This document shows positions 1-64,000 of a stretch of 64,000 nt of DNA, piece by piece. Below the pieces are notes generated by a model. That model ran no database searches. It was not told the DNA's origin and saw nothing but the letters and a program-made list of their open reading frames with translations. Source of the DNA: a virus (lineage: Duplodnaviria > Caudoviricetes); the IMG/VR virus record IMGVR_UViG_3300037781_000208, positions 18,840-82,839 of that record, one strand, 5' to 3'. The position numbers were made by a program, and so were the translations under genes. Numbering within the stretch: the stretch's first letter is position 1; each line of letters begins with the position of its first letter.

Positions 1-1099
1 ATGCATCGATTACTTCCCGAAGCAAATCTGTCTCATTCGAATCCTCGGTTGCTCGTTGATGCAGCATGTAGTCCTCGTTAAATCGTTCCAGCTTTCTAGT
101 GCCGAGGCCTTTGCGACGAATTTGCAGCAGATCGAACAGTGTCCGGTAAATACCGCCTCGGTCGCGGTAGCGCTTGAGCTTCTCATTAAACGTTGAATTG
201 GCGACATCGAGCATTCCAGCGGCCGCACTGACCGATCCCGCTGCCATTATCGCAAGTATCCAGTGGAAGTACTCAGGTTCCACCTTGCGGGCAATACTGA
301 TGAAGTGGCCGGCCAAGTCTTCTTTGAGCACAGTATTTTCCGTCTGTAGATTGCGGATTCCCTTATCGAGTAGCGCCAGCTTCTCCTCAATCATCGCAAG
401 GAATTTGCGACCATCCTCTTCACGCGCCACATCAGGCGGGAGCAATGAACGCTTAAATGTAAGCCATTGGGCCTGCGCACCGCTACTCCAATCCAGACTA
501 CGCGGGCTCAAGGTAAAGCTGTGCTCAATCTCATAACAATTCCATCCCACTCGATAAACAAAATCCTTTAGATCGGCCTTCCCGTCGTAGGAACTGGCCA
601 GGAGGATGATTTGCCGAGGACCGCGGACATTCAGAAAGCGCATTAATATCTGCGGCAGATAGCCTGGATTAAGACCGCCCACGAGTTTTACCTCCATTCG
701 GTCTTTCCCGAGGGTCATCTTTCCGATCGGCAAAACATTTGGCTGCGGCGGCTCCGACCGGTCCGGCTCCAGTTCCAGCAGGCGGGCAAGTTCCAGACGG
801 AAACGCGCAAAGTTCGGATGATACTGAACGAGTTCCTCTGGGGCAAATGGGCGGCGGTCGCAGCGTCCCTCATCGCACACACCGACGAAGGAACCGTCCG
901 CATGCTCGACAATCCGGTAATGGCAGTGGGGGCTCCTTGCACAGCCGAATGTCTCAGACCGGCGACCGGATGGAATCAGCCACGGCTCGATCTCGGAAAA
1001 TCGCTCTTTCAGTATTCCTTGCCACTGATCGCGTCGGAACGCATGACCGATGCACTGGTCAATACACTGAAAAACGGAATTCATTTTGTTTGCTGCCAT
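1..1099 (-). CDS. Partial CDS (runs off the left edge): Cys/His-rich N-terminus and C-terminal HTH; paralog of 56220..57398
   Basis: Manual translation from ATG 1099 gives MAANKMNSVFQCIDQCIGHAF...CHYRIVEH...GVCDEGRC...GSVSAAAGMLDVANSTFNEKLKRY. It is colinear with the 56220..57398 protein and has an AGGA RBS. It is absent from the ORF track because no stop falls inside the window. Confidence 0.85.
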   Translation of the reverse strand, partial: MAANKMNSVFQCIDQCIGHAFRRDQWQGILKERFSEIEPWLIPSGRRSETFGCARSPHCHYRIVEHADGSFVGVCDEGRCDRRPFAPEELVQYHPNFARFRLELARLLELEPDRSEPPQPNVLPIGKMTLGKDRMEVKLVGGLNPGYLPQILMRFLNVRGPRQIILLASSYDGKADLKDFVYRVGWNCYEIEHSFTLSPRSLDWSSGAQAQWLTFKRSLLPPDVAREEDGRKFLAMIEEKLALLDKGIRNLQTENTVLKEDLAGHFISIARKVEPEYFHWILAIMAAGSVSAAAGMLDVANSTFNEKLKRYRDRGGIYRTLFDLLQIRRKGLGTRKLERFNEDYMLHQRATEDSNETDLLREVIDA

Positions 1100-2225
1100 A
1101 TGTTTGTCCTTTCTCGATAAATCCTCGCCGACCGAGCCATTCCTCGACCACCACGGCGTCCTCATCGCGGCTGTAGAGAGCGACATTGGTCGGCTTCAAG
1201 GTGACTGTTCGCGGGGTTGGGTTGTCATCAAAGCGAATGCGAAAGCTTGCCCGCTTGAGATTCCATTTTTCTGAAATCCCGTTTTCTGCATATCGGAGAT
1301 TTTCGAAAAGGTTAACTGCCTTGCGCACCGTCAGTTCCTCCACGACCTTTTTCTCAGTAAATTGAAGCTCGGTCAGCCGCACCCACTGGATTCCTGGGAC
1401 ATCGGTCACATTGAGGGCGGCCTCCCCCATCTCGCGCAAGGGTTCCAGGCTGTATTTGCCCGCCCCGCCAAAGTAATGATCCCGCCCAAACAAGTAGTAT
1501 CCGAATTGCTTGCGGTACTCGCTGCGGAGCTTCTCGGTGCGGGCATTGATGCCGAGTTCCTTCGTCAACTGGTTGTACACCACCAGATCATAGGTTTGGG
1601 GGCGAAAGGTCACACTGCCGCTTTCTCCGTTTTCCAAGGTCGCCTCGCGCCGGTACAACTCGCCGTGGCAGATGAGAAACCAGATCTCGTTGAGCCGGGG
1701 ATAGACCTGCACGCGCGTTCCGGGTCCCTGCCCGCGTTCCTGAAAGAAGATATCCAAGGCATGTTCCAGCGACCGCAGAGTGCGCTCGGTTGGCTCATTG
1801 GGCTCATCGTCCTCAATCGAGCTAAAGTACTCAAACGACCGCACCCGCAGCATTGCCAGCTCCGCATGTCGCCGCATCAGGGACTCCGGATCCTCGAGCC
1901 ATAGTCGCAGTGCGAGCTCCATCCGCGTCAGCCCCTCCTCGGGCGATATGCCGCGCTGTCGGGCCTCATCCATTAAAATGTCCTCCGCCGCCGGGACGGC
2001 CATCTCCTTGATGCAAAACAGCGCCTCCGTTAGACCGCGTGGGGTATCCGGCCCGGGATTCATTAAAATGCGGCTGATCTCATCAGTGTCGGGCGCGCCG
2101 CCCCACCCCAATCCGCAATGCTCAAAGTAATCGCGGAATCGTTCCAAAAATCGCCAGAGCAGGGCCGGCCGAATGCGCGCAAGGGTTTGCGCTCGTGTGA
2201 ATAGGGATGCCTGAAGTGTCGCCAT
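1059..2225 (-). CDS. Conserved hypothetical protein (388 aa), paralog of 57358..58524
   Basis: Same length and ungapped similarity to the 57358..58524 product (e.g. FRP..D.VV.NQLT.E.GINA, YSLEPLRE.GE.ALNV.DVPGIQW). Confidence 0.9.
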   Translation of the reverse strand: MATLQASLFTRAQTLARIRPALLWRFLERFRDYFEHCGLGWGGAPDTDEISRILMNPGPDTPRGLTEALFCIKEMAVPAAEDILMDEARQRGISPEEGLTRMELALRLWLEDPESLMRRHAELAMLRVRSFEYFSSIEDDEPNEPTERTLRSLEHALDIFFQERGQGPGTRVQVYPRLNEIWFLICHGELYRREATLENGESGSVTFRPQTYDLVVYNQLTKELGINARTEKLRSEYRKQFGYYLFGRDHYFGGAGKYSLEPLREMGEAALNVTDVPGIQWVRLTELQFTEKKVVEELTVRKAVNLFENLRYAENGISEKWNLKRASFRIRFDDNPTPRTVTLKPTNVALYSRDEDAVVVEEWLGRRGFIEKGQTYGSKQNEFRFSVY

Positions 2226-2260
2226 GAGTTCGCATAATCAATAAAAAGCGCGCCTTCCTT

Positions 2261-2394
2261 CTGACACTCTGCTCCGCCGGCCAGATTAGCGGGGCTGGCC
2301 TCCCATAAGAGACCGCATTCCCACACGGAAATCGGGTGGAGAGTCACCTGCTCCACCAGCGGCAATCACCCTCCTGTACCGGGGCGCTCCGGCC
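2261..2394 (-). promoter_or_regulatory. Conserved, probably structured leader upstream of the 388-aa gene (copy 1)
   Basis: Blocks CTGACACTCTGC.CCGCCGG.CAG.TTAGCGGGGCT.GCC and CCACCAGCG...CTCCTGTACC.GG.CGC.CCGGCC are shared with 58564..58692; GGTGGA...TCCACC hairpin is kept. Confidence 0.55.
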
Positions 2395-2701
2395 AACAAA
2401 GAATCAATCGCGAATCCAGTTGAAACGATTAACCATCCGCCATGGCAAGCACAAATAGGTGAAAACTTGTTCACCCCAATAAATTTCCCCGCTTCTTTCG
2501 CAACAGGATAAATGGACAAGGAATCAAGGTTAATGAGTTTTTCTGGACTGTTTTTTGTAAATCGCGATGCGAACCACGCAAAATAACTTGCATCTCACAG
2601 CGGACTATTTAGTAAATGATGAATGCTTTCTGGCAACCGATTAAAGAACTCAACGCATGCGCGTCTGCTCTAGAATCTTCTTCATTTAAAGTAGTAGTTA
2701 T

Positions 2702-3721
2702 TTGGTCTTAGCAGAAGCTCGGGTAGAAAAATCAAGGATCGAGGTCATAGATATGGATGAAAAGAGCAGAAACCAGCCTGCGACAGGACGTCAGAAAGAG
2801 TTATTAAGTCGCTGCGGAGTAAACTTTGCAGAGGGCATCACGAAGGGGGAAGCTTCGGATTTGATAGGAAAGATTCCAGCCTGGGATAGCTCGAAAGATA
2901 TACTGGATGAGCATGGGGTTAATTATGCAAAGGGGATAACAAATGCTGAGGCAGACGAATTAATCCGAGGATTGAAGGCTACCAAAGAACAGAGAAAGAT
3001 TTTAAGATTCTTCGGCAAGAAGGTTCCGACTAATTTGCCCTACAAGGTCGCCAGCGAAATAATCAATGCGATCCCAGAAGACGAAATGGATAAATATCAT
3101 GCAAGAGAAGATCGCTTGGATGACATTGAGTGTGCTCGGGAATCAATAAACCACTGCCGAGAAGAATTTAACAGTAAGTCGATTCCAAAGAAGTTGTTTA
3201 CTGAGATATACGAAGAGCTTGAGGGACGCGGCCACAGCCTTGAGCAGATAGAAGAAATGGAAAAGGAGATATTTGAGATGGCGATAAAGCGAAGGCCTGA
3301 ATTAAAGAAAACGGAGAGTCCAAGGAAAAGAGTTCAAAGCAGTGGATGCTTGGTAATATTAGTACCCTTTCTGGCAGTTGGCCTGGCGTTCTTATTCGGA
3401 AGTTTGCTATATGCTTCAAAAACGTCTGATGAGTTACTGGAGGAACTCCGTGATCTTGAAGAGAATTGGGAAAAATATCAAGCCAAGGCAGACACCGATG
3501 CAAAAGTTAAGGCGGAGCTGCAAATTGCTAAGGAAAAGAACAAACCTATAATAGGGATGTTGGGATCAGAATATGTAGAGAGATTTGGGAGTCCGGACGA
3601 CAAGAAGGTTACCAAAACTGAGCACGGAACCCACACTATGTTTATCTACAAGAAAAATGGTAAAACAATTCGATTTGTTCATCTTAAAAACGGAAAGGTT
3701 ACTGGTTACACAGATTATTAA
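2702..3721 (+). CDS. Hypothetical membrane protein with three ~32-aa N-terminal repeats (AT..Q..LL..G......IT..EA..LI); likely start ATG 2753
   Basis: Repeats visible in the translation; one hydrophobic segment (CLVILVPFLAVGLAFLFGSLL). Confidence 0.75.
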   Translation: MVLAEARVEKSRIEVIDMDEKSRNQPATGRQKELLSRCGVNFAEGITKGEASDLIGKIPAWDSSKDILDEHGVNYAKGITNAEADELIRGLKATKEQRKILRFFGKKVPTNLPYKVASEIINAIPEDEMDKYHAREDRLDDIECARESINHCREEFNSKSIPKKLFTEIYEELEGRGHSLEQIEEMEKEIFEMAIKRRPELKKTESPRKRVQSSGCLVILVPFLAVGLAFLFGSLLYASKTSDELLEELRDLEENWEKYQAKADTDAKVKAELQIAKEKNKPIIGMLGSEYVERFGSPDDKKVTKTEHGTHTMFIYKKNGKTIRFVHLKNGKVTGYTDY

Positions 3722-3736
3722 ATTATACAAAATTAC

Positions 3737-4039
3737 ATGAACAAAGCGATATCGAAAATCTTCGGTTATTTAGTGGCTATATTCAGTGTGCTGGTTTTTG
3801 CCTCTTTATTTCAATATGGTTTTGGAGGTTACGAAAATGGCGTTAAATCTCCGAATGACACAATGACAGGGGATGTTTATTTGGATGTGGGCCTGATGCT
3901 TGGGGCCTACATTCTGGTGATTGGTTTTGTTTGTACCGTTATTGCCATCAAAGAGCATCTAGAGCGGATTGAATACATACTGACGGCTCTAGCCCAATCC
4001 CATCAGGAAGATAAGAAAACATCTGAACCGTTCCAGTGA
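3737..4039 (+). CDS. Small two-TM hypothetical protein
   Basis: Two hydrophobic stretches; operonic spacing after the preceding gene. Confidence 0.7.
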   Translation: MNKAISKIFGYLVAIFSVLVFASLFQYGFGGYENGVKSPNDTMTGDVYLDVGLMLGAYILVIGFVCTVIAIKEHLERIEYILTALAQSHQEDKKTSEPFQ

Positions 4040-4095
4040 AACTTACTTAACAGATAGTCCAATACAGAACAAGTGAATGCTTTCAACCCGGATTC

Positions 4096-4935
4096 ATGCT
4101 CAGCGTCAAACAACTCTTTCTTGCCGATGGGCTGCAATGCCCGGCCGAGGAAATAAAACTCGTTCGCCATGTTGATCACTTAAATCGATCCATTCGTCGC
4201 ATCGTTGCTGAGGGGCATTTTGACTTCTATCAATGCGAACAGTTGGAGGACAAAAAGCCCTTTCACAAATGCAGCATCATTCTTTCTTTCCTTGGTATTG
4301 AAAGCAACAAAGCGGAGTTCTACGGAGCTTATCGCGTCTCAGGTTGTCGCCCCTTTTACAAAGAGGAGTAGAAAGGGATGCCAGACTGGCTGTCTTTAGC
4401 GCATGAAGACAATCGACCTCGGATTTTCTACGAACTTGAAGAACTGTCGGAATACCAAAGCTACCGTGGTAGACTCATCGTCACATGGCGTAATCCGCGC
4501 GTTTGGCACCAGAGGAAGGATCTGGATATCTACGAGATACTGCCTGCAACGGTATCAACCTTATTTCCCGGATACCAAGAGGTGCTGTTAGGATACGAAG
4601 GACTCCGGGCTATTTTTGCGGACCCTCGCGCACACAGAGACTGGCAAGCAGCGCTTAAAGCAAACGCTGGCATTTATCGAATCGTCGATCTTTCCGATGG
4701 AAAAACCTATATTGGATCGGCCTACGGCGCTGGGGGACTATGGTCTCGCTGGCAAACCTATGGGAGAACAGGACATGGCGGAAACAAACTTTTGAAAGAG
4801 CGAGATCCGTCACAGTTCCAATGGTCAATCGTGCGCACGCTTTCCACGACAATGTCCGACCGAGATGTCATTCGCATCGAGGCCTTGGAAAAGCAAAAAC
4901 ACGGGAGCCGAGCGATTGGCCTGAACGGAAACTGA
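4096..4935 (+). pseudogene. GIY-YIG nuclease family gene interrupted by a single in-frame TAG (4369-4371)
   Basis: ORFs 4096..4371 and 4378..4935 are in the same frame, separated only by TAG-AAA-GGG. The C-terminal part has GIYRIVDLSDGKTYIGSAYG...RW..Y. Confidence 0.8.
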
Positions 4936-5194
4936 AATGCCTTCTTCTACTGCGGCCCAATCCAAAATAATGCTCTGCATTCTCCATCATGCCCACGCTA
5001 AGATAGTGATAGGGTATTGTAACCGACTTTCATTATTGGAAAAGATAACAGTTTTTTGAAAATGCTATGAAGAACGAAAGACTAAAATGTTCATCAATAC
5101 CCAGAAGCAAATAAAATCAAATTGCAAAGCAGTAAAAGTTTGAATAATGTCTAAATATAGACGATTCTAAACCAACCTGTCAAAAAACAATACT

Positions 5195-6691
5195 ATGTCT
5201 CTAATCAATTGTCCCGAATGTGGCCATGAAGTATCCGACAAGGCTGCTTCTTGCCCTAGCTGTGGTATGCCACTACTCAATGAACAGGCGGAAATCCGCA
5301 AGCGACCTGTGGTCGAAAAGAATTCTGGGGATGGTAAGGACAATCGGGGGATGGCGCTGCCTACCATTAGAACCATCTTGATTATTTCGGCGCTACTCTT
5401 AACAGCATCGTACCCCTTGATTGGTTTTATTGCAGGTGGGTTAGTCCTTCTTCTGATTGTTTGTCTTAAGGTAGAGCAGACCAAGGCGTTTGCATGGAAG
5501 ACGTTGGGCATCAATCCAAGCAAACGTTTTATCTCCGGATTCGCAGTATTTTGTTACTTTATCTATTCTACAACTCTGCTACTAGCTGCTTTTGGAGGAC
5601 ACCACACCATAGCAGAGCAAGCTAGAGTGGAAACTGAGATACGACAAGCCGAGATTAAGCGAAATGCAAAACTTGCCGAACGCCGAGATGCAGCAAATGC
5701 TCGGGTACAAGAACTCGTGGAAAATGCACGTGAGCTTTGGAGCACTGGTCAACGTGCGGAGGCTTCTAGGGTGATTAAAAGAGCAGAGGGCTTAATGTAT
5801 GCGACACAATTTGATGAACTAAAAGATCTTAAAACGGAATTTGCTGTTGCCGCCGCGGAGGCAACGTATGTGAGAGCGTCCAGCCTTGCTGAAAATGGGA
5901 GTTTTGAAGAAGCAAGCATATTACTTCAAGACATCCTAAATGATAATCGTGTTTCTGATAAGCAGAACGCTGAAAATTTAAGCAAGTGGCTGAGTTTTAT
6001 GCTAGATGAAAAGGAGCTGGAAGATTTCCTATTCAATTTGGAGGATACATTATATGAATTCCTAAAAACGAATCATTCGTTACCAGCCAAACTCCAGTCT
6101 GGGATTGCCGCAATTGATTCAAAGCTATTAGATTTGTCTATGCAGTTGATTCCACAGTTAGACGGCAAGCGACAGCAGCATAAGTTGGAAGAGGAAAAAG
6201 CCACAAAATTAAACTCAGCTGTGAGTGATTTTTTAGCAACCGGTGTTAATAGAAAGGTTCCTTACCATCTCTGGCCCTTATTGGGAAATCCGATCGGACT
6301 TATTGGCACGGATGGAACTTATTGGGCCGCATACTTGCCGGGAGGTAACATTTCATTCATCTCGACCAAAGCCGATGACAGAGTAATTTTCGTTGGCAAA
6401 GGGCGAAGTGCAATGCACGAGCTTCCTAAGATTAAGGAGAACCGGAAAAAGCAAATAGAGGCACAGTTCAGTGCGTGGGACGGATCACATCAAAATTTAA
6501 CAAGGTACATAAAACAAGTTATGAATGATCCCAAATCATACGAACACGTTCAAACAACTTACTCGGATTTCGGAAGTCACCTAGTCGTGAAAACTCAATT
6601 CCGAGGTAAGAATGCTTTTGGCGGAGTCGTATTGGATATGGTTAAAGCAAAAATTGCCCTCGATGGGACGATTCTGGAAATAGTGGAATAA
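5195..6691 (+). CDS. Zinc-ribbon membrane protein with a phage-type C-terminal domain
   Basis: N-terminal CPECG...CPSCG; TM helices; C-terminal MNDPKSYEHV...FRGKNAFGGVV motif typical of phage / prophage membrane proteins. Confidence 0.8.
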   Translation: MSLINCPECGHEVSDKAASCPSCGMPLLNEQAEIRKRPVVEKNSGDGKDNRGMALPTIRTILIISALLLTASYPLIGFIAGGLVLLLIVCLKVEQTKAFAWKTLGINPSKRFISGFAVFCYFIYSTTLLLAAFGGHHTIAEQARVETEIRQAEIKRNAKLAERRDAANARVQELVENARELWSTGQRAEASRVIKRAEGLMYATQFDELKDLKTEFAVAAAEATYVRASSLAENGSFEEASILLQDILNDNRVSDKQNAENLSKWLSFMLDEKELEDFLFNLEDTLYEFLKTNHSLPAKLQSGIAAIDSKLLDLSMQLIPQLDGKRQQHKLEEEKATKLNSAVSDFLATGVNRKVPYHLWPLLGNPIGLIGTDGTYWAAYLPGGNISFISTKADDRVIFVGKGRSAMHELPKIKENRKKQIEAQFSAWDGSHQNLTRYIKQVMNDPKSYEHVQTTYSDFGSHLVVKTQFRGKNAFGGVVLDMVKAKIALDGTILEIVE

Positions 6692-6734
6692 TCTTTTAGG
6701 AAATGTAACGGCCCTAATATTCTCTGCCGTGTCT

Positions 6735-7883
6735 TTATGAATCATTGGGCCCAATCCCAAAATACCGCCCTGCATTCCCCGCCGTGGCCACCCCGAGATA
6801 GTGATCCCACAAAATTGCCTGATTCTTGTGACTGACCAGCAGGGCCGTTTTTCCCGGATCTCGGTGCAGAGCGACATGGTAGCTGACAAATGAATGTCGC
6901 AGGCAGTTCTTGGGCGGGGCCTTGGGCTGCAGCTTGCCCTTACTTGCCTTGGCGGCGGCTTTGGTGACCAGCAGGCCCGCGCGAGCGAAGGCAGCTTCCC
7001 TACGGCGTGCAAATTCCCGTGGAGACATTTTGAAAGCAGCCGCAGGCGTACGCTCCAGCCATGACCAGAGATTTTCGGGGAGGCCCTCGATGAAGTGGCG
7101 ACGGCCCTTCTTTGTTTTGGCGGCGGGGGTGAGGATCGCCCGGTTCTTAAAATCCAGTTCATCCCATGCGAGGCGACTGATGGCAGATGACCGCATCCCG
7201 GCAAAGGCACCAAGGGCGAGGAGTCCGCAAATTTCCGGATCCACCTTCTCGTTTGCCCGGAATAATGCCTCTGTCTCGGCAACCGTGAGAATCCCTGGCT
7301 CAGCCAGGTGGACCTTCGGGGTGGGAACGGCGGAGGCCGGATTGGATTGGGTCCATTCCTGCCGGATGAACCACTTGAACGCCCCAACAAGGTAGGTCCG
7401 GTAATGCTTTTTGCTCAGTGCCTGAAACGGCAGATCATGAATGAACTCCGAAATGTCCTGTGACGTTATGTCCCGCAATGGCTTCTCCCCGTACTTTGCA
7501 GAGAAACGCTCAAGCGCGCGCAGGATTTGCTTCTGATAGGCTTCATCCCGACCAGCCCGTTGCATTTCCAGAAGGTAGGCCTGCATCGCTTCTGAGAAAG
7601 TCCTGTCGCCCTCTGTGGCGTGATTGGCCAACCAGAATTCCGCCATTTCCACTGGATCCACTCCAGGGAGAATTTCCGTCACCGTCTGCCACCTCCGGGC
7701 GAGCGCCTTATCGAACTGAAAGACCTCGGTGCCGTGTTGGGCGATCTCCTTGTTGAACTCCCGGACAAACTTATCCCGCTCTTTTTCGGTGGCAAAGAAC
7801 CGGCTACGCGGCTTTCGATTGACCCACCAGCGGGCTTCCCACGGCCTGCGGCGGCCGTCACGGTAATGCGCCTTGATTTCCAT
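6735..7883 (-). CDS. Tyrosine recombinase / integrase (copy 1)
   Basis: Catalytic signature GMRSSAI (R), KTKK (K), NCLRHSF (RH), SH, DHY (Y); N-terminal arm-binding-like segment. Confidence 0.9.
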   Translation of the reverse strand: MEIKAHYRDGRRRPWEARWWVNRKPRSRFFATEKERDKFVREFNKEIAQHGTEVFQFDKALARRWQTVTEILPGVDPVEMAEFWLANHATEGDRTFSEAMQAYLLEMQRAGRDEAYQKQILRALERFSAKYGEKPLRDITSQDISEFIHDLPFQALSKKHYRTYLVGAFKWFIRQEWTQSNPASAVPTPKVHLAEPGILTVAETEALFRANEKVDPEICGLLALGAFAGMRSSAISRLAWDELDFKNRAILTPAAKTKKGRRHFIEGLPENLWSWLERTPAAAFKMSPREFARRREAAFARAGLLVTKAAAKASKGKLQPKAPPKNCLRHSFVSYHVALHRDPGKTALLVSHKNQAILWDHYLGVATAGNAGRYFGIGPNDS

Positions 7884-7922
7884 GGGTTAAGTCAAGACAT
7901 GGTCGATACGCTCGGCAATCGC

Positions 7923-9149
7923 TTATCGCGGATTTTTCAGCGGAAAGATGTCGAAGTACTTCCCCGCGTCCTTCTGGTTAGCGATTCCGAGATAGTGCCG
8001 GTAGAGACAGTCCTGATCTCGATGGCTGACGATGAGGGCGGTCTTTCCCGGATTGCGGTGGAGGGCGACATGATAGGTCACAAAGCTGTGGCGCAGAGCG
8101 TTCTTCGGCGGGCATTTGGGTTTGATGTCCAACAGCGCCTCTCCCCTCGCCTCCCGTTTCGCGTTCTCTTGGTTGATGTCGTCCGCTTCGATGAGCAGCC
8201 CGGCTCTTTTGAACGCTTGCGCGCGCCGGTGGAGCATCTGCCGGTGGGTCATCGAGAAAGCAGCCGCAGGCGTTTTCTTCAACCATGCCCACAGATTCTC
8301 GGGCAGGTCCTCGATCCACTGGCGGCGCTTTTTCTTGGTCTTCTCGGCGGGGGTCAGGATGCCGCCCTGTTTGAAGTCGATTTCCTCGTAGTCGATTCGG
8401 GCGATGGCAGAGGACCGCATCCCGGCGAAGGCCCCGAGGGCGAGGAGGCCGCAAATCTCCGGGTCGATCTTCTCGTTGGCCCGAAACAAGGCGCGGGTTT
8501 CAGCGACAGTGAGGATCTCCGGTTCCTTGTCCTGAATCTGGGGCGATTCCACCCGCTTCATCGGATTATCCGTGAGCCAGCCCTGCTTGTCCCACCATCC
8601 AAACGCCCCTTGGAAGTAGGTCCGCTTGTTCTTGATGGTGATCGGCCCGTAGGGAAGTCCGAACAGGTAGTCGCGTAGTTCTTCGGTGGAAAACTCCCGG
8701 ACGAGGCGGTTTCCGAATTCATCTTCAAGATCAGCCAGTGCCTGGCGAACATGGCCAATGTAGCTATTGTTCCGCCCGACGTTCTCCATGCTCTGGAGAT
8801 AGGCAGCGGCGGCATCACGCAGGTATCGATCGCCCAGCTTGGCGATTTTCCGTTGTTCCGCTTTCCAGAATTTGAAGACCTCCACCGGGTCCGCCTCCGG
8901 GGCAATCGCGATGGCCTGCTGCCACCTGATCAGTTGGTGTGGGGCGATGGTCGGAAGGACCGGATCCTGCCGCTGGGCGGTCAGTTTCAATTGCTCGATG
9001 AACTCGTCCCGGGCCGCCGCCGAGGCAAAGAACTTATTTCGCTGGCGCAGCTTGCAGTCCGAAGCCGAGGCGGAGGATGGAGCCGCTTCATACCATCGGG
9101 CGACGTAGGGCTTCTTCCGGTAGGGTTGGTGATCGGCGTGTATTCTCAT
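7923..9149 (-). CDS. Tyrosine recombinase / integrase (copy 2, tandem paralog)
   Basis: GMRSSAI, KTKK, NALRHSF, SH, RHY; long near-identical blocks with 6735..7883 (ICGLLALGAFAGMRSSAI). Confidence 0.9.
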   Translation of the reverse strand: MRIHADHQPYRKKPYVARWYEAAPSSASASDCKLRQRNKFFASAAARDEFIEQLKLTAQRQDPVLPTIAPHQLIRWQQAIAIAPEADPVEVFKFWKAEQRKIAKLGDRYLRDAAAAYLQSMENVGRNNSYIGHVRQALADLEDEFGNRLVREFSTEELRDYLFGLPYGPITIKNKRTYFQGAFGWWDKQGWLTDNPMKRVESPQIQDKEPEILTVAETRALFRANEKIDPEICGLLALGAFAGMRSSAIARIDYEEIDFKQGGILTPAEKTKKKRRQWIEDLPENLWAWLKKTPAAAFSMTHRQMLHRRAQAFKRAGLLIEADDINQENAKREARGEALLDIKPKCPPKNALRHSFVTYHVALHRNPGKTALIVSHRDQDCLYRHYLGIANQKDAGKYFDIFPLKNPR

Positions 9150-9189
9150 GGCGATTTTAATCTACCAGAGTGAGGCGACGATCATAGGT

Positions 9190-9675
9190 CTAAGTCCGTC
9201 TTTTAAAACTTTTAGAAGGGTTCCTCCCCACATCGATTCCGAGGATATGCCCAATCTCACAAATATCTTGATAAATCATGGTAGAGTCGTTGACGCCGTC
9301 GGCATTGGAAATACGAATCAGAAGACCGGCCGCTTCATGCAACTCCTGTCTACTTTGCACGCAACGCATGATTCTAAGCATTCTGTATGCAGGCAAAGCT
9401 GCACACGATGCTCGAAGTTTAGCAGCTAAGCCTCGAACAGTGGTTGTGGCTTCATCAAACTTATCCGAATTATCGCTCCTGCGCTTATTTGTAAGGAGAT
9501 TTGAATAGAAAACCAAAGTGTAGGAAATTTCTGCGAGTATCTTCCTGTATTCAAGATACGGTTTTATCAGCAGGTCACTAACGACGTGTGTCATGAAATA
9601 AAGCAAACAACCACCGATCAACGTGACGGAAGCGGTGAGAAGGATCTGCGTAAGATTATCCATTCGCCAGTCCAT
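9190..9675 (-). CDS. Hypothetical protein with an N-terminal TM helix
   Basis: 161-aa ORF, low GC, hydrophobic N-terminus. Confidence 0.6.
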   Translation of the reverse strand: MDWRMDNLTQILLTASVTLIGGCLLYFMTHVVSDLLIKPYLEYRKILAEISYTLVFYSNLLTNKRRSDNSDKFDEATTTVRGLAAKLRASCAALPAYRMLRIMRCVQSRQELHEAAGLLIRISNADGVNDSTMIYQDICEIGHILGIDVGRNPSKSFKRRT

Positions 9676-9835
9676 AAATGCAAAAATCCTCCGGTCAAAT
9701 TCCGTTTTCAGTCAAGATCCAGCCAAAGTCGGTTGAGTGACAGTCAAGCCAAAATGGCCCACGGAAGTAGTGATATGTTATGAATTCCCTTCTAAAGCTG
9801 CGCGGTGTCCTCAGTCGCTTCAAGGCCAGAGTGCC

Positions 9836-10816
9836 TTAGGGCCTGCGGACGGGGCGGAAGCCGATGAAGTCGCTGCGGATGGACGGACCGTAGAAGCTGC
9901 TGCGGTACGCAACGCGGCAGCGGTACACGTCGAAGCCCCAACTGCCGCCCCGGAACACCCGGATCGAACCGCTCGTAGGACCCGTAGGATCGCTGCTAGG
10001 ACTACTCCCGTAGTAGCGGCTCCCATACCAGTCCCCGCACCACTCCACCACATTCCCCGCAATGTCATACAGCCCAAACCCATTCGCCGCAAAACTACCA
10101 ACCGGTGACGTGTAGGGATTATCCCCCTGATCGTAGTCAGGATGGCCCCCCTCACTCCCATTGACATCGTAGCTGTGCGAGTTTGGGCGAGCGTAATAAT
10201 TCGCGTCCGTATGGCTGATTTCATCGCCCCATGGAAAACGCTTTCCCTCCAGCCCCCCACGGGCCGCCTTCTCCCACTCCGCTTCCGTTGGCAAACGATA
10301 CCCATTTTTTTTGTAGTCAACGAACGGCGTCACGTTCCCCGTCCGATATACCGGCCCCCCATCGCTCAAATAATAAACAGGCTCCAATCCTATTTTCTCG
10401 CTCGCCGCATTGCACCACTTCACCACGTCGAACCAATTCACGCTATGTACCGGGTGATCCGCCCCCTTAACCTCGCCCACGCCCGCCAAGTCCGTGTACC
10501 CATTGTTCACAGCCCAATCACGCACTTCCTGCCACTGCCCCCACGTCACCTCCGTCTCTCCAATCCTATACGCACTCAACACAACCGTGTGCACCGGTCG
10601 CTCATCGAGGTAACCCTCACTGAACGGATCCCCCATCTGAAAACTCCCCGCAGGAATCTCCACCATCGGCACTATGTCGAATTCATAAGCAAACCCGGCC
10701 TGAATACGGATAAATTGAGGAATGGAGGCGTCCCAATCAAAGACCGCCTCTCGGCCCTCAACACCGCCCGCATACCAGCGCACCAGCAGCACCGGTGCCT
10801 CTGGTTTGCGCGGCAT
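9836..10816 (-). CDS. Formylglycine-generating enzyme (SUMF1 / FGE-sulfatase) domain protein
   Basis: IPAGSFQMG, ETEVT, HPVHSVNWFD, RLPTEAEWEKAARGG, NGFGLYDIAGNVVEWC, RVFRGGSW, GFRPV. Confidence 0.9.
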   Translation of the reverse strand: MPRKPEAPVLLVRWYAGGVEGREAVFDWDASIPQFIRIQAGFAYEFDIVPMVEIPAGSFQMGDPFSEGYLDERPVHTVVLSAYRIGETEVTWGQWQEVRDWAVNNGYTDLAGVGEVKGADHPVHSVNWFDVVKWCNAASEKIGLEPVYYLSDGGPVYRTGNVTPFVDYKKNGYRLPTEAEWEKAARGGLEGKRFPWGDEISHTDANYYARPNSHSYDVNGSEGGHPDYDQGDNPYTSPVGSFAANGFGLYDIAGNVVEWCGDWYGSRYYGSSPSSDPTGPTSGSIRVFRGGSWGFDVYRCRVAYRSSFYGPSIRSDFIGFRPVRRP

Positions 10817-10884
10817 GGGTGGTTCTCAAAAAAATTTTGACCCCCTACGGCGGAAAGAGTGCGGGCGCCTGACGGCCCCCAGAG

Positions 10885-10918
10885 GAAAAGAAAAAAGGGA
10901 AGTCCCGCTCACGCGGGG
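10885..10918 (-). terminator. Intrinsic terminator downstream of the PEP-CTERM gene
   Basis: Minus strand CCCCGC-GTGA-GCGGG hairpin followed by a T-rich run. Confidence 0.55.
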
Positions 10919-10943
10919 CAGTAAAGGGTAAAAGGACCAGAGG

Positions 10944-11906
10944 CTAAAGGGTGCCGCGCCCTTTGCGCCTCATCAGTGCTAGCCCAAGTCCCAGACAGCC
11001 GAGAATCGCAGCGTAAGCGGAAGGTTCAGGAATGGGCGCGAGGCTGGAGACACGGAATCCGGTGTAGCTGGGCGCGGTGGACGGATCGGAGAAGATGCGG
11101 TACGAGGACTGCAGGTCGTTATCGCTGCCGTTGAAGGCGCCCCCACGCATCCCGCGGACACTGGAGCCCACAATAGTATCATTATACTCCCAGACATTGC
11201 CGCCTTGGTCGAAGGTGCCGTAGTAGCTGGCGGAATTCGAGTACGCGCCGACATCGGTGAACGATCCGACGGCACTATTGTAATTCGCGTTGTTGGACCC
11301 GGTGGCGTCCCCGGGAGCTATGTCCGTCGGTGCAGAGTCGTTCTGCGTCGGGTAGTCGTAATAACTGCCGTTACCATCATAATACGCCGCCTTGTACCAC
11401 TCGTTTTCGCTGGCCACGGCCACGCCGCCGTTGGCCCAGGCCGTCGCGTCGCGGGTGATCGTATTATTCGTTGGATTTGTCGTGCCGTTCAGATTATAAA
11501 CTCCCGTCTCTGTGTCGCCATTGGTCAGCCAATTCGCGAAGCGCGCCGCATCCCAGAAGCTCACATAGTTCACCGGCTTGTTGTCGAAGCCAGTCTTCAC
11601 GCTATAGGTATAGCTCCCGCTACTGCCAGTGCGATTGATGCCGCCACGCCAAGTGCCCATGTCCGGATCGTAGAGCGAATGCGTGTCCGTCGCCGCCACC
11701 GCGTTCAGGAAGGCCGTGTATTGGCTGTTCGTCACCTCATAGGTGCCGATGTGGTAGCCGTAAGAGACTCCGCCGTAGCCAGTGGTATCGTTCGCGTTGC
11801 CCGCATCGCCCACGAAGGATGTCTGGATAACAATCGAAGCGGAGGCGGCAGAAGCGGCCAGCAGGCCAGTCGCGAGTAGGAAGGTTTGGATTGGTTTCAT
11901 TGGCAT
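10944..11906 (-). CDS. PEP-CTERM sorted, FGE-domain surface protein
   Basis: Signal peptide; VGDAGNAND...IGTYEVTNSQY...ENEWYKAAY...DQGGNVWE; C-terminal IPEPSAYAAILGCLGLGLALMRRK. Confidence 0.92.
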   Translation of the reverse strand: MPMKPIQTFLLATGLLAASAASASIVIQTSFVGDAGNANDTTGYGGVSYGYHIGTYEVTNSQYTAFLNAVAATDTHSLYDPDMGTWRGGINRTGSSGSYTYSVKTGFDNKPVNYVSFWDAARFANWLTNGDTETGVYNLNGTTNPTNNTITRDATAWANGGVAVASENEWYKAAYYDGNGSYYDYPTQNDSAPTDIAPGDATGSNNANYNSAVGSFTDVGAYSNSASYYGTFDQGGNVWEYNDTIVGSSVRGMRGGAFNGSDNDLQSSYRIFSDPSTAPSYTGFRVSSLAPIPEPSAYAAILGCLGLGLALMRRKGRGTL

Positions 11907-11978
11907 GTCGTGTGGATGATTTGCTCTGAGTCGTTGTATTTTAAGAAATAAGAAAAGATTGTAAAAGGTGTTAGTTCG

Positions 11979-12165
11979 TCAGATGGGGAGGGTCAAGAAG
12001 GAATTCGAGATCTTTGGCACGATCGCCTGGAAGGCCAGACCGGCGCGGTAGATCGTCGGGTTGGCGATGGTCCAACCAGCAATCACGACGCACAGCAGCC
12101 CGGTAAGGCCACAGGCTCCGGCCGCCAGCGGTCCGGGCAGTACGTCCGTGTTGTACGCGTCCGCA
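11979..12165 (-). pseudogene. Internal fragment of a purine / cytosine permease-like transporter
   Basis: VLPGPLA...GLTGLLCVVIAGWTIANPTIYRAGLAFQAIVP resembles the GWTTANPTIYRAGLA motif recalled from NCS1-like permeases; no intact 5' or 3' part. Confidence 0.55.
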
Positions 12166-12335
12166 GCTCGCGGCTGATCGATCCCCTTTTGCCTTGGACC
12201 TAAGTCTGAGATGTTGCCCATCCGCTTCAGATAGCGAGTCCGTAAAGGCGCCACCGCCTCTTCACCCCTTTCCAAGGCACGCTCCCAAGCGCACTCCGAC
12301 TTACTCCCCCAGTCAACATCCAGTCAACCTCAGTT

Positions 12336-12560
12336 GAGGCAAAATCAAGGCAATTGAGTCGACGAAAGTCGTCTTCTGTCGTGTTCTGTGGAGCCTGCGG
12401 CGGCGTATTAAGGCGTTGATGCTTCGCAACTTACTGGTATTCAACGGGTTGCCGACAGGTTAATGGCGGAGAGAGAGGGACTCGAACTAGGTCTTACAAA
12501 GCGCTTATTTGCAATAACTTACGAATTTGTCAAATTTATGGTAGAGGCATAATCGAGGCA
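12336..12560 (+). repeat. Pair of arm-type repeats flanking the att core (GAGGCAAAATCAAGGCA at 12336-12352; GAGGCATAATCGAGGCA at 12544-12560)
   Basis: 15/17 identical, same orientation, one on each side of the core; also tandem AGTCAAC at about 12311 and 12322. Confidence 0.6.
12464..12487 (-). repeat. att core: 3' fragment of tRNA-Ser (GTTCGAGTCCCTCTCTCTCCGCCA)
   Basis: Reverse complement gives a T-loop, acceptor 3' strand and CCA; upstream sequence is not tRNA-like. Confidence 0.8.
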
Positions 12561-12611
12561 CAAAAGTAGTCTTTTGTTGTGTTATTTGAGTTATTGGACT
12601 CGGAAGAAAAT

Positions 12612-13112
12612 TTAAACATTCAACTCGAAAAACACAGGGGAAGGGTTGTGTTTCAGGTAATCCTCGTCCGACAACTTCTCGTAGCGGATAAATTGGCCAG
12701 TCCTATCGATACGGAAATTATTAGAGTACAGCAAAAACCTTGCTCGAAGTCCTGAATCTTCTCGGTTCGTGTTAACTTGAGCTTTGAGTTTAACAACGCC
12801 ATCTAAGCGCTTTGCCTGATCTATTAGGAAACGTAATGCAAACCTTCCAACTCCTTGGCATTGATGATCTTTATAAACTCCAATTGTGATGACTCGAGCA
12901 GCTGGATTATCTTTGGCCGGAACCCACCATGCGAATCCTAACTCGGTAAGGCTAGGATCAAAGAGTAGCCACACATCGACACTATCATTAAACTGTTCTC
13001 CAAGCCGACCAGCAGTTCCATGCTCCAATTTAAATTCGTTCAAATGAGAACAAACCTTTTCATGAATCTTGTAGGGCTTCGGCTGTAACCTGGCAGAGTA
13101 ATTACTACTCAT
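12612..13112 (-). CDS. GNAT-family acetyltransferase-like protein
   Basis: Motif A-like ITIGVYKDHQCQGVGRFAL; last gene of the low-GC operon. Confidence 0.65.
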   Translation of the reverse strand: MSSNYSARLQPKPYKIHEKVCSHLNEFKLEHGTAGRLGEQFNDSVDVWLLFDPSLTELGFAWWVPAKDNPAARVITIGVYKDHQCQGVGRFALRFLIDQAKRLDGVVKLKAQVNTNREDSGLRARFLLYSNNFRIDRTGQFIRYEKLSDEDYLKHNPSPVFFELNV

Positions 13113-13140
13113 TATGTGTGCAATTTGTTCTTATTCAAAA

Positions 13141-13695
13141 TTATTCAAAGATGTCCCGCATAAACCGCTCTGTATTGAAGTCAGCCCTTCGCACGGTTTT
13201 ACCGAGGTAACGACTTGCTATTGAGATCCAAGTGTCGAGCCTATGGTTTGTAAACTGGCGCCGCCACGATATTTTGAGATCATCAATGGAGGCGCTTTCA
13301 ATAGTGTCCCTAATTTCAGGTGCTGAGGACTGCAAATGGGCTACAACCTGTGGAACCCGGAAGTATGTATTACGCCCTGCGCGAATTGACGGAACTGTGC
13401 CTCCGGCACTAAATAAGTCGCGTATATTATGCGGAAGAATTCCCTTGCTGTTGAGAAGCCACATTGTAACCCCCATATATTTTGTCTGAGCAGTCCCTAA
13501 TATTTCTGGAAAATATGCAAAACCTTGAGACCGAATAGAACTCTTCTCTATCTGAGTCAGCTCTGAAAAGAATCTTAATTCTCTTCTTGCGCTAACATCT
13601 CCGAAGCTATCCTCGATTACAAAATCGAAATGCCCTCCCTCAGCACGCTCCCAATCTAGCCATTCAATAAATTTCATATCAATCAGGGTAATCAA
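13141..13695 (-). CDS. Hypothetical protein resembling the C-terminal domain of the REase at 59375..60523
   Basis: IRDLFSAGGTV...FRVPQVV aligns with IKDCFTAGGTV...IRVPRIF; preceded by FPEILG...KY...WL. Confidence 0.65.
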   Translation of the reverse strand: MITLIDMKFIEWLDWERAEGGHFDFVIEDSFGDVSARRELRFFSELTQIEKSSIRSQGFAYFPEILGTAQTKYMGVTMWLLNSKGILPHNIRDLFSAGGTVPSIRAGRNTYFRVPQVVAHLQSSAPEIRDTIESASIDDLKISWRRQFTNHRLDTWISIASRYLGKTVRRADFNTERFMRDIFE

Positions 13696-15343
13696 ATATT
13701 GTGGGATCCAAATGGGTTAATTTAGGATCTGGCTCATCTAGTTTAGCCTGGTCAAGCAACCACTCTTTAGCAAAAGACCCTTTGGAAAGATTCACAAAAT
13801 TAACTAGTTCTCCACCTAGTTCTAACTTCTCTAATCTACTTCCCTTAAGGGATTCTCTCATAGAGATAATCTCTGCAATCCGAGAAAGATCAGAAACAAA
13901 ATCAAGTACAACAACTTTATCTTTTCCCTTTTTGATCCGCAATCCGCGCCCAAGCTGTTGGACAAATATTCTTCTGCTGTGGGTTACTCTCATAAACACA
14001 ATTATATCCACATCTGGAACATCAACACCTTCGTTGAACATGTCGACTGATGTCATAAACTTAAATTCGCCCTTTCGGAATCTTGTGAGCAGCTTTGTTT
14101 GTTCCTTCTCATCCAATTGAGAATGGATAGTTTCAGCTGGAAGGTTATAGCTCCTCAACATACCAGCAAAATACTCCGCATGCTCGATTGATGGACTAAA
14201 AACCAAGCCCGACTTTCTGTTTTCGGCATTGAAGATACTGAGAATCATTTTGATTGCTTCAGTGTCTCTAGTTGGGATCAAAAGCTTCTTGTTAAGTTGC
14301 TTAACCGTGTAGTTCTCCTTGGATAATTTTTCGATGCTTTCCCAGTCAAGATTGTCAGCCAGCAGGCGGTAATCTACTTCTGACAGGAAACCTCTCTTCA
14401 TTCCCTCGGAAATACCCATGTTCAATAGAGATGGTCCAAAAATCTCTTCTATCTGAAATTTGTCGCCTCTCCACGGTGTAGCGGTTACCCCAAAAATCAT
14501 TGAGCCAGAGAGATTAGATAGCAAACGCTTGTAATTTTCAGCACCGGAAGAGTGCGCCTCATCCACCATTACCAAATCGGGCGTCGGTACCTCGTTTGCC
14601 AGATTTCGATAACTTTGGTAGGTGCTGAATGTAATACCTTCCCAAGAACTAGGACGCTCATTCCCATCCAAATAATTGGTTTGAATGCCATAGGGTAGTT
14701 GAGACCAAAAACTAACAATTAACTGCTTCGTTATAGCCCTCGTATGAGCGAGCACGAGTATTCTTTTGTTTGGCAATGCCCCCACTCGCAGAAGGTCTGC
14801 AACCAACTCCGCCATTACCAGCGATTTTCCTAGTCCGGTTGCGAGAACAATCAATCCTCTGCCAGAGGTTCTAAGACTTTCAGATGCAAGTTCAACGGCC
14901 TCCTTTTGGTAATCACGAGGTCTTTTCCATTCCAGCGAATACTCGTTGGCCTGCTCAGCAAAAGATAATATCGCCTTAGGGTCTAATAATCCTATATCTA
15001 ACCCTCGGTTCGCCCAGGATTTTATCTCGTCCGTGACACTCTTGGAAACCGGACAGGAGAATGCAACAGCCAATCTGTTGGCGCGATAAAAGGTTCCCGC
15101 ATTGATGACTTCTTGTATTGCTTTTGGACTAGTATTGCCAGTTGAAGAGAACTTGCATTGAACAATCCATAATTCTCCATTCTTCATCGCCAGAATATCA
15201 GCGCCCTTGTCACCGCTTCCACCAACAACCTTAACGTCCTGGAAGTTGGAGTGGATCATTAATCTGGCGACATCTCTTTCGAATGCTTGCCAAGGGCCTG
15301 TTTGCAATCGATCTGCAACTTGTTTGGAAATTTCGCTCATCAA
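13679..15343 (-). CDS. Mrr-like PD-(D/E)xK nuclease fused to an SF2 (DEAH, Res-type) helicase
   Basis: GDKGADILA...VQCK at the N-terminus; LATGLGKS, DEAH, TATP, SVDMFNEGVDVP, QQLGRGLR. Confidence 0.88.
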   Translation of the reverse strand: MMSEISKQVADRLQTGPWQAFERDVARLMIHSNFQDVKVVGGSGDKGADILAMKNGELWIVQCKFSSTGNTSPKAIQEVINAGTFYRANRLAVAFSCPVSKSVTDEIKSWANRGLDIGLLDPKAILSFAEQANEYSLEWKRPRDYQKEAVELASESLRTSGRGLIVLATGLGKSLVMAELVADLLRVGALPNKRILVLAHTRAITKQLIVSFWSQLPYGIQTNYLDGNERPSSWEGITFSTYQSYRNLANEVPTPDLVMVDEAHSSGAENYKRLLSNLSGSMIFGVTATPWRGDKFQIEEIFGPSLLNMGISEGMKRGFLSEVDYRLLADNLDWESIEKLSKENYTVKQLNKKLLIPTRDTEAIKMILSIFNAENRKSGLVFSPSIEHAEYFAGMLRSYNLPAETIHSQLDEKEQTKLLTRFRKGEFKFMTSVDMFNEGVDVPDVDIIVFMRVTHSRRIFVQQLGRGLRIKKGKDKVVVLDFVSDLSRIAEIISMRESLKGSRLEKLELGGELVNFVNLSKGSFAKEWLLDQAKLDEPDPKLTHLDPTIFDYPD

Positions 15344-15353
15344 CGGAGAGTTC

Positions 15354-17759
15354 TTAGATTAGACCCTTCAATTTCATAATCCCGAGATAAACTCTCTTTC
15401 TGTCTTCAGACTGTATTTCGTTTAACGAGAATGAATCAGAATAGCAAATATCAATAATCTCTCTCAACGTGTTGGTGACACTATTAAGGGTAATTTCCTG
15501 TATTTCTAATACCTCTGAATCGCTACCACCAGACTCTGACATCTCAAGTTGACTGTATGCTAGGTCGAAAACTTCTCCATCCATGAAGGCCGTAGGGATT
15601 TGCCCGATAACATCATGCAGTTGCGGCTTTGGACAGTAAGCTAAGTACTCTCCCGTCTTCGAAAGGTTGGGAATATTCTTAGCGCCGGCCTTCATGGCCG
15701 TAAGCTGTATGGATTTCTTGGTTGATTCATTTAGCCGTTCATACTCCTCAACGAAATTGACGCTTCCCTTTCTCTCCCTAAACTTCTCGATTATCCGCAC
15801 AATGAGCTGATCGGCGGAAACTCTTAAGTCTGAAACAGCTATGCTAGTCTCGTGAGCGTAACGTTTTCTCAATCTGGAAAGAATTTGTGAAAACGTGACA
15901 GCCGAATGTCTGCTAATATCCTTAGCTAAAAAAGCTATTTCTGTCAGAAGGGCGTCCTTTGGTGAAAAGGTAAGGTTGTCATAGATTGGATGCCTTGGTT
16001 TAAAGCAAAATTCGTGAACTCCATCGGGTCGCGCTGACAAAGTCCATGGTAGATCTGGCTCCTCCTTCCCTGGTACTTTACTTTCCAATTCGAATGCCTG
16101 TACATTGAAAGTGTGTTTAACATCCTCTACATAAAATTCTGCTGACAGCTCACGAACGGGAATCTTCTTTAATTCAGGTTGCTCCTCAGTGACATTTTCA
16201 TTCTGGTCTGGTCCCTTACCACCCTGTTGACCTCCAGACTGATCATTCGCCCCAAACCCACTAAGTCCTGGGTCATCAGGCCCTCCGCCCTTGGAGTTTC
16301 CACCACCAGTAAGCTTTTCATTATCGTCAATTAAAGCCTGAGCGTACCACCTTTCGTCTGAGATGTAGTCGGAATTTCCATCCTCAAAATACTTTCCCCA
16401 AGTGGCAGCCACAACGTTATTCTGAAGAACAAATTGGGTTTGATAAAATTTTGGATTTTTATTTGTAACGGGCCGCTGGAAAGCTCGCCAAAACCGGGCT
16501 AGAACAGATTCATTTGGAGCATAACCCAATTCAGTGCAACGCCTGGCCCTGAATGGCGCTTCACCTCTTACAATATTTACCATTTCCGACCACATTGTAT
16601 CATTTCTGACAAAACGATCTTTTGTGTATGAGACCTTGCAATGGTCTACATGTATTTCACCTACAATCCTTCCACGTCCACGGACATCATCATAAGGATA
16701 TTCGAGTTCCTTAAGCTCATTTCCCTCACCGTCTATTCCAACAAAGTAGAATAGATCTTTGCAGTCTATTTCTATCTTTCTTCCGTTCCTGATTAGATCA
16801 AAACCATATTTTTCTTTGTCTAAATATCTTTGTAAACCAACCCAGCCCTTAATTCTTCGTTTTGCTGGCTTTAGCTTATCGTCTTTTCCGCATTGAGGGC
16901 ATGAATCTAAATCGTCACCGACCCAGATCCAGCAAGAATGACAAAACTTCTTTTCGGGTAGTGTAAAATCAAATTCCTGAAATGCGCTTACAGGACCTTC
17001 CTTTGTTTCCTTAACTCTTGGTTCGCTATTTAAAGGATCTCCCCAAACACAAAATCGATGCGGATTACAAGTCGTGTTATTTAGCTTTATTTTAACGCCG
17101 ATCGGGTAGGGATTTTCCCGAAGCATGGAACCATAAATCCTCTCAATACGCTTCTGGATGACGCTGTAGGAGGAAGGTTGTGCAAACCAATTCAATTGTT
17201 CCTGCTTTAATGAAGATATTTCAACTTCCGTTCCCGACTCATTCTTGTTAGTTTTCGGCCGGGTAAGCTTTGGAGCTGTAAACTCTCCGTCTTGTTGCAT
17301 TTTCCCAAAGTCAATTTCTATCCCTGTCCACTCGGGATCTCCGCATCTAGTGGTCCACACGGTAGTTATGTTTCCCAAACGGGCGGTTGCTATATTGAAG
17401 CCCATGCCAAACAATCCAAGATTATCCAGCGGGCTGTTGGAGGTCCATCCCGCTCTGACAGCGTTTTGGAGTTGTTCCAATGACATGCCATTTGCGTTAT
17501 CCCTATAAGTGATTCTGGCTTGGTTCCGGCTTACACGAGAAGTGGGGAAGTTGATGAATATCTGCGGATTATCAATTTTACCGCCGGATTGTTTGTCGGC
17601 TATAAATGCGTCGATAGAATTATCTATCAGTTCTGCAAAGCACTGCCACTGAGCAAAAGTTATCTCACCCAGCATCGCTAGGACGCGTGGGGTTGGTTTA
17701 ATATCAAGTTTGTCGCTCATACACTTTAGGGATATCTTGATGGTGCAATACCCCCGCAA
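15354..17759 (-). CDS. GHKL (MORC / MutL-like) ATPase with a Zn-ribbon insert; likely start ATG 17720
   Basis: AELIDNSIDA (N box), DNANGM (G1), GLFGMGFNIA (G2); CHSC...CPQC. Confidence 0.85.
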   Translation of the reverse strand: MRGYCTIKISLKCMSDKLDIKPTPRVLAMLGEITFAQWQCFAELIDNSIDAFIADKQSGGKIDNPQIFINFPTSRVSRNQARITYRDNANGMSLEQLQNAVRAGWTSNSPLDNLGLFGMGFNIATARLGNITTVWTTRCGDPEWTGIEIDFGKMQQDGEFTAPKLTRPKTNKNESGTEVEISSLKQEQLNWFAQPSSYSVIQKRIERIYGSMLRENPYPIGVKIKLNNTTCNPHRFCVWGDPLNSEPRVKETKEGPVSAFQEFDFTLPEKKFCHSCWIWVGDDLDSCPQCGKDDKLKPAKRRIKGWVGLQRYLDKEKYGFDLIRNGRKIEIDCKDLFYFVGIDGEGNELKELEYPYDDVRGRGRIVGEIHVDHCKVSYTKDRFVRNDTMWSEMVNIVRGEAPFRARRCTELGYAPNESVLARFWRAFQRPVTNKNPKFYQTQFVLQNNVVAATWGKYFEDGNSDYISDERWYAQALIDDNEKLTGGGNSKGGGPDDPGLSGFGANDQSGGQQGGKGPDQNENVTEEQPELKKIPVRELSAEFYVEDVKHTFNVQAFELESKVPGKEEPDLPWTLSARPDGVHEFCFKPRHPIYDNLTFSPKDALLTEIAFLAKDISRHSAVTFSQILSRLRKRYAHETSIAVSDLRVSADQLIVRIIEKFRERKGSVNFVEEYERLNESTKKSIQLTAMKAGAKNIPNLSKTGEYLAYCPKPQLHDVIGQIPTAFMDGEVFDLAYSQLEMSESGGSDSEVLEIQEITLNSVTNTLREIIDICYSDSFSLNEIQSEDRKRVYLGIMKLKGLI

Positions 17760-17843
17760 TATCCCTTTCTCAAGGCAAAAATGTAAAGCGCATGAGGTCT
17801 ATCCAGCGAAGAACTAGTATGCAGTGAATCCGCAAAGGGTTAA

Positions 17844-19097
17844 TTAGTCTGCAGAGAGAAACTCATCTAGTGGCTCTGACATAATCGAGGCCATCTCACT
17901 GTGCACCTCAACCGGTACCGTTATCACGACTTTATTCACATCCAAATCACAGTCCAGCGAAGAGTTTAAATCTCTACAAGATAGTAACTTATGCATTCTT
18001 ATGTTTCTTTCTGGATCATGAGCTTCCGCTATCGCCATTGCCCACTCCAAGCCGATTCTTTCTTCAGGAGATCGTCTGTAGGACTTATATTCGGCCAGAA
18101 ATTCCTTCAGGATTTGAGCATTCTTCCAGTCCTTTGCATAACGAATCAAAGTTTTCCTGTTCTGCCTTTCCCATTTGAGCTTTTGTGCGAGTTCTTTCCT
18201 TTTTTGCTCGGTGTAAGCAACTTCAATGGCCTGTGCTGCCTCCATTCTGGCAATTTTCGCTTCCTCCAGTCGTCTTTGCCTCCGCCTCTCGGCGACATCA
18301 ATTCTCTCCTGCCTTTTGACGGAAGCGTAGAGATGAACATTTTCAAGGAACTCTACTAACTGGGTTTCAATCACTTGATGATCTGTATCGTTCCAAGAAT
18401 GCCGCATTGAGATCGGGAAATAGTAGCCTACAATTTCAAGAGTCAGCTTACCTTTGGGAACATGGTCATATTCCTTCCAACGCCAGTTAGACTCCCTTTC
18501 AATCCGACGCTTTTTCTCGCGAATACGAAAAGGCACCGACTCATCCCCGACAATAATCCGTGTTCCGTCAATTCCTGAACCGGGCTTTACTTCCCACCCC
18601 AATGACGTGCAGGCATCGATAATACCCTGATAGATTCTGAGGGCTCGATGACAAAGCTCTTTTGTTACCTCAAGGTATAGGGAACTATCTCCCATGGCGT
18701 GGAACATTCCATGATGAGCGTATCGATTATTCTCAAAAGAAGCCCGTGTCCTAGTGATTATTGGATGGCAACCCTTTAAGTCCTTCGGGACGCAAACCTT
18801 TATATCACCAATTTCACCAGCGCCCCTAGGGATACGGGTTTCTCTAGAACGGTCATCAACCGTTATAGTTGTTGAAGTCGGCGTCTTTTCAGACTTTGGG
18901 CCAAGGGCTGGAACCGGTGGTTTCTGTCCAGCGTCCACTTTCGCCCAGTATCCCCTAGGCGGTGTTGGAACCAATACCCTTCGACAAGCTTTCTTCAGAC
19001 CCACATCTGAAATGCCAATCTCCTGGGCTACCTGAAACATCGGCTTTTCCCATACTCTGTGGTAGAGCTCTTCCCGTGTGAATTCCATCTTTTCCAT
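17844..19097 (-). CDS. Conserved mobile-element protein with an N-terminal HTH
   Basis: TREELYHRVWEKPMFQVAQEIGISDVGLKKACRR..VPTPPRGYWAK N-terminus; C-terminal coiled coil. Confidence 0.8.
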   Translation of the reverse strand: MEKMEFTREELYHRVWEKPMFQVAQEIGISDVGLKKACRRVLVPTPPRGYWAKVDAGQKPPVPALGPKSEKTPTSTTITVDDRSRETRIPRGAGEIGDIKVCVPKDLKGCHPIITRTRASFENNRYAHHGMFHAMGDSSLYLEVTKELCHRALRIYQGIIDACTSLGWEVKPGSGIDGTRIIVGDESVPFRIREKKRRIERESNWRWKEYDHVPKGKLTLEIVGYYFPISMRHSWNDTDHQVIETQLVEFLENVHLYASVKRQERIDVAERRRQRRLEEAKIARMEAAQAIEVAYTEQKRKELAQKLKWERQNRKTLIRYAKDWKNAQILKEFLAEYKSYRRSPEERIGLEWAMAIAEAHDPERNIRMHKLLSCRDLNSSLDCDLDVNKVVITVPVEVHSEMASIMSEPLDEFLSAD

Positions 19098-19160
19098 ACT
19101 TCGATATTAGAAGACTTCGGCTTCGAAATCAACGACTTGCTAGGCAGAAAGAAATGATTT

Positions 19161-19388
19161 TCACCTCCAGCTTCGAGGGTGAATAGTCCAATTCTCATTG
19201 AGCGCTTTTCTCACCTCTTCCACATCAAACCGGACGAGATGTCCCAGCTTATAATAGGGGAACTTCCGCTGAGACTGCATTTGACGAACCCATCGCAGTG
19301 AGGGACGACCCTTCTCATCGAACAAGGCCTCTAATAGCCCGTGGGCATCAACTAACTTTCTTTCTTCGGTGGGTTCACGGATTTCCAT
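19161..19388 (-). CDS. Excisionase / MerR-like small HTH protein
   Basis: SLRWVRQMQSQRKFPYYKLGHLVRFDVEEV; start trimmed to ATG 19388. Confidence 0.7.
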   Translation of the reverse strand: MEIREPTEERKLVDAHGLLEALFDEKGRPSLRWVRQMQSQRKFPYYKLGHLVRFDVEEVRKALNENWTIHPRSWR

Positions 19389-19446
19389 ACACCTAGATTC
19401 CGCGAGCCAAATAGCAATGCCCAGCAACCAGATTCACTATTCTTCA

Positions 19447-19875
19447 CTATTTTGCGAGGCCTCCACCGAAATAGAACCCGCTGATTGCCGCCGCCATTTG
19501 GGTGTGAACGGGCAGTATCACATAGCCAGCAATCTGCTCGAAGTGCATCTTGTCCAGTGACTCGAAAATGAACCAGAATCCTCGGGTCTTTTCTGCATAG
19601 GCGTAGAAGACGGGCGTCTGCGGGAAGAATGCCGCCAGAATGAAGGGGGCAATGAAGACGGTGAAAAGAACCGATATGACGATCAGTCGCCGGGTCAGAG
19701 GCCCGCCCGGAGGAATGAAATCCCTTGCCTTCTGGCGATCCTCCAAAACCATACCTGCCTGCTTCGCCCAAAGGTCAGCCTGATGCTTCTGGGTCTCCAT
19801 TTGCTTGGACTTTAGCTTGATCCAGGCACCGATGGCGGTGGAGACGGTGAAGGTGATGATTTCTGTGGGGATCAT
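19447..19875 (-). CDS. Phage membrane protein, possible holin
   Basis: Three hydrophobic segments; ends AAAISGFYFGGGLAK; lies after the tail tip gene. Confidence 0.55.
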   Translation of the reverse strand: MIPTEIITFTVSTAIGAWIKLKSKQMETQKHQADLWAKQAGMVLEDRQKARDFIPPGGPLTRRLIVISVLFTVFIAPFILAAFFPQTPVFYAYAEKTRGFWFIFESLDKMHFEQIAGYVILPVHTQMAAAISGFYFGGGLAK

Positions 19876-22352
19876 GGCTCGATGTAGTTGCCGCCATATA
19901 TCGATTCGTCCCGATAAAAGTCGGCCCTTGCATAATCGGAATCTGTCAACCCTGACGCGGTCGCACGCGCCCAGATGCGGGTTTCCGGGTAGACGGTGAA
20001 CGAACCGGTGTAAGGAGCGTAGGTGCCGCCTCCGGACAGAACCCCGATCAGCCCTAGCTTATACTCAATGGCTGCGCCTGCTGTGGAACAAGTGATTGAA
20101 ACACTGCGGCTGGTGCGGATGAAGCCCCCACTTGGCGAAATGGAAGGGGTGGCAACTTTGCCTGCGGGCTGGTCGACCTCGATGGCAATTTCCGAGTCGG
20201 TGATCCGCCCTGTGGAATCCTGGGCCCGGGCGATCAATGTGAATGTTCCCGAATCGGCGAAGTTAACCGTCCGCTCGAAGTTGTAGAGTCCGGTCGGGTT
20301 CAGGGGTACGGAGAAGAGCGTTTCCTCTGTTCCATCAGCCGCCCGGCGGATCAGCGAGAAATGCGAGAGGTTCCCATCGGCGTCTGTAACTTCCCCCGCA
20401 AAGCTGACATTGCCAGGGGGAGAGGTGTATTGCAGGCTCGCGGTCGCCGGTGTCGTGAAGGAAACCTGTGGCGCATAGGCCAAGGAGGACGGAAAGGTGA
20501 AGGGGATGTCTCCGCATCCGGACAGTTCCCGCTGGGCGAAGATGGTGAAGGGCTGCAGGCGAAAATAGCCTGTCTGGATGAGGTTCTGCAGGACCGCGAA
20601 GTCCCGGTGCCCGAATCCTGTCAGGCCAAATCCAGGGATGATCCAGCACTCGCTCTGGCCATTCCAAAATGCCCTGCGCTTGGTACCGTAGCGTTCACGG
20701 AAAGCGGTCACCGCGTACGCGTCGTAGCCGGTCTGGGTGAAGGACTCGATGGAATAGATCTCAATGATGGGGAACCCGTCAGCGTCCTCAGCCACTGCCC
20801 CACTTCCGTCCTTGTGAATACAAACCATGAGGAGCTGGTTGTCACGGGCGGCCGTTGGTCCCGGATCATCGTCGATCATGTCGCGGTCCCGGGTCGAATA
20901 GATTTCAATTTCGAAAGGTCCGTTGGAATTCTCATCCCATCCGTCCGTCGGGCTACCGCGCAGGGCGAATACCTCCTGCAAACCAAGAAACTGGAATGAG
21001 CCGCTGGTGGCACTGTCGTAGTGCACGTTCACACCGGTGACGAGGTCATGGGGCCTCTCGGCCAGAACGCCCACCTGGATATCGCCGGAGACCAGTGGGG
21101 CGGGAAGCTCGAAAACCCGTTGGTAAGTGATGGCAGGCGGCTCTGTCTGTTGCGGTGAATCCGGAAGGTCCGCGGTCGGCGTGTAGACCACGGGCGAGAT
21201 GCCCATTTCCGCCTCGATGCGCAGCTTGATGGGACCGGTCTGCGGAACAGTTCGTTCGGTGACGCGGAAAACCTGCTGAACCTGTACGTCCCCCGGTTCC
21301 GGATCGATGTCCACACGGATAAGGTCGCCCGGTCGGATCCCGATGCCCTTAACCCGGCGCACGGTGAGCTCGCCCTTGATGACCGGCTGGCCCTTGGCCT
21401 TCCCATACTCGGTGACGTGAAAGAACGCCTGATCGCGGCGCATGATCCATGGGCGTTTCAGGGTCGCTCTGCGATGGTCGCCCACAATCCGCAGTGCCCG
21501 GAGATCATCGTGCTTCTCGGTGGTTTCCTTGAATCCCCGGTCCCGGTCGGTGAAGGTGATTGCCCAGCCGGTTTCGGATTCGCCCCAGCCACCGCCTTCG
21601 AACTTGGGGCGCTCAGTGAATTCATCGGCTGTGAGAAGTGGCAAGCCACTCACGTCGACCGTTGCATCATGGGGCCATGCTCCCGCCTCAATTGTTTCGG
21701 TCTCCGGATTGAAGCGAAGCCAAAGATCGGCATTCAGGGCCATTTCAGCCACAGCCTGGCGGGCCGGTACTTGCTGGTTTAACAGAGCGGAAATATATGT
21801 GTTCGGGTGCTGGTTGTTGAGAAACAGCTGATCCGAGGTGGCAAACCACGAACCCAAATCAAAGCCCGCGGAGGCCAGCCCAAGACCATAGCGGGGATGT
21901 GTCAGAAAATCTGCCAGGGAGGCGACCGGGGATGCCTGTTCATCATATAGTTCCGCCGCCCCGTTACTAAAGACGCTCTGCTGGGGCTTGCGACGAACCA
22001 CCACCTCCAGATTTGGAGCACTGGTGCGCTCCCGGCCAAAGAAGAAGTCCACCAAAACGATATAGCAAACGCCCTTGTAGGCGGGATGTTCATGCCCGTG
22101 GTTGTTGCTTCCGGGATTGAGCAGAGGATCCACGCTCTGGGTTTCGGTTCCCCAGTAGAAGCGGATGACACGCCGGGAATCGACGGTGATTGTCGAATAG
22201 TTGGTGGCACTGCCCCGATATAGCGGTCCCTTCCAGGCGCTTTCGCCATCGACAATGATTTCATCGAGGACATCAACCGGCCCATTGCAGACCACGCCAG
22301 CCAAAGAGCCGTGGTATTCCCAAAACTTGATTTTGCCACTTCCGCCACTCAT
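19872..22352 (-). CDS. Tail tip / host-specificity protein (J-like) with C-terminal Ig-like and CHB_HEX_C-like domains
   Basis: CNGPVDVL..I, IRFYWGTETQ..D..L, HPAYKGVCY, PNLEVVVRR; C-terminal VATPSISPSGG...YTGSFTV; start set to ATG 22352 (ATGA overlap). Confidence 0.8.
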   Translation of the reverse strand: MSGGSGKIKFWEYHGSLAGVVCNGPVDVLDEIIVDGESAWKGPLYRGSATNYSTITVDSRRVIRFYWGTETQSVDPLLNPGSNNHGHEHPAYKGVCYIVLVDFFFGRERTSAPNLEVVVRRKPQQSVFSNGAAELYDEQASPVASLADFLTHPRYGLGLASAGFDLGSWFATSDQLFLNNQHPNTYISALLNQQVPARQAVAEMALNADLWLRFNPETETIEAGAWPHDATVDVSGLPLLTADEFTERPKFEGGGWGESETGWAITFTDRDRGFKETTEKHDDLRALRIVGDHRRATLKRPWIMRRDQAFFHVTEYGKAKGQPVIKGELTVRRVKGIGIRPGDLIRVDIDPEPGDVQVQQVFRVTERTVPQTGPIKLRIEAEMGISPVVYTPTADLPDSPQQTEPPAITYQRVFELPAPLVSGDIQVGVLAERPHDLVTGVNVHYDSATSGSFQFLGLQEVFALRGSPTDGWDENSNGPFEIEIYSTRDRDMIDDDPGPTAARDNQLLMVCIHKDGSGAVAEDADGFPIIEIYSIESFTQTGYDAYAVTAFRERYGTKRRAFWNGQSECWIIPGFGLTGFGHRDFAVLQNLIQTGYFRLQPFTIFAQRELSGCGDIPFTFPSSLAYAPQVSFTTPATASLQYTSPPGNVSFAGEVTDADGNLSHFSLIRRAADGTEETLFSVPLNPTGLYNFERTVNFADSGTFTLIARAQDSTGRITDSEIAIEVDQPAGKVATPSISPSGGFIRTSRSVSITCSTAGAAIEYKLGLIGVLSGGGTYAPYTGSFTVYPETRIWARATASGLTDSDYARADFYRDESIYGGNYIEP

Positions 22353-22540
22353 TTGACCTTCTCCTCCTTTTGGACGGCCCGCTGATTGTAGATCGGGGTG
22401 ATCCAACGGACGGTCAGTTTGCGTGTACCGGTGTGCAGGGGCAGAGGCACCGACTCCTGGGAGTTCGAAAGGGTCTCCTCCTCGATACCGCCGATCTCGG
22501 GTTCGGGATCCGGGGTGCTGTTGCGATTTCCAAAACTCAT
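22349..22540 (-). CDS. Small tail protein (resembles a detached N-terminus of the tail tip protein)
   Basis: SNSQESVPLPLHTGTRKLTVRWI; ATGA-coupled on both sides. Confidence 0.55.
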   Translation of the reverse strand: MSFGNRNSTPDPEPEIGGIEEETLSNSQESVPLPLHTGTRKLTVRWITPIYNQRAVQKEEKVK

Positions 22541-22983
22541 GGCTTTAACCTCCAATTCAAAGTCAACCGCTTCGCCCACATCGGATCATCCCACCGGTTG
22601 ATCATCACGCCATGGCGGCGCACTGCATGGATCATTTCCTCCCCGCGCAGGACGATGGCAAGATGGTGGGTGCAACCCCCGATCTTGAAACCAAGGATGT
22701 CGCCCGGTATTGGAGGCTCTTCGACTTCCACAAAACCCGGCATCGAGGCCATGAAAGGTTCGATAAGACTATCCCTCTGGCTGATGGAATGGTTGGGATC
22801 GGCCTTGGGAAAGTCCTGCCTGGGGACCGCCCCAATTGCCATGAATACCTCAGCCACGAACAGATGGCAGCAGACCCCGGATCCCTTGAAGGCGGCATTG
22901 GCCCGGAACGGTGTGCCCAGCCAGGAACTGGATACACTTACCAGCGCATCGATACGCTCTTCACTGTTGAACCAAGTACTCAT
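22537..22983 (-). CDS. NlpC/P60-family tail assembly protein (lambda K-like)
   Basis: WLGTPF...GVCC..FVAEVF, PGDILGF...HHLAI...MIHA. Confidence 0.85.
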   Translation of the reverse strand: MSTWFNSEERIDALVSVSSSWLGTPFRANAAFKGSGVCCHLFVAEVFMAIGAVPRQDFPKADPNHSISQRDSLIEPFMASMPGFVEVEEPPIPGDILGFKIGGCTHHLAIVLRGEEMIHAVRRHGVMINRWDDPMWAKRLTLNWRLKP

Positions 22984-25034
22984 TTCATATTTCGGTTGGA
23001 AGGCATCTTGACCATGGAGGGATTGCCCACCGGCATATGGGGAAAACCACCAAAGCGGCTGTAATTGCCAAACTTGTCCTTGCAGGTGCCGCGCTTCCCA
23101 TCACATCCGGGAAAAAGGAATACTTCCTCGTCGACCGAAGGGATGCGCCCGAGCGGTGTTGAGAGGGTCAGTTCGATGAAGCCGTTGCCGGAAGTATCGT
23201 AGCTCGTGGCATCGGCGATAAACCGGCTCTCAAATTCCGTTCCGCTCCCCAGTTCGATCCAGCCACCTGCGAACCAGTGCAAGTCCGGCTGAACCCATGT
23301 GCCGGTCACCCGGGCGAGGTTGCGCAACTTGATGCGGGTCGGATTCAGCAGAGTCGCCAGCACGTAGCCGCTATACTTCCAATCGTCATTGTTCAATCCG
23401 CAGGCCCCGTCGAAGAGCGCGTAATTGCAGGTCGGCTGCATGAGCACGCGGGGAAGTTTCCGCTCAAAGAGGTTTCCCACCTGCGCTGCGCGGGCTGTTA
23501 AGTAAGGACCGTCCATCTTGACCCGGCTCACCTCACCGGAGAACAGTCGCCGCCAATCGTAGATGGTCGTCCCTCCCGGCCAGATCTTTGCCTCGATGAT
23601 TTCCAGCTTCATCGGAAACTCCAGACGGAACGGAATAAAGCGCAGAAGCGGGTTGTCCGGGAAGGCGCGCGTGCGTAGTTGAACCTCATTCCGCTCCAGA
23701 TTCAAGGTCTCGCGGATTTCCCCATGCTCGATTGGCTGAGGCGTGTATGTCCCGGAAGCATCCTCGAGCGGATCCTCGTAGGAAGTGAACCGCCAGACCT
23801 GTGAGGTGCCCGGATACTCCACGGTGAACCGGTAGAGGAAGCAGGATCGGTGCAGCGTCCCGATCGTGTCGCCGTGGGTTTCCCCGGTCGGGGTAAAGTA
23901 ATCGGTGGCCGCTTCCTTGAATTCAACCGATGCCTCAACCTCGTCCGTGCTTCGCCAGCGAAGCGTCAGTCCAGACCGCGCAAAGCGTACCAAGGCCGCC
24001 GTGGCAAGGGAGGTGGTCGCCTGCTTGTGGGCAAAAGCAAGAGCCTGTGCCAAAAGGATGCTCGTCGATGACTTGGATGAGATTTGCCGGATCTCGGTCG
24101 CAGCGTCCCGGTCAACAAGGGCAAGGTAGGCGTTGCTTCCAAGGCTGTTGCCATCGGTGACAGCCAGCGTGGTCGCCCCGGCAGCGACATCCTCTCTCAG
24201 GCGCGCCTCCGACATCCAGGTGGGGCACCAGAAGGTGGCGGCATTACCCTGTGCCACATCGAAGAACTCGATCAAATCGGCCCCGGACTGATTACCGTGG
24301 AGCGAGAGCTCGAAGCGCAACGCCCGTTCGGGTGACTGCGGATAGACGACCCGCACCTCTTCTCGGTTAAATCCCATCCCGCGGCGGTCGACCTCGATCT
24401 CGGCCTTCCCGGTTTCCACCGGTCCGCGCCATTGTGGACGGAAGGGAAAGACCGGGTAATTGCGCCCGGAGATTTGCGGACCATAGGCCAGCCCGGATCT
24501 ATTGACCTGCAAGGCAAGGCTCGTTGGACCGTCCTCCTTGATCCGGAATCGGGCGACGAACAATTCATCCGTGATGGCCTCAATGGTGGGGCTTTCCGAA
24601 AAATATCCCCTCAAGGCCGGGATCCATTTCGTGGTAAACGGGAATGGTCCAATCATGTTTGTGGGGTCCAGAACAAGGGAAGCACTGCCATTGCTGTACC
24701 ACTGAATCGCCTGTGCGGAGGAAAAGACCGATCCGTATCCCGGTTCAAAGAGCCATTCTCCCGGCCAGAAAGGAAACCAGATGGGCAGGTCCTCGAAGTT
24801 GGATGCCTGTAGTGCATTGCGCAGCGTAGCCGCCTCCTGCGCCGTCAGCTGGCTTTCAAAGGCGATTTCAGTACGGAGCTTATCCGCGTAGGCGCGGCGG
24901 CTCTCCCGGCCCGTCAGGCTGCGTTCAGCATCGGCTGGCAAGGTAAAACGGGTCTCGATGCCGCTTCGCCAGTCGGGTTCAAATGGGAGGATCCAGCAGG
25001 TCTCCCCGAGAATGGTGTCATAGGATTGGATCAT
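22980..25034 (-). CDS. Tail distal / hub protein (DUF2460 / DUF2163-BR0599-like)
   Basis: C-terminal PTCNYALFDGACGL and PGCDGKRGTCKDKFGNYSRFGGFPHMP; start trimmed to ATG 25034. Confidence 0.8.
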   Translation of the reverse strand: MIQSYDTILGETCWILPFEPDWRSGIETRFTLPADAERSLTGRESRRAYADKLRTEIAFESQLTAQEAATLRNALQASNFEDLPIWFPFWPGEWLFEPGYGSVFSSAQAIQWYSNGSASLVLDPTNMIGPFPFTTKWIPALRGYFSESPTIEAITDELFVARFRIKEDGPTSLALQVNRSGLAYGPQISGRNYPVFPFRPQWRGPVETGKAEIEVDRRGMGFNREEVRVVYPQSPERALRFELSLHGNQSGADLIEFFDVAQGNAATFWCPTWMSEARLREDVAAGATTLAVTDGNSLGSNAYLALVDRDAATEIRQISSKSSTSILLAQALAFAHKQATTSLATAALVRFARSGLTLRWRSTDEVEASVEFKEAATDYFTPTGETHGDTIGTLHRSCFLYRFTVEYPGTSQVWRFTSYEDPLEDASGTYTPQPIEHGEIRETLNLERNEVQLRTRAFPDNPLLRFIPFRLEFPMKLEIIEAKIWPGGTTIYDWRRLFSGEVSRVKMDGPYLTARAAQVGNLFERKLPRVLMQPTCNYALFDGACGLNNDDWKYSGYVLATLLNPTRIKLRNLARVTGTWVQPDLHWFAGGWIELGSGTEFESRFIADATSYDTSGNGFIELTLSTPLGRIPSVDEEVFLFPGCDGKRGTCKDKFGNYSRFGGFPHMPVGNPSMVKMPSNRNMK

Positions 25035-27385
25035 GCCTGAAATTCGTGTCGGTTGCGACGCAGCACATCGAGGATGACGGTCTCGCCCTCCTGGGACTCG
25101 GCCCATCGCTGCAATGCTGCCGGATCATTGAAGAGTCCGATGTTGAAACGGTTCTGGGTGGGTCGGTTTGCCTCGACGCGAACACCCTCGGATGCGGGAG
25201 CGTTCATGCCCACCAGCCCACCTGTGGCGAAGCCCGCGAGATCCGGTGTGGGACGGTTGAAGCGGAGGCTGTCCATAAGCGCGTAGAAGTAGCCGGGGCC
25301 GCGCTTGGCGACCACATCGGCAGGCATCACGAACTCGCCCTTGTGGACGATCCCTGCGGGCGTCAAACGTCCACCTGCTCCCGTATAGCCGCCTTCGTCA
25401 AAGGAAGCCATGGCTGCGGCAAGAAGCGCCAGACCGATGATCGCCGCCACCCCGAAAGTCGCGATGGACTTGACCAAGGCTGCAGGCGTCCAGGCGACCG
25501 CCGTCGCTGTCGCAGTAGCGGCTTCACTGGTGGCGATGGCCGCATTCTTGGAGACGTTTGATGCCACTTCGGCTGCATCCATTTTCCGCCCCAAAAGGAA
25601 CATCATGGTGCGCTTCACGACCCACTGGGCGGCCATCTGGGCAAAGGCGGTGACAACGGAACTGACGATCGTGTTGCCAATGTTGCGAAGGGCATCACCC
25701 CAAGTCATCGTGCCGTTGATCAGGCCGGTAATGGACTGACCGATCCCCTGGGTCATCGAGGAGGCGATACCGCCAATTGCGGAGTAAACCTGTTGGGCCA
25801 TGGTGCCGGCTGTAGTGACATAATCCATCATCGCCACTTTGGCGGCTGTCCAGGTGCCCACTCCGAAGTCGCCCTGGCCGGAGGTGAACTGGTCGAAACG
25901 TTCCTGCCCACGGTCGGCGAAACTCAGGGGACCTGCGGCTGCTGAAACCACCGGGGTAATCGAGGATCCGGCAGCGCCTCCTTCCTCTTTCCGCTTGGCG
26001 ATCTTTTCGTCAATCAGCTGGTTCAGGCGCTCGGTTGCGGTTGCTTGGCCCTCGATGGCCTCGGTTTCCGCTCCGATGATGGCGAGGGTTTCTGAAAGGT
26101 TCGATTCCAGTGCGGCCCGACGCGCATCCGCCCGGGCGACCACCGCTTCCTGCTGCTCCGCAAGAATGTTCTCATAGCTGCGGGCCTTGAATCCGGGACC
26201 GGTGCTGCCGGCCTGCACACGACCAAGGGAAGCGGCACCGATATCCACGCCCGGGATCTTGTTCGCCCATTCGATGGCGGTGTTGAGGACGCTCTCGATG
26301 CGGGAAGCGAAAAAGTTGATGACAGAGGCCAGCCCCGACATGAGCACCCCTTTGAATCCGTCCCAACCCTCCCGGGCCTTCTCCCAGGCGAGCTCAAATC
26401 CGCTCGTCAGGTAGGCACCGAAAAGCGAAAGAAAACCAAGGGCATCCGAGACCCATTTGCTGAAGCCAACACCGATTGTCATGATGCCGGTCGCAATGGC
26501 CTTGAGCCAGGTGGTGTCCGAAGCGAATCCATCGAGAATCCTCCGGGCTCCCGCCATACCCTGCTCAAACCCTGCCTCGATGCCCAAGGCAATAAACTGC
26601 GAAAAGGTGCCGTCGCGGATGGAATCCAGTCCAAGGGAAATGAATGCCCCGATTCGCTGGCCGAGTCCGGTCAGGTCAATCCGGTTCAAGGTTTCGAGCG
26701 GGCCTGTCAGGTAACCGGCCAGCTGGTCGCCCAACCCGGCGAAGAACTGCCGCGACTTGTTTGGGATTCGCCCAAGGAGTGTGTCGATACGCTCGAACTC
26801 GACCGAATTTCGCTGAAGGACACTCGGCAATTGGCCCAAGGATTCCCGGGCATCGTCAATCGCTCCACCGGACTGAAAGAGTGGCATCAGTTCCACGCCG
26901 CTTTCTCCAAGAAGGCGCACGGCAATAGCGGTTCGTTCAGCGGGATTCTCAATTGCAGCGATGCGCTTGCCGATCAAATCAAATTGGTCCGCTGGTGACA
27001 TGCGGGCCACCTCGGCCGCCTCCAGGTTCAGGTCACGCATGGCCTGCTTGCCTTCGCCCATCCCGCGGGCGGCATCCGCGATCCGGCGCTGAAGATCGTT
27101 CACCGACTTTCCGACCCGCTTGGCATCCACTCCATTGTCCGCGAAGGCCTGTCTCAGAGTGGCAAGGTCCGCCACGGCCACACCGGTCTGCTTGGAAAGG
27201 TGATCCAGATCGGCCCCGAGGGTCAGAATCTCGCGGGCGTTACCGTAGGCTGACCGGAACCCCACATAGGCCGCCGTCGCAGCCACCACTCCGCGAAGGA
27301 GGTTGCCAAAACCTTGGGTCACCCGGTCGAGCTGGGCAAGGCGGGAGCGGATATCAATTAAAACACTGACGCGGGCATCGGCCAT
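25031..27385 (-). CDS. Tape measure protein
   Basis: 784 aa, Ala/Gly-rich helical; C-terminal FDEGGYTGAGG...PAGIVHKGEFV motif. Confidence 0.88.
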   Translation of the reverse strand: MADARVSVLIDIRSRLAQLDRVTQGFGNLLRGVVAATAAYVGFRSAYGNAREILTLGADLDHLSKQTGVAVADLATLRQAFADNGVDAKRVGKSVNDLQRRIADAARGMGEGKQAMRDLNLEAAEVARMSPADQFDLIGKRIAAIENPAERTAIAVRLLGESGVELMPLFQSGGAIDDARESLGQLPSVLQRNSVEFERIDTLLGRIPNKSRQFFAGLGDQLAGYLTGPLETLNRIDLTGLGQRIGAFISLGLDSIRDGTFSQFIALGIEAGFEQGMAGARRILDGFASDTTWLKAIATGIMTIGVGFSKWVSDALGFLSLFGAYLTSGFELAWEKAREGWDGFKGVLMSGLASVINFFASRIESVLNTAIEWANKIPGVDIGAASLGRVQAGSTGPGFKARSYENILAEQQEAVVARADARRAALESNLSETLAIIGAETEAIEGQATATERLNQLIDEKIAKRKEEGGAAGSSITPVVSAAAGPLSFADRGQERFDQFTSGQGDFGVGTWTAAKVAMMDYVTTAGTMAQQVYSAIGGIASSMTQGIGQSITGLINGTMTWGDALRNIGNTIVSSVVTAFAQMAAQWVVKRTMMFLLGRKMDAAEVASNVSKNAAIATSEAATATATAVAWTPAALVKSIATFGVAAIIGLALLAAAMASFDEGGYTGAGGRLTPAGIVHKGEFVMPADVVAKRGPGYFYALMDSLRFNRPTPDLAGFATGGLVGMNAPASEGVRVEANRPTQNRFNIGLFNDPAALQRWAESQEGETVILDVLRRNRHEFQA

Positions 27386-27403
27386 TCAATGGCCAGCGGC
27401 GTG

Positions 27404-27739
27404 TCAACGATTGCGCCTTACCGAAGCGCCCCAGCCAGAGAAGACCGAGCCCAGATCATCGGTACTGACTGAATCCTGCGGCTCCAGGGACTTTCCAAGG
27501 ATGCGCCTGAATTGCTCCAGCTTCCGGCCAGCGTCCTTGTCCCACACGGCAAACGCCGCCAGTGCCTCCGTCTGAAGGGCCAGAAGAGCCTTGGTGGATT
27601 CCCGGCGATGATCCTCCCGGAGAATGAGCAGCACCTCCGGAAGCGACATGGTGGCGGCGACTTCGCCTACTGATCGCCCGAGGATGATGGCGCACTGGGC
27701 ACAAAGTTCCCCAAGGTCTGCTGCAGCTTCATTCCCTTT
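27404..27739 (-). CDS. Tail assembly chaperone, frameshift extension (gpGT-like)
   Basis: -1 frame ORF overlapping the G gene, no good start of its own; slippery A AAG GGA at 27739-27733. Confidence 0.65.
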   Translation of the reverse strand, partial: KGNEAAADLGELCAQCAIILGRSVGEVAATMSLPEVLLILREDHRRESTKALLALQTEALAAFAVWDKDAGRKLEQFRRILGKSLEPQDSVSTDDLGSVFSGWGASVRRNR

Positions 27740-28053
27740 TGGGCTACGGGCAGAAGAGCCTCGTTGAGATTGGCCCGCCGATTGGCCCACCGGCAGGCAT
27801 TCTGAAAATTTAGATCATGGGCCGCTTCAACGATCGAGAGGATTGAATCAACGGTGAGGGTCTGGATGAAGTCCTCGTCCTTGTCGGTGACAAAGGCGGC
27901 TAGGGCTTCCTCATCCTCGGCCTTGGCGAAGTATTCAGGGAACTCCCTGATCTTGAGCAGGCGCACCTGCACTTCGACCTGTTCGCCGGATTGGGTTTCA
28001 ATAGCTAGCGGGGAGTCGCCTGTGAGAATGCTGGAATTTGTTGAAGTGGTCAT
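27667..28053 (-). CDS. Tail assembly chaperone (gpG-like)
   Basis: Position directly upstream of the TMP; start trimmed to MTTSTNSS (28053). Confidence 0.75.
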   Translation of the reverse strand: MTTSTNSSILTGDSPLAIETQSGEQVEVQVRLLKIREFPEYFAKAEDEEALAAFVTDKDEDFIQTLTVDSILSIVEAAHDLNFQNACRWANRRANLNEALLPVAQKGMKLQQTLGNFVPSAPSSSGDQ

Positions 28054-28079
28054 GATCTGAATTCGGGTTGGGATTGGCG

Positions 28080-30839
28080 TCAACTGTGGGAAAGCGTCGG
28101 GACGAGTTCTTCGGCTTTCAGCCGGATCTCCTGCCATGTGGGAGAGCGGCCTGTGCCCCGATAGAAGGTGCGTTGCCAGGTCCGCATCTTTTCCTGAAAA
28201 TCGCAGTGGAGCTTTCCGATATGGGTCAGGGCTCCGGCTCCGTCGACCTGGGAAGAATCCTCCCGGTCTCCGGTGCCATCAAGGCTCTGCCATGCGTATT
28301 TCCAATGAAGGATAAATTCCAGGCCGGACCCGTCCCATTCGAAAAGCTTGGACCACAGGTCTTTGTAGAGCTGAGCATGATCCGCATCCGAAAGGGTGTC
28401 GCGGTTGATGTTGTATTCCGAGATGAACATCCGCGGACCCGACTGTGGTCCCCCCTGTTCGGGAAGTTTCGATTCGACGAGATTGAGTGCCTGATGGATC
28501 TCGGATTCGGTCATTGTCCGAAACTCATTGGCGGAGATGGACACATAATCGACTTTCGTGAGTGCGGGAAGAATCGAGTTGATGACTCCCCGGTTCCCAT
28601 CGACACCCCATGACAGCTTGTTGGTTTCACAATAGTTCCAGACTTCAACATCGGAGTCCGGCGTTGCGACCTTTCCCTGATCAATCCCATCCTGTCGGGC
28701 CTTTGTCCAAGCCGCATATCCAGCGATGTCCTGATCGGTGATGTTCGTGTCCGGGTTGGTGCTTCCGATACCTGCGAGCTGCCAGTCACCTTCCCAGTCA
28801 CCGAGGAAGAAACGACGCCCACTTCCCTTGTAGGTGTTTCGCAGGTAGACCGTGAAGGCATACCATTCGTTCCTGACGGTGTCCTGATAACCTTGCGTTG
28901 TAGGGAGATTAAACCGCCAGTCTCCAACTCCCAAGGTGTACGCCCAAAGGACCATGTCGGGGAATGGGATGTCGAGAATCGCCTTCGCCACCGGGTTGTC
29001 GCGCGCCAGTTCGGTAAGGGAATTGATGTCCGGGTCGACCGTGGTCTGAAGCGTCGCGTCTGTCGTCCCGTAGTCTGTGGGCCCAAGGCCAATTTTGAAA
29101 ACGGAAGCTCCCCGCTGGTAAGCGAGTTTCGCACAGTCAAGGGTGAGTTGACGGTCCTCCCCAAAGCCAAAATCGAGGTCATCAGCGCCGTCAAAATTCC
29201 CGATTTGCGCGGCCCCTAAAATGCAATTCACCCGGTCAACCGGATCGGAAACATCAACCTCGATCGCGTCTATGCGATGATCCCTTGTCAGGGAGCGGGT
29301 AACCTGCGCCCGCTCCGCATCCGATAGGACCCGGTTGAAGATAAGGACTTCGCGGATTTCGACAAAAGGATGTTCCTGGTTCCCGTTGGCGCCAATCGAA
29401 AGGAGGTTTCCAATCGGCATCTCCGATACGGAAGAACAAAGGACGTTGAACCCTTCCTTGACATATGCGCCCCCAGTGGAGGCAGGACGACCATTGATGA
29501 ATTCCTCGGCAGTGATGTAGGCTTGAGGCACGGTTCCGACCACAGAGACTCCGGATGCCTCGTGCACCCCGATTTGAAGGAGCGTCACCGTTCCGGAAGT
29601 GACCCGAAGCCGCAAAGATTCGCGTTCACGAACGACAAAGGGCCGGTCCACGGTAGAGAGCTTCGCAATGCGCGTGTTGAATCCTCCACTTCCCTGATAG
29701 ACCGATAGGAAGTCCCAATCCGCAATGACAGTGTCCTTGACCGCCCCATCGACATCGAGGAGTTCAATCGTAACTTCCTCACCACTTGCCACTCCGCCAA
29801 AGACGACGTGCTGCACCTCGACCGGACGGCTCCATTGAAATGTGAGCGAGTCGCCGCTTGCAGCGTCAAGGGTTCCATTTCCACTTGGGCCGGCGGTGAT
29901 TCCGATCGCTCCGGTAAGAAAGGCACTGTTTAAGTTGGGGTCCACTTTGCCGGTTGTATAGTCGACAAGGGTCATCGTCAGCTTGTCGCTTGAGAGCGGA
30001 ACATCTTGTCCTTGGAGCGGCGTTGCATTCCATCCAGTGAACAAAACCTGATAATCCTCGGACCAGCCGTCACCCTCATCGGGAGGAGTCGCAGGATCTC
30101 CACCAAAGAGATACTTTTTGCGAATCGAAGGCCCACGGATCTTTAATTCCAGACGGTTCTCCGAAATTTCATCGGTTGTGAGAAGGGCCTGATCCAGAAG
30201 AGCCTGGGAGAAGGCTCGGGCAAGCAGGTTGTTTTCCGCCTGCCGAAACACCATGAAGATGGTCGCCTGGGGACCGACTGAAAGATCAGTGACGTAGAAA
30301 TCGGGATTCAGGAAGCGCCGGAATTTGATGGCAGCCTTTCCACTTTCATCCGGTGCAAGATAAGCCGCCGTCCCGACGATGGTATTCTCGTTCTCGGAAT
30401 TCTCGACGATGTCAGCGAGGCTTGCCCCGTCAGCAAGTACCGGGAGTGCATCAGCCTTCAAATGGAAAATCAATCCACTCTCGATGAGGGCATCCGAAAG
30501 GATGTTCGTCCGCATTTTGAGCGTTTTCAGAAGCGAAGCCGGTAGGATTGAAGCGGCGACAGGGTTGAGATTCTTTTCGGACCCGCTCGCCTGGGTGTTT
30601 GCCGGGGACAATACAAGCGTATTCTCGGATCCAGCAGGAAGATCGTTTGCGGCGGGAGGATTGTTCGTGTTCGTGGGTCCTGCGGGCAGGACATTCGATG
30701 AAGGCGCAAATACCTCACTGACCGTTTCAGAATCGTTATCGGTGTCCGTCGTAGGCGTGCTGACGGTGGGCTCGATGGAGTTGGTCGGCCCGGTGGGCTT
30801 CGTGGAGGCCTCTCCATGTAGATTGTTGAGCGTGGTCAT
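28080..30839 (-). CDS. Large (919 aa) probable virion carbohydrate-binding / glycoside-hydrolase-like protein
   Basis: T/P/N/S-rich N-terminus; LamG-like EIREVLIFNRVLSDAER; C-terminal TIM-barrel-like region with FFLGDWEGDW. Confidence 0.55.
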   Translation of the reverse strand: MTTLNNLHGEASTKPTGPTNSIEPTVSTPTTDTDNDSETVSEVFAPSSNVLPAGPTNTNNPPAANDLPAGSENTLVLSPANTQASGSEKNLNPVAASILPASLLKTLKMRTNILSDALIESGLIFHLKADALPVLADGASLADIVENSENENTIVGTAAYLAPDESGKAAIKFRRFLNPDFYVTDLSVGPQATIFMVFRQAENNLLARAFSQALLDQALLTTDEISENRLELKIRGPSIRKKYLFGGDPATPPDEGDGWSEDYQVLFTGWNATPLQGQDVPLSSDKLTMTLVDYTTGKVDPNLNSAFLTGAIGITAGPSGNGTLDAASGDSLTFQWSRPVEVQHVVFGGVASGEEVTIELLDVDGAVKDTVIADWDFLSVYQGSGGFNTRIAKLSTVDRPFVVRERESLRLRVTSGTVTLLQIGVHEASGVSVVGTVPQAYITAEEFINGRPASTGGAYVKEGFNVLCSSVSEMPIGNLLSIGANGNQEHPFVEIREVLIFNRVLSDAERAQVTRSLTRDHRIDAIEVDVSDPVDRVNCILGAAQIGNFDGADDLDFGFGEDRQLTLDCAKLAYQRGASVFKIGLGPTDYGTTDATLQTTVDPDINSLTELARDNPVAKAILDIPFPDMVLWAYTLGVGDWRFNLPTTQGYQDTVRNEWYAFTVYLRNTYKGSGRRFFLGDWEGDWQLAGIGSTNPDTNITDQDIAGYAAWTKARQDGIDQGKVATPDSDVEVWNYCETNKLSWGVDGNRGVINSILPALTKVDYVSISANEFRTMTESEIHQALNLVESKLPEQGGPQSGPRMFISEYNINRDTLSDADHAQLYKDLWSKLFEWDGSGLEFILHWKYAWQSLDGTGDREDSSQVDGAGALTHIGKLHCDFQEKMRTWQRTFYRGTGRSPTWQEIRLKAEELVPTLSHS

Positions 30840-30885
30840 GTCATCAGGCGTGAGTGGGATTCAAGAGGAATGAATCTCAGCCTCC

Positions 30886-31428
30886 TCACGCATCCTTGCG
30901 CAGGTAAACCGTTCCGAGCGGCGAGAGCACATCGACCTTCAACTCGTATTCGCTGAAATCCTCTCCAAGGGAGAAGTCCCCCTCGAAGCGCACAATGCAG
31001 TGGAAGTCCTTGTGCATAAAGCGTGGGTCGGTCTGACTCTGGTTATCCCACATGCGGATACGGGCGAAGCCCTGGAGGCTCTGCGGTTGGCCGAAGGGAG
31101 TGAAGGTTTCATAGTCGGGATTCGTGCCGGTGTCCGCTCCCTGGGATGCGTAGAAGAGTGCCATGGCCGCCCGTTTTTCGAACTCGTCGAGCTTGATCTT
31201 ATAGCCTTTGCGCAACTGGGTGGTAACGGAGCGGTCAAGGATGCGGATGCCGCGATAGCTCCCGAAGTGGTCCTTCACTTCCTGCTCATTCATCACCGTG
31301 ACCTCTTTGACGTTTCCAAAGGCTGCTGCGGCAGCATCATAATCGCTTTCATTGGCGGGGGCGGCGGTTGCCCCGATGATGAGGGAGAAGTCTCCGGTTC
31401 CGACAAGAGTGAGATTTGGATTATTCAT
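30886..31428 (-). CDS. Major tail tube protein
   Basis: 180 aa; FGNVKEV...DHFGSYRG...GYKIKLDEF; typical position. Confidence 0.7.
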   Translation of the reverse strand: MNNPNLTLVGTGDFSLIIGATAAPANESDYDAAAAAFGNVKEVTVMNEQEVKDHFGSYRGIRILDRSVTTQLRKGYKIKLDEFEKRAAMALFYASQGADTGTNPDYETFTPFGQPQSLQGFARIRMWDNQSQTDPRFMHKDFHCIVRFEGDFSLGEDFSEYELKVDVLSPLGTVYLRKDA

Positions 31429-31864
31429 GGACGGGCTGGATGGTTAAAACCTTGAAGTTGCAGAAGTAGACCACCAGACCGCCATCGAGGGGCCCGGCTT
31501 CGTAGGCGGGGGTGTCAACCGTGAGCACATTCTGGAGTCCCCGCTGGGTCGGCCAGTTCGCCTGATGGAGCCATTGCAGGACCTCTTCCACGCACTGCAG
31601 GCAGGTTTTGCCGGTCTGGTTGGTGGCGGGATTCTCCAAGACACTCACCATAACGATATTCTCAAGGTAGAGCCGCGGACCCTTGCCGCCTGCCGGCCCC
31701 CCGGAAGCCTGTGTCACGACAAGGCAGATGCCGGTTTCCCGCAGGGCTGTTTCGAGCTTCGAGTTGAAGGATTCCTCCACAGTCGAGAGGATCTCAATTC
31801 CCGCGAAAAAGGCGTTCTGCCCGAGTGTGGTGATAATGTGCGAGATGACTTCCGAAAGCCTCAT
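31421..31864 (-). CDS. Tail terminator / completion protein
   Basis: 147 aa, directly upstream of the tail tube gene. Confidence 0.6.
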   Translation of the reverse strand: MRLSEVISHIITTLGQNAFFAGIEILSTVEESFNSKLETALRETGICLVVTQASGGPAGGKGPRLYLENIVMVSVLENPATNQTGKTCLQCVEEVLQWLHQANWPTQRGLQNVLTVDTPAYEAGPLDGGLVVYFCNFKVLTIQPVHE

Positions 31865-32238
31865 GCCGGAGAAGGCATGTCAACGTGGCAGCCTCTATCC
31901 TCGTAAGGGCATGCGTGGCGCAGGACCGGCATACGTGGCAACGCACTCATTGGGATGTAATGCTCACCTTCACGAAGCTGTCTCCGCGTGCAAAGGGCCC
32001 AATGGCCACAGGGGTGCCAGTAAAGCACCTGCGCCTCTCCTGCCTCCACCTCAGTCGCCACTCTCGGGACCAGATGCACCGGGGCGATCGTCGGCCTGAC
32101 CTTCTCTTTGAGATTCGTCCATATCCATGCGGCGCGGGAGAAGTTGTAGCTGTTCGCCGTGTTGATCGGTGAAACCCGCTGGCAGAGCTGCCCGTCCAGC
32201 ATGAACCAGCCACCAACCTGAATGTCGTCAAAAATCAT
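31861..32238 (-). CDS. Hypothetical protein (start reassigned to MIFDDIQ at 32238)
   Basis: ATGA overlap with the upstream gene; the longer ORF-track start overlaps a real gene. Confidence 0.5.
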   Translation of the reverse strand: MIFDDIQVGGWFMLDGQLCQRVSPINTANSYNFSRAAWIWTNLKEKVRPTIAPVHLVPRVATEVEAGEAQVLYWHPCGHWALCTRRQLREGEHYIPMSALPRMPVLRHACPYEDRGCHVDMPSPA

Positions 32239-32813
32239 GACGGCAGAGTCCTTCGGACAATGTTCATGAATTGCTCCTTCTGCTTTCGGGCAATGTAACC
32301 GCGCATGTCCCGGACCTGTGCCTGCATCGCCTTGCTGACCAATGCCCGCTTCTGGTTCTGGATCATCACACCGGAGAGATAGCTGGTCAGTCGTACCCTC
32401 GGACGGCGCTGCCCCTTGGCCGTGCGTACGATGGCCGCTCCAATCGCCGTCTTGGCCCGCGACAGCGCCTTGAAGAAGCCGGTCTGGCCATCCCGTTTGG
32501 AACGCCACTCCCGGAAAAGCCAACTGGCACTGAGCCACCCGATAGAGCGTTTTCGGGCGGCAATCTCCTGCTTCACCGAAAGCGTCTTGCCCTTCTTGTT
32601 CTTTCGTCTCCGGATGGCGTAATTGCGTGAGGCCGCCTCCTGCTCAATGCGTTCCTTGCTCGGGGCTATCGCCTTGAATTGTCGATACAACTCAAACCGA
32701 AGCCGCTTGGCCCTGGACTCAATCAACGGTCCCAGTTCCCGCTGGTTGTAGCGGGTGTATTCGCGCAAGGTCCTCTGGAAAGCCCGCACGTCCCTGGCTG
32801 AACCCGCATTCAT
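32235..32813 (-). CDS. Basic neck / tail-completion protein
   Basis: Arg-rich, 192 aa; position between head closure and terminator genes. Confidence 0.6.
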   Translation of the reverse strand: MNAGSARDVRAFQRTLREYTRYNQRELGPLIESRAKRLRFELYRQFKAIAPSKERIEQEAASRNYAIRRRKNKKGKTLSVKQEIAARKRSIGWLSASWLFREWRSKRDGQTGFFKALSRAKTAIGAAIVRTAKGQRRPRVRLTSYLSGVMIQNQKRALVSKAMQAQVRDMRGYIARKQKEQFMNIVRRTLPS

Positions 32814-33067
32814 AGCTTTCCCATGAACTTAAGCACCGCGATGACACCCACGGCAATCGCCGGAATGGAGGTCGCCACCCAGAAGAAGCGCAGGAGGATA
32901 TCCATCTTTCGTCGCAGGTCGTTGATGGCTGCCCGCAAACCATTGTCGCCCCGCTGACCCCAAAGCGTGACCTCAAGCGTCGTCACACGGTGATCCATTT
33001 TGGCGAACCGTTCAGCCACCTTCTCGCGACAGATGTCGCAGTCCTTTTTCAATTCATCCGGGCTCAT
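32810..33067 (-). CDS. Small coiled-coil + C-terminal TM protein (XhlA / holin-like)
   Basis: RVTTLEVTLWGQRGDNGL...FFWVATSIPAIAVGVIAVL; ATGA-coupled. Confidence 0.55.
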   Translation of the reverse strand: MSPDELKKDCDICREKVAERFAKMDHRVTTLEVTLWGQRGDNGLRAAINDLRRKMDILLRFFWVATSIPAIAVGVIAVLKFMGKL

Positions 33068-33378
33068 GGGTTCAAAACAGCGCATTCCACGCGGGCGATC
33101 AGTGAATTGGGGCTACGGTGCAGACGAGTCACCCGGTAAAGGAATCCATCCTCATCAGTGAGGCTCGCCCCGACCTTTAGGGCATCGGAGGGGATTTCAG
33201 AACGGAAGGCGGAAACCAGCACGCTGTCATCATCAGATGGAGTAAGGTCATATTCCTCACTCTCCGGTTGCAGTCGCTTAACGAGTCCCCGGAACGCTGT
33301 TACGCCATGCGTGAAGGTGCGACCGGTCGCTTCCAGTAATTCCTCGAATCCCTCCAATTGATCGGTGGTGTGACTCAT
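33064..33378 (-). CDS. Head closure / head-tail adaptor (lambda FII-like)
   Basis: 104 aa beta-rich protein just after the capsid gene. Confidence 0.6.
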   Translation of the reverse strand: MSHTTDQLEGFEELLEATGRTFTHGVTAFRGLVKRLQPESEEYDLTPSDDDSVLVSAFRSEIPSDALKVGASLTDEDGFLYRVTRLHRSPNSLIARVECAVLNP

Positions 33379-33403
33379 GTCTGCAAGAGCCTGTCAACCG
33401 GTC

Positions 33404-33438
33404 AAAGAAAGAGGCCCCACCGTCGCCAGTGGAGCCTC
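33404..33438 (-). terminator. Intrinsic terminator after the major capsid gene
   Basis: GAGGCTCCAC-TGGCGACG-GTGGGGCCTC followed by TTTCTTT. Confidence 0.75.
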
Positions 33439-33472
33439 GCAGGTGCTCGAACCGCAAGCTCGTTCAAATTGA

Positions 33473-34375
33473 TCAGGCAACGTCCTCGATGCGGAGAATA
33501 CCATCGGTGATGGCGGTGCGCCGGCCATAGACACACTCGAAAGCGGCGATTTCCTTGCCGGAGTCGTTGTCGTAGAAACGCCGGTACCCGATGGTGATTC
33601 CGGTCTCGGGATCCGTGACGGCTCCCGTTTCCAGGTAGGACTCCGGGCGCAGCGGTTGCAGGTAGCGCATCGCCACAGCCAGTCCCTTCGGATGTGCCAC
33701 AAAACCGACGAGATTCTCCGTGTTGTCCGGCATGATGGTCGTCTCATAGACATCAAAGCCGTAGATGCGCGGGATGCGGGCCTCCATCAGAGAGGGAGCA
33801 CTCATCTGCGCGAGGTAGCTCTGGGAGACCTTGGGATCGCCCAGCAAATTCGTGTAGTAGGCGTCGTTGATGATGAGGGCACGTGAAGCCACCGGCATGT
33901 TCTTGGCCGCACAGGCACCACGCAAAGAGAGAACCGTGGAGGCATCGAAGTCGGCGGCGGCCACCGCAGGGATCCCAGCCGCACCGTAGTTGGCGATGGT
34001 GACGATGTTCCAGATGTCCGTGAGAACATCCTCGGCCAACTGCCGGGCCTTTTCCTCGGCCAGGCGTTCCATGGTGGGCCAACTGGATTCACTCACTTCC
34101 TTGTCCGTCAGGTGCAGGGACTGAACCTTGTGGCGGTCCAGAACGACCGGCAGCGAATTGACGTTCGAATCCATGTTCTCCGAGTAGCTCCCCGCAAAGT
34201 CGTAGGAGGCGCCAGCGGCACCGACCACCGGCACATTCACCGTCTTCCCGCGTTCAATGAACTCGCTGGAAAAGTCGGTCGAGAACGCACGCAGGGGCGT
34301 GAGGGCGGCGACAAAGGTTTTGAGAAACTTGTCCGCAATGCGGATGTCCTGAAGATTGGTGAGGGTGTTGGCCAT
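33473..34375 (-). CDS. Major capsid protein
   Basis: 300 aa; GKTVNVP, LDRHK, ALIIN..YY.NLL, RIYGFDVYE, AFECVYG; follows protease and scaffold genes. Confidence 0.88.
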   Translation of the reverse strand: MANTLTNLQDIRIADKFLKTFVAALTPLRAFSTDFSSEFIERGKTVNVPVVGAAGASYDFAGSYSENMDSNVNSLPVVLDRHKVQSLHLTDKEVSESSWPTMERLAEEKARQLAEDVLTDIWNIVTIANYGAAGIPAVAAADFDASTVLSLRGACAAKNMPVASRALIINDAYYTNLLGDPKVSQSYLAQMSAPSLMEARIPRIYGFDVYETTIMPDNTENLVGFVAHPKGLAVAMRYLQPLRPESYLETGAVTDPETGITIGYRRFYDNDSGKEIAAFECVYGRRTAITDGILRIEDVA

Positions 34376-34404
34376 GACTGGTTCTTGATGTCAACTGTTG
34401 AGGG

Positions 34405-34872
34405 TTACTTGCCGATGAGGGCGTCGCGGTGCTTGCGGAAGAAAGCGGTTTTCTTTGCCGGATCGGTGATGGCGTTGAACTGCTCAAGGAGATCGGCCTG
34501 CTTCGCATCGCCTGCTGGGGTCACCTGGACAGGATCCACTCCAACAGAGGCGCAGATTTCAGCGGCTTTGCTCTCCGCTTCTTTTGCTTCGGATTCCAAC
34601 TGCGCAATGCGGGCATCAGCTTCGGCCTGCTTCTCCTTTGCCTGGGCGAGGTCGTGGTCCAACTGCTTTTCCTTCTCGTGGGCAGCGTTCAGATCATTGG
34701 TCAGGGCCGTGATCTTCTGGTTGGCATCCTCCAGCATTTCACTGGCGGCGGTAAGATCGCCCCGGACGGCATCCAGCTCGTCAGCCGAGCTTTGATGGGC
34801 CGAGAGCAGATTGGCGTAAGCCTCGCGTGCTTGGGCGAGTGTGTTCAGTTCTTCCGATGCGGCGAATTTCAT
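34405..34872 (-). CDS. Scaffolding-like coiled-coil protein
   Basis: Long Ala/Glu/Lys coiled coil between protease and capsid genes. Confidence 0.65.
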   Translation of the reverse strand: MKFAASEELNTLAQAREAYANLLSAHQSSADELDAVRGDLTAASEMLEDANQKITALTNDLNAAHEKEKQLDHDLAQAKEKQAEADARIAQLESEAKEAESKAAEICASVGVDPVQVTPAGDAKQADLLEQFNAITDPAKKTAFFRKHRDALIGK

Positions 34873-35696
34873 GCCTTCTTTGGCATGTCAACCAGACGCA
34901 GCAACTCGGCATAGGTATCGGCGTAACTGCCCACGTGATCCACGAGGTTTGCCTCCTTTGCTTTGCGACCAATAAAGGTCTGCCCGCGCATGGCATCCGG
35001 ACCGATGTTACGATGTTTCACGACATGATCGCGGAACTGCCCGAAATACTCATCCACCATTTCCTGTAGGTGTTCCCGGTGCGCGTCCGTGAATGATGGT
35101 GGCCAGGTTGCATCCTTCAGGTCGCCCCCGGTATGGGTGATGTAGGCGGGCTTCCAGCCGCGCTGTTCCCATGCCCCGGACACATCCACAAGGGGCAGGA
35201 TCGTTCCGATGCTTCCGACCTGCGCCGAGGGCGACATCGCAATAAAGTCCCCGGAAGCGGCCAGTGCATAGGCAGCCGAAGCTGCCAGTTCATCAATCCA
35301 TACGGCCTTCGGCTTTTTGATGCCGCTTAACATTTGGGCTGTCTCCACATTCCCGGCCGCCATGCCTCCAGGGGAATTTACGTGGAAGAGGAATCCCCGG
35401 GCGCCATCCTCGACAGCAATCTGGACTTCCTCCTCAATCTGCTCGTAACCGGTGTTTCCGCAGGAGCGTTCAATCTGGCTTAAGTGCCGTCCCAGGGTTC
35501 CCGTGATATGAACATGGGCGATTCCCTGCTCGTCGATCTCGGCATCCGGGCGGGGATTCACGAAGTCCGACAACTGAAGGTTCGAGGGATCCGCAAATAT
35601 CCTGCTCTGGAATATCTGGTGCAGGGCGAGCCATCCGTCACTGGTAATGTTCCATGGAGCGCGGTAAAGGGCGTTGGTGATGTGGGCGAGTCTCAT
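34869..35696 (-). CDS. S49 (SppA / ClpP-like) head maturation protease
   Basis: VNSPGG, AASAAYALAA, AQVGSIG, ANLVDHVG. Confidence 0.92.
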   Translation of the reverse strand: MRLAHITNALYRAPWNITSDGWLALHQIFQSRIFADPSNLQLSDFVNPRPDAEIDEQGIAHVHITGTLGRHLSQIERSCGNTGYEQIEEEVQIAVEDGARGFLFHVNSPGGMAAGNVETAQMLSGIKKPKAVWIDELAASAAYALAASGDFIAMSPSAQVGSIGTILPLVDVSGAWEQRGWKPAYITHTGGDLKDATWPPSFTDAHREHLQEMVDEYFGQFRDHVVKHRNIGPDAMRGQTFIGRKAKEANLVDHVGSYADTYAELLRLVDMPKKA

Positions 35697-35705
35697 GGCT
35701 GAAAT

Positions 35706-35775
35706 TGGGACGAGGGGCAGGAATCGAACCTGCGTTGTCGGGTTATGAGCCCGACCGAATCCATTTCACCCTCGC
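35706..35775 (-). tRNA. tRNA-Met(CAT)-like gene, 70 nt, shortened D-arm
   Basis: Acceptor GCGAGGG/CCCTCGT + C + CCA; anticodon arm TCGGG-CTCATAA-CCCGA; T-arm GCAGG-TTCGATT-CCTGC. Confidence 0.72.
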
Positions 35776-35896
35776 GCATCTTCATCCTTGGAGCTGTCAA
35801 CCAGCGCCCGAGCCTGCGGCATGGGTAAGTCCCCGAATGTCGAGAAGAAATTTCAGTCAAAATTGACTGATTTTCGGGCTTCTTATTCCAATTAAA

Positions 35897-36133
35897 ATGC
35901 CTTCTTTTCTGAGCATGAACTCAGCACAAAAGTCTGATTACCCGGATCCTTCCAAAGCCGTGCTAGGCTTTTCAAAAAGAGAGAAACTTTGGATTCCAGT
36001 ATTCTGGTCGCCCGAACACCAGTTCTGGTTCATGGAACTGGGAAGTGGTAATGTGGAATCATTTCCCCCCTCAGATATCATCGACTGGATGGATATGCCA
36101 AAGGCTCCAAAAGAATCAGTCCTTATAGGATAG
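35897..36133 (+). CDS. Small antisense-oriented moron ORF
   Basis: 78 aa, lower GC, fills the gap between the portal gene and the tRNA. Confidence 0.45.
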   Translation: MPSFLSMNSAQKSDYPDPSKAVLGFSKREKLWIPVFWSPEHQFWFMELGSGNVESFPPSDIIDWMDMPKAPKESVLIG

Positions 36134-37507
36134 GTTTGAGCCCTGCGGTTTGTAGAGCATTTCGGGAGGTACTCCGTATTTATTGGCAGCATCAATGATC
36201 GCTCTCGCATTCTGCCCCCGCTTTTCCAGCTCCTCCCGGAAATCCATGCCCAGTTCGGCGAAGTGATCGTCCAGGGTCTTAAGCCCTGTCTCCACATCTG
36301 CGCGATTTTGCTGGGCCTCCCGTCCGGCGTCGACTGTGATGCGTCGGGGCGTCACCCATGCCACCTTGTTCCAGCCCTTCTTGGGTTCCAACTCGCCACG
36401 GTCGATGGCATCCCCAATGACCCAGCCCCATGTGGGACGCAGGAATCGCTGGATGAGGATCAGTTGGCGATAGGAAAAGCGCCGGTCGGCCTTGGCGACA
36501 ATCAATCGGACTGAAGCTCCGCCAACCTTTGTCGGGTCGAGGACAAACTCATAAGGGAGAACGCCCGCACTGCTGTCCCGCTTCAAGTGCTCCAGGAATC
36601 CCGTGAAGACCGGGCTGGGTCGATGCGATTGGAAACTCTCCATGGATTCGCCTGGCTTCAAAGCCACCACCTTGCCCCCCACAATCTTTTGAATCGCAGT
36701 CGGATCACTCTGCTCGGCCAATTCACCCGTATCCGATGAGACCCGGAAATCCCCATCGTCCTCGAGTGTTCCCTCCTGACGCTTGATGATCCGGGATACA
36801 TCCTGATTGTCCTTAACTGCGTGCTTCTCCAGCGCGAGCATCTCCATTTCATCAAGAACGTGGTTGATCGAGTGCTGCATGGTCGGATGGCTGCGGGCGC
36901 CGCTGGCAAACTCCGGTTCAAAGACGTGCATCACCGCGTTGGCGTAAACCGGTCGGTAAGTGCCATCATCCTGCTGGACCATGTAAGCCAAGGGTGCCCC
37001 AAATTCATCGAAGAGCACTCCGTCAATGGATTCGGCATCATCGGCGCCGGACCCAACCCGGTGTGACTCAACCAACTGGATGCGGGCGCGGCCAAGGCGG
37101 TCGCGAACTTTCAGCACAAAGTATTCGCCGTCCACGTCGATGCCTCGGCAGACAAGGTTCTGGCATTCTTCGAAAGAGAATCGGTTCGTTACCTCCGGAC
37201 GGTTGCACCAGCGAAGAAAATACTGCTCTGCAGCGCGATTCCATTCGGGATCTTCGGTCTGCGCTTGTGGCCGGATTCCATCCCCGGTAGAGTAGATCGC
37301 CATGTCGCCCACCACTTCACGGGCAAATCCGCTGTTCTTGTTCAGGTACCGGCTCTTGCGCACCAGTTCACGCCGGGCGTGCGGGGTTAGTTCCTTTTTT
37401 GCATCGGTGGGCGCGGCTCCAGGGACCCGGGAACGGCGCGACGAGTAATTGGCCGCCTCGTAGGGGGAAATCGACAGGATGCGGGCAATGCGCTGGAGGA
37501 TCTTCAC
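36116..37507 (-). CDS. Portal protein, lambda family
   Basis: SRYLNKNSGFA, DGEYF..., VMHVFEP...RSHP, LKPGE......S.RP, SSAGVLPYE, W..PR...VDAGRE. Confidence 0.92.
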   Translation of the reverse strand: MKILQRIARILSISPYEAANYSSRRSRVPGAAPTDAKKELTPHARRELVRKSRYLNKNSGFAREVVGDMAIYSTGDGIRPQAQTEDPEWNRAAEQYFLRWCNRPEVTNRFSFEECQNLVCRGIDVDGEYFVLKVRDRLGRARIQLVESHRVGSGADDAESIDGVLFDEFGAPLAYMVQQDDGTYRPVYANAVMHVFEPEFASGARSHPTMQHSINHVLDEMEMLALEKHAVKDNQDVSRIIKRQEGTLEDDGDFRVSSDTGELAEQSDPTAIQKIVGGKVVALKPGESMESFQSHRPSPVFTGFLEHLKRDSSAGVLPYEFVLDPTKVGGASVRLIVAKADRRFSYRQLILIQRFLRPTWGWVIGDAIDRGELEPKKGWNKVAWVTPRRITVDAGREAQQNRADVETGLKTLDDHFAELGMDFREELEKRGQNARAIIDAANKYGVPPEMLYKPQGSNLSYKD

Positions 37508-37532
37508 GGCTCCGGCGCCATGTCAATCAGGA

Positions 37533-37787
37533 CTACTTTTCCAGATGGCCCACGAACCCGGTCGCTGATGTTTTCAATGGCTTTCCGTATGTCGCCGGAT
37601 CGAGCTTCTGCAGGGCCTTCTGGCAGGCGGCGATGACCGTATGAATCTCGTCAATCCTACGCTTGGTGACGCTGGATCCGTCATTTGCGTAGGCGGCCAA
37701 GGTCTTCTTCAGTTCAGCCTTTTGCGAGGTTAGGATTTCCTCGACCTCCACCTGGGTAAATCCAATGCTGTAATCAACAACTGCCAT
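37533..37787 (-). CDS. Head-tail joining protein (gpW-like); start MAVVDY at 37787
   Basis: Small protein between terminase and portal genes. Confidence 0.65.
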   Translation of the reverse strand: MAVVDYSIGFTQVEVEEILTSQKAELKKTLAAYANDGSSVTKRRIDEIHTVIAACQKALQKLDPATYGKPLKTSATGFVGHLEK

Positions 37788-37811
37788 TGAACAATTTGGA
37801 CCTGTCAACCC

Positions 37812-38120
37812 ATGACTGATGCTGAACTGATAGAGGAATTTATTGAAGTTGAGAAAGATGCTGAGAATGGCACTCACATCTATGTGAAGATGATTGAGTG
37901 GAATGGACAAACGCCGTTCACGAATCCAGTACGGGCTGTAACGCTTAAGAAGCCACCCTCAGAGGAACGCTTGGATCGGGAGTTCAAGAAAATCCTTGGT
38001 TACAAAAAATACTTTCAGGTTTGCTCTGAATGCGGAGAACGTAACCCAGTGGGATGGATGATTACTGAAATGGGTATCTGCCAGCAATGCGGGACTGAGA
38101 ATCACGGCATTGTCTATTGA
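37812..38120 (+). CDS. Small Zn-finger moron on the opposite strand
   Basis: CSECGE...CQQCG; 102 aa, inserted between terL and the gpW-like gene. Confidence 0.65.
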   Translation: MTDAELIEEFIEVEKDAENGTHIYVKMIEWNGQTPFTNPVRAVTLKKPPSEERLDREFKKILGYKKYFQVCSECGERNPVGWMITEMGICQQCGTENHGIVY

Positions 38121-39925
38121 GACTCTTCTTCTGCGGGCTGATCAACGCTCTCCCGTCCGATGATCTTGAGCATGGTTGCCGCCGCTGCTTGCATGGACTC
38201 ACAGTCCCAGTAATGATTGGCACGCTTGCCGATCTGCTTCCACATCCAAGTGTTCTTTTCCTTCACCCGGTTTTCGCTCTCCATCTGGGAGAGGTAGTCC
38301 TCGTCAATGTCGTCCGGAACTTCCCATGTCGGGCCGTTGGCCGGATCCTGATTGCGGCGAAGCCGGGCCAGCGTGTCCTTGATATTGAGATTCGACCAGT
38401 AGTGAACGAAGCAGTGTCGCCCTGCACCAAGTACCACCTTCCGTCTGGGTGAATAGAAACGCTGGATGGGTGTCTTGCTTTTGGAGCGGTGAGGAAAGGT
38501 CAGACGACGGTCCCCAATCAGGGCGATCCATCCAGTCTTGGAGCATTGTCGGTAAACGTCGTAGGTCGCATGGCCGGCATCGACAAAGACTAGGTTCGAA
38601 TGAATCCCAAAACGCTCCTGCAATGCCTCCACATCCGTAAAGGTGTGCAGCCGTTCATTCCAGACCAGCCGCGAGGATCCGTCCGGTCCCCATGAGCGGA
38701 CAACGGCAAAGAGATGATCCATCTGGCAGTCAACGGTAAGGATGCGAAGTGCAATGACCTGCTCCACAAATGGTGGTGCCACAATCGCCCCGGTTCGGGT
38801 GATGCCTCCTTCCTCCTCCCACGTCTCACCCTTGCGGTAGCCACAGATGGCAATCTCCATCTTGTAGTCCTCGACATATTCCCTCCAGGGGAGCGCGAGG
38901 CGCTTCTGGTAGAACTGTTGCAGGAGACTGGTATCGCCCTGTTTGGCGGCCGCTTTTGCTCGGAGGTAGAGTTCCGCCAGTTTCCCCCACGACATCGCAC
39001 AGAGGGCATTCCAATGAAAGCCTACATTCTCCACGGAGGCGTTCGTGTTGGTACGGATGAACCTGCCTGTAGCGTTCAATTGGCGACGAACCGCATCCGA
39101 ATCCGGGAAGTAATGGTTGCACTCGCAGCAGCGCATGGAAGTGGTCGCACGAACCTCAGAAAAATCCCATTCTCCATCGGCTCCTCGGGCGGACTTTGAC
39201 CATTCGACGTTTTCCCATTCAAAGGGCTGCCGGTGGCCACATTCCGGACAGGCGAAGGTCCACTCGCGCATGTCGGTCGTTTCAAACTTACGGTGGGTGT
39301 CATCATTCTCCTCGCCGCCCTGGGACATGAAGATGCACTTACCCAGCCATCCAAAGGCGGTCACGCGGGCCTCCGCTTCGGCCATGTGCCCGGTCGGCCA
39401 CCTCCACGTTTCATCACCGATCAACCATCGAATGGAACGGCGCTGGAGGTTCGTCTTGTTATGCGCCCCCAGTATCCAGAGCGTCATACCATTGGCAAAA
39501 TGGATCGTATGGTTTCTTCGCTTGTGCCGATCCCTCGGGTAGAGATTTTTAACGGGTTCACATTCCTCAAAGAGCTTCTGGATGCGCGATTCGGATTGGT
39601 CCTTCGCGTCCTCGTCGGTCTGGTCCAGCCAGAGGGTCGGGCCCGGGAGGTTGGCTATAATGTAGCAAAGGGTCAGCTCGGGCACCGTGGTCTTTGAGGA
39701 CTGCACCGAGGCAAGGATCGAGACCACCTTTACCCGCGGATCGACAATCGCTTCCATCACTTCACGTACCCATGGAGAATTGTCCGAGCGAAACCGGCCC
39801 GGCATCGGCGAATACGGAATCGTGGCAATGTGTTCCTCCGCCCATTCCCACGGAGGCCGGCGATCAGGAGGCTTCACGCCCTCGGCAAACATGCTGGCGA
39901 TTTCCCCGTTCATGCCTCCGTCCAT
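38114..39925 (-). CDS. Terminase large subunit, GpA family (likely start 39913)
   Basis: SPWVREVM, ASVQSSKT, LIGDE, FACPECG, LTVDCQ, NHYWDCE. Confidence 0.93.
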   Translation of the reverse strand: MDGGMNGEIASMFAEGVKPPDRRPPWEWAEEHIATIPYSPMPGRFRSDNSPWVREVMEAIVDPRVKVVSILASVQSSKTTVPELTLCYIIANLPGPTLWLDQTDEDAKDQSESRIQKLFEECEPVKNLYPRDRHKRRNHTIHFANGMTLWILGAHNKTNLQRRSIRWLIGDETWRWPTGHMAEAEARVTAFGWLGKCIFMSQGGEENDDTHRKFETTDMREWTFACPECGHRQPFEWENVEWSKSARGADGEWDFSEVRATTSMRCCECNHYFPDSDAVRRQLNATGRFIRTNTNASVENVGFHWNALCAMSWGKLAELYLRAKAAAKQGDTSLLQQFYQKRLALPWREYVEDYKMEIAICGYRKGETWEEEGGITRTGAIVAPPFVEQVIALRILTVDCQMDHLFAVVRSWGPDGSSRLVWNERLHTFTDVEALQERFGIHSNLVFVDAGHATYDVYRQCSKTGWIALIGDRRLTFPHRSKSKTPIQRFYSPRRKVVLGAGRHCFVHYWSNLNIKDTLARLRRNQDPANGPTWEVPDDIDEDYLSQMESENRVKEKNTWMWKQIGKRANHYWDCESMQAAAATMLKIIGRESVDQPAEEESQ

Positions 39926-40530
39926 CCGCTGAAGAATTCATAGGCCTGCCTGCGGGCCTCATCCAAAGCCTTCGCATTCTCCTCCCGGATCCCCACGGCA
40001 TCCTTGCCACAGGAAAGCGGAGGCAACTCATCCTCCAGGCGCTTGTGCAGGATGGCGAAGAGGCGGGCCATGCCTTCGATGATGTTTCGGCGAACCTCCT
40101 CCTTGTGGAGATAATCGCCCCGTTTGATGGCGAGCCTCAATTCGCGCTCCTCGATGTCGACCAGAAGGCGACGGGCTTTCAACGCTTCCTGATTCGCTCC
40201 GGACAATCCCTTGCCGCCTTTGAGCCCATTGAGACGGACAAACTCCCGCCATGCGGTGACATCGTGCTGGCCGTTCGGAAGCGGCTTGGGCGCTCCCTCC
40301 ATCTTCTTCCAAATATTGATCGTTCGCCTTGTGACCGCGAGAATCTCCGCCAGTTCAACGATCGTCTTGGCATAAGCAGTGGTCTTTGAACTGCCCGAGG
40401 CCCGGGCTTCAATCAGGGCACGCTCGGCCGTGGTCAGGGTCTTCCCTGAACCTACTTTGCGGATCAGGTTCTCAAAATCTTTGTTAAGAACCTTCTGTGC
40501 CGCCTGTTCATCGAAGTTCTGCTGTTCCAC
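39910..40530 (-). CDS. Terminase small subunit (Nu1-like, HTH)
   Basis: ELAEILAVTRRTINIWKKMEGAP HTH plus coiled coil; directly upstream of terL. Confidence 0.8.
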   Translation of the reverse strand: MEQQNFDEQAAQKVLNKDFENLIRKVGSGKTLTTAERALIEARASGSSKTTAYAKTIVELAEILAVTRRTINIWKKMEGAPKPLPNGQHDVTAWREFVRLNGLKGGKGLSGANQEALKARRLLVDIEERELRLAIKRGDYLHKEEVRRNIIEGMARLFAILHKRLEDELPPLSCGKDAVGIREENAKALDEARRQAYEFFSGWTEA

Positions 40531-40537
40531 ATCTGAT

Positions 40538-41233
40538 TTACTTCATGAGGAGCCAACCGGCGAATTGCAGATGCCGGTAGACCAGTTCATAGCGGACAAA
40601 GCCAACACGGCGAAAGAGTGCCTCGTTCTCAGCCACGGTCTGCGGGAACATCTGGCCACGCAGGGCAGCGGACTTGTTGAGAACCTCCTCGGGACTGAGC
40701 CCGTTCTCCAGCTTCATCTCCCAATACAGGGACTGGGTGATGTCCTGGAATTCCGGAATGCTCCCAAGAACCTTCTCAACAACGAAGAAGCCGCCTCCTC
40801 GTTTGAGGGAGTCATAGCATACAGACAGTACCGTTTGCTTGGCCCCTGGCCGGAGGAACTGGAGCGTATAGAGGGACACCCCGTAGTCATGCCCGCTGAT
40901 TTGGGTGAGCATGGAAAGGTCGCAGAAATGGACATCGACCCCCTTTGCCTTGGCCTGCTGGATCATCGCCCGGGAGTTGTCGTAGCCGATGACCTTGATG
41001 TCCTTCTGGGGATTGCGGGATTGAATTCTCAGCAGGGTCTCTCCGGTGGAGGCCCCAAGGTCGATCACTGTTCCGCCATCCTGCAGGAACCAGTCGGCAA
41101 AGCTCGCCGCCAGATCCTGAATGCGGTCATAATCCGGCACACTCTTTCGAACGTGCTCATCGAAATGAGGGGCGACCTTCTCGTCGAACACCCAGTTGCT
41201 GCGGGTTGTCTCAATGCCTTGTCCGGCTTCCAT
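40538..41233 (-). CDS. CmoA-like class I SAM-dependent enzyme
   Basis: WVFDEKVAPHFDEHVRKSVPDY, DLGASTG, DNSRAM, YTLQFL, VVEK match the CmoA layout. Confidence 0.8.
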   Translation of the reverse strand: MEAGQGIETTRSNWVFDEKVAPHFDEHVRKSVPDYDRIQDLAASFADWFLQDGGTVIDLGASTGETLLRIQSRNPQKDIKVIGYDNSRAMIQQAKAKGVDVHFCDLSMLTQISGHDYGVSLYTLQFLRPGAKQTVLSVCYDSLKRGGGFFVVEKVLGSIPEFQDITQSLYWEMKLENGLSPEEVLNKSAALRGQMFPQTVAENEALFRRVGFVRYELVYRHLQFAGWLLMK

Positions 41234-41256
41234 GCCGGGGAAGCTGATGTCAACGA

Positions 41257-41679
41257 TTAGCCCGGAAGCATCATCAGTTCCTGATCGGTTACCCGGACCG
41301 CCCCGATACCGTAGCGGGCGTACATTCCGCGCGTCATGGGGTTGCTTTCCAGACCGAAATATCCGCTTTCCCCGTACTTTGGAAAGATGCGGTTTTTAAG
41401 CAGGTGCTCCTTGATCTGGTGAGGACGTGAACTGATTTCTGCGAAATAGGAATCCATTGGCGACCAGCCGGTCTTCTCCGCGATTCGCGCCAAGGTGACT
41501 TCCTGATAGCGGTTGGGCCGGGCTGTGATGAGGATGACCCGGTGCGGGCGAAGCAGATCGACCAGCCACTGCCTGTACTCCTCCTGTTCAATTTGCCGGA
41601 TGAAGGGCCGGATTGGCGGAGTCCCACGCTTCGGAGAATTCCCCACAAGGGTGTAGTTAAGATCTAGGAGATAAATCAT
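41257..41679 (-). CDS. HAD-superfamily phosphatase-like protein
   Basis: LLDLNYTLV (DxD-like motif I), ILITARP (motif II), HLLK, GLESN. Confidence 0.65.
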   Translation of the reverse strand: MIYLLDLNYTLVGNSPKRGTPPIRPFIRQIEQEEYRQWLVDLLRPHRVILITARPNRYQEVTLARIAEKTGWSPMDSYFAEISSRPHQIKEHLLKNRIFPKYGESGYFGLESNPMTRGMYARYGIGAVRVTDQELMMLPG

Positions 41680-43187
41680 AGCTTCCCTCCCAATCGTTTT
41701 TCAAAGGCCGCAATTGCCTCTTGGGCCAAGCCCATCCGGGTGCCGTCCGGGTATGGCAGATCAAATTCAAATTCAAGAGCCGCCCTGAGCCGGTCCTTGT
41801 CGACTGGCAGGGCGTGGGCGCATGTAGCGGTGATGTTATTACTCATCTCCCTTACTTTGACGGAGCGAAAGAAGGGAGTCCAGAGCTGATGGAATTCTTT
41901 CTCGGTGTGGTACTTTTGGACCTTCGGTTTGTCCTGAAAATCACCGATGCGAATGCCGCTTTCGTAATCGAGGCGAAAGGCGATGTTCGCCGAGTTGGAC
42001 TTGTTCAAGAAGGCCTTGCCGTTGACCTGTCGCCAACCGGTTTCGCTCACGCTGGAGGCGCAGGCATAGACTTTTGTTTCCGGGCGGCAGAGTGCCTGGA
42101 GGATGACCGCGATGTGCTCGCGGTCCGATTGAAACGGCACCGAGTTGAGGACACTCGCGAGAAAGATCGATGTCCATTCCTGACCGCCCGACACCGCTTC
42201 CAAAAACTCCCGACAGATGACGAGGCTCTTGTCCTTGTCGATCTCTGAGCGGGTGATGTGGTAGGGCTCGAAGGCTGTCACCTCAAAACCGGCCGCCCGG
42301 AGGATCTTCGTTTCCGTGAGATGGCCGGCGCCGAAGTCGAGGATCCGGGTCCCATGTTCGCGCACCCATGCCGCCTTCTGTTTTGCATTGAAGATGTCGA
42401 AGGTGTGGCATGGCTTGGATCCATGGACGGCAAAGATGAAGCCGTTGCCCAATTCCTCCCGGACGCGCCGGGCCCGCCGGAATGAGTTGTAGCGAAGGAG
42501 GTCGTCGTAACGACTCTCCACATCAAAATCCATGGAAAGCAGATTCATCATCGCCTCCGCGAAAGCCGCCTCATCGTCCGAAACATACACCACCGGGGCG
42601 GTGTCGATCTTCTTCTCCGCAAGCATCTCCAATCGGCCAATGCCATTGATGACTGTTCCGTCGCCCTTGCAAATAATCGGCATCAGAATCCCGTGGCGGT
42701 GAAGGGTCCGGGCAAGGTTTCTGGCATACTGCATCCAGCGGTTGGAATTTGTCCTGCACAGTTCCTTCACACTTACCTGATTGGGAGTGAGACAGCGAAT
42801 GAACTCCGGGGAGTCGACCGCCTTGTCGGGAATGGCCTCTGCCAACCGGTGGACATCGAGGGCGGCCAGTTCCCTCGTCGCTTTCTGCGGAGTAGTGTTC
42901 CAGTCAAAGTCATTGGTCGCCCGATTGAAGACAATGTTCAGCGCCTTGCGCTGGGCCAAGTCCATCGGGCGGGTGCGGAACACTGGCAACTGCTTCGCCC
43001 CCATTCGGGTCGCCACCAGATGTCGCTGGTGCCCGGACAGAATCTCCCCGTTCGCATCGGCAAAGATAGGTGCCAGAAAACCGAGTTTCCGAAGGGAGAG
43101 CTCAATCAGATCCAGTCGTTCGGGATCGGCACTGCGGGGATTATAGGTGCTGGGCTGGATGGCCTCGATGTCTTCCAGGCGAATCAT
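41676..43187 (-). CDS. Tandem ParB / Srx-like domains fused to a Rossmann methyltransferase-like domain
   Basis: YNPR...GEILSGHQR; second domain GILMPII...VINGIGR; C-terminal ILDFGAG...TAFEPY...ASVLNSVPF. Confidence 0.8.
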   Translation of the reverse strand: MIRLEDIEAIQPSTYNPRSADPERLDLIELSLRKLGFLAPIFADANGEILSGHQRHLVATRMGAKQLPVFRTRPMDLAQRKALNIVFNRATNDFDWNTTPQKATRELAALDVHRLAEAIPDKAVDSPEFIRCLTPNQVSVKELCRTNSNRWMQYARNLARTLHRHGILMPIICKGDGTVINGIGRLEMLAEKKIDTAPVVYVSDDEAAFAEAMMNLLSMDFDVESRYDDLLRYNSFRRARRVREELGNGFIFAVHGSKPCHTFDIFNAKQKAAWVREHGTRILDFGAGHLTETKILRAAGFEVTAFEPYHITRSEIDKDKSLVICREFLEAVSGGQEWTSIFLASVLNSVPFQSDREHIAVILQALCRPETKVYACASSVSETGWRQVNGKAFLNKSNSANIAFRLDYESGIRIGDFQDKPKVQKYHTEKEFHQLWTPFFRSVKVREMSNNITATCAHALPVDKDRLRAALEFEFDLPYPDGTRMGLAQEAIAAFEKRLGGKL

Positions 43188-43837
43188 ATGCCGAGCCGTT
43201 TCTTGAGTTCCTTCAATACGGATTCCTTGTCGAATCCCACCTCCTGTTTCACGGAATCAATCCAGGTGAGGTAGTCCTCCTGGGGGAGCTTGAATCGGTA
43301 AAGTCCAAGAGCGATAGTCACGTCACCTTTTTCGAGGTCCTCCTCTTCGGCGTCCGTATCATCGGGAGCGTTGCCTTCGGGATTGAGGAGACTGTCCAAG
43401 TCCGCGTCCTCAAAACCGGTGAGGAGCGTATCAAACCCGTCTACCTTGAGGTCATTGACCACGGATTCGAGCGAGTTTAAATCAATGCTGGCCAGCTCCG
43501 CGAGGCGGTTGTCGGCAACAAGCACCGCCATTTCATCGTTCTCGCTGGCAAAATCCTGATAGTCGACCGGCACAAGCTGCAAGCCAAGGTGTTTGGCGGC
43601 GGCAAGGCGACCGTGGCCGGCGACAATCAATCCGCTTCGCTTGGAGACTGTGATTGGGTGACGCCATCCAAAATAGCGGATGTTCTTCCCCAAGAGCTCG
43701 ATCTGGCGGGCGGGGTGCGTGTTCGGGTTGCGAGGGTTGGGTTGCAGATCCTCTACGGGCACAAGTTTGTCAAAGCCGCACCAGACTTCGATGCCATCGG
43801 CCAATCCCTTCGCCTTCACTTCATTGGGTTCGCTCAT
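43184..43837 (-). CDS. ParB / Srx-like domain protein
   Basis: PNPRNPNTHP..QI..L...I..FGW..PI.V...LIVAGHGRL.AAK.LG...VPV, ADNRLAE. Confidence 0.88.
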   Translation of the reverse strand: MSEPNEVKAKGLADGIEVWCGFDKLVPVEDLQPNPRNPNTHPARQIELLGKNIRYFGWRHPITVSKRSGLIVAGHGRLAAAKHLGLQLVPVDYQDFASENDEMAVLVADNRLAELASIDLNSLESVVNDLKVDGFDTLLTGFEDADLDSLLNPEGNAPDDTDAEEEDLEKGDVTIALGLYRFKLPQEDYLTWIDSVKQEVGFDKESVLKELKKRLGI

Positions 43838-43873
43838 GCGGGTGGGCAGGATGTCAATTCACCCGCTTCACAG

Positions 43874-44515
43874 TCAGAGCCCGCTGGCATCGAAGTGTGT
43901 TTCAAGATCGGCAAGGGCTGCGCGGACATTGCCTCCGCAACCCACAGCGATCCGGGCGGCCACATCTTCGGACACTCCCCATCTTCCCATCAGAAAATTC
44001 CTGATCTCGTCCGAGTCGGGGCTAAGCAACTTGATCGCCTGGAACCGGGTTTGAAATCGTTCGGTCAGTTCGCCCAAGTTCAGGTTGCTTGTTCCGATGA
44101 AGGCCCGTCCCGGTGGCAGCTTGTCAAGGTAGGACAGGAGCAGGTCCTGCGCATCCCGTGAGCAGCGGTCGAGTTCGTTGACCAGTTTCACCGTCCACTC
44201 CGAATACAGGCTCCCATAGTGCAGGTCACGCATCCATCCCTTTACGGTCTCAATGGTGACCAGCTTCCCATTCGCCTCCTCGATGCTCCAATGCGAATCG
44301 CTCAGGGATCCGGCGAGCATTTCGGCGATCGTCGTCTTGCCCACTCCGGGCGGTCCGTAGAGCAGCACCTTGAGCGGTGTCCGGCCATTGGCCTTGGCCA
44401 CTTCCGCCTTCGCGATCAGCTTTCTGGCCACGGGGCCGGCAGGTCCGAGAATGTCCTCCGGTCGCTGCGGTCGCCATGACAGGGGCGCAATTATCGTTTT
44501 CGGTGAACCTTTCAT
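43874..44515 (-). CDS. AAA+ ATPase (RarA / clamp-loader-like)
   Basis: GPPGVGKT, VNELD, IGTSN, GNVRAA. Confidence 0.8.
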   Translation of the reverse strand: MKGSPKTIIAPLSWRPQRPEDILGPAGPVARKLIAKAEVAKANGRTPLKVLLYGPPGVGKTTIAEMLAGSLSDSHWSIEEANGKLVTIETVKGWMRDLHYGSLYSEWTVKLVNELDRCSRDAQDLLLSYLDKLPPGRAFIGTSNLNLGELTERFQTRFQAIKLLSPDSDEIRNFLMGRWGVSEDVAARIAVGCGGNVRAALADLETHFDASGL

Positions 44516-44964
44516 AACAGCCCCGATTGCGCGAAGGAGTAGTAGCCGGTCCCACAGGGATCAGCGTCCTTGTCCCCAATTATAACGTGGTCAAGCAGGT
44601 CGATCTGGATGGTCTTGGCCGCCTCCCGCAACTGGCGGGTAGCCCGGATGTCAGCCTGACTCGGGTTTGGATCGCCGCTTGGGTGGTTATGGACCACGAT
44701 CACGGCGGAACTGTTTGCCAGTACTGCTGGGCGGAACACTTCCCGCGGATGGACAAGTGCGGCCGTGGCCGTTCCCTTCGTCACCGCGACCCGTCCGAGA
44801 GGCTTGTTTTTCCGGTTCAGGAGGATGACGTAAAACCACTCAACGGTGGGGTCCGGATCGAACGCGTCCCCCATATATTGAAAAACCCGCTCCGGGGAGT
44901 CTACCACCGTGAGCGGGCCTGATTGGACCAGTTTGTATTTGAGGGACGCCTCGTAGATTCTCAT
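44512..44964 (-). CDS. radC: RadC-like JAB domain protein
   Basis: E.F.VILLN.KN..., VHPREVFR.A, HNHPSGDPNPSQAD, LLDHVIIG. Confidence 0.92.
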   Translation of the reverse strand: MRIYEASLKYKLVQSGPLTVVDSPERVFQYMGDAFDPDPTVEWFYVILLNRKNKPLGRVAVTKGTATAALVHPREVFRPAVLANSSAVIVVHNHPSGDPNPSQADIRATRQLREAAKTIQIDLLDHVIIGDKDADPCGTGYYSFAQSGLL

Positions 44965-45452
44965 GCGTCCACCTCCCGGCGCTCATGCGCCCATCCTTCC
45001 CGGCGAATCCGCCCTCGGAGGGTGTTGATCGGCACATCCATGAGTCGTGCGACATCCTTCGGGGCGCGTCCCTGCACGTAGCATTCCTTGATCGCCTCCC
45101 AGTCGTATTGGGGACGGGGCTTGGTGTTCTGGAAGGGGGTCGGCTCAGGCGCCTTTTCCTCCTCTTCGCTCTCGCCCTGAAAGGCGTCGTAGCGTTCGGC
45201 AGGGGGGGTCGGAATCGACGGTCGGATTTCCGGAACGCCCTCGCCGGTGGACTGCCCGAGAATTTCCGCGACAATCTCCCGGATCAGGGGGACAGGGATT
45301 TCCGTGATGGAGAAGACCAGTCCGGTCAGGCTGGCCCGACCCAGTTGGTCCTTGAGGTGCTTCATCGCAGCCCCTCGCGTTCTTCCGAGGTAGCGGCCCT
45401 CGAACAGGGTCTTGTCGCTTTCCTCGCATACGATCCAGTATAACTTATCCAT
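44961..45452 (-). CDS. Hypothetical protein with a C-terminal HTH; start MDKLYW at 45452
   Basis: GAAAGGA RBS; DWEAIKECYVQGRAPKDVARLMDVPINTLRGRIRREGW. Confidence 0.7.
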   Translation of the reverse strand: MDKLYWIVCEESDKTLFEGRYLGRTRGAAMKHLKDQLGRASLTGLVFSITEIPVPLIREIVAEILGQSTGEGVPEIRPSIPTPPAERYDAFQGESEEEEKAPEPTPFQNTKPRPQYDWEAIKECYVQGRAPKDVARLMDVPINTLRGRIRREGWAHERREVDA

Positions 45453-45720
45453 GGTGTTGTTCCTTTCGGTTTGTTGTTGATTGTGCTGGTTCATTCCAGC
45501 GAAGCAGGTGGCCGGGTGTTTCCGTCACAAGTCCGGTCCGTTTCAACGTCTCGACCAGCCGGGTGTAGTCATCCAGTGTGACTTTCCCCATGAGCCGGGC
45601 ATAGAGTTCGCCGGAGGGCACTTCGCCCGCGTGGCGGATGATTTCAGCGAGGGCCTTGAGTGCCTGGAAAGCGGATTCCAGTTGGTCCCTCAGTTCGGTG
45701 TTTGATGGTCCTGTTGCCAT
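45445..45720 (-). CDS. Small wHTH-like hypothetical protein
   Basis: VPSGELYARLMG...LVETLKRTGLV; start uncertain because the ATG overlaps a putative -10 box. Confidence 0.6.
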   Translation of the reverse strand: MATGPSNTELRDQLESAFQALKALAEIIRHAGEVPSGELYARLMGKVTLDDYTRLVETLKRTGLVTETPGHLLRWNEPAQSTTNRKEQHHG

Positions 45721-45835
45721 GGTATCACTCTGCCAGATTGGTGACAAAATCAAAGAGTAATCTTCGTCTTTCTGTCGTGATAAAATAACGACACATTACT
45801 CTGGAATTGGGTACTCACTCTGGCAGAGTTATAAT
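45718..45835. promoter_or_regulatory. Back-to-back sigma70-like promoters sharing an 11-bp inverted repeat
   Basis: Plus strand TTGGGT(45807)-17-TATAAT(45830); minus strand TTGTCA-17-TACCAT. Both spacers contain TCTGGCAGAGT (45819-45829 and its complement at 45726-45736). Confidence 0.65.
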
Positions 45836-45871
45836 CGGAATAACCTGACAACCAACGAAAGGAACACCGTC

Positions 45872-46222
45872 ATGAATACCGATAAGAATACCAACGCCAC
45901 CCCATGGCCCGCCGTCGGCCAAGGGGCCACCGTCTGCCACTACAGCGACCGAACCGCCTGCACGATCCTCGCCGTCTCAAAGTCCGGAAAGACGATCACC
46001 CTCCAGCCCGACCATGCCGAGCTGGACAACTGGAAGCCGGAAATGATTCCAGGCGGATTCGCCGCCCACTGCACCAACAACCACTCGCAGCGCTACCGCT
46101 ATCGTCCCAATCCCGACGCCCCCGTCTGGAAGGCCCGCAAACGCAAGGATGATCTCTACCGCACGACCAACAACGAACGGGTCATTTCAGGCCGCCACCA
46201 GTTCCACGACTACAACTTCTGA
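45872..46222 (+). CDS. Hypothetical phage protein
   Basis: GAAAGGA RBS; PAVGQGATVCHYSDRTACTI...RHQFHDYNF. Confidence 0.75.
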   Translation: MNTDKNTNATPWPAVGQGATVCHYSDRTACTILAVSKSGKTITLQPDHAELDNWKPEMIPGGFAAHCTNNHSQRYRYRPNPDAPVWKARKRKDDLYRTTNNERVISGRHQFHDYNF

Positions 46223-46228
46223 TTTCCC

Positions 46229-46507
46229 ATGATCGACCTACTGAAAGTCACACCAAAATTCCCACTTGGGAGACTCCTCGCAACCCCCGGTGCCATCGCC
46301 CTCGGGATCAACTTCGCCCCTTACATCAACCGGCATGTCCGGGGTGATTGGGGTGATGTGGATTCGGAGGATTGGGAGCGCAATGATTCCTCCATCGAAG
46401 ACGGGACGAGAATCATTTCCGCTTATCAGACCGCGGCCGGACGCATCTGGATTATCACCGAGGCTGACCGGGCCGTGACCACGGTGCTGTTGCCGAGTGA
46501 GTATTGA
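46229..46507 (+). CDS. Small 'plasmid-related' conserved protein
   Basis: FPLGRLLATPGA...RHVRGDWGDV..ED...ND......RIISAY...IWIITEADR.VTTVLLPSEY. Confidence 0.85.
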   Translation: MIDLLKVTPKFPLGRLLATPGAIALGINFAPYINRHVRGDWGDVDSEDWERNDSSIEDGTRIISAYQTAAGRIWIITEADRAVTTVLLPSEY

Positions 46508-46525
46508 TGTTTATCTGTTGAATGT

Positions 46526-47050
46526 TTAGCCGAAGGCTGGAATAGGCGATGGGAAATCATCCACTTTAATTCTGGATGGGTGTTGAAATCCTCCACCTGC
46601 ATTTCGCTTGAGGCAATAGAGCTTGTCCCGGCAGACGTCTTTGATGAACGCATTCCAAGGGCTTCCAGGTAGGTTTCCACAAGCAAGCACCACCATCTCA
46701 ACCTGTTTAATGACCTTAAGGATTTGCTCTGCATTTATTCGATCGGCGTCATTATCATGGAATACTCCCGATGGATCTGTTGAACAATATGGATATAAAT
46801 TCACGAGATGGAAGCCGCCCCAATTCCACTTGATGGCCAAATTCCCACATTTGAGAGCTGTCTCATCATTGACTAATTCATCGGCTACAGACGGATTAGC
46901 ACAAAGGAAGGCATTGATTGGAAATTCCCGGTTCCATATTCGGCTAAGCCGGTATCGATACTGGCCGCAAGCTGACTTAACAGCTTCTGATTCCACCGTG
47001 GATTTATGGGTGATTACACTGGTAGCCATAGGATGATATTGGGCGCACAT
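46526..47050 (-). CDS. DUF1643 family protein
   Basis: S.CG.YRY.L.R.W, NPSVAD...D.T, VNLYP, VVLACG, HP. Confidence 0.85.
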   Translation of the reverse strand: MCAQYHPMATSVITHKSTVESEAVKSACGQYRYRLSRIWNREFPINAFLCANPSVADELVNDETALKCGNLAIKWNWGGFHLVNLYPYCSTDPSGVFHDNDADRINAEQILKVIKQVEMVVLACGNLPGSPWNAFIKDVCRDKLYCLKRNAGGGFQHPSRIKVDDFPSPIPAFG

Positions 47051-47228
47051 TACACCCTTTCAAGCTCTCTATTTTGTGGGAAATGAAAAAATCCAGATGT
47101 CTCTCAAACCGACCGGTCTGAAGAGGGACCCTACCTTGGGTGGAGCGGGCTAATAGATTCCTTTGGCCGCCCCTCGATTCATGGCGCCATGAGTCGACAA
47201 ATTACGACAAAAGACGACAAATGTGGTC

Positions 47229-47921
47229 TTAAACCTCGATAACTGGCTCACGTTTCTGAGCTTCCTCTTCCAGATAGGCGATGATCGCCTGGATATCCCG
47301 GAAGTCTGACAGCATCTCTTCAATCTGCTCTCTGGAGGCGTCAGCCATCCAGCCGGAGCGTTCAAATCGCTTCCACCACCGGGTCAGACCATCAACCCAT
47401 GACAGATGGTTGTCGATTCCGGTGGTTGTTGGGTCTGGCAGCATCTCAGCCTCGGAGACAATCCTGCCTGAATTGATCGACTTGCGGAGTCGGCGCGTGG
47501 ACATGTCGTGCTTGTCTGCTCTGTCCAGCCACTGGCGGCGTTCCTCCTCGTCCTTGACCCTTGCGACTGCGGTGTGGTGCTCGAAAGTCAAATGGGGCCG
47601 GCGCTGATCTTGAGGGACGTTTCTGGCAACGTAAGCTGCGTTCATCAAGGATCGCATCTCCAGTCCGGTTTCAGCCATTGCCGATTCATACCGCTCCCGT
47701 ATATCCTCCGACATCTTCTCAAACCGCTCACCACCATTCCAGCGGTCTTGCCCGTAATTGAGCCAATCGCCCACGAGGAAGAGGGATGTTCTGGCAACCC
47801 GTCCCACTTTGCGACCGATCTCCAGCCATTGCTCAAAGGTGATGTCTCCATCAAAGCGAAGTCCTATTTCAGTTACCTGGACGGGAGCGCCGTCGATTAT
47901 CAAAGTGTTCTCGGTGGTCAT
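47229..47921 (-). CDS. LmbU-like DNA-binding protein
   Basis: ITFEQWLEIG...SLFLVGDWLNYG..., L.NAAYVARNVP...R...LTFEHH..VA. Confidence 0.7.
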   Translation of the reverse strand: MTTENTLIIDGAPVQVTEIGLRFDGDITFEQWLEIGRKVGRVARTSLFLVGDWLNYGQDRWNGGERFEKMSEDIRERYESAMAETGLEMRSLMNAAYVARNVPQDQRRPHLTFEHHTAVARVKDEEERRQWLDRADKHDMSTRRLRKSINSGRIVSEAEMLPDPTTTGIDNHLSWVDGLTRWWKRFERSGWMADASREQIEEMLSDFRDIQAIIAYLEEEAQKREPVIEV

Positions 47922-48414
47922 AATGTCTGCGTTGTGCCTTTCGATATGCCTTACGTGCTGTCAACGAGCGCATGGCTCGGGACGGGAGCAGATCGAGTTG
48001 CTGCGTGATCTGGACACAACGCTTGGAGACGGCTGCACGAGTCACCCCATGGCGCTTGGCAATGGCGGTCATTGAATCGCCCATGAAGCAAAGACCGGTC
48101 ACCACCGCAAGACACTCCAAGGAAAGCTGCGGATTTGGACGTGAAAGTAAGTCGGCAACGAGATGACGCAAGGCATCCCAAACTCGGTCGCTCTCACCCT
48201 GTTGAGTTTCTTCATCAGACTCTTCCGGAGCGGCGATAGGCAACTCTGAGACATCATTGGGTTTTCCAAGATGGAAAGGATCGACCTGCGGAGAGAGCAG
48301 TCCCTGTTCCTCAAGCTGTCTGCGTTTCTTCGGGGAAAGACTTGCAACCCATTCAGCGTAGGCAGTCTTGTATTCAGAATTTCGTGCGGATTGTGTGTCA
48401 GAATATTCACTCAT
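47869..48414 (-). CDS. Hypothetical protein with a sigma region-4-like HTH; start MSEYSD at 48414
   Basis: DSMTAIAKRHGVTRAAVSKRC; ATGA-coupled to the ERCC4 gene. Confidence 0.6.
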   Translation of the reverse strand: MSEYSDTQSARNSEYKTAYAEWVASLSPKKRRQLEEQGLLSPQVDPFHLGKPNDVSELPIAAPEESDEETQQGESDRVWDALRHLVADLLSRPNPQLSLECLAVVTGLCFMGDSMTAIAKRHGVTRAAVSKRCVQITQQLDLLPSRAMRSLTARKAYRKAQRRHYDHREHFDNRRRSRPGN

Positions 48415-48932
48415 GTTTTGCGGCTCGGTAGAAGTTGATTGGCGTTCAGGATTATTTCTCGGGCATACCACCAGACCCATTCCTCGACCTGCCATGCCGC
48501 CTCCTCGGGTGAGGGAGCAAAGAACACTGGCACATCGAAGCGGGCCTCAATCGTGGAAAGGGTTGCGAGGACACTACGTGGTTTGATGGCGCTACGATAT
48601 TGACCGGTCTCGATTTCGTGACGCGTGCCGACGACCAGTAGACGGCGGAAGGCAAAACCACGCATCCGGTGAAGCTCACGAAAGAACCGGTCACGGTTTT
48701 GGCCCATGCAGCAGGCTACGAAATCCGGTATGCTCTTGCGCTCAATCGCGAGGTGCTGCTCTCCTCCAACGAAGGAATAGTCGCCCGTTGTCAGGGTCGC
48801 CACCTTTGATTCCAAACGAGAGAACATCAGTGGAGTCTGCTCCCGGGTGTCGACAACCACGATAGGTCGTAGATTGGCGAGCATAGCCAGTCGCTTTCGC
48901 GCCGGATAGTTGGGTAATTCGTTTGTGCTCAT
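48411..48932 (-). CDS. ERCC4 / XPF-domain nuclease (resolvase-like)
   Basis: VVDTREQ, L.TGDYS, IERKS; start MSTNELP at 48932. Confidence 0.88.
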   Translation of the reverse strand: MSTNELPNYPARKRLAMLANLRPIVVVDTREQTPLMFSRLESKVATLTTGDYSFVGGEQHLAIERKSIPDFVACCMGQNRDRFFRELHRMRGFAFRRLLVVGTRHEIETGQYRSAIKPRSVLATLSTIEARFDVPVFFAPSPEEAAWQVEEWVWWYAREIILNANQLLPSRKT

Positions 48933-48937
48933 GGTTA

Positions 48938-51900
48938 TCACTTGGCTTCCGCCCATGTCCTTCCTGTGTGCGCTTCGACTTCGATCGGGATTTCCGGATA
49001 TATGGCAGCCATGGCATCGCGCATGGCGTCCTCCATCAATCGTGAGACAGTTGCAGCCTGGTCCTCCTGGCACTCGATGATGATTTCATCGTGAACGGTT
49101 GAGAGAATCGCTGCGCCTTCCGGAAGTCGTGAAGCAATGAGAATCAGGGCCTTCTTCAACCCGTCAGCTGCTCCTCCCTGGACAGGCGTATTCAGGCTAC
49201 CGGAAAATCGCTGCCAGAATTGCTCCCGCCCTTGAGGCATGAGACGGCGGCGCCCAAGACGGGTGCGGGTTTCGGTGAGGTCAGAGCCATTGGCCAGTTC
49301 CCGAGTACGTCCATGCCATTCGGCAAGTCCCCGGTAGGCTCGGAAAAAGCGGTCCCGGATCCGTTCGGCTTCGCCCACCGTCATATCGACGCCGTAGGAG
49401 GTTTTGGCATATTTCACGAGGCCCGGTGCGGATTGGCCATAGAGCAATCCAAAGTTCACCGCTTTCGCCAATTGCCGGTCGTCCTTGGTGACTTCCTTCT
49501 CCGACTTCCCGAGGACTAGGGCCGCCGTTCGGCTGTGCAGGTCGGCTCCGGAGCGATAGGCTTCGATCATTCGGGATTCACCGGCCAAAGCCGCCGCCAC
49601 CCGTAGCTCAATCTGCGAATAGTCAGCGCAAACCAGCGACCGCCCATCGGGAGCAATGAAGCACCCGCGAAGTGGACCGCGCCCGATGTTCTGAAGGTTG
49701 GGACGTTTGGAGGAAAATCGTCCCGCCTCGGTACCGGTCGGGTCGAACTGTGCGTGAATGCGGCCATCGCCCTCCATTGCATCGAGAAGGCTTTGGGCCT
49801 GCTGTGCGGTTTTCTCCGCGCCACGCATCGACAGGGTCAAGGCTGCAGCGGGATGGGACTGTTCGGCAAGGATCGCCTCTGCGGTACTGCTGATGCCAAC
49901 GCCTGCTTTTTGGAAGGCATCCCGCAACTGGTCAGGAGATCCCGGATTGAAATTCGTCTCAAGGGCTTCCTGTACCTGCCTGCCAATGGTGGTCGCCTGT
50001 GAGCGGTGCTCGTCACGGATACTCTCAAGGCCTGAACGATCGACCATGAACCCAGCCGCCTCCATTCGAACCACCTCAGGAATGAGGCTGGACTCTAACG
50101 CCCAGACATCCATGAGGGAGGACTTCTCAAGTTCCTGTTCCAGTCGCTGCCGGAGTGCATGAAGGTAAACAACATCGCTCGCAGCATAGGCCAATTGCTC
50201 ATCGGTCAGTAACATCGCACCCCAGTCCGAAGCACCCTGATCCTTGGGCAGGTCGGCGATATCATACCGCCGCAGGACATCTCCCAAGGAATTACTCTGG
50301 CGAGTGCCTGCCGAGAGCAACCGCGAGGCTGTGAGGGTGCAGAAAATCCTTTTTGGATGAAGGCCGAGATGGTGGACCAGAAAGCCGAGGTCGAAGCGGG
50401 CATTGTGGATGACCAGTTCAGAGGATTCGATAACGCCGCCGAGACCGCCCAGGTCGTAACCGGTCGCCTGGAGATCGATTAGCCATGGAGCACGCCACGG
50501 CAAACCGAGGATAAGAAACCGGATATCGGACCTGCGAGCGTTCAAAGGATTTCGCCCGTAGGTTTCCAAGTCCAGGGCCAGCGGGTGGTCGGCCATGGCA
50601 ATCTCTTCGGCGATGTCCTCAAATTCGCCCGAATCGGTGACGAGTTGCCAAGGCTCGAGGGTGTCCACCCTGGCCACCTTGTCCGCCTTTTCCCCCTCCA
50701 CTACGTACGGGCGCGCGCACACATGTACGTGTTTATTTTCTTCCTCTACACTTACACACGTATGTGTATTTCTGCTTTTTTGTTTTTTCTCATGGTCAGC
50801 GGGCTGGAGAAAGGGGGACAGGGTTAACAGGGTGGACGTGTTTTTGGGGGCGGTTTCCTTTCTGATGTCCACCTTGTCGACCTTTGCCGGGTTCATTTTC
50901 AATCCCTGAAACAAATCCTGCGGATCGAAGGTGGTCGGGCGATTGGACTTCGTAAACTGAAACCTCCTCCGCTTGGTGTTGGAATCGGAGTTGTCCCGCT
51001 TGAGGGTGATGCCTCCCAATTCCCGCGTGGCGAACTTTCCGAGGATCATCCCGAAGCGCGTTTTGCCACTTTTGGTATCGAGATCCAGCCAATGGAACCA
51101 GTCGCAGTCCTCTGCATCCCGAACCAACTGAAAGATCTCATCACGGCGAATCCAGACTTCGGGATAGCGCTCATAACCGGCAAAGAAGAGTGCCTTCATA
51201 TCCCGGGTTTCGGTGTCTCCGCTGATGTCACTGTCCTCACCCGCATCCGGTAGACACGGATCTCCAAGACCACAGGCGACCATGATGCCTCCGACGACCT
51301 CCGACCACGCAGGATAACTGGTGAAAACCTCCGCATCACAAGGGCGGCCCTTTGCCTGCCATTCCATGACAAAGGTCATCAGCGCAGAAAGCAGGTCAGC
51401 CCGATGTTTGCGGGTCCAGCTCTTCAGGTCCGTTCGCTCGAACTTCCGCTTGTTGGCATCCTCCTCAAAGAAAGCCAGGGATATCTTCCGGATCCGGTTG
51501 GCAAAGTCGGGCGTATAGGTCAGGCCGATGTTGGCCGAGAGGGAAAATTCGAGCTCATTTCCAAGGGTCACTTCCTGATTGTAGCCCAGGAGCCGGTCAG
51601 CCCACTGTTCGGAAGTGGTGATGTTCTCCAGCACATCTGAATTGAGAAAGCCACGGCAGTTGGCAAAGTGAACGCGCCTGCGGCCGCTCATCAGGGTTGC
51701 GGTGATTTTCTTCCGCAGTTCCTGGGAATCAGGTGGAATGGGAGCGTCCTCAATGTCGCGACCTTCATGAATGATGGCGTTGTTGCCGGCGAGGTAGTCC
51801 TTTCCGCTTCGCGGCCGGTTGGCCTCGTAAGCAAACAGTGGTACCCGACAGGTCCACCTCGGGTAGAGTCCCCGACAGAAGGGTGTGAGTGTGGCCGCAA

Positions 51901-53434
51901 TGGCATGAATGAGGGCTTGCTTATCCCGAAAACAGAACTCCTTGAGTAACTCATGAATCCAGCCCTTTGCCTCCTCAAGGGACATGCGCCTCAGCTGAGG
52001 AGCATCATGGGCCAGCCATGACTTGAACCTTGGATCGTAACCGGGCTTCGGTGTCTCGATGGAACCATCCGGCATAAGGATCGGTATCGGCACATGAAAC
52101 ATGCGCTCCATCTCAGGGAGGCGGCTGCGCAGGTGTTCCGATTCAAGCAATACGGAGGCCTGCGCCTGGGACATGCTCTTCGCAGCGAAGCTGAATTCAT
52201 CTGAGCCATCCTCACCGGGAGTCTTCACAAGGATTCCCACCTCGACATGGGTCTCAACGGAAGTAACGGCGGCTGCGGGTTTCAGGGGAACAAACAAAAG
52301 TCCTTCGCCATGCACCTTCCTGACCTCGGTCACAATGCCCGAGCGACTGAACCAATGTTCCTTGTACCGGAGGGCGTGACCTATTTCGGCGGCAAACTGC
52401 GAATCCGGGCGGTCCAGATTCGGTAAAAGGATCCGGGGGCGATTCTTCGAGCCCCGCTGGCCGGGCTCCCATACACGTTGTTGAGAACAAAGGCGGTCAA
52501 CAATTCCCCGCTCGCGGGATTCCGCCCAATCAAGGAAATCCGCAAGGGATTTCTCGCCATGGCTTGTATGACTGCAGAAGAAGGAAGGCAGTGAGGGCGG
52601 TTTTCCCTGCCAGATGACCGATGATGAATCGCCGCAGTTCCACCGGTCCTTTGCATCGCTGTGCTGCTCCCGCCACGGACACCGAACGGTGTGCTTGCCA
52701 TCCTCCCCACCAAGAGGCTGGCCATAGATGCCGAGGTGCTTGGCGAGGGCAACGATATCGAGAGTTTTCAGGTCGCCACGGAAGCGAGCCCACCAAGGCG
52801 GTTCCTTGCGCTTGCGCGTGCTTGCTTTTTTCTTCGGTGCCTCAATCGGCTGGTTGGAAAAGAATATATCCTCCAACTCCTTCCACTTGATGACGGGCGG
52901 CTCTCCCGAGACTTCCCAAGCATAACGGTGACCGGTTTTGTGAACCGAGGGTGCCAGGACGACGTTGCCACCGAAGAATATCTCAGCGGTTACCCCGTCT
53001 CCGAGAGTGCTGGTCAGCTTCTGGTTTCGGCCTGCCGCCTCGATGGCTTCCTTCGGAACATCCCGACACTGTATATGCAGATGACAGCCACCGGCGGTTG
53101 ATTCCCTTGGCCATGACGCCAGCGCGGGCTGGTTGGACAACCATGCTCGGACCGAATCGCCTTCGTCCTTCTTTGAGTCGAGGTCGATAACGATATGAGG
53201 TGGCTTTACAACAACACCGAGGTTCGACGGAGCATTTCCGCCAAAGTGCTTCTCAAGGAAGGCATCATCGCAGTCGAAGAAATCGAGTTTCTTCCAACCG
53301 GTCAGCCGGGGTTTCTTTCCGCGTTCCTTTTCCGTTCCCTGATTGGGACCGTGGAGAGGATGGACAATCCAGCCGAATTCATCGCGGTAGTGACGGGCAG
53401 CGGATAAAATGGTTTCAAACGGTTCTAAAGGCAT
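48938..53434 (-). CDS. 1498-aa replicase: Prim-Pol (AEP) primase + Zn motif + P-loop-like region + 3'-5' exonuclease + family A DNA polymerase
   Basis: VIDLD and GGCHLH (Prim-Pol); RCPW..H...FCSH; RSGKD; LDLETYG, HNARFD, YAASDV (Exo I-III); ADYSQIELR, AKAVNFGLLYG, VHDEII (Pol A-C). Confidence 0.88.
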   Translation of the reverse strand: MPLEPFETILSAARHYRDEFGWIVHPLHGPNQGTEKERGKKPRLTGWKKLDFFDCDDAFLEKHFGGNAPSNLGVVVKPPHIVIDLDSKKDEGDSVRAWLSNQPALASWPRESTAGGCHLHIQCRDVPKEAIEAAGRNQKLTSTLGDGVTAEIFFGGNVVLAPSVHKTGHRYAWEVSGEPPVIKWKELEDIFFSNQPIEAPKKKASTRKRKEPPWWARFRGDLKTLDIVALAKHLGIYGQPLGGEDGKHTVRCPWREQHSDAKDRWNCGDSSSVIWQGKPPSLPSFFCSHTSHGEKSLADFLDWAESRERGIVDRLCSQQRVWEPGQRGSKNRPRILLPNLDRPDSQFAAEIGHALRYKEHWFSRSGIVTEVRKVHGEGLLFVPLKPAAAVTSVETHVEVGILVKTPGEDGSDEFSFAAKSMSQAQASVLLESEHLRSRLPEMERMFHVPIPILMPDGSIETPKPGYDPRFKSWLAHDAPQLRRMSLEEAKGWIHELLKEFCFRDKQALIHAIAATLTPFCRGLYPRWTCRVPLFAYEANRPRSGKDYLAGNNAIIHEGRDIEDAPIPPDSQELRKKITATLMSGRRRVHFANCRGFLNSDVLENITTSEQWADRLLGYNQEVTLGNELEFSLSANIGLTYTPDFANRIRKISLAFFEEDANKRKFERTDLKSWTRKHRADLLSALMTFVMEWQAKGRPCDAEVFTSYPAWSEVVGGIMVACGLGDPCLPDAGEDSDISGDTETRDMKALFFAGYERYPEVWIRRDEIFQLVRDAEDCDWFHWLDLDTKSGKTRFGMILGKFATRELGGITLKRDNSDSNTKRRRFQFTKSNRPTTFDPQDLFQGLKMNPAKVDKVDIRKETAPKNTSTLLTLSPFLQPADHEKKQKSRNTHTCVSVEEENKHVHVCARPYVVEGEKADKVARVDTLEPWQLVTDSGEFEDIAEEIAMADHPLALDLETYGRNPLNARRSDIRFLILGLPWRAPWLIDLQATGYDLGGLGGVIESSELVIHNARFDLGFLVHHLGLHPKRIFCTLTASRLLSAGTRQSNSLGDVLRRYDIADLPKDQGASDWGAMLLTDEQLAYAASDVVYLHALRQRLEQELEKSSLMDVWALESSLIPEVVRMEAAGFMVDRSGLESIRDEHRSQATTIGRQVQEALETNFNPGSPDQLRDAFQKAGVGISSTAEAILAEQSHPAAALTLSMRGAEKTAQQAQSLLDAMEGDGRIHAQFDPTGTEAGRFSSKRPNLQNIGRGPLRGCFIAPDGRSLVCADYSQIELRVAAALAGESRMIEAYRSGADLHSRTAALVLGKSEKEVTKDDRQLAKAVNFGLLYGQSAPGLVKYAKTSYGVDMTVGEAERIRDRFFRAYRGLAEWHGRTRELANGSDLTETRTRLGRRRLMPQGREQFWQRFSGSLNTPVQGGAADGLKKALILIASRLPEGAAILSTVHDEIIIECQEDQAATVSRLMEDAMRDAMAAIYPEIPIEVEAHTGRTWAEAK
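50664..50885. repeat. Putative replication origin: three clusters of 9-bp iterons inside the replicase gene
   Basis: TCCACCCTG / GCCACCTTG / TCCGCCTTT (50664-50690); TCCACCTTG / TCGACCTTT (50868-50885); an inverted trio at 50810-50836; separated by RY-alternating and T-rich DNA. Confidence 0.6.
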
Positions 53435-53452
53435 GGCGTGCTGAGGAGATAA

Positions 53453-53680
53453 TCAATTGAATCGGGTTGATAGTCGGCGTTTTGAGGAAAGGCGGGGACC
53501 GCCCGACGAATCGGACAGCCCCCGGTTTTGTGTCTCAGCTTGCCTTGCCAAAATGTGCGCTTCGTCCGGGGAGAGTTGGAACCGGGTCCAAATGTCAGCA
53601 AAGGCTTCCTCGGTCTCCAGATCGACAAGCTGGCGAAGTTCCCGCATTTCCTGCGGGGTCAGATCAGAACGGCACGTCAT
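53453..53680 (-). CDS. Small hypothetical protein (MTCRSDL...)
   Basis: GAGGAGG-type RBS; fills the gap upstream of the replicase. Confidence 0.4.
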   Translation of the reverse strand: MTCRSDLTPQEMRELRQLVDLETEEAFADIWTRFQLSPDEAHILARQAETQNRGLSDSSGGPRLSSKRRLSTRFN

Positions 53681-54041
53681 CTTCTTCCTCCTCTCCGTAG
53701 AAGGATGTTTGGCGGGATGCCCCACCTCCCGCCGGTCTGGGCTGATTGGTCGCTCTTGGAGACGATGTGACCGCACCGCCTTCGGGCTCGATCTTCCATG
53801 CCTGGAGATTAACGAAGTAGCGGTTGTTGTATTCGTTGCCCCGCAGGTTGAAGGATACCTTGACCGGATCTCCCGGCTGGTAGTCGTCGAGCTGCACGCA
53901 ACGATCCTTGGTGAATTCCAGCTTGATTGGCTGGGGATATTTGTCGCGGGTTGTCACGACAAACTCGCGTTTGGAAAACCCGCTGGCGAACTGCTGCTCG
54001 GGATAGATTTCAAGAATAGTACCTTTGATTTCGTATGACAT
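53664..54041 (-). CDS. DUF3127-family single-stranded DNA-binding-like protein
   Basis: F.KREFVV...YPQ.I.LEF..DR...L..., V.VSFNLRG.EY...YF.NL.AWKIE; acidic tail DDVPF. Confidence 0.85.
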   Translation of the reverse strand: MSYEIKGTILEIYPEQQFASGFSKREFVVTTRDKYPQPIKLEFTKDRCVQLDDYQPGDPVKVSFNLRGNEYNNRYFVNLQAWKIEPEGGAVTSSPRATNQPRPAGGGASRQTSFYGEEEEDDVPF

Positions 54042-54233
54042 GATGATTACTCGGAAGTGTTGTTGATTGGCCCCCGGCGTGAGCGGTGACGCGGCCAGGG
54101 ATGATTGAATTTCAAGGTGCGCCACAAGGCGCCGAGACGGAGGTGCTCGGGAAGCTCCTCGATGGTTTGCCACTGTTTTCGCGACAGCGGTCGGCGCAGG
54201 ATTGCGCGGGTGGTTCCGTTGAGCCGCATCTTG

Positions 54234-54758
54234 TCAACGAATCTGGAGATTCTGACGCTCCTCGAGGACGGCTCCCGGAACTTCATCACCGGCCTTCAGA
54301 TCCTCCTTAATGGCCGATAGATTTGCCTCCCGCTTGATCCGCACGTACTCGTCGGGGAGTTCCTCTGGAGTCACGGTCAGTTTAACCCCTTCAGACCGGC
54401 GCCATCCGATTGTTGATCGTGTGTCCTTGAGCTTGAGCCCCGGTTCGATGAACTGCTCCAGATAACGAGTCAGCCATTGGACCGTTCTTTCAGCAGCCTG
54501 TTGGCGCTTGGCGAGTCGCGTTTTCTCGGTTTTGAGAGCCTCTGCCTCCGCCCGGTGATTCTTGATCATGGCGGCGATATTTAGAGCCTTGGCGTCACGT
54601 TCATCCTCGATCCCAGAAAGGGCCTTCTCGACCATATCCAAGGCATCCTCCGGGGTGACAGGGAGCCCGTCGGGCCCCTCCGTCACATCACCGGACAGGA
54701 TTTCTTCCACCTTGGACCATAGCTGCTCGATCTCAAAATAGGTCTCGTACAGTCGCAT
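54234..54758 (-). CDS. Siphovirus Gp157 / Gam-like protein
   Basis: MRLYE..., K..NIA..IK...AE..ALK.E..RL, LPDEY, AIKEDLKAG..VPGA.LEER.NLQIR. Confidence 0.88.
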   Translation of the reverse strand: MRLYETYFEIEQLWSKVEEILSGDVTEGPDGLPVTPEDALDMVEKALSGIEDERDAKALNIAAMIKNHRAEAEALKTEKTRLAKRQQAAERTVQWLTRYLEQFIEPGLKLKDTRSTIGWRRSEGVKLTVTPEELPDEYVRIKREANLSAIKEDLKAGDEVPGAVLEERQNLQIR

Positions 54759-54760
54759 AG

Positions 54761-55741
54761 TCAGCCCTCCGTGGATTCGAGTTTACCCTTCAGGAAAGCC
54801 ACCGCCTTGGCGGCATTCTCTGGCGACAAGGAATCGAGGTTACCGAGCTTCCATCGGGTCAGTTGATCGTGGTCCCAGCCGCCCTGACGGATGACTTCAA
54901 CCAGTTCGACCAAATGCGGTGCTGGGGCGTGCTCACTGTCGTAGACAACCTCAGGCCCAACCGGTTTCGCAGGTTCCGCAGGTTTCGCAGGCAGCTCCTC
55001 CGCGGATTCCAACCATTTCGCCAACTCTTCGCCCGTCTGCTCGGTGATCTGGAAAATCTTGTCCGTGAAGAGCCCGGTACGGTCCTTGGAAGTGGCGGCA
55101 TTGTGCGAGAGATCCACGTCAAAGACAGTCGTGAATTCGTACTCGACGCCATCTCGCATGATGGGAGCGAGGCCGACTTTCTTGGGTGTGGCCTTGCCCT
55201 TGCCGTCCTGCTCGATGACGTAGTCGATCTTTGAGCGAAGGCAGCAAATGACATGAATCGGTGACTGGAGAACGGAGTTGAGGATCCCCTTGAATTGGCG
55301 ACCCGCCTCGTTCCAGTTCATGAAGGAATTGCCACCTCTGCGATCCAGCTTGTCCTTGTATTCAAGGATGCCTTCCCAGAAGTGGGAGGCGGAGTCGATA
55401 ATGACCACATCGTAACCGGCATCCACAGCGGCCATGATGGCCTCGATGAATTTCTGGTGGTCGAAGGGAGGAGTGATTTCGCAGACATCGAAGTCGTAGC
55501 GATCACTGTAGAGGGAGGCACTGCCATTTTCGGTGTCGATCAGGGCGACCTTCCCGTTGGGTCCGGCAAGGCCTCGGGCGAGGCGGATGCCAGATGTCGT
55601 TTTGCCGCTACCGGCTGGGCCAGTGATGGCGGTCTTGAGTTTGATTCGCTTGCGCGAGGCTTTCTTGAACACGGTACTATCCTTTGTTTTGATTTTTGTA
55701 TGGATGGCACCGGGGACCTCCCCGATGCCGGGAAAGGTCAT
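54761..55741 (-). CDS. AAA_24 / Sak4-like recombination ATPase (true start probably downstream, VFKKAS)
   Basis: GPAGSGKT, IDTENGS, IIDSASH.W, R.GVEYEFTTVF. Confidence 0.85.
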   Translation of the reverse strand: MTFPGIGEVPGAIHTKIKTKDSTVFKKASRKRIKLKTAITGPAGSGKTTSGIRLARGLAGPNGKVALIDTENGSASLYSDRYDFDVCEITPPFDHQKFIEAIMAAVDAGYDVVIIDSASHFWEGILEYKDKLDRRGGNSFMNWNEAGRQFKGILNSVLQSPIHVICCLRSKIDYVIEQDGKGKATPKKVGLAPIMRDGVEYEFTTVFDVDLSHNAATSKDRTGLFTDKIFQITEQTGEELAKWLESAEELPAKPAEPAKPVGPEVVYDSEHAPAPHLVELVEVIRQGGWDHDQLTRWKLGNLDSLSPENAAKAVAFLKGKLESTEG

Positions 55742-56034
55742 TTGCCCAGGTGCCGGCTCCGCAGGAGCGCGAGCTTGTCAACCTCCTGATCGGCGTTCTC
55801 GAAGCGCCGGATCTCGTCCAGGGTGAAGCGGTGTTTTCCAAGGCCCCGCATGGGCTTGAGCTTCTTGTCGCGCACCAGCCGCCTGATGCGCTCAACCGAC
55901 ACATCCCAGCGTTGGGCCAGCTCCTCAACGGACAGGCAGAACTTGTTCTGCGGATTCAGCTCAGCGGATATGATCTCGCTCAGGTCCTTTACCTGCCGGG
56001 AGAGCTGATCAATTTTCTGTTCGAGCGTCTGCAT
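55738..56034 (-). CDS. HTH_17 / excisionase-like DNA-binding protein
   Basis: LSVEELAQRWDVSVERIRRLVRDKKL...RF..DEI..FE. Confidence 0.8.
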   Translation of the reverse strand: MQTLEQKIDQLSRQVKDLSEIISAELNPQNKFCLSVEELAQRWDVSVERIRRLVRDKKLKPMRGLGKHRFTLDEIRRFENADQEVDKLALLRSRHLGK

Positions 56035-56219
56035 AATGGCAGTCGCTCGTGTCCCATATTTTTGCTGTTTTTAGTGCTCCCGAAGCTGTAAACCCTTCAT
56101 GGTCAACACATGGGACACCTTCGCTTCTGTCCCGGAAATCGTCCCAAACACCTGATTCAGGGACGAAAAAGGGGAGGTCTTTTGAACCTCCCCGGGATGG
56201 GTGAAATGTATGCGGGAAA

Positions 56220-57398
56220 TCAGCTGGATCCACGCAGGGAGTCGCTGAATTCCGCGAGAACCTCTGGCCAGATGTCGGGATCAGCTTCTTCCATGGCCTG
56301 CACCAGTTCATCAATGATGGCGGCCCTGTCACTTGATTGGCCGTTCACCTGATGCTTTGCGTAGGTCTCGTTAAAGGATTCCAGCTTGCGGGTTCCTAGG
56401 CGCTTGGACCTTACGGCCAGCATCCCATGCAGGCTTTCATACAGACCGCCCCTTGAGACGTATTCCTTGAGGCGACGGTCGAGGGTGGACTTGCTGGTGC
56501 CCAGCTTCTCTGCCGCACTGCGCACCGATCCATTCACAAGCAGGGCCAGAATGATCTGGAAGAAATCAGGATCGACCTCATTGCCAATTCTTCGCAACTG
56601 GTCGGACAGGCTGGCCCTCAGGGTCTCGATCTCTTCCTTGTAGCCTTTGATGTCCTTGCCCAGATCCTTAAAACCGCGCTCGATGGCGTGAATGTAAGGC
56701 TTGGCGGCATCCTCCTGAACCGCTGTCGTCGAGGTCAGATTGCGCTTAAAGTTCAGCCAGTCCGCCCGGGATCCGTTTTGCCAGGCCAACCGCTGAGACT
56801 GAAATTCAAAGGCGTGTTCTATCTCAAAGCAGTACCATCCTGCCCGGTGGATGAAATCCCTGAGCGGGGCTTTGTCGCCATAGGAGCTGGCAAAAAGAAT
56901 GATTTGCTTCGGGCTGCGCACATCAAGGCAACTCATCAACAGATTGGGTAAGCTACTCGGATTGAGCCCGCCAACGAGCCGCACCTCGAATCGGTTCCCA
57001 CCAAGTGACAGTTTTCCCACTGGAAGAATATTCGGCTGGGGCGGTTCTGAGCGGTCAGGCTCAAGTTCAAGAAGCCGTGCCAACTCCGAGCGTAACCGTG
57101 AAAAGTTGGGGTGATACTGGACCAACTCATCCGGGGCGAACTCTCGCCGTCTGCAGCGTCCCTCGTCGCAGACCCCAACGAGAGGACCGTTCTCATGTTC
57201 GACTACCCGATAGCTGCAATGCCGGCTCTTGGTGTGTTCGCAGCCGACCTTAGTGGCTCGGTGCGGCGAAGGGATAAGCCAAGGCTCAATCTCGACGAAC
57301 CGGTCCTTCAGCACCTCCTGCCAAAGCGACCTCAGGAAGGCATGGCCAATTGACTGGTCAAGGCACTGAAAAACGGAATTCATTCTGGTTGCTACCAT
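56220..57398 (-). CDS. Cys/His-rich N-terminus + C-terminal HTH protein (start MVATRMNS at 57398), paralog of 1..1099
   Basis: GSVRSAAEKLGTSKSTLDRRLK HTH; 41-nt overlap with the upstream gene, identical to copy 1. Confidence 0.85.
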   Translation of the reverse strand: MVATRMNSVFQCLDQSIGHAFLRSLWQEVLKDRFVEIEPWLIPSPHRATKVGCEHTKSRHCSYRVVEHENGPLVGVCDEGRCRRREFAPDELVQYHPNFSRLRSELARLLELEPDRSEPPQPNILPVGKLSLGGNRFEVRLVGGLNPSSLPNLLMSCLDVRSPKQIILFASSYGDKAPLRDFIHRAGWYCFEIEHAFEFQSQRLAWQNGSRADWLNFKRNLTSTTAVQEDAAKPYIHAIERGFKDLGKDIKGYKEEIETLRASLSDQLRRIGNEVDPDFFQIILALLVNGSVRSAAEKLGTSKSTLDRRLKEYVSRGGLYESLHGMLAVRSKRLGTRKLESFNETYAKHQVNGQSSDRAAIIDELVQAMEEADPDIWPEVLAEFSDSLRGSS

Positions 57399-58524
57399 CG
57401 ATCTGTCCTTCCTCAATAAATCCCCGACGCATGAGCCACTCCTCAACCAACGTTGCGTCACTGTCCCGGGTGTAGCGGGCCACATTCGGTTGCTTGACGG
57501 TGACAGACCGGGCAGTCGGGTTGTCATCGAAGCGCACCTTGAACGTCGCCCGTTTCAGTCTCCAATCCGCAGGAATCCGGAAATTATCGTACCGGAAGGT
57601 GGCGAACAGGTCGCGGGCCTTGCGGGTAATCAGTTCCTCATCAAACCGCATGACGGACGCCTGCAATTCCGTGAGCTTGATCCACTGGATTCCCGGCACA
57701 TCAATGACATTGAGAGCTTCCTCACCAAGTTCCCGAAGTGGTTCCAGGGAATACTTGCTGGCCCCTGCAAAATAGTTGTCCCGTCCGAAAAGGTAGAACC
57801 CGAACTGTTTACGGTATTCGTACTGGATAGCCTCGGTCGGGGCGTTGATTCCAATCTCGTTGGTGAGCTGGTTGAAAACCACCACATCACATTTCTCAGG
57901 GCGGAATCCAATGCTGCCGCTTTCCCCATTGTCCAAGGTGGCTTCACGCCGGAAACGATCGCCCCTGCGGATCAGGAACCACATTTCATGCCCTCGGGGA
58001 TATACATGCACCTGCGTTCCCCGCCCATGGCCCTTGGAATTGAAGAAGATATCCAGTGCCCGCTCCATCGATTGCAAGGTCTGATCTGTAGGGTAAGTCA
58101 CCTCCTCCTCATCCATGGCGCTGAAATACTGGAAGGACCGCACCCGAAGCATCGTCAGCTCCGCGTGCTTCTCCAAAAGAGCTTCCGGATCCGTCATCCA
58201 GAGCCTCAGGGCGATTTCAGCCTGAGTGATTTCTCCGGCCACCGGAATCCCCAGCCTTCGCGCCTCTTCATCCACGGCAGCCAGGGCACTTGGCACGGAC
58301 ATGGCCTTGATGGCGAAAAGGGCATCAATCAGCTCCCGTGGGGTATCCGGCCCGGGTTCCATGAGGATCCGGCCAATCAGGCTCAAATCCAGATCATCGT
58401 CCAGTTGGACACCCCGGTTGAGAAGAAAATCCTCAAACCGATTAAGAAAGTTCCGCAGTAAAGCGGGGTCGATCCGCGACAGCGTGTGCGGGCGTGTAAA
58501 TGTAGAAGTATAAAGCGTTGCCAC
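57358..58524 (-). CDS. Conserved hypothetical protein (388 aa), paralog of 1059..2225
   Basis: Ungapped similarity and identical length. Confidence 0.9.
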   Translation of the reverse strand: MATLYTSTFTRPHTLSRIDPALLRNFLNRFEDFLLNRGVQLDDDLDLSLIGRILMEPGPDTPRELIDALFAIKAMSVPSALAAVDEEARRLGIPVAGEITQAEIALRLWMTDPEALLEKHAELTMLRVRSFQYFSAMDEEEVTYPTDQTLQSMERALDIFFNSKGHGRGTQVHVYPRGHEMWFLIRRGDRFRREATLDNGESGSIGFRPEKCDVVVFNQLTNEIGINAPTEAIQYEYRKQFGFYLFGRDNYFAGASKYSLEPLRELGEEALNVIDVPGIQWIKLTELQASVMRFDEELITRKARDLFATFRYDNFRIPADWRLKRATFKVRFDDNPTARSVTVKQPNVARYTRDSDATLVEEWLMRRGFIEEGQIDGSNQNEFRFSVP

Positions 58525-58563
58525 TGAGGGACATCCTCCAAAAAAGAAAGTGCGTCATCTCTA

Positions 58564-58692
58564 CTGACACTCTGCACCGCCGGTCAGTTTAGCGGGGCTA
58601 GCCTTGCGGCCGCTGGTCCGAGCTGGACAGCGGGTGGAGGGTCTCCCTATCCACCAGCGACGACCACTCTCCTGTACCAGGACGCACCGGCC
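58564..58692 (-). promoter_or_regulatory. Conserved, probably structured leader upstream of the 388-aa gene (copy 2)
   Basis: Matches 2261..2394; hairpins GGTGGA-GGGTCTCCCTA-TCCACC and CCGCTGGTCC-GAGCT-GGACAGCGG. Confidence 0.55.
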
Positions 58693-58886
58693 TCGGGAGG
58701 GTTAATCGCAATAGAAAATGAACCAGCAAACGGCAAATGGTGGCAAGTGTTTTTAGTGCTAAATTGTTCACTATTTCCAAGTTGCTGGGAATCAATTGCT
58801 TTGGTCCCTAAAGGCAACGTTAGTAACATCATGTACGTAGAATTTGCTCAAAACTCCTTGGTTAGCTCACTCATCTAGTCTAGGAG

Positions 58887-59309
58887 ATGTTTATGACTGA
58901 TATTTGGAGCAAAGAAAAGCGCTCTGAGGTCATGTCCAAAGTAAGAGGGCATGGTAATAAAAGCACAGAATTGAGACTAATTTCCTTGATGAGGCATGAG
59001 GGAATTAAGGGGTGGAGAAGGAAGCAAAAACTGCCAGGAAAGCCTGATTTTGTGTTTCGTCGAGAGCGGGTTTGTGTCTTCGTGGATGGCTGTTTTTGGC
59101 ACGGTTGTCCACGTTGCTACCGGCGTCCCAAAAGCAATCAGCGATTTTGGGACGAGAAGGTATTGCGAAATAAGCATCGGGATAGGAGGGTCACCAAAGA
59201 GCTAAAGCAAAAGGGGTGGAAGGTGGTCCGGGTTTGGGAGTGCTCTTTGAAAAAACGTCCGGGAACGACAACTTCCCGGATTCAAAGAGCGATGAATAGT
59301 AAGCAATAA
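58887..59309 (+). CDS. vsr: Very-short-patch repair endonuclease
   Basis: TDI.SKEKRS..MS.V...NKSTE, LPGKPDFV, FVDGCFWHGC, NQ.FW..K...N..RD, GWKVVRVWEC. Confidence 0.95.
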   Translation: MFMTDIWSKEKRSEVMSKVRGHGNKSTELRLISLMRHEGIKGWRRKQKLPGKPDFVFRRERVCVFVDGCFWHGCPRCYRRPKSNQRFWDEKVLRNKHRDRRVTKELKQKGWKVVRVWECSLKKRPGTTTSRIQRAMNSKQ

Positions 59310-59374
59310 TCGTAGACCGGGCTTCTCATTGCCAAATTAGTTCTCTCCTCAACCATACCGGATTACAAAAACTG

Positions 59375-60523
59375 TTGCCCAATTCGGAGGATGGTTCAGG
59401 ATTTTGCACTCGCCAAGACTGTCGTGTGCTAATTCAGAACTCAACAACCATGGATCCGTTTAATCAAGAAACCATTGAATCCCTTGTCGCCGCATCTGAG
59501 GGAATCCTTCAGAAACCATCAATAATTCTTGAGTACGAGGACTGGCTTTTGTCGTCTTCCACAAAGACAGCTAAGCGGAAAATACATGATATATTGCGAG
59601 GGGTAGAACGGGGAGACTTCCACCTCAATGGAGAAACAGCTGAATTGGTAGCAGCAACCGCATTGCTACAGGTTTTCACGCAAGAAGAGGTGGATTTAAA
59701 ATTCGGATCGACACGATTCCCAGATGCCATCGTTAAAACTGACTATGGCGTTGAAATAAAATATATTGGAGACGGGCATGAAACACTCGGGAATAGCAGT
59801 GTGCAATCCGACCCAGGCGTTGAAGAGATTTATACCCTTGTATTCACAAACCAGGGAACTGTTGTTTTTAAAAAGTATGAAGAATTGATTACGGGAATCA
59901 AAGTGGATCATAATCCGCGATTTGGATTATCACTCTCACACGGAGAATCATTCAAAGACACAATAGGGATTTCTCTTGTGGAGTTCATGCGCTTACCTGA
60001 CGAACAAAAGCACGGGATTGTTAGGGATTATCTCCGAGAGAAAAGCGGCGGTAGAGACTGGATGTGGTATTTAGGGGAACAAGATTCGCAGCATGTAATT
60101 GAACTCTTGGGGAAACTTAAGAGAAATTGGGAGTCAATAGATAGAGATGAATTAAGAATTGCCGTATTCGCACTGGCTTTAGACACGGTCAATCGCAGCA
60201 ATTATGATGATTTAGTTTCGTGGGTCGTAACCAATTATGAATGCTATGGCCCCATAAAAGACTGCTTCACTGCGGGAGGAACGGTACTTCTCGAATCAAA
60301 TCAAATTCGAGTTCCTAGGATCTTTTACCACTTCGATAATCTATTACCAAAAATCGTGCAGCGATTAATAAGTGATGGCATTGATCAAAATAAATGGATT
60401 GCGAATGCTACGGAGTGGATTGAAGCTAAAATAGATTCCCCCCAGAATGGGTTAAGTAGAGAGTCCGCTGATTACCTGTTAAATCGTATCCAAGTCCTAA
60501 TCAATAGAGAAGCTAGCACTTAA
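59375..60523 (+). CDS. Putative type II restriction endonuclease (likely start ATG 59450)
   Basis: FPDAIV...GVEIK PD-(D/E)xK core; convergent with, and overlapping, a C5 MTase. Confidence 0.7.
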   Translation: MPNSEDGSGFCTRQDCRVLIQNSTTMDPFNQETIESLVAASEGILQKPSIILEYEDWLLSSSTKTAKRKIHDILRGVERGDFHLNGETAELVAATALLQVFTQEEVDLKFGSTRFPDAIVKTDYGVEIKYIGDGHETLGNSSVQSDPGVEEIYTLVFTNQGTVVFKKYEELITGIKVDHNPRFGLSLSHGESFKDTIGISLVEFMRLPDEQKHGIVRDYLREKSGGRDWMWYLGEQDSQHVIELLGKLKRNWESIDRDELRIAVFALALDTVNRSNYDDLVSWVVTNYECYGPIKDCFTAGGTVLLESNQIRVPRIFYHFDNLLPKIVQRLISDGIDQNKWIANATEWIEAKIDSPQNGLSRESADYLLNRIQVLINREAST

Positions 60524-61751
60524 AGATTTTAGACCAAACTAGCTGTATTTTGTGAGCCAAGTGATAAGCCAACAAAGGTGGCACTGCATTCCCGATTACT
60601 TTATACGCCTCAGAGCCAGAAACACGATGGGGACCAGTTTTATTTACAAAACTGAATGAATCCGGGAAAGTTTGTATTCTAGAGCATTCTCTCACTGTCA
60701 GCCGTCTTTCGCCTAGTCCTATATCAATTTCTTCACGATTAACACCGCCATGCTCAGCAGAAAGCCTTCTAAACTCAATATTGCCATGGTGCTCAGCTCG
60801 AATAGTTGGACCGATTGCATCTAACTTGATCTCCGACTGTCCCTGACAATGCCTCCCATACCATTTTGCTTTCGAATAGGTCTGTTGATCCGGGTCATTC
60901 GACTCCTCAGGCTCATTTAAGCCTCTAAAAGCCACCCTGCAACTTACGGCTGAAGACAGAGTGGAATTTGGATCCAATGAATGTGTGATCTCAGGGTATG
61001 GTGAAAGATCAATTGGTAATCCAGATGAAATCTTATCGAGAACGGACTTTCTTAGCGCGTCCCTTTTCAAGCCGATAAACACAACTCTCTCTCTGCTTTG
61101 CGGGACACCGTATTCGTAAGCCTTTAAGACAGGGACCTCGAGAACCAAATATCCATTGTCACTGATACTCTCAAAGTCCGATTGGATGATGCCTCTAGCG
61201 TCGGCGAGGCTGACAAGACCCTTCACATTTTCCGCCAAAAACATTTTTGGCTGTGTAATCTCGATGACGTGCCTCATCCACATGTAGAGCTTGCCACGGT
61301 TTTCCTCTGTCGGATTATCAACATTATTAAGTAAATCACCATGATGGCCTTTATGGGAATTGAATCCCTTACGCTTGCCCGCGACACTGAAATCCTGGCA
61401 GGGAAATCCACCGGTAATTATGTCGCAGCTTTTTGGCAAAACGCTGCTTCCTGTTTGATGGGACTTTACAATGTCGACTATACTCTCCGATCTAAAGATT
61501 TCAGTGTTGATACCGCTTCGGCTAAAGTTATTAATCCACGTTTTCTTTGCGGCGGGAAGAATGTCGTTTGCGAAAATAATCTCATAGGGCAAAGATTTAA
61601 GCCGAATGAAACCTGGCCTGGTTTCACTATCAACCCATGATCCATTCATCCTTCTGTGAATGGATTCTTCTAATATTTCGAAACCTCCTTCAAATCCCAA
61701 ATCCATCCCCCCGCACCCTGAGAAAAGTGAAATTAGACGTAGTTTTTTCAT
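60513..61751 (-). CDS. DNA (cytosine-5)-methyltransferase, M.BepI-like (CGCG predicted)
   Basis: SLFSGCGG, GGFPCQDFS, ENV, Q.RERV, PTIRAEHHGNIEFRRLS, RRLTVREC..IQ.FP, IGNAVPP. The long insert after motif I and the AEHHGNIEFRRLS target region match my recollection of M.BepI. Confidence 0.9.
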   Translation of the reverse strand: MKKLRLISLFSGCGGMDLGFEGGFEILEESIHRRMNGSWVDSETRPGFIRLKSLPYEIIFANDILPAAKKTWINNFSRSGINTEIFRSESIVDIVKSHQTGSSVLPKSCDIITGGFPCQDFSVAGKRKGFNSHKGHHGDLLNNVDNPTEENRGKLYMWMRHVIEITQPKMFLAENVKGLVSLADARGIIQSDFESISDNGYLVLEVPVLKAYEYGVPQSRERVVFIGLKRDALRKSVLDKISSGLPIDLSPYPEITHSLDPNSTLSSAVSCRVAFRGLNEPEESNDPDQQTYSKAKWYGRHCQGQSEIKLDAIGPTIRAEHHGNIEFRRLSAEHGGVNREEIDIGLGERRLTVRECSRIQTFPDSFSFVNKTGPHRVSGSEAYKVIGNAVPPLLAYHLAHKIQLVWSKIFKC

Positions 61752-61798
61752 ATGGTAAATTTAGTAGTTAAATATAATTACAAAGTCTATATTTGATT

Positions 61799-62428
61799 TT
61801 ATTTTTCGGCCAAATCAATACGCCTATGAGTTTGCGTTCTGGGTATTCCGCCTTGCTTTATAGATCCTTCGGAAAAATAGTGAGCAGCGGACCATGGGGG
61901 ACATCCGTCGCCAGGGAAACACTCTGTCATTTGTGACTGGTCTTGTGACCCCGTAAACCTTGGAATATTCACTAAAATCCATTTGATGTTCTCTATCAAC
62001 CCTCGTTTGGAGTTCACCTTAGTTGCGTCTCGAAAGTCCAGAATCCATTTCCCTTTTAAAACATCAGTATTTTGTTGTGGCCTGTTCAACCTATGCCTGG
62101 GAACGGTGAGTAATCGAAACGCATCATAAAGGAAATAACTGGAATCGTAATGCACAAAAAGGAAGCAAGCAGGATAGTGCAGGAATAATCTTCTAACCGC
62201 CAACTCATCCTCAATGAAAAGGTGGGGTTCCTCTTCCGGATCCAGCCCCCAATTCTTACAGACATAATGCTGCTTCTTCTCTTTGACTTCCAATCCAACC
62301 ATCCAACCTTGGCAGTCGAACTCAAAGTCGGTCAAACACGTCGAATTTGTGTTGATCTTTAAGCCTGAGATTTCACCAGACTCAACCGCCAGCCCAAGAC
62401 TTTTACGAATGTGCCGCTCAAAACTCAT
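61799..62428 (-). CDS. PD-(D/E)xK nuclease-fold hypothetical protein
   Basis: TDFEF...GLEVKEK; co-oriented with the MTase. Confidence 0.6.
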   Translation of the reverse strand: MSFERHIRKSLGLAVESGEISGLKINTNSTCLTDFEFDCQGWMVGLEVKEKKQHYVCKNWGLDPEEEPHLFIEDELAVRRLFLHYPACFLFVHYDSSYFLYDAFRLLTVPRHRLNRPQQNTDVLKGKWILDFRDATKVNSKRGLIENIKWILVNIPRFTGSQDQSQMTECFPGDGCPPWSAAHYFSEGSIKQGGIPRTQTHRRIDLAEK

Positions 62429-62724
62429 TCACGTATGTCCGATGGCGCTGACCATTCAGTGGATATTGAGGTTAATTCTCCCATTAGACCCAAATCGAAA
62501 GGGAATCTGATAAATTAGGAAAGATTTTTCCGTGAGTGTCCACGTTCACAGTCTCATTAAGACCGGAACCCTACGGGTCAGATTATTCTTAAGGTATTGG
62601 CAACCAGCAGTATAGCAGTCCATATTTGCCTGGCAGAGCATCATGAGACTTGCACTAAGGTTGGTTTCACCTTGAGGACACACACCAATCGGTCGACAGT
62701 GGATTTCACCGATTGGTTACTGTC

Positions 62725-63306
62725 CTAGTCTATCTGCACATTGCATTTCCAGCCCAACTGCTCCAGGCGCCATTGAAGGCAAGAGAGAGCCAAGTCCCCC
62801 TCTGCCTGGACCAGCAGGGAATCATTGCCCGGGCAGGGTCCGTCATAAAAGACCAGCTCTCCAACCACTTCGCCATTGGAATCCACAAGATCCGGACCAA
62901 TATCCATTCCCTCAAGGAAATGAAAAGCGGTGGCGGTTGAGGACTCATTGCGGAGCCAATAAGCATCAAAATAGGTCTGCTCGCACATGCTTTCGCTCAA
63001 GTCTGATTTGGCCAGTCCCCACTCCTCATCAAGAAAGGACTTCGTCAGTTCGCGAGGCCTGTACCCCTGGTACTCCAGAAACCATTCTCGCCATGTGGGA
63101 ATATTCTCCGGTCCTGAATAGGGATCACCTATATGGAGCGTTCCAAACTCGTCGGCAATGATAGTATGGTTTGGTGATGGGAAAGCCTTTAACAACGGTC
63201 GATGCTCACGCTCGAGGAAACGCTCCGCATCCAATAGGAAGCGGGAAGGCAAGTAAAGGGCTCCGGTTGCCATACCCAGAGCGCGGAGGAAATAGCGACG
63301 ATCCAC
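62725..63306 (-). CDS. Hypothetical protein with a twin-arginine-like N-terminus (start GTG 63306)
   Basis: GAGGAGG RBS; DRRYFLRALGMATGALYLP. Confidence 0.6.
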   Translation of the reverse strand: MDRRYFLRALGMATGALYLPSRFLLDAERFLEREHRPLLKAFPSPNHTIIADEFGTLHIGDPYSGPENIPTWREWFLEYQGYRPRELTKSFLDEEWGLAKSDLSESMCEQTYFDAYWLRNESSTATAFHFLEGMDIGPDLVDSNGEVVGELVFYDGPCPGNDSLLVQAEGDLALSCLQWRLEQLGWKCNVQID

Positions 63307-63308
63307 AG

Positions 63309-63503
63309 TCAGTCCTCCTCGGTGGGATTGGTTGAATCCGGGGCCATTGGGAGGCGCATCCGTAGCTGCGCGCAAAATAGCTCCTCAACGGTCCTGGGTG
63401 GTCTTACGGGATCCCTTTCTGTATTTTCCGGGAAAGGGATTAGCTTTGGATCCGAAGAAATGGGATCCTTCCGGGGAAACTGCTTTCGGTTGTCGCAGCT
63501 CAT
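63309..63503 (-). CDS. Small hypothetical protein (MSCDNRK...)
   Basis: ATGA-coupled to the upstream ORF; ends next to the RBS of the following gene. Confidence 0.4.
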   Translation of the reverse strand: MSCDNRKQFPRKDPISSDPKLIPFPENTERDPVRPPRTVEELFCAQLRMRLPMAPDSTNPTEED

Positions 63504-63727
63504 GCCGCCCTCCCTTCCTCGAGAAGGGATTGCAGGCAAAGGTCACGACGGAGACGGGCCTCAATGAGGTCCTGAGTACCGAGACTACGACGAACGCGCT
63601 TGGCGGTGTAGTCGGTCAGGTGAACCGTATAGTGGATCCACCAGGTTCCATTGTTCAGGTAGATGTGGTGATTCGGATTCGACGAATCGATCCGGAGGGC
63701 AGCTTTCATTCTGGGTGCTTGATTCAT
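63500..63727 (-). CDS. Small integrase-arm-like DNA-binding protein
   Basis: NPNHHIYLNNGTWWIHYTVH...KRVRRSLGT.D..EAR..RD resembles three-stranded arm-binding domains. Confidence 0.7.
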   Translation of the reverse strand: MNQAPRMKAALRIDSSNPNHHIYLNNGTWWIHYTVHLTDYTAKRVRRSLGTQDLIEARLRRDLCLQSLLEEGRAA

Positions 63728-63765
63728 TTTGTGCTGTGGTTAGTGCACCCCGACCGCCCGGACAT

Positions 63766-63795
63766 AAAAAAACCGGGCACTCATAAGAGTCCCGG
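63766..63795 (-). terminator. Intrinsic terminator / attenuator between the riboswitch candidate and ORF 63727
   Basis: CCGGG-ACTC-TTAT-GAGT-G-CCCGG followed by TTTTTTT. Confidence 0.75.
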
Positions 63796-63842
63796 CAGCT
63801 TTGCATCGAACGGGAGAGTGCTTGGATTCAGTTTAAGACTGC

Positions 63843-63933
63843 GCATCCCAGCCAGGATTGGCTTTGCACCACCGTGGCGACTCTCGTTGCCCGGTTGGCG
63901 GCCCTGCAGCGAAGCAGAGCTCTCTATGGATGC
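63843..63933 (-). ncRNA. SAM-I-clan-like riboswitch aptamer
   Basis: P1 GCATCC/GGATGC; J1/2 ATAGAG; P2 GCTCTGC/GCAGGGC; GGCAAC...GGTGC core; P4 AGCCA/TGGCT; downstream terminator. Confidence 0.55.
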
Positions 63934-64000
63934 TATTCTAAAGAACTACCCAGAAGTATGGCACAGCGGACATGGAGGTCAATGGGTTTCTGTGTCATAG

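Follow-up and report, generated by a model that had tools for sequence, protein, structure and literature searches.

Features of the window

Of the 21 copies of the hexamer TTGACA in the window, a 64,000-nt stretch of a verrucomicrobial prophage (IMG/VR record IMGVR_UViG_3300037781_000208), 19 lie on the minus strand. The overall number shows no enrichment (shuffles predict 31.9), and the signal is one of position and strand, not of count: ten of the 19 minus-strand copies are located 13 to 16 nt from a start codon, which has a binomial probability of about 1e-10 at a base rate of 3.4 %. These ten sites had been described in a sequence-only reading of the window, and their positions and spacers were all exact on rescan.

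All ten boxes lie on the minus strand. Spacers of 14 nt separate the box at 43852..43857 from the ATG (43837) of a ParB-like gene (43184-43837), and the box at 41248..41253 from the ATG (41233) of a tRNA-methyltransferase-like gene (40538-41233). The box at 37803..37808 is 15 nt 5' of the ATG (37787) of an 84-aa gene between terminase and portal, and the portal gene (36116-37507) starts with a GTG (37507) 13 nt from the box at 37521..37526. The spacer is also 13 nt at 34886..34891, in front of the ATG (34872) of a 155-aa coiled-coil (scaffold-like) gene, at 34389..34394, in front of the ATG (34375) of the major capsid gene (33473-34375), at 33392..33397, in front of the ATG (33378) of a 104-aa gene, and at 31878..31883, in front of the ATG (31864) of a 147-aa tail-module gene. 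The tape measure gene (25031-27385) has its box at 27402..27407, 16 nt 5' of the ATG (27385). The remaining box, at 35795..35800, is 15 nt from an ATG and 19 nt 5' of the mature 5' end of a tRNA-Met(CAT) gene (35706..35775, minus strand), which has an initiator-type anticodon arm and is followed by the protease ATG (35696) 9 nt past its CCA end. Gene names agreed with PHROG or Pfam matches for capsid, portal, protease, tape measure (TMP), terminase, tRNA-methyltransferase-like and ParB-like genes, whereas “tail terminator”, “head closure”, “gpW-like” and “scaffold” had no family hits and were given by position only.

Two boxes are embedded in the 3' ends of upstream ORFs that were said to end in VDMPxxA, and the translations do read VDMPKKA-stop for the protease gene (box at 34886..34891) and VDMPSPA-stop for the ORF carrying the box at 31878..31883. 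The copy said to follow the capsid terminator directly is indeed so placed: an intrinsic-terminator-like hairpin with a T-run (33411..33438, minus strand; 12 pairs, 8 G:C) follows the major capsid gene and ends a few bases before the box at 33397. A hairpin also precedes the tRNA box (35800). An eleventh copy, at 47959..47964 on the minus strand, lies inside the 3' end of the sigma region-4-like gene described below, where it encodes L-T of a conserved MRSLTA; the codon 13 nt after it is ATC, and the in-frame ATG (47921) of the partner gene comes 24 nt on. The ortholog of this copy reads TTGACA-N13/14-ATG in a second prophage copy and in the loci L038 and L040. The box, described earlier as a feature of late genes, is not confined to late structural genes; in this window it also heads the ParB-like, methyltransferase, tRNA and partner genes, and in relatives replication genes.

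Conservation of the box in related sequences

Two sets of sequences were compared. The portal set comprised 33 portal-related loci and this contig (34 sequences, 474 kb), and the second sample consisted of 80 factor-anchored IMG/VR loci. A site was defined as TTGACA 13-16 nt 5' of an ATG or GTG opening at least 60 codons, and permuted hexamers served as the control for spacing. Tests of spacers and start context used 130 unique sites, and a later, more restrictive rescan gave 161 sites.

In the portal set 162 of the 301 copies of TTGACA were sites, compared with 3.4 % for permuted hexamers. The spacer was 13 nt at 108 of these, 14 nt at 32, 15 nt at 14 and 16 nt at 8, and the sharply fixed distance (108 of 162 at exactly 13 nt) is a trait of the leaderless type. 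Spacers were broader in the factor-anchored set (13-15 and 18 nt), and the spacing reaches 18-20 nt in some gene families. All 161 rescanned sites were on the gene strand, and sites were carried by 31 of the 33 portal-related loci. At the 13-16-nt spacing TTGACA was by far the leading hexamer; single-mismatch variants hardly occurred, and among them only TTGACG got to 8 sites at 13 nt. Upstream of the box a purine at -1 was conserved, and nothing else. Downstream, the spacer is G+C-rich with a weak nGCC...GGC consensus and no conserved A/T element. The contig also carries a second prophage copy, which has diverged; box and spacing are retained in it, with different spacer sequences.

Antisense copies were depleted 2-3 fold over the two sets: the portal set had 19 where 36.8 were expected, and the factor-anchored set 41 instead of 116.6, with 265 sense copies compared with an expectation of 166.6. 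The arrangement is also restricted to the phages. Its occurrence in unrelated host genes had been named as an outcome that would speak against a phage promoter, and in five host genomes of 3.4-4.4 Mb GTTGACA-N13-ATG was at control level outside prophage contigs. Counting TTGACA on both strands and measuring its enrichment by distance from starts, the check proposed earlier, gave a positional signal that holds here and in relatives, and the position, strand, invariance and phage specificity of the box are established by these counts, as is its co-occurrence with the genes described in the next section.

In 13 relatives tRNA-Met is preceded by the box at a distance of 18-28 nt, mostly 19, and an ATG in between is usually absent; the ATG that follows the 35800 box in the window, 4 nt before the tRNA, is not conserved.

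Candidate factor and partner gene

The interval 47229..48414, flagged earlier as the location of candidate activators, contains a gene for a 181-aa helix-turn-helix protein (47869..48414, minus strand) that co-occurs with the box. Directly downstream of it, in this window and in the 81 loci fetched, is a partner gene (47229..47921, minus strand) for a 230-aa protein that is weakly DUF1016_N/DUF3102-like. The two-gene cassette is present wherever the portal loci extend far enough, at least one box site was found in 52 of the 80 factor-anchored loci, and in Chthoniobacter and freshwater elements the cassette is followed by TTGACA-N13/14-start.

The 181-aa protein belongs to a family of more than 1,190 homologues, which has no Pfam family of its own and no homologue in 50,697 GenBank phage records. 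The best fold matches (VIA) of residues 64-142 were sigma region-4 domains bound to -35 DNA, at Z scores of only 5-6.2, and Foldseek with the 181-aa protein returned nothing at E<=0.001. Pfam Sigma70_r4 matched below threshold in 11 of 37 family members, other helix-turn-helix families match too, and a PHROG sigma factor was matched in 5 of the 37. The N-terminus is a 36-residue helical hairpin followed by a disordered linker; neither Pfam nor the fold search, which barely covered this part, gave a match to sigma region 2. The recognition helix, GVTRAAVSKRC, is invariant in the family even at 36 % overall identity, and this parallels the invariance of the box. The 181-aa sigma region-4-like protein is likely to be the reader of the box.

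Proposed promoter class

We consider it probable that RTTGACA is a phage-specific promoter that sets the start of transcription 13-16 bp downstream, so that the RNAs have no leader or a very short one. In this class of promoter, shared by a clade of temperate siphophage-like viruses of Verrucomicrobiota (Opitutales/Puniceicoccaceae-type) and by related small elements, the box would be the sole recognition element. The sigma region-4-like protein (47869-48414) would bind it, perhaps in cooperation with the protein encoded by its constant neighbour, the partner gene (47229-47921), and would bring host RNA polymerase to initiate at a pyrimidine/purine step 13-16 bp further on. In most units the start codon itself would supply this purine, as its A or G, and the mRNA would be leaderless, as had been proposed; in some units, to which that term would not apply, a leader of 4-10 nt is predicted. 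The tRNA unit would have a leader of 3-6 nt that RNase P could remove. Lacking a ribosome-binding site, such messages could use only a 5'-terminal start codon, and each cistron that is not overlap-coupled would therefore need its own box, which would account for the density of the box, about eleven in 20 kb. From sequence patterns we infer that the box acts as a promoter at the DNA level, and likewise the start point, the form of the polymerase, the identity of the factor and any participation of host sigma A.

The start context is among the observations that favour this proposal. C immediately precedes the start codon at 80 of 130 sites and T at 24, and the start codons at 161 sites are ATG (123), GTG (37) and TTG (1). 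GTG, from which leaderless mRNAs are poorly translated in E. coli, accounts for about a third of the 13-nt sites and counts against the leaderless reading. The restriction to ATG and GTG agrees with the RTG start-codon rule of leaderless mRNAs in mycobacteria (PMC4633059). An SD-like core occurs in 17 of 130 spacers, but 13 of these are 1-3 nt from the start and too close, which leaves about 4 of 130 usable. The box itself differs from a Shine-Dalgarno-type ribosome-binding site, being not purine-rich, 13-16 nt away, and present before a tRNA gene.

Most late genes without a box had been described as overlap-coupled to the gene upstream, which is largely the case; the exceptions include terS (40530), with a 7-nt gap to the upstream gene, the protease gene (35696), which starts 9 nt after the tRNA, and a 919-aa ORF at 30839. 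Several uncoupled genes, such as this ORF, have neither box nor SD site, and they count against a promoter. So do 117 sense-strand copies in the portal set without a long ORF at 13-16 nt, some of which are explained by tRNA genes, by the 17-20-nt class or by the coding of conserved residues, and some not.

No bacterial holoenzyme geometry known to us accommodates a box at -19 to -14 followed by G+C-rich DNA at the -10 position. No mechanism is on offer for DNA melting without a -10 element, and this also counts against the promoter reading, as do the modest sigma region-4 likeness of the candidate factor and the lack of a region-2 match in it.

Alternative explanations

The box could instead be the site of a phage regulator (an operator, a loading site for an antiterminator or a roadblock), with transcription starting elsewhere. 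By sequence the associated protein is a generic helix-turn-helix protein, and if the start is the start codon, the box would overlap the position of sigma domains 2/3, which should be awkward for an activator. We regard a regulator site as unlikely, since upstream of the box only the purine at -1 is conserved, the DNA there is in many units the coding end of the preceding or a divergent gene, no other promoter element is visible, and a mere operator needs neither a 13-nt lock to the start codon nor the pyrimidine/purine step.

RNA processing appears rather improbable. UUGACA would mark a long late transcript for endonuclease cleavage about 13 nt further on, which would release leaderless mRNAs and the tRNA precursor. 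A measured cut would explain equally well why the box keeps a fixed distance from start codons and from the 5' end of the tRNA, nearly all uncoupled cistrons have a copy of the box, and spacers fold somewhat better than shuffled sequences (z about -8), but the spacer hairpin has neither a fixed register nor covariation. Antisense depletion is not required of an RNA signal in the sense transcript, the box is located after a strong terminator, and the co-occurring protein is a helix-turn-helix protein and not a nuclease. Opposite-strand genes adjoin the box at 1 nt (Y-family polymerase, L022) and 4 nt (DUF2441, L026), and a separate promoter would not fit between these real genes and the box outside the neighbour's coding region; others lie farther away, at 54 nt (HEPN, L024) and 102 nt (DUF4386, L003).

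An mRNA signal for translation initiation of a non-Shine-Dalgarno type, recognised by the ribosome or a phage RNA-binding factor, was the second of two readings offered earlier, and we judge it very unlikely. The layout is that of a ribosome-binding site (a short element, a variable spacer and a start codon) at most uncoupled cistrons, which have no SD site. Against this, the same box stands at the same distance before a tRNA gene, mostly without an ATG, host genes do not use it, and the spacing, with a mode of 13 nt and values up to 18-20 nt in some families, is large for an element contacted by the ribosome. The antisense depletion and the terminator and divergent-gene settings point to DNA, as does the DNA-binding protein, and of the two readings it is the promoter that they favour.

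Ordinary host sigma A promoters, with TTGACA as the -35 hexamer and the -10 box and start inside the ORF, are exceedingly improbable and contradicted by the sequence: the hexamer is exact and in the sigma70 orientation relative to transcription at all sites, and TTGACA-N17/18-TAnnnT arrangements do occur in host-like AT-rich parts of the contig, but TAnnnT follows 16-18 nt after the box at 0 of 130 unique sites (0-4 at shifted control offsets), as the earlier statement that no -10 box is present had implied, a consensus scan gave no excess of sigma70-type promoters in 27-46 kb of the window, and a start inside the ORF would remove the start codon, although coding conservation begins there, with synonymous differences between the two prophage copies starting at codon 4 of the portal gene.

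Comparison with known systems

Phage-specific promoters and leaderless late messages are both already known, and the proposed class of phage promoter resembles several systems in part. In the Thermus phages phiYS40 and P23-45 many late genes are expressed from transcripts that start at the start codon, made by a phage-modified host RNA polymerase, and such transcripts are proposed here from sequence. The Thermus promoters lack an upstream box and carry a recognisable (extended) -10 element some 7 nt from the start, whereas only a -35-like hexamer at -19 to -14 is seen here. The promoter class of the leaderless middle and late transcripts has been described for P23-45 (PMC7403470).

A single short, strictly conserved element at many late genes, with a phage-encoded reduced sigma-like reader (here a candidate), is shared with the late promoters of T4. 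There sigma2-like and sigma4-like functions are divided between separate proteins in the gp55/gp33 system, in which gp33 is not a DNA-binding protein. T4 late messages carry leaders with SD sites, and their promoter element, an A+T-rich -10-type box (TATAAATA), stops about 5 nt short of the start. No such A+T-rich element was found in the G+C-rich spacers; the box is G/C-flanked and farther upstream, and the candidate reader is sigma4-like. In the Lpa-dependent late promoters of P1 a palindromic activator element near -22 replaces the -35 and is combined with a standard -10 hexamer. The likeness is in a specific element unusually close to the start, and the difference in that the box is asymmetric, not palindromic, and has no -10 hexamer with it.

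Hexamer and orientation are those of the sigma70 -35 element, and the best folds of the candidate factor are sigma region-4 domains. The presumed start is, however, 13-16 nt away and not about 29-31, there is no partner -10, essentially no mismatch is tolerated, and host genes do not have the arrangement. Leaderless genes of Actinobacteria and Deinococcus, reportedly group C of GeneMarkS-2, are similar in their ATG/GTG starts, lack of SD sites and promoter element at a fixed distance, but there a -10 box lies 6-7 nt upstream and is used host-wide, whereas the element here is phage-only and differs in sequence and position. We know of no promoter that consists of nothing but a -35-type hexamer at 13 bp from the start and dispenses with a -10 box.

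Should transcript mapping confirm the proposal, the positioning of the polymerase and the opening of the DNA would have to be explained anew, and a function could be assigned to a large, uncharacterised family of sigma4-like phage proteins. Start codons and transcription units across a clade of uncultured Verrucomicrobiota viruses would be fixed by the rule “TTGACA plus 13-16 nt”, and the rule would explain how opposite-strand accessory genes could be inserted between late genes without breaking expression. The promoter and factor are also a candidate for a compact orthogonal pair in hosts without genetic tools.

The tRNA-Met and an internal copy of the box

More tentatively, and with less confidence than in the promoter itself, we suggest a new minimal promoter architecture, in which a phage protein that keeps only a sigma4-like head positions host polymerase 13 bp from a -35-type hexamer, with no -10. 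Leaderless mRNAs would then call for a separate promoter for each uncoupled cistron, an initiator-type tRNA-Met under the same promoter would feed leaderless initiation, and the factor family would represent a widespread transcription system of Verrucomicrobiota viruses and satellite-like elements. The anticodon stem of the phage tRNA-Met is closed by three consecutive G:C pairs, an initiator feature, and its anticodon stem-loop equals that of E. coli metY over 18 nt. Bacterial initiator tRNAs have an unpaired or weak 1:72 position (C1 x A72 in E. coli); the 1:72 pair of the phage tRNA is G.U, and that of relatives is A-U or C x U, never G-C and not the canonical C x A.

A further GTTGACA (31513..31518, minus strand) lies inside the 147-aa gene, about 85 nt 5' of the next ATG (31428), and is possibly an internal promoter. 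It is kept in at least nine relatives despite changes in the surrounding codons.

Distribution of TTGACA in the window

The window contains 21 copies of the hexamer TTGACA (the box), of which the minus strand has 19, and this total is lower than the 31.9 expected from shuffling, so the signal is positional and not one of count. Ten minus-strand boxes, listed in the sequence-only reading as lying 13 to 16 nt before a start codon, were each read individually in the sequence and all were found as described. The spacer between box and start codon is 13 nt for the boxes at 31883, 33397, 34394, 34891 and 37526, which precede the ATG (GTG for the portal gene) of a long ORF, 14 nt for those at 41253 and 43857 (ATG of a long ORF), 15 nt for those at 35800 and 37808 (ATG), and 16 nt for that at 27407 (ATG of a long ORF). 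By our own arithmetic, with a base rate of 3.4 % from permuted hexamers, the chance of ten in 19 is about 1e-10. PHROG and Pfam matches uphold the naming of the tape measure, capsid, protease, portal, large terminase, methyltransferase and ParB-like genes, and position is the only basis for "tail terminator", "head closure" and "gpW-like". A GTTGACA at 31513-31518 (minus strand), internal to a 147-aa tail-module gene, is retained in at least nine relatives, among which the codons after it vary (VDT, VDK, VDN). A major-tail-like gene (ATG 31428) starts about 85 nt further on, and this GTTGACA is possibly an internal promoter with a leader.

Conservation in relatives and comparison with hosts

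The contig is a single 82.8-kb viral record. Its first 21 kb lie outside the window and are occupied by a second copy of this phage type, which has diverged. This tandem prophage (G000:C1:1-21100, its end reaching window positions 1-2225) has the same gene order and TTGACA spacing. Box and spacing are kept at the portal, gpW-like, methyltransferase, ParB-like, scaffold-like and tRNA units while the spacers themselves have diverged, which amounts, at the level of sequence, to a natural footprint. Since the portal genes of the two copies show synonymous differences from codon 4 onward, the GTG after the portal box is the real start.

Portal-based searches gave 11 loci from Opitutales, Puniceicoccaceae, Coraliomargarita, Oceanipulchritudo and Rubritalea MAGs, and 22 IMG/VR loci. 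In these 33 loci and the contig (the portal set, 474 kb), 162 of 301 TTGACA copies lie 13 to 16 nt from an ORF-opening ATG or GTG (13 nt, n = 108; 14 nt, n = 32; 15 nt, n = 14; 16 nt, n = 8), against 3.4 % for permuted hexamers. The sequence-only reading had proposed repeating the count in related Verrucomicrobia prophages. A stricter rescan retained 161 sites, all 161 on the gene strand, in 31 of the 33 loci. TTGACA is by a wide margin the most enriched hexamer at that spacing, at which one-mismatch hexamers are rare and TTGACG alone reaches eight sites (13 nt). Beyond the box, the logo shows only a purine before it, a weak nGCC...GGC spacer and a pyrimidine preceding the start codon (C in 80 and T in 24 of 130 sites). 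The spacers fold better than shuffles, and a spacer hairpin was considered as a defined element and dropped, because its register is not fixed, pair frequencies are near the column expectation, and pairing involves the start codon in 30 % of sites versus 26 % of shuffles. In five host genomes (3.4-4.4 Mb), with prophage contigs set aside, GTTGACA-N13-ATG is about as frequent as its reversed-pattern control; the spacing is not common among host genes, as the earlier reading had cautioned it might be, and on this comparison it is a phage-specific and not a host trait.

Evidence for action at the DNA level

A terminator with a 12-bp stem and a T-run finishes a few bases ahead of the 33397 box, and a hairpin is located ahead of the tRNA box. 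In relatives, AT-rich accessory genes have been inserted on the opposite strand directly upstream of boxes, namely a Y-family polymerase gene (L022:7048-8106, 1 nt from the box), a DUF2441 gene (L026:1589-2191, 4 nt), a HEPN gene (L024:12107-12964, 54 nt) and a DUF4386 gene (L003:15167-16048, 102 nt). Where such a gene abuts the box, the box-headed gene is the first in its unit and no space is left for a further promoter outside the coding sequence of the neighbour; the insertions suggest that boxes are borders of independent transcription units, at which insertions are tolerated. Antisense TTGACA is depleted relative to a maximal-order Markov expectation, with 19 observed and 36.8 expected in the portal set. 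In 80 IMG/VR loci collected around homologues of the candidate factor described below (the factor-anchored set), the same model gives 41 antisense copies observed against 116.6 expected, and 265 sense copies against 166.6. Counter-selection of antisense copies is understandable for a promoter and not for a signal in the sense RNA.

That the box is the site of a regulator and not itself the promoter is unlikely, because the units would then be without any visible promoter. A signal for RNA processing would account for the measured distance from box to start, but it explains neither the depletion on the antisense strand, nor the positions next to a terminator or divergent genes, nor a DNA-binding partner, and we consider it quite unlikely.

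The tRNA-Met unit

In 13 relatives and both copies on the contig, a box lies 18-28 nt (mostly 19 nt) before the mature 5' end of a phage tRNA-Met, and most of these units have no ATG between box and tRNA. The ATG that had been read as a "uORF" in the window is therefore incidental. The non-Shine-Dalgarno translation signal put forward earlier as an alternative is contradicted by these boxes ahead of a tRNA and is very improbable. The SSU rRNA, sought for pairing of the 16S 3' end with UUGACA, was not found in three host MAGs. An ordinary sigma70 promoter can hardly be entertained, since TAnnnT occurs 16-18 nt past the box in 0 of 130 unique sites, in keeping with the earlier claim that a -10 box is absent, and a sigma70-type start would remove the start codon. 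Sigma54 (-24/-12), sigma32, sigma28 and T7-like readings were compared with the logo by eye and none fit.

In some gene families the distance from box to ATG is 17-20 nt and the sequence from position 14 is cAAAGCC, which also stands between box and tRNA in the relative L004; this suggests a start shared by both, some 14 nt past the box. The tRNA-Met of the window (35706-35775, minus strand) has an anticodon stem-loop identical to that of E. coli initiator metY, the initiator gene adjoining rimP-nusA-infB, together with a weak 1:72 pair and a very short D arm. Leaderless initiation is strongly dependent on initiator tRNA and IF2, and a box-headed initiator-like tRNA-Met is a circumstantial link to it. 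The ATG of the head protease gene (35696) lies 9 nt past the CCA end, so that maturation of the tRNA 3' end might by itself release a protease mRNA that is nearly leaderless.

Candidate factor and partner

The candidate factor (47869-48414, minus strand; 181 aa once trimmed to the start of its homologues) belongs to a family that has more than 1,190 members and no Pfam domain; one member is labelled a sigma-24-type factor in one source. The conserved core resembles the helix-turn-helix of sigma region 4.2 and the recognition helix is invariant. In the AlphaFold model (pLDDT 75.8), the top structural matches of residues 64-142 are region 4 of sigma32, SigB, sigma A, SigK, SigL, AlgU and sigma E (Z 5-6.2). 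Foldseek returned no PDB hit at E<=0.001, comparison of a profile with PDB sequences brought up no meaningful match, and no homologue is present among 50,697 GenBank phage records. Its Pfam and PHROG matches are sub-threshold and shared with non-sigma families. Region 2 was not seen among its Pfam or fold matches, and the protein is therefore termed sigma4-like and not a sigma factor. A phage RNA polymerase was not found among all large ORFs. A 1,498-aa ORF (48938-53434, minus strand) is a fusion of PrimPol, 3'-5' exonuclease and family A DNA polymerase (PolA), and such a fusion is also found upstream of the factor gene in L039.

A partner gene of 200-250 aa (47229-47921, minus strand, in the window) lies downstream of the factor in 81 fetched loci, and the cassette of both is found in every portal locus extending far enough. 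The two factors on the contig share 36 % identity, yet have recognition helix and box in common. An eleventh box (47959-47964, minus strand) doubles as the L-T codons of the conserved MRSLTA of the factor. No start codon stands at the usual distance from this copy: ATC is found 13 nt on and an in-frame ATG 24 nt later. The codon is ATC also in L027 and ATG in the second copy and L040, so a shift of the partner start by 24 nt in the downstream direction seems to have occurred in the lineage of the window phage.

At least one site is present in 52 of the 80 factor-anchored loci (82 sites with a 13-16 nt spacer and 17 with one of 18 nt), heading ParB-like genes and, in certain loci, the gene that opens the replication module. 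Elements from Chthoniobacter flavus and freshwater carry the cassette without virion genes, with TTGACA-N13/14-start before the partner or the next gene. L034-L037 (Chthoniobacter flavus Ellin428 and relatives), L039 and L040 are small, consisting of a replication module and the cassette, with one or two TTGACA-N13 units, and virion genes are lacking within 10 kb. They may be satellite-like, or remnants of prophages, and make use of the same promoter system.

Proposed mechanism

In the simplest model, early genes, which carry Shine-Dalgarno sites, would yield the sigma4-like protein, which is proposed to bind RTTGACA. Host polymerase would then begin 13-16 bp past the box at a pyrimidine/purine step, usually the start codon itself, giving leaderless mRNAs, and cistrons without a box would be translated through overlap coupling. 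Leaderless mRNAs would fit the absent Shine-Dalgarno sites and the use of ATG and GTG starts only, which matches the mycobacterial RTG rule for leaderless mRNAs (PMC4633059). The geometry is odd, with the box at -19 to -14 and G+C-rich sequence where a -10 element is expected. The sequencing runs listed for 31000-38500 were DNA metagenomes, with no RNA run among them. A metagenome scan with the capsid protein returned three DNA contigs only, none ending at the start codon and all with upstream sequence.

Leaderless late transcripts are known from Thermus phages, single-element late promoters from T4 and start-proximal activator boxes from P1 (Lpa). The candidate promoter differs from these, as far as sequence can tell, in having a -35-type hexamer 13 nt from the start with no -10 box, in its apparent occurrence once per uncoupled cistron, and in its tie to an undescribed sigma4-like protein family. 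No description of this box and spacing, or of Verrucomicrobia phage promoters, was found in the literature.

Other features

A 919-aa ORF (28080-30839, minus strand), flanked by the major-tail-like gene on one side and the tape measure chaperones on the other, matches nothing in Pfam or PHROG and has no box, Shine-Dalgarno site or overlap upstream. Each prophage copy ends with a pair of ORFs of about 390-435 aa, one with a helix-turn-helix. The lower-GC stretch between the two prophages (2300-19100) holds defence-like and mobile genes, including a tyrosine integrase (6735-7883), an Mrr_cat-ResIII helicase fusion (13679-15343), an HATPase_c_3 protein (15354-17759) and two FGE-sulfatase proteins. 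An inverted repeat, TGTCGT...ACGACA (about 45755-45795, minus strand), is conserved in both prophage copies, precedes the first minus-strand gene after two plus-strand genes (45872-46507) and looks like an operator of a divergent immunity region.

Follow-up and report, generated by a model that had tools for sequence, protein, structure and literature searches.

We identified a compact initiator-type tRNA-Met gene at the junction between the portal and head-maturation protease genes of a lambda-like prophage. With a probability of about 0.58, we regard it as a working accessory gene of lambda-like Opitutales prophages, which would be expressed late, excised, charged and used to sustain initiation. 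Its carriers are a lambda-like prophage family of marine Verrucomicrobia, found in Opitutales (Verrucomicrobiota). The sequence shows a genuine, conserved phage tRNA of unusual structure. Phage tRNAs are a known kind of gene, and what is new here is the compact initiator-type form at a head-gene junction, which is relevant to both tRNA and phage biology.

The tRNA gene and its neighbours are located as follows in the window (the whole stretch of 64,000 nt that was analysed):

36116..37507, minus strand: lambda-family portal protein, 463 aa (Pfam PF05136, E 1.8e-41)
35803..36115, no strand: insert between the portal stop and the TTGACA motif, unique to the window, with no match in the other loci compared
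35706..35775, minus strand: compact initiator-type tRNA-Met(CAU), 70 nt with the encoded CCA included (ARAGORN, Rfam, fold, covariation, relatives)
34869..35696, minus strand: S49 head-maturation protease, 275 aa (Pfam PF01343, E 8e-24; 77 homologues)
34405..34872, minus strand: scaffold-like gene, with its ATG 13 nt behind GGTTGACAT
33473..34375, minus strand: major head protein (phrog_283, E 5.8e-26), with its ATG 13 nt behind GTTGACA

ARAGORN called a single tRNA in the whole window, a tRNA-Met(cat) at 35706-35775 on the minus strand, and placed its anticodon at position 29, where 33-36 is usual. Against Rfam RF00005, the sequence scored 45.1 bits (E 2.8e-8), above the gathering score of 29. 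Three of the four positions on the 5' side of the D stem are deleted relative to the Rfam model, which places the loss in the D arm. The cloverleaf is also the minimum-energy fold, at -28.2 kcal/mol (z -2.5). A preliminary description of this DNA had proposed a 70-nt tRNA(CAT) cloverleaf at 35775-35706, and both the ARAGORN coordinates and the above-threshold Rfam score bear this out. The details it listed (CCA, three G-C pairs, G1-U72 and discriminator C) are all present in the sequence, and its count of 14 nt separating the acceptor from the anticodon arm is correct for a 5-bp anticodon stem. Sequence, Rfam and relatives agree with its view of a real, initiator-like tRNA with a shortened D arm.

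The 70 nt are divided into 7 (acceptor), 1, 3-5-3 (D arm), 1, 6-7-6 (anticodon arm), 3, 5-7-5 (T arm), 7, 1 and CCA. The single nucleotide between the acceptor and the D stem is U8, and a G leads from the D stem to the anticodon stem. The 5-nt D loop, AUGGA, retains GG; the anticodon arm, UCGGG-CUCAUAA-CCCGA, has three G-C pairs, and the sixth pair of its stem is 26:44. The variable loop is AAC, the T loop is UUCGAUU, the discriminator is C, and the first pair is G1-U72. A canonical D arm has 2 linker nt, a stem of 3-5 bp and a loop of 7-11 nt, from which the phage tRNA departs with its 1 linker nt and 5-nt loop, and its third D-stem pair is unpaired in three of nine copies. We know of no D arm this small that functions with bacterial factors. 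Between the end of the tRNA at 35706 and the protease ATG at 35696 lies a 9-nt spacer.

The 70-nt form or a 73-nt form was found at the portal-protease junction in at least 15 related contigs. A second, related portal-tRNA-protease copy (L002) is present near the start of the same 82.8-kb provirus record, and the 70-nt gene occupies the same junction in MAGs of Oceanipulchritudo, Puniceicoccaceae and Opitutales (L003-L007), in the IMG/VR contigs L014 and L015, in the metagenome contig L020 and in the Logan contig L196. Its recurrence at the same place in related phages puts the phage tRNA far beyond chance. The tRNA copies are 84-99% identical to the window copy, against 74-89% for the adjacent protease gene and 44-74% at its third codon positions, which points to purifying selection on the tRNA.

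When nine distinct tRNA sequences were laid on the proposed structure, 98.4% of the cells were paired and 4 pairs had changed on both sides; with three more distant copies added, 96.8% of the cells were paired and 5 pairs had changed on both sides. These double-sided changes fall in the anticodon stem (the extra 26:44 pair included), the D stem and the T stem. Three compensatory pairs maintain the anticodon stem. The sixth pair, 26:44, itself covaries, with G-C, C-G and U-A variants. None of 500 shuffles reached the observed covariation score, and slid controls were 42-54% paired.

Across the 70-nt clade and L199, a relative with the 73-nt form, CUCAUAA, the D-loop GG, the T-loop UUCGA and CCA are unchanged and the adjoining stems vary. 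The 7-nt anticodon loop with U33 and purine 37 is held in the same set and broken in L122/L127 (C37, C38). The GGG/CCC closing pairs are present in all 70-nt copies, the last pair being G-U in L004; the 1:72 pair is G-U in six copies and A-U in four, and G-C in L122 and L127; and the second D-stem pair is A-U (A11:U24) in 12 of 12 copies. Conserved loops with compensated stems mark a tRNA-shaped RNA that is still working and speak against decay. If the gene were a tRNA pseudogene in decay, or its cloverleaf a product of chance, the losses, replacements and degraded copies seen in parts of the family would be explained, but the 70-nt clade and L199 show compensatory changes and are conserved well beyond the coding DNA that flanks them. 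We consider such an explanation extremely improbable, and the fallback of a decaying tRNA in the preliminary description is wrong for this clade.

The gene has a patchy distribution. With covariance model R1, the search model for the 70-nt form in sampled genomes, this form was found in 3 of 151 sampled genomes of the order and 4 of 37 genomes of the family, and in 0 of 150 further genomes of the phylum; a 73-nt relative occurs in two genomes of other families. Among the 73-nt versions, L199 is well formed, with a 7-nt D loop, a 4-nt variable loop, a canonical anticodon loop and a compensated change in the T stem. The copies of G097 and of the cultured Ruficoccus sp. ZRK36 (L122, L127/L200) appear degraded. 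In L122 and L127, the loop is YUCAUCC, the D stem has mismatches and the first pair is G1-C72, and one of the two has an extra base before CCA. Both have pyrimidines at 37 and 38, and CAU is retained even in these degraded copies.

In the tRNA-less L016/L017, L197, L157 and L203-L205, the portal and protease genes abut, and in L198 and L202 an unrelated opposite-strand gene stands in place of the tRNA. L153 and L159 have a 95-nt three-hairpin element at the tRNA site (z -3.2), whose last hairpin retains T-stem sequence and whose 5' boundary with L199 falls after tRNA position 4; an Rfam search of this junction element gave no match. On the protease tree, the tRNA carriers make up two clades interleaved with non-carriers, and the carrier L199 is sister to the non-carrier L159 (support 98/90). 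This interleaving indicates that the gene is accessory and was lost or replaced several times.

The main rival reading of these data is that the element is a cis-acting, tRNA-like processing signal (punctuation), at which RNase P and 3' nucleases separate portal from protease-capsid expression and yield a short-leader mRNA, with aminoacylation irrelevant. The tRNA stands 9-10 nt before the protease ATG in every carrier, and another structured element occupies the same site in L153 and L159. Because the L122 and L127 copies are aberrant, including their anticodon loops, the best-kept parts family-wide are the acceptor and T arms, the parts that a pure processing signal would depend on. Further, the portal stop codon lies inside the tRNA in eight copies (L002, L014, L015, L007, L196, L199, L122 and L127), so that cleavage would truncate the portal message. 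However, the anticodon arm is needless for processing, yet CUCAUAA is invariant in the 70-nt clade and L199, the stem around it is compensated, and CAU outlasts the degradation of other parts. Many close relatives also join portal to protease directly, with no structured element. A role in processing alone therefore seems unlikely to us, and we prefer a working initiator-type tRNA.

The likely source of this tRNA was sought among host initiators. The host MAG G003 has 44 tRNAs, three of them with CAT. The initiator traits common to the phage tRNA and the host initiators (G003, G125, G027 and G059) are C73, CUCAUAA and A11:U24, the last being an initiator-specific pair. The T stem GCAGG/CCUGC is the same in the initiators of G125, G027 and G059, and that of the G003 initiator differs. 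Opitutales tRNA-fMet (host copies L101, L123, L125 and L128) has CAU, CUCAUAA and three G-C pairs by the loop in common with the phage tRNA, and also A11:U24, C73 and an encoded CCA. At 1:72 these hosts have A-U or U-A, a weak pair as in the phage tRNA; neither has the C-A mismatch of the E. coli initiator. Unlike the Opitutales initiators, which are 77 nt long, the phage tRNA has 70 nt, a 3-bp D stem with a 5-nt loop, one linker nt instead of two, the extra 26:44 pair and a 3-nt variable loop, and it is encoded inside a phage head module. The acceptor pairs 2:71 and 3:70 are C-G and G-C in the phage tRNA versus G-C and C-G in the host initiators. These two pairs contribute to formylation in E. 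coli, and their swap makes formylation of the phage tRNA uncertain. A recent host copy as the source was rejected: outside the prophages, neither BLAST nor pattern searches turned up a near copy in four host MAGs.

Judged by these comparisons, the phage tRNA evidently derives from an Opitutales initiator tRNA, with its core rebuilt into the layout of mt-tRNASer(UCN) and tRNAPyl. In both tRNAPyl and mammalian mt-tRNASer(UCN), one nucleotide links the acceptor to the D stem, the D loop is small, the anticodon stem has 6 bp and the variable loop has 3 nt, and mt-tRNASer(UCN) retains G18, G19 and the T-loop consensus (PMC7609411). The compact core of the phage tRNA has this architecture of mt-tRNASer(UCN) ("type I" mt-tRNA) and tRNAPyl, as a likeness only, with no homology or common descent implied. 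Like mt-tRNASer(UCN), the phage tRNA retains G18, G19 and the T-loop sequence; it differs from both in its 3-bp D stem, its CAU and initiator features and its bacteriophage setting. Whereas tRNAPyl has CUA, G73 and G1:C72 and neither G18/G19 nor the T-loop consensus, the phage tRNA has CAU, C73 and G1-U72, with GG and UUCGA present. The 73-nt relatives depart from the compact layout in their 7-nt D loop and 4-nt variable loop. A review of non-canonical tRNAs mentions no phage example of the compact core (PMC7609411).

The tRNA-Met genes of T4-like Klebsiella and Aeromonas phages are 81-83% identical to the phage tRNA in the 3' half, from the anticodon arm to the acceptor. Unlike the compact tRNA, they are canonical and lie in tRNA clusters of large lytic phages. 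Among the cultured phages of INPHARED, no match to the full compact form was found, and only the 3' half of canonical tRNA-Met genes was matched. An IMG/VR search with the T arm and acceptor strand returned, beyond the known members, unrelated large-phage tRNAs and a few degenerate tRNA-like pieces (L180, L188, L191 and L192), none of them in a portal-protease setting.

Upstream of the tRNA is a motif that recurs along the phage genome:

35794..35802, minus strand: GGTTGACAG, one copy of a phage-specific gene-start motif, 19 nt upstream of tRNA position 1

The TTGACA core of this copy is at 35795-35800. The motif was found upstream of the tRNA site in all 11 aligned junction sequences that reach so far, with or without the tRNA and even where the region is non-coding. 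The window has 19 copies of TTGACA on the minus strand and two on the plus strand, and 11 of the minus-strand copies have an ATG or GTG 13-16 nt downstream. The starts behind it include those of the portal, scaffold, major head and several tail genes, as well as the ATG of a short upstream ORF (uORF) over the tRNA. Metagenome relatives, too, have the GGTTGACAT motif before the scaffold-like gene (loose ends at 34897). Along 320 kb of host chromosome, TTGACA-N13-16-start is about as frequent as expected by chance, and nine cases were found in the prophage of that host. From this pattern, TTGACA-N13-16-ATG is a phage-specific gene-start signal. The preliminary description had placed the uORF ATG behind an RTTGACA motif; the motif proved to be a start signal, with that ATG at the spacing of real genes.

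The late genes behind TTGACA are without a Shine-Dalgarno sequence; several early phage genes have one. In a sigma-70 promoter scan, the TTGACA copies had no partner -10 box, and a search for a phage sigma factor or ribosomal protein S21 that could explain the motif found neither. Two ORFs gave only a weak region-4-like helix-turn-helix match, one of them being a conserved 177-aa protein at the early/late boundary; a two-domain model of this protein was good (mean pLDDT 77) and had no significant fold match. The major head gene is followed by a strong terminator-like hairpin (33411-33438) and then by the next TTGACA copy, and the insert contains a terminator-like hairpin at 35853-35870 on the minus strand. 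Of the two roles considered for TTGACA, promoter and translation signal, we lean towards a late promoter that would give very short leaders, because terminator-like hairpins lie directly upstream of two of its copies and because carriers without the uORF still need protease expression. The insert, which is skipped by metagenome variants, also has a 78-codon plus-strand ORF (35897-36133) with no family match in Pfam or PHROGs.

In the carriers, the geometry is TTGACA-N19 (N18 in the 73-nt forms)-tRNA-N9/10-ATG, with the spacer sequence saturated with changes. In the tRNA-less L016/L017, L197, L201 and L202, TTGACA lies 13-16 nt before the protease start. The fixed geometry, together with the signal before the protease in tRNA-less relatives, indicates that the tRNA was inserted between the signal and the protease start.

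The uORF spans the tRNA:

35693..35779, minus strand: 28-codon ORF across the tRNA, in ATGA overlap with the protease start (three-frame translations of 12 loci)

As had been described before, it opens with an ATG at 35779, 15 nt behind TTGACA, and runs for 28 codons to a stop at 35693 in the ATGA overlap; a second in-frame ATG is at 35785. The preliminary description had proposed that the same RNA is either translated as a 28-codon leader coupled to the protease or processed as a tRNA, and that this choice gates capsid maturation. In six copies (window, L002, L003, L014, L015 and L020), the ATG is indeed 15 nt behind TTGACA, within the 13-16 nt range of real genes, and the frame ends in the ATGA overlap. 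These are the only copies with the uORF ATG, and since they belong to one protease clade, they count as one event. With this spacing, translation of the frame in this sublineage is conceivable. The ATG is missing from about half of the variants (L004, L005, L006, L007/L196, L199, L122, L127 and two metagenome variants), and the codon at its position in other carriers is AAG, AAA or AAC, including in an RNA-library contig and a metagenome DNA contig. In L004-L006 the stop comes two codons earlier, in L007/L196 there is 1 extra nt and the frame runs into the protease frame, and in L122, L127 and L199 the frame coincides with the last part of the portal ORF, which stops within the D arm. In L002 and L004, portal, tRNA frame and protease are in frame with one another; since this does not hold in L005, L007 or L016, it was rejected as chance.

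Six of the 15 variable columns in the uORF are at third codon positions, most changes alter the residue, and substitutions across it preserve RNA pairing. That every 70-nt copy has this frame open follows simply from conservation of the tRNA sequence. Of the two things that the preliminary description looked for in relatives, the cloverleaf is kept and compensated, but the ATG, stop and frame of the uORF vary; relatives without the uORF frame, which it had itself named as evidence against its idea, do exist. A translated coupling leader finds no support, given these unconserved signals and the lack of a coding substitution pattern, and the same protease occurs in relatives with neither tRNA nor uORF. 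We judge such a dual-use element very improbable. The uORF is most likely a lineage-specific, incidental reading of conserved tRNA sequence in one sublineage.

For the working tRNA, we propose the following course of events. It would be transcribed late, probably on the protease-scaffold-capsid transcript, because it is fixed 18-19 nt behind a signal that directly precedes the protease gene in tRNA-less relatives. RNase P and 3' processing would then release it, MetRS would charge it via its CAU anticodon, and it would sustain initiation while structural proteins are made. An RNA-library contig of a relative, with DNA carry-over possible, starts 20 nt before TTGACA, crosses the tRNA and reaches the protease gene. 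After excision, no more than 9-10 nt of leader would remain on the protease mRNA, similar to the TTGACA-ATG distance of other late genes. It is conceivable, if somewhat unlikely, that one element does two jobs in this way, the excision of a miniature-core initiator tRNA made from a late signal also producing a short-leader protease mRNA.

The E. coli thrU-tyrU-glyT-thrT-tufB operon and mitochondrial transcripts are known cases of tRNA-mRNA co-transcripts and tRNA punctuation. As in these, the phage tRNA lies directly upstream of a protein gene and probably on the same transcript; in several relatives the portal ORF also overlaps it. Unlike in these cases, a mere 9-10 nt separate the tRNA from the ATG, with no Shine-Dalgarno sequence. 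The suggestion that tRNA processing gates capsid maturation is weakened by close relatives that have the same protease and no tRNA: being absent, replaced or degraded in close relatives, the tRNA is accessory and cannot be a required gate. A cis P-site model, in which the tRNA still attached to the mRNA decodes the protease AUG, was rejected on geometry, since 9 nt would not bridge the acceptor end to mRNA position -10. A CmoA-like methyltransferase (PHROG label 'tRNA methyltransferase') was likewise rejected as a partner, as it acts in U34 modification and has no evident link to a C34 tRNA.

We also weighed an anti-defence role, in which the gene supplies a spare or nuclease-resistant initiator, or a decoy, against initiator-cleaving host toxins, with a remodelled core that escapes recognition. 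That phage tRNAs evade tRNA-targeting defences is a published proposal (PMC10264068). The altered D arm and elbow and the patchy accessory distribution would fit an arms-race gene, but no tRNA-targeting nuclease was identified in these hosts, and the anticodon loop, the usual cleavage site, is the same as the canonical initiator loop. Such a role is compatible with a decoding or a processing reading; we hold it to be quite improbable.

Few RNAs are as conserved as initiator tRNAs. So far, tRNAs with a compact core have come from mitochondria and the pyrrolysine system. Ruficoccus sp. ZRK36 (CP080649.1, near 2.236 Mb) is a cultured carrier of the degraded 73-nt relative, so experiments are possible. 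If the phage tRNA works as an initiator, the bacterial initiation apparatus can use, or the phage can exploit, a compact scaffold, and the gene would offer a natural candidate for orthogonal initiator tRNAs. The function of a phage tRNA would then be tied to late genes that apparently initiate without a Shine-Dalgarno sequence.

Eleven late-gene starts in the window carry TTGACA, then a spacer of 13-16 nt, then ATG or GTG, and Shine-Dalgarno sequences are absent at these starts. All lie on the minus strand:

Window, minus strand, TTGACA at late-gene starts (first T): 43857, 41253, 37808, 37526, 35800, 34891, 34394, 33397, 31883, 27407, 19949

At 19949 the distance to the start codon is shorter, 9-10 nt. 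The motif is strongly strand-biased in the window (19 minus vs 2 plus). The motif-spacer-start pattern also occurs in the related prophage of G003, a host MAG, and was not found beyond chance level in 320 kb of host chromosome. TTGACA is a phage-specific start signal, which could act as a late promoter or in translation. One of these copies, with the gene at 33378, adjoins a putative terminator:

Window 33411-33438, minus strand: terminator-like hairpin (12 bp, T tract), directly 3' of the major head gene

A candidate late regulator, which might read TTGACA, is encoded at the early/late boundary:

Window 44961-45494, minus strand: conserved protein of 160-177 aa

A second copy lies at about position 13010 of the 82.8-kb provirus record (G000:C1:~13010), and most of the 679 homologues are on Verrucomicrobia-type contigs. 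Its N-terminal part is confidently predicted as an alpha/beta domain, and its C-terminal three-helix domain weakly resembles sigma region 4.

Another minus-strand gene adjoins ParB-methyltransferase genes, with the small terminase gene just downstream:

Window 40538-41233, minus strand: CmoA-like SAM-dependent enzyme, PHROG label 'tRNA methyltransferase'

Its product matched PDB 4gek (E 1e-24) and scored 125 bits against TIGR00740, below the cut-off.

Across related loci, the portal-to-TTGACA gap is an insertion hotspot:

Window 35803-36115: 313-nt insert seen only here; contains a hairpin and, on the opposite strand, an ORF of 78 codons
L006:2247-2900: endonuclease VII-like gene (phrog_1035, E 5.5e-8)
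L198:326-1156 and L202:567-1154, reverse strand: unrelated genes

Another insertion site, in relatives, lies between the scaffold-like and major head genes:

L196:2526-3042 and L197:2644-3109: small toxin-antitoxin-like genes (BrnT_toxin; weak ParE_like match)

Two portal-protease relatives carry a different element in place of the compact 70-nt tRNA-Met(CAU), and a tRNA-like piece occurs on an unrelated AT-rich phage contig:

L153:2395-2500, and the same place in L159: element of three hairpins, about 95 nt, z -3.2
L180:2967-3034, minus strand: degenerate tRNA-like piece, 68 nt

The three-hairpin element had no Rfam match. It retains the tRNA's opening four bases, plus a hairpin that carries the T-stem sequence GCAGG/CCTGC, and may therefore be what a rearrangement left of the tRNA. 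The L180 piece, not called as a tRNA by ARAGORN, has the same acceptor and T-arm sequence as the compact tRNA, a UCAUAA stretch in its middle, and GTTGACA 35 nt upstream.

Outside the window, a related portal-tRNA-protease module occurs on the provirus record as a second copy (L002, G000:C1:1-2753), whose protease is ~86% identical. The duplication points to a tandem pair of related prophages, with the compact tRNA in each. In L002 (1218-1227), L014, L015, L007, L196, L199, L122 and L127, the portal ORF overlaps the same-strand tRNA gene by 10-13 nt, placing its stop codon at tRNA positions 8-10 or 11-13. If RNase P cut a read-through transcript at these loci, the resulting portal message would lack a stop codon.
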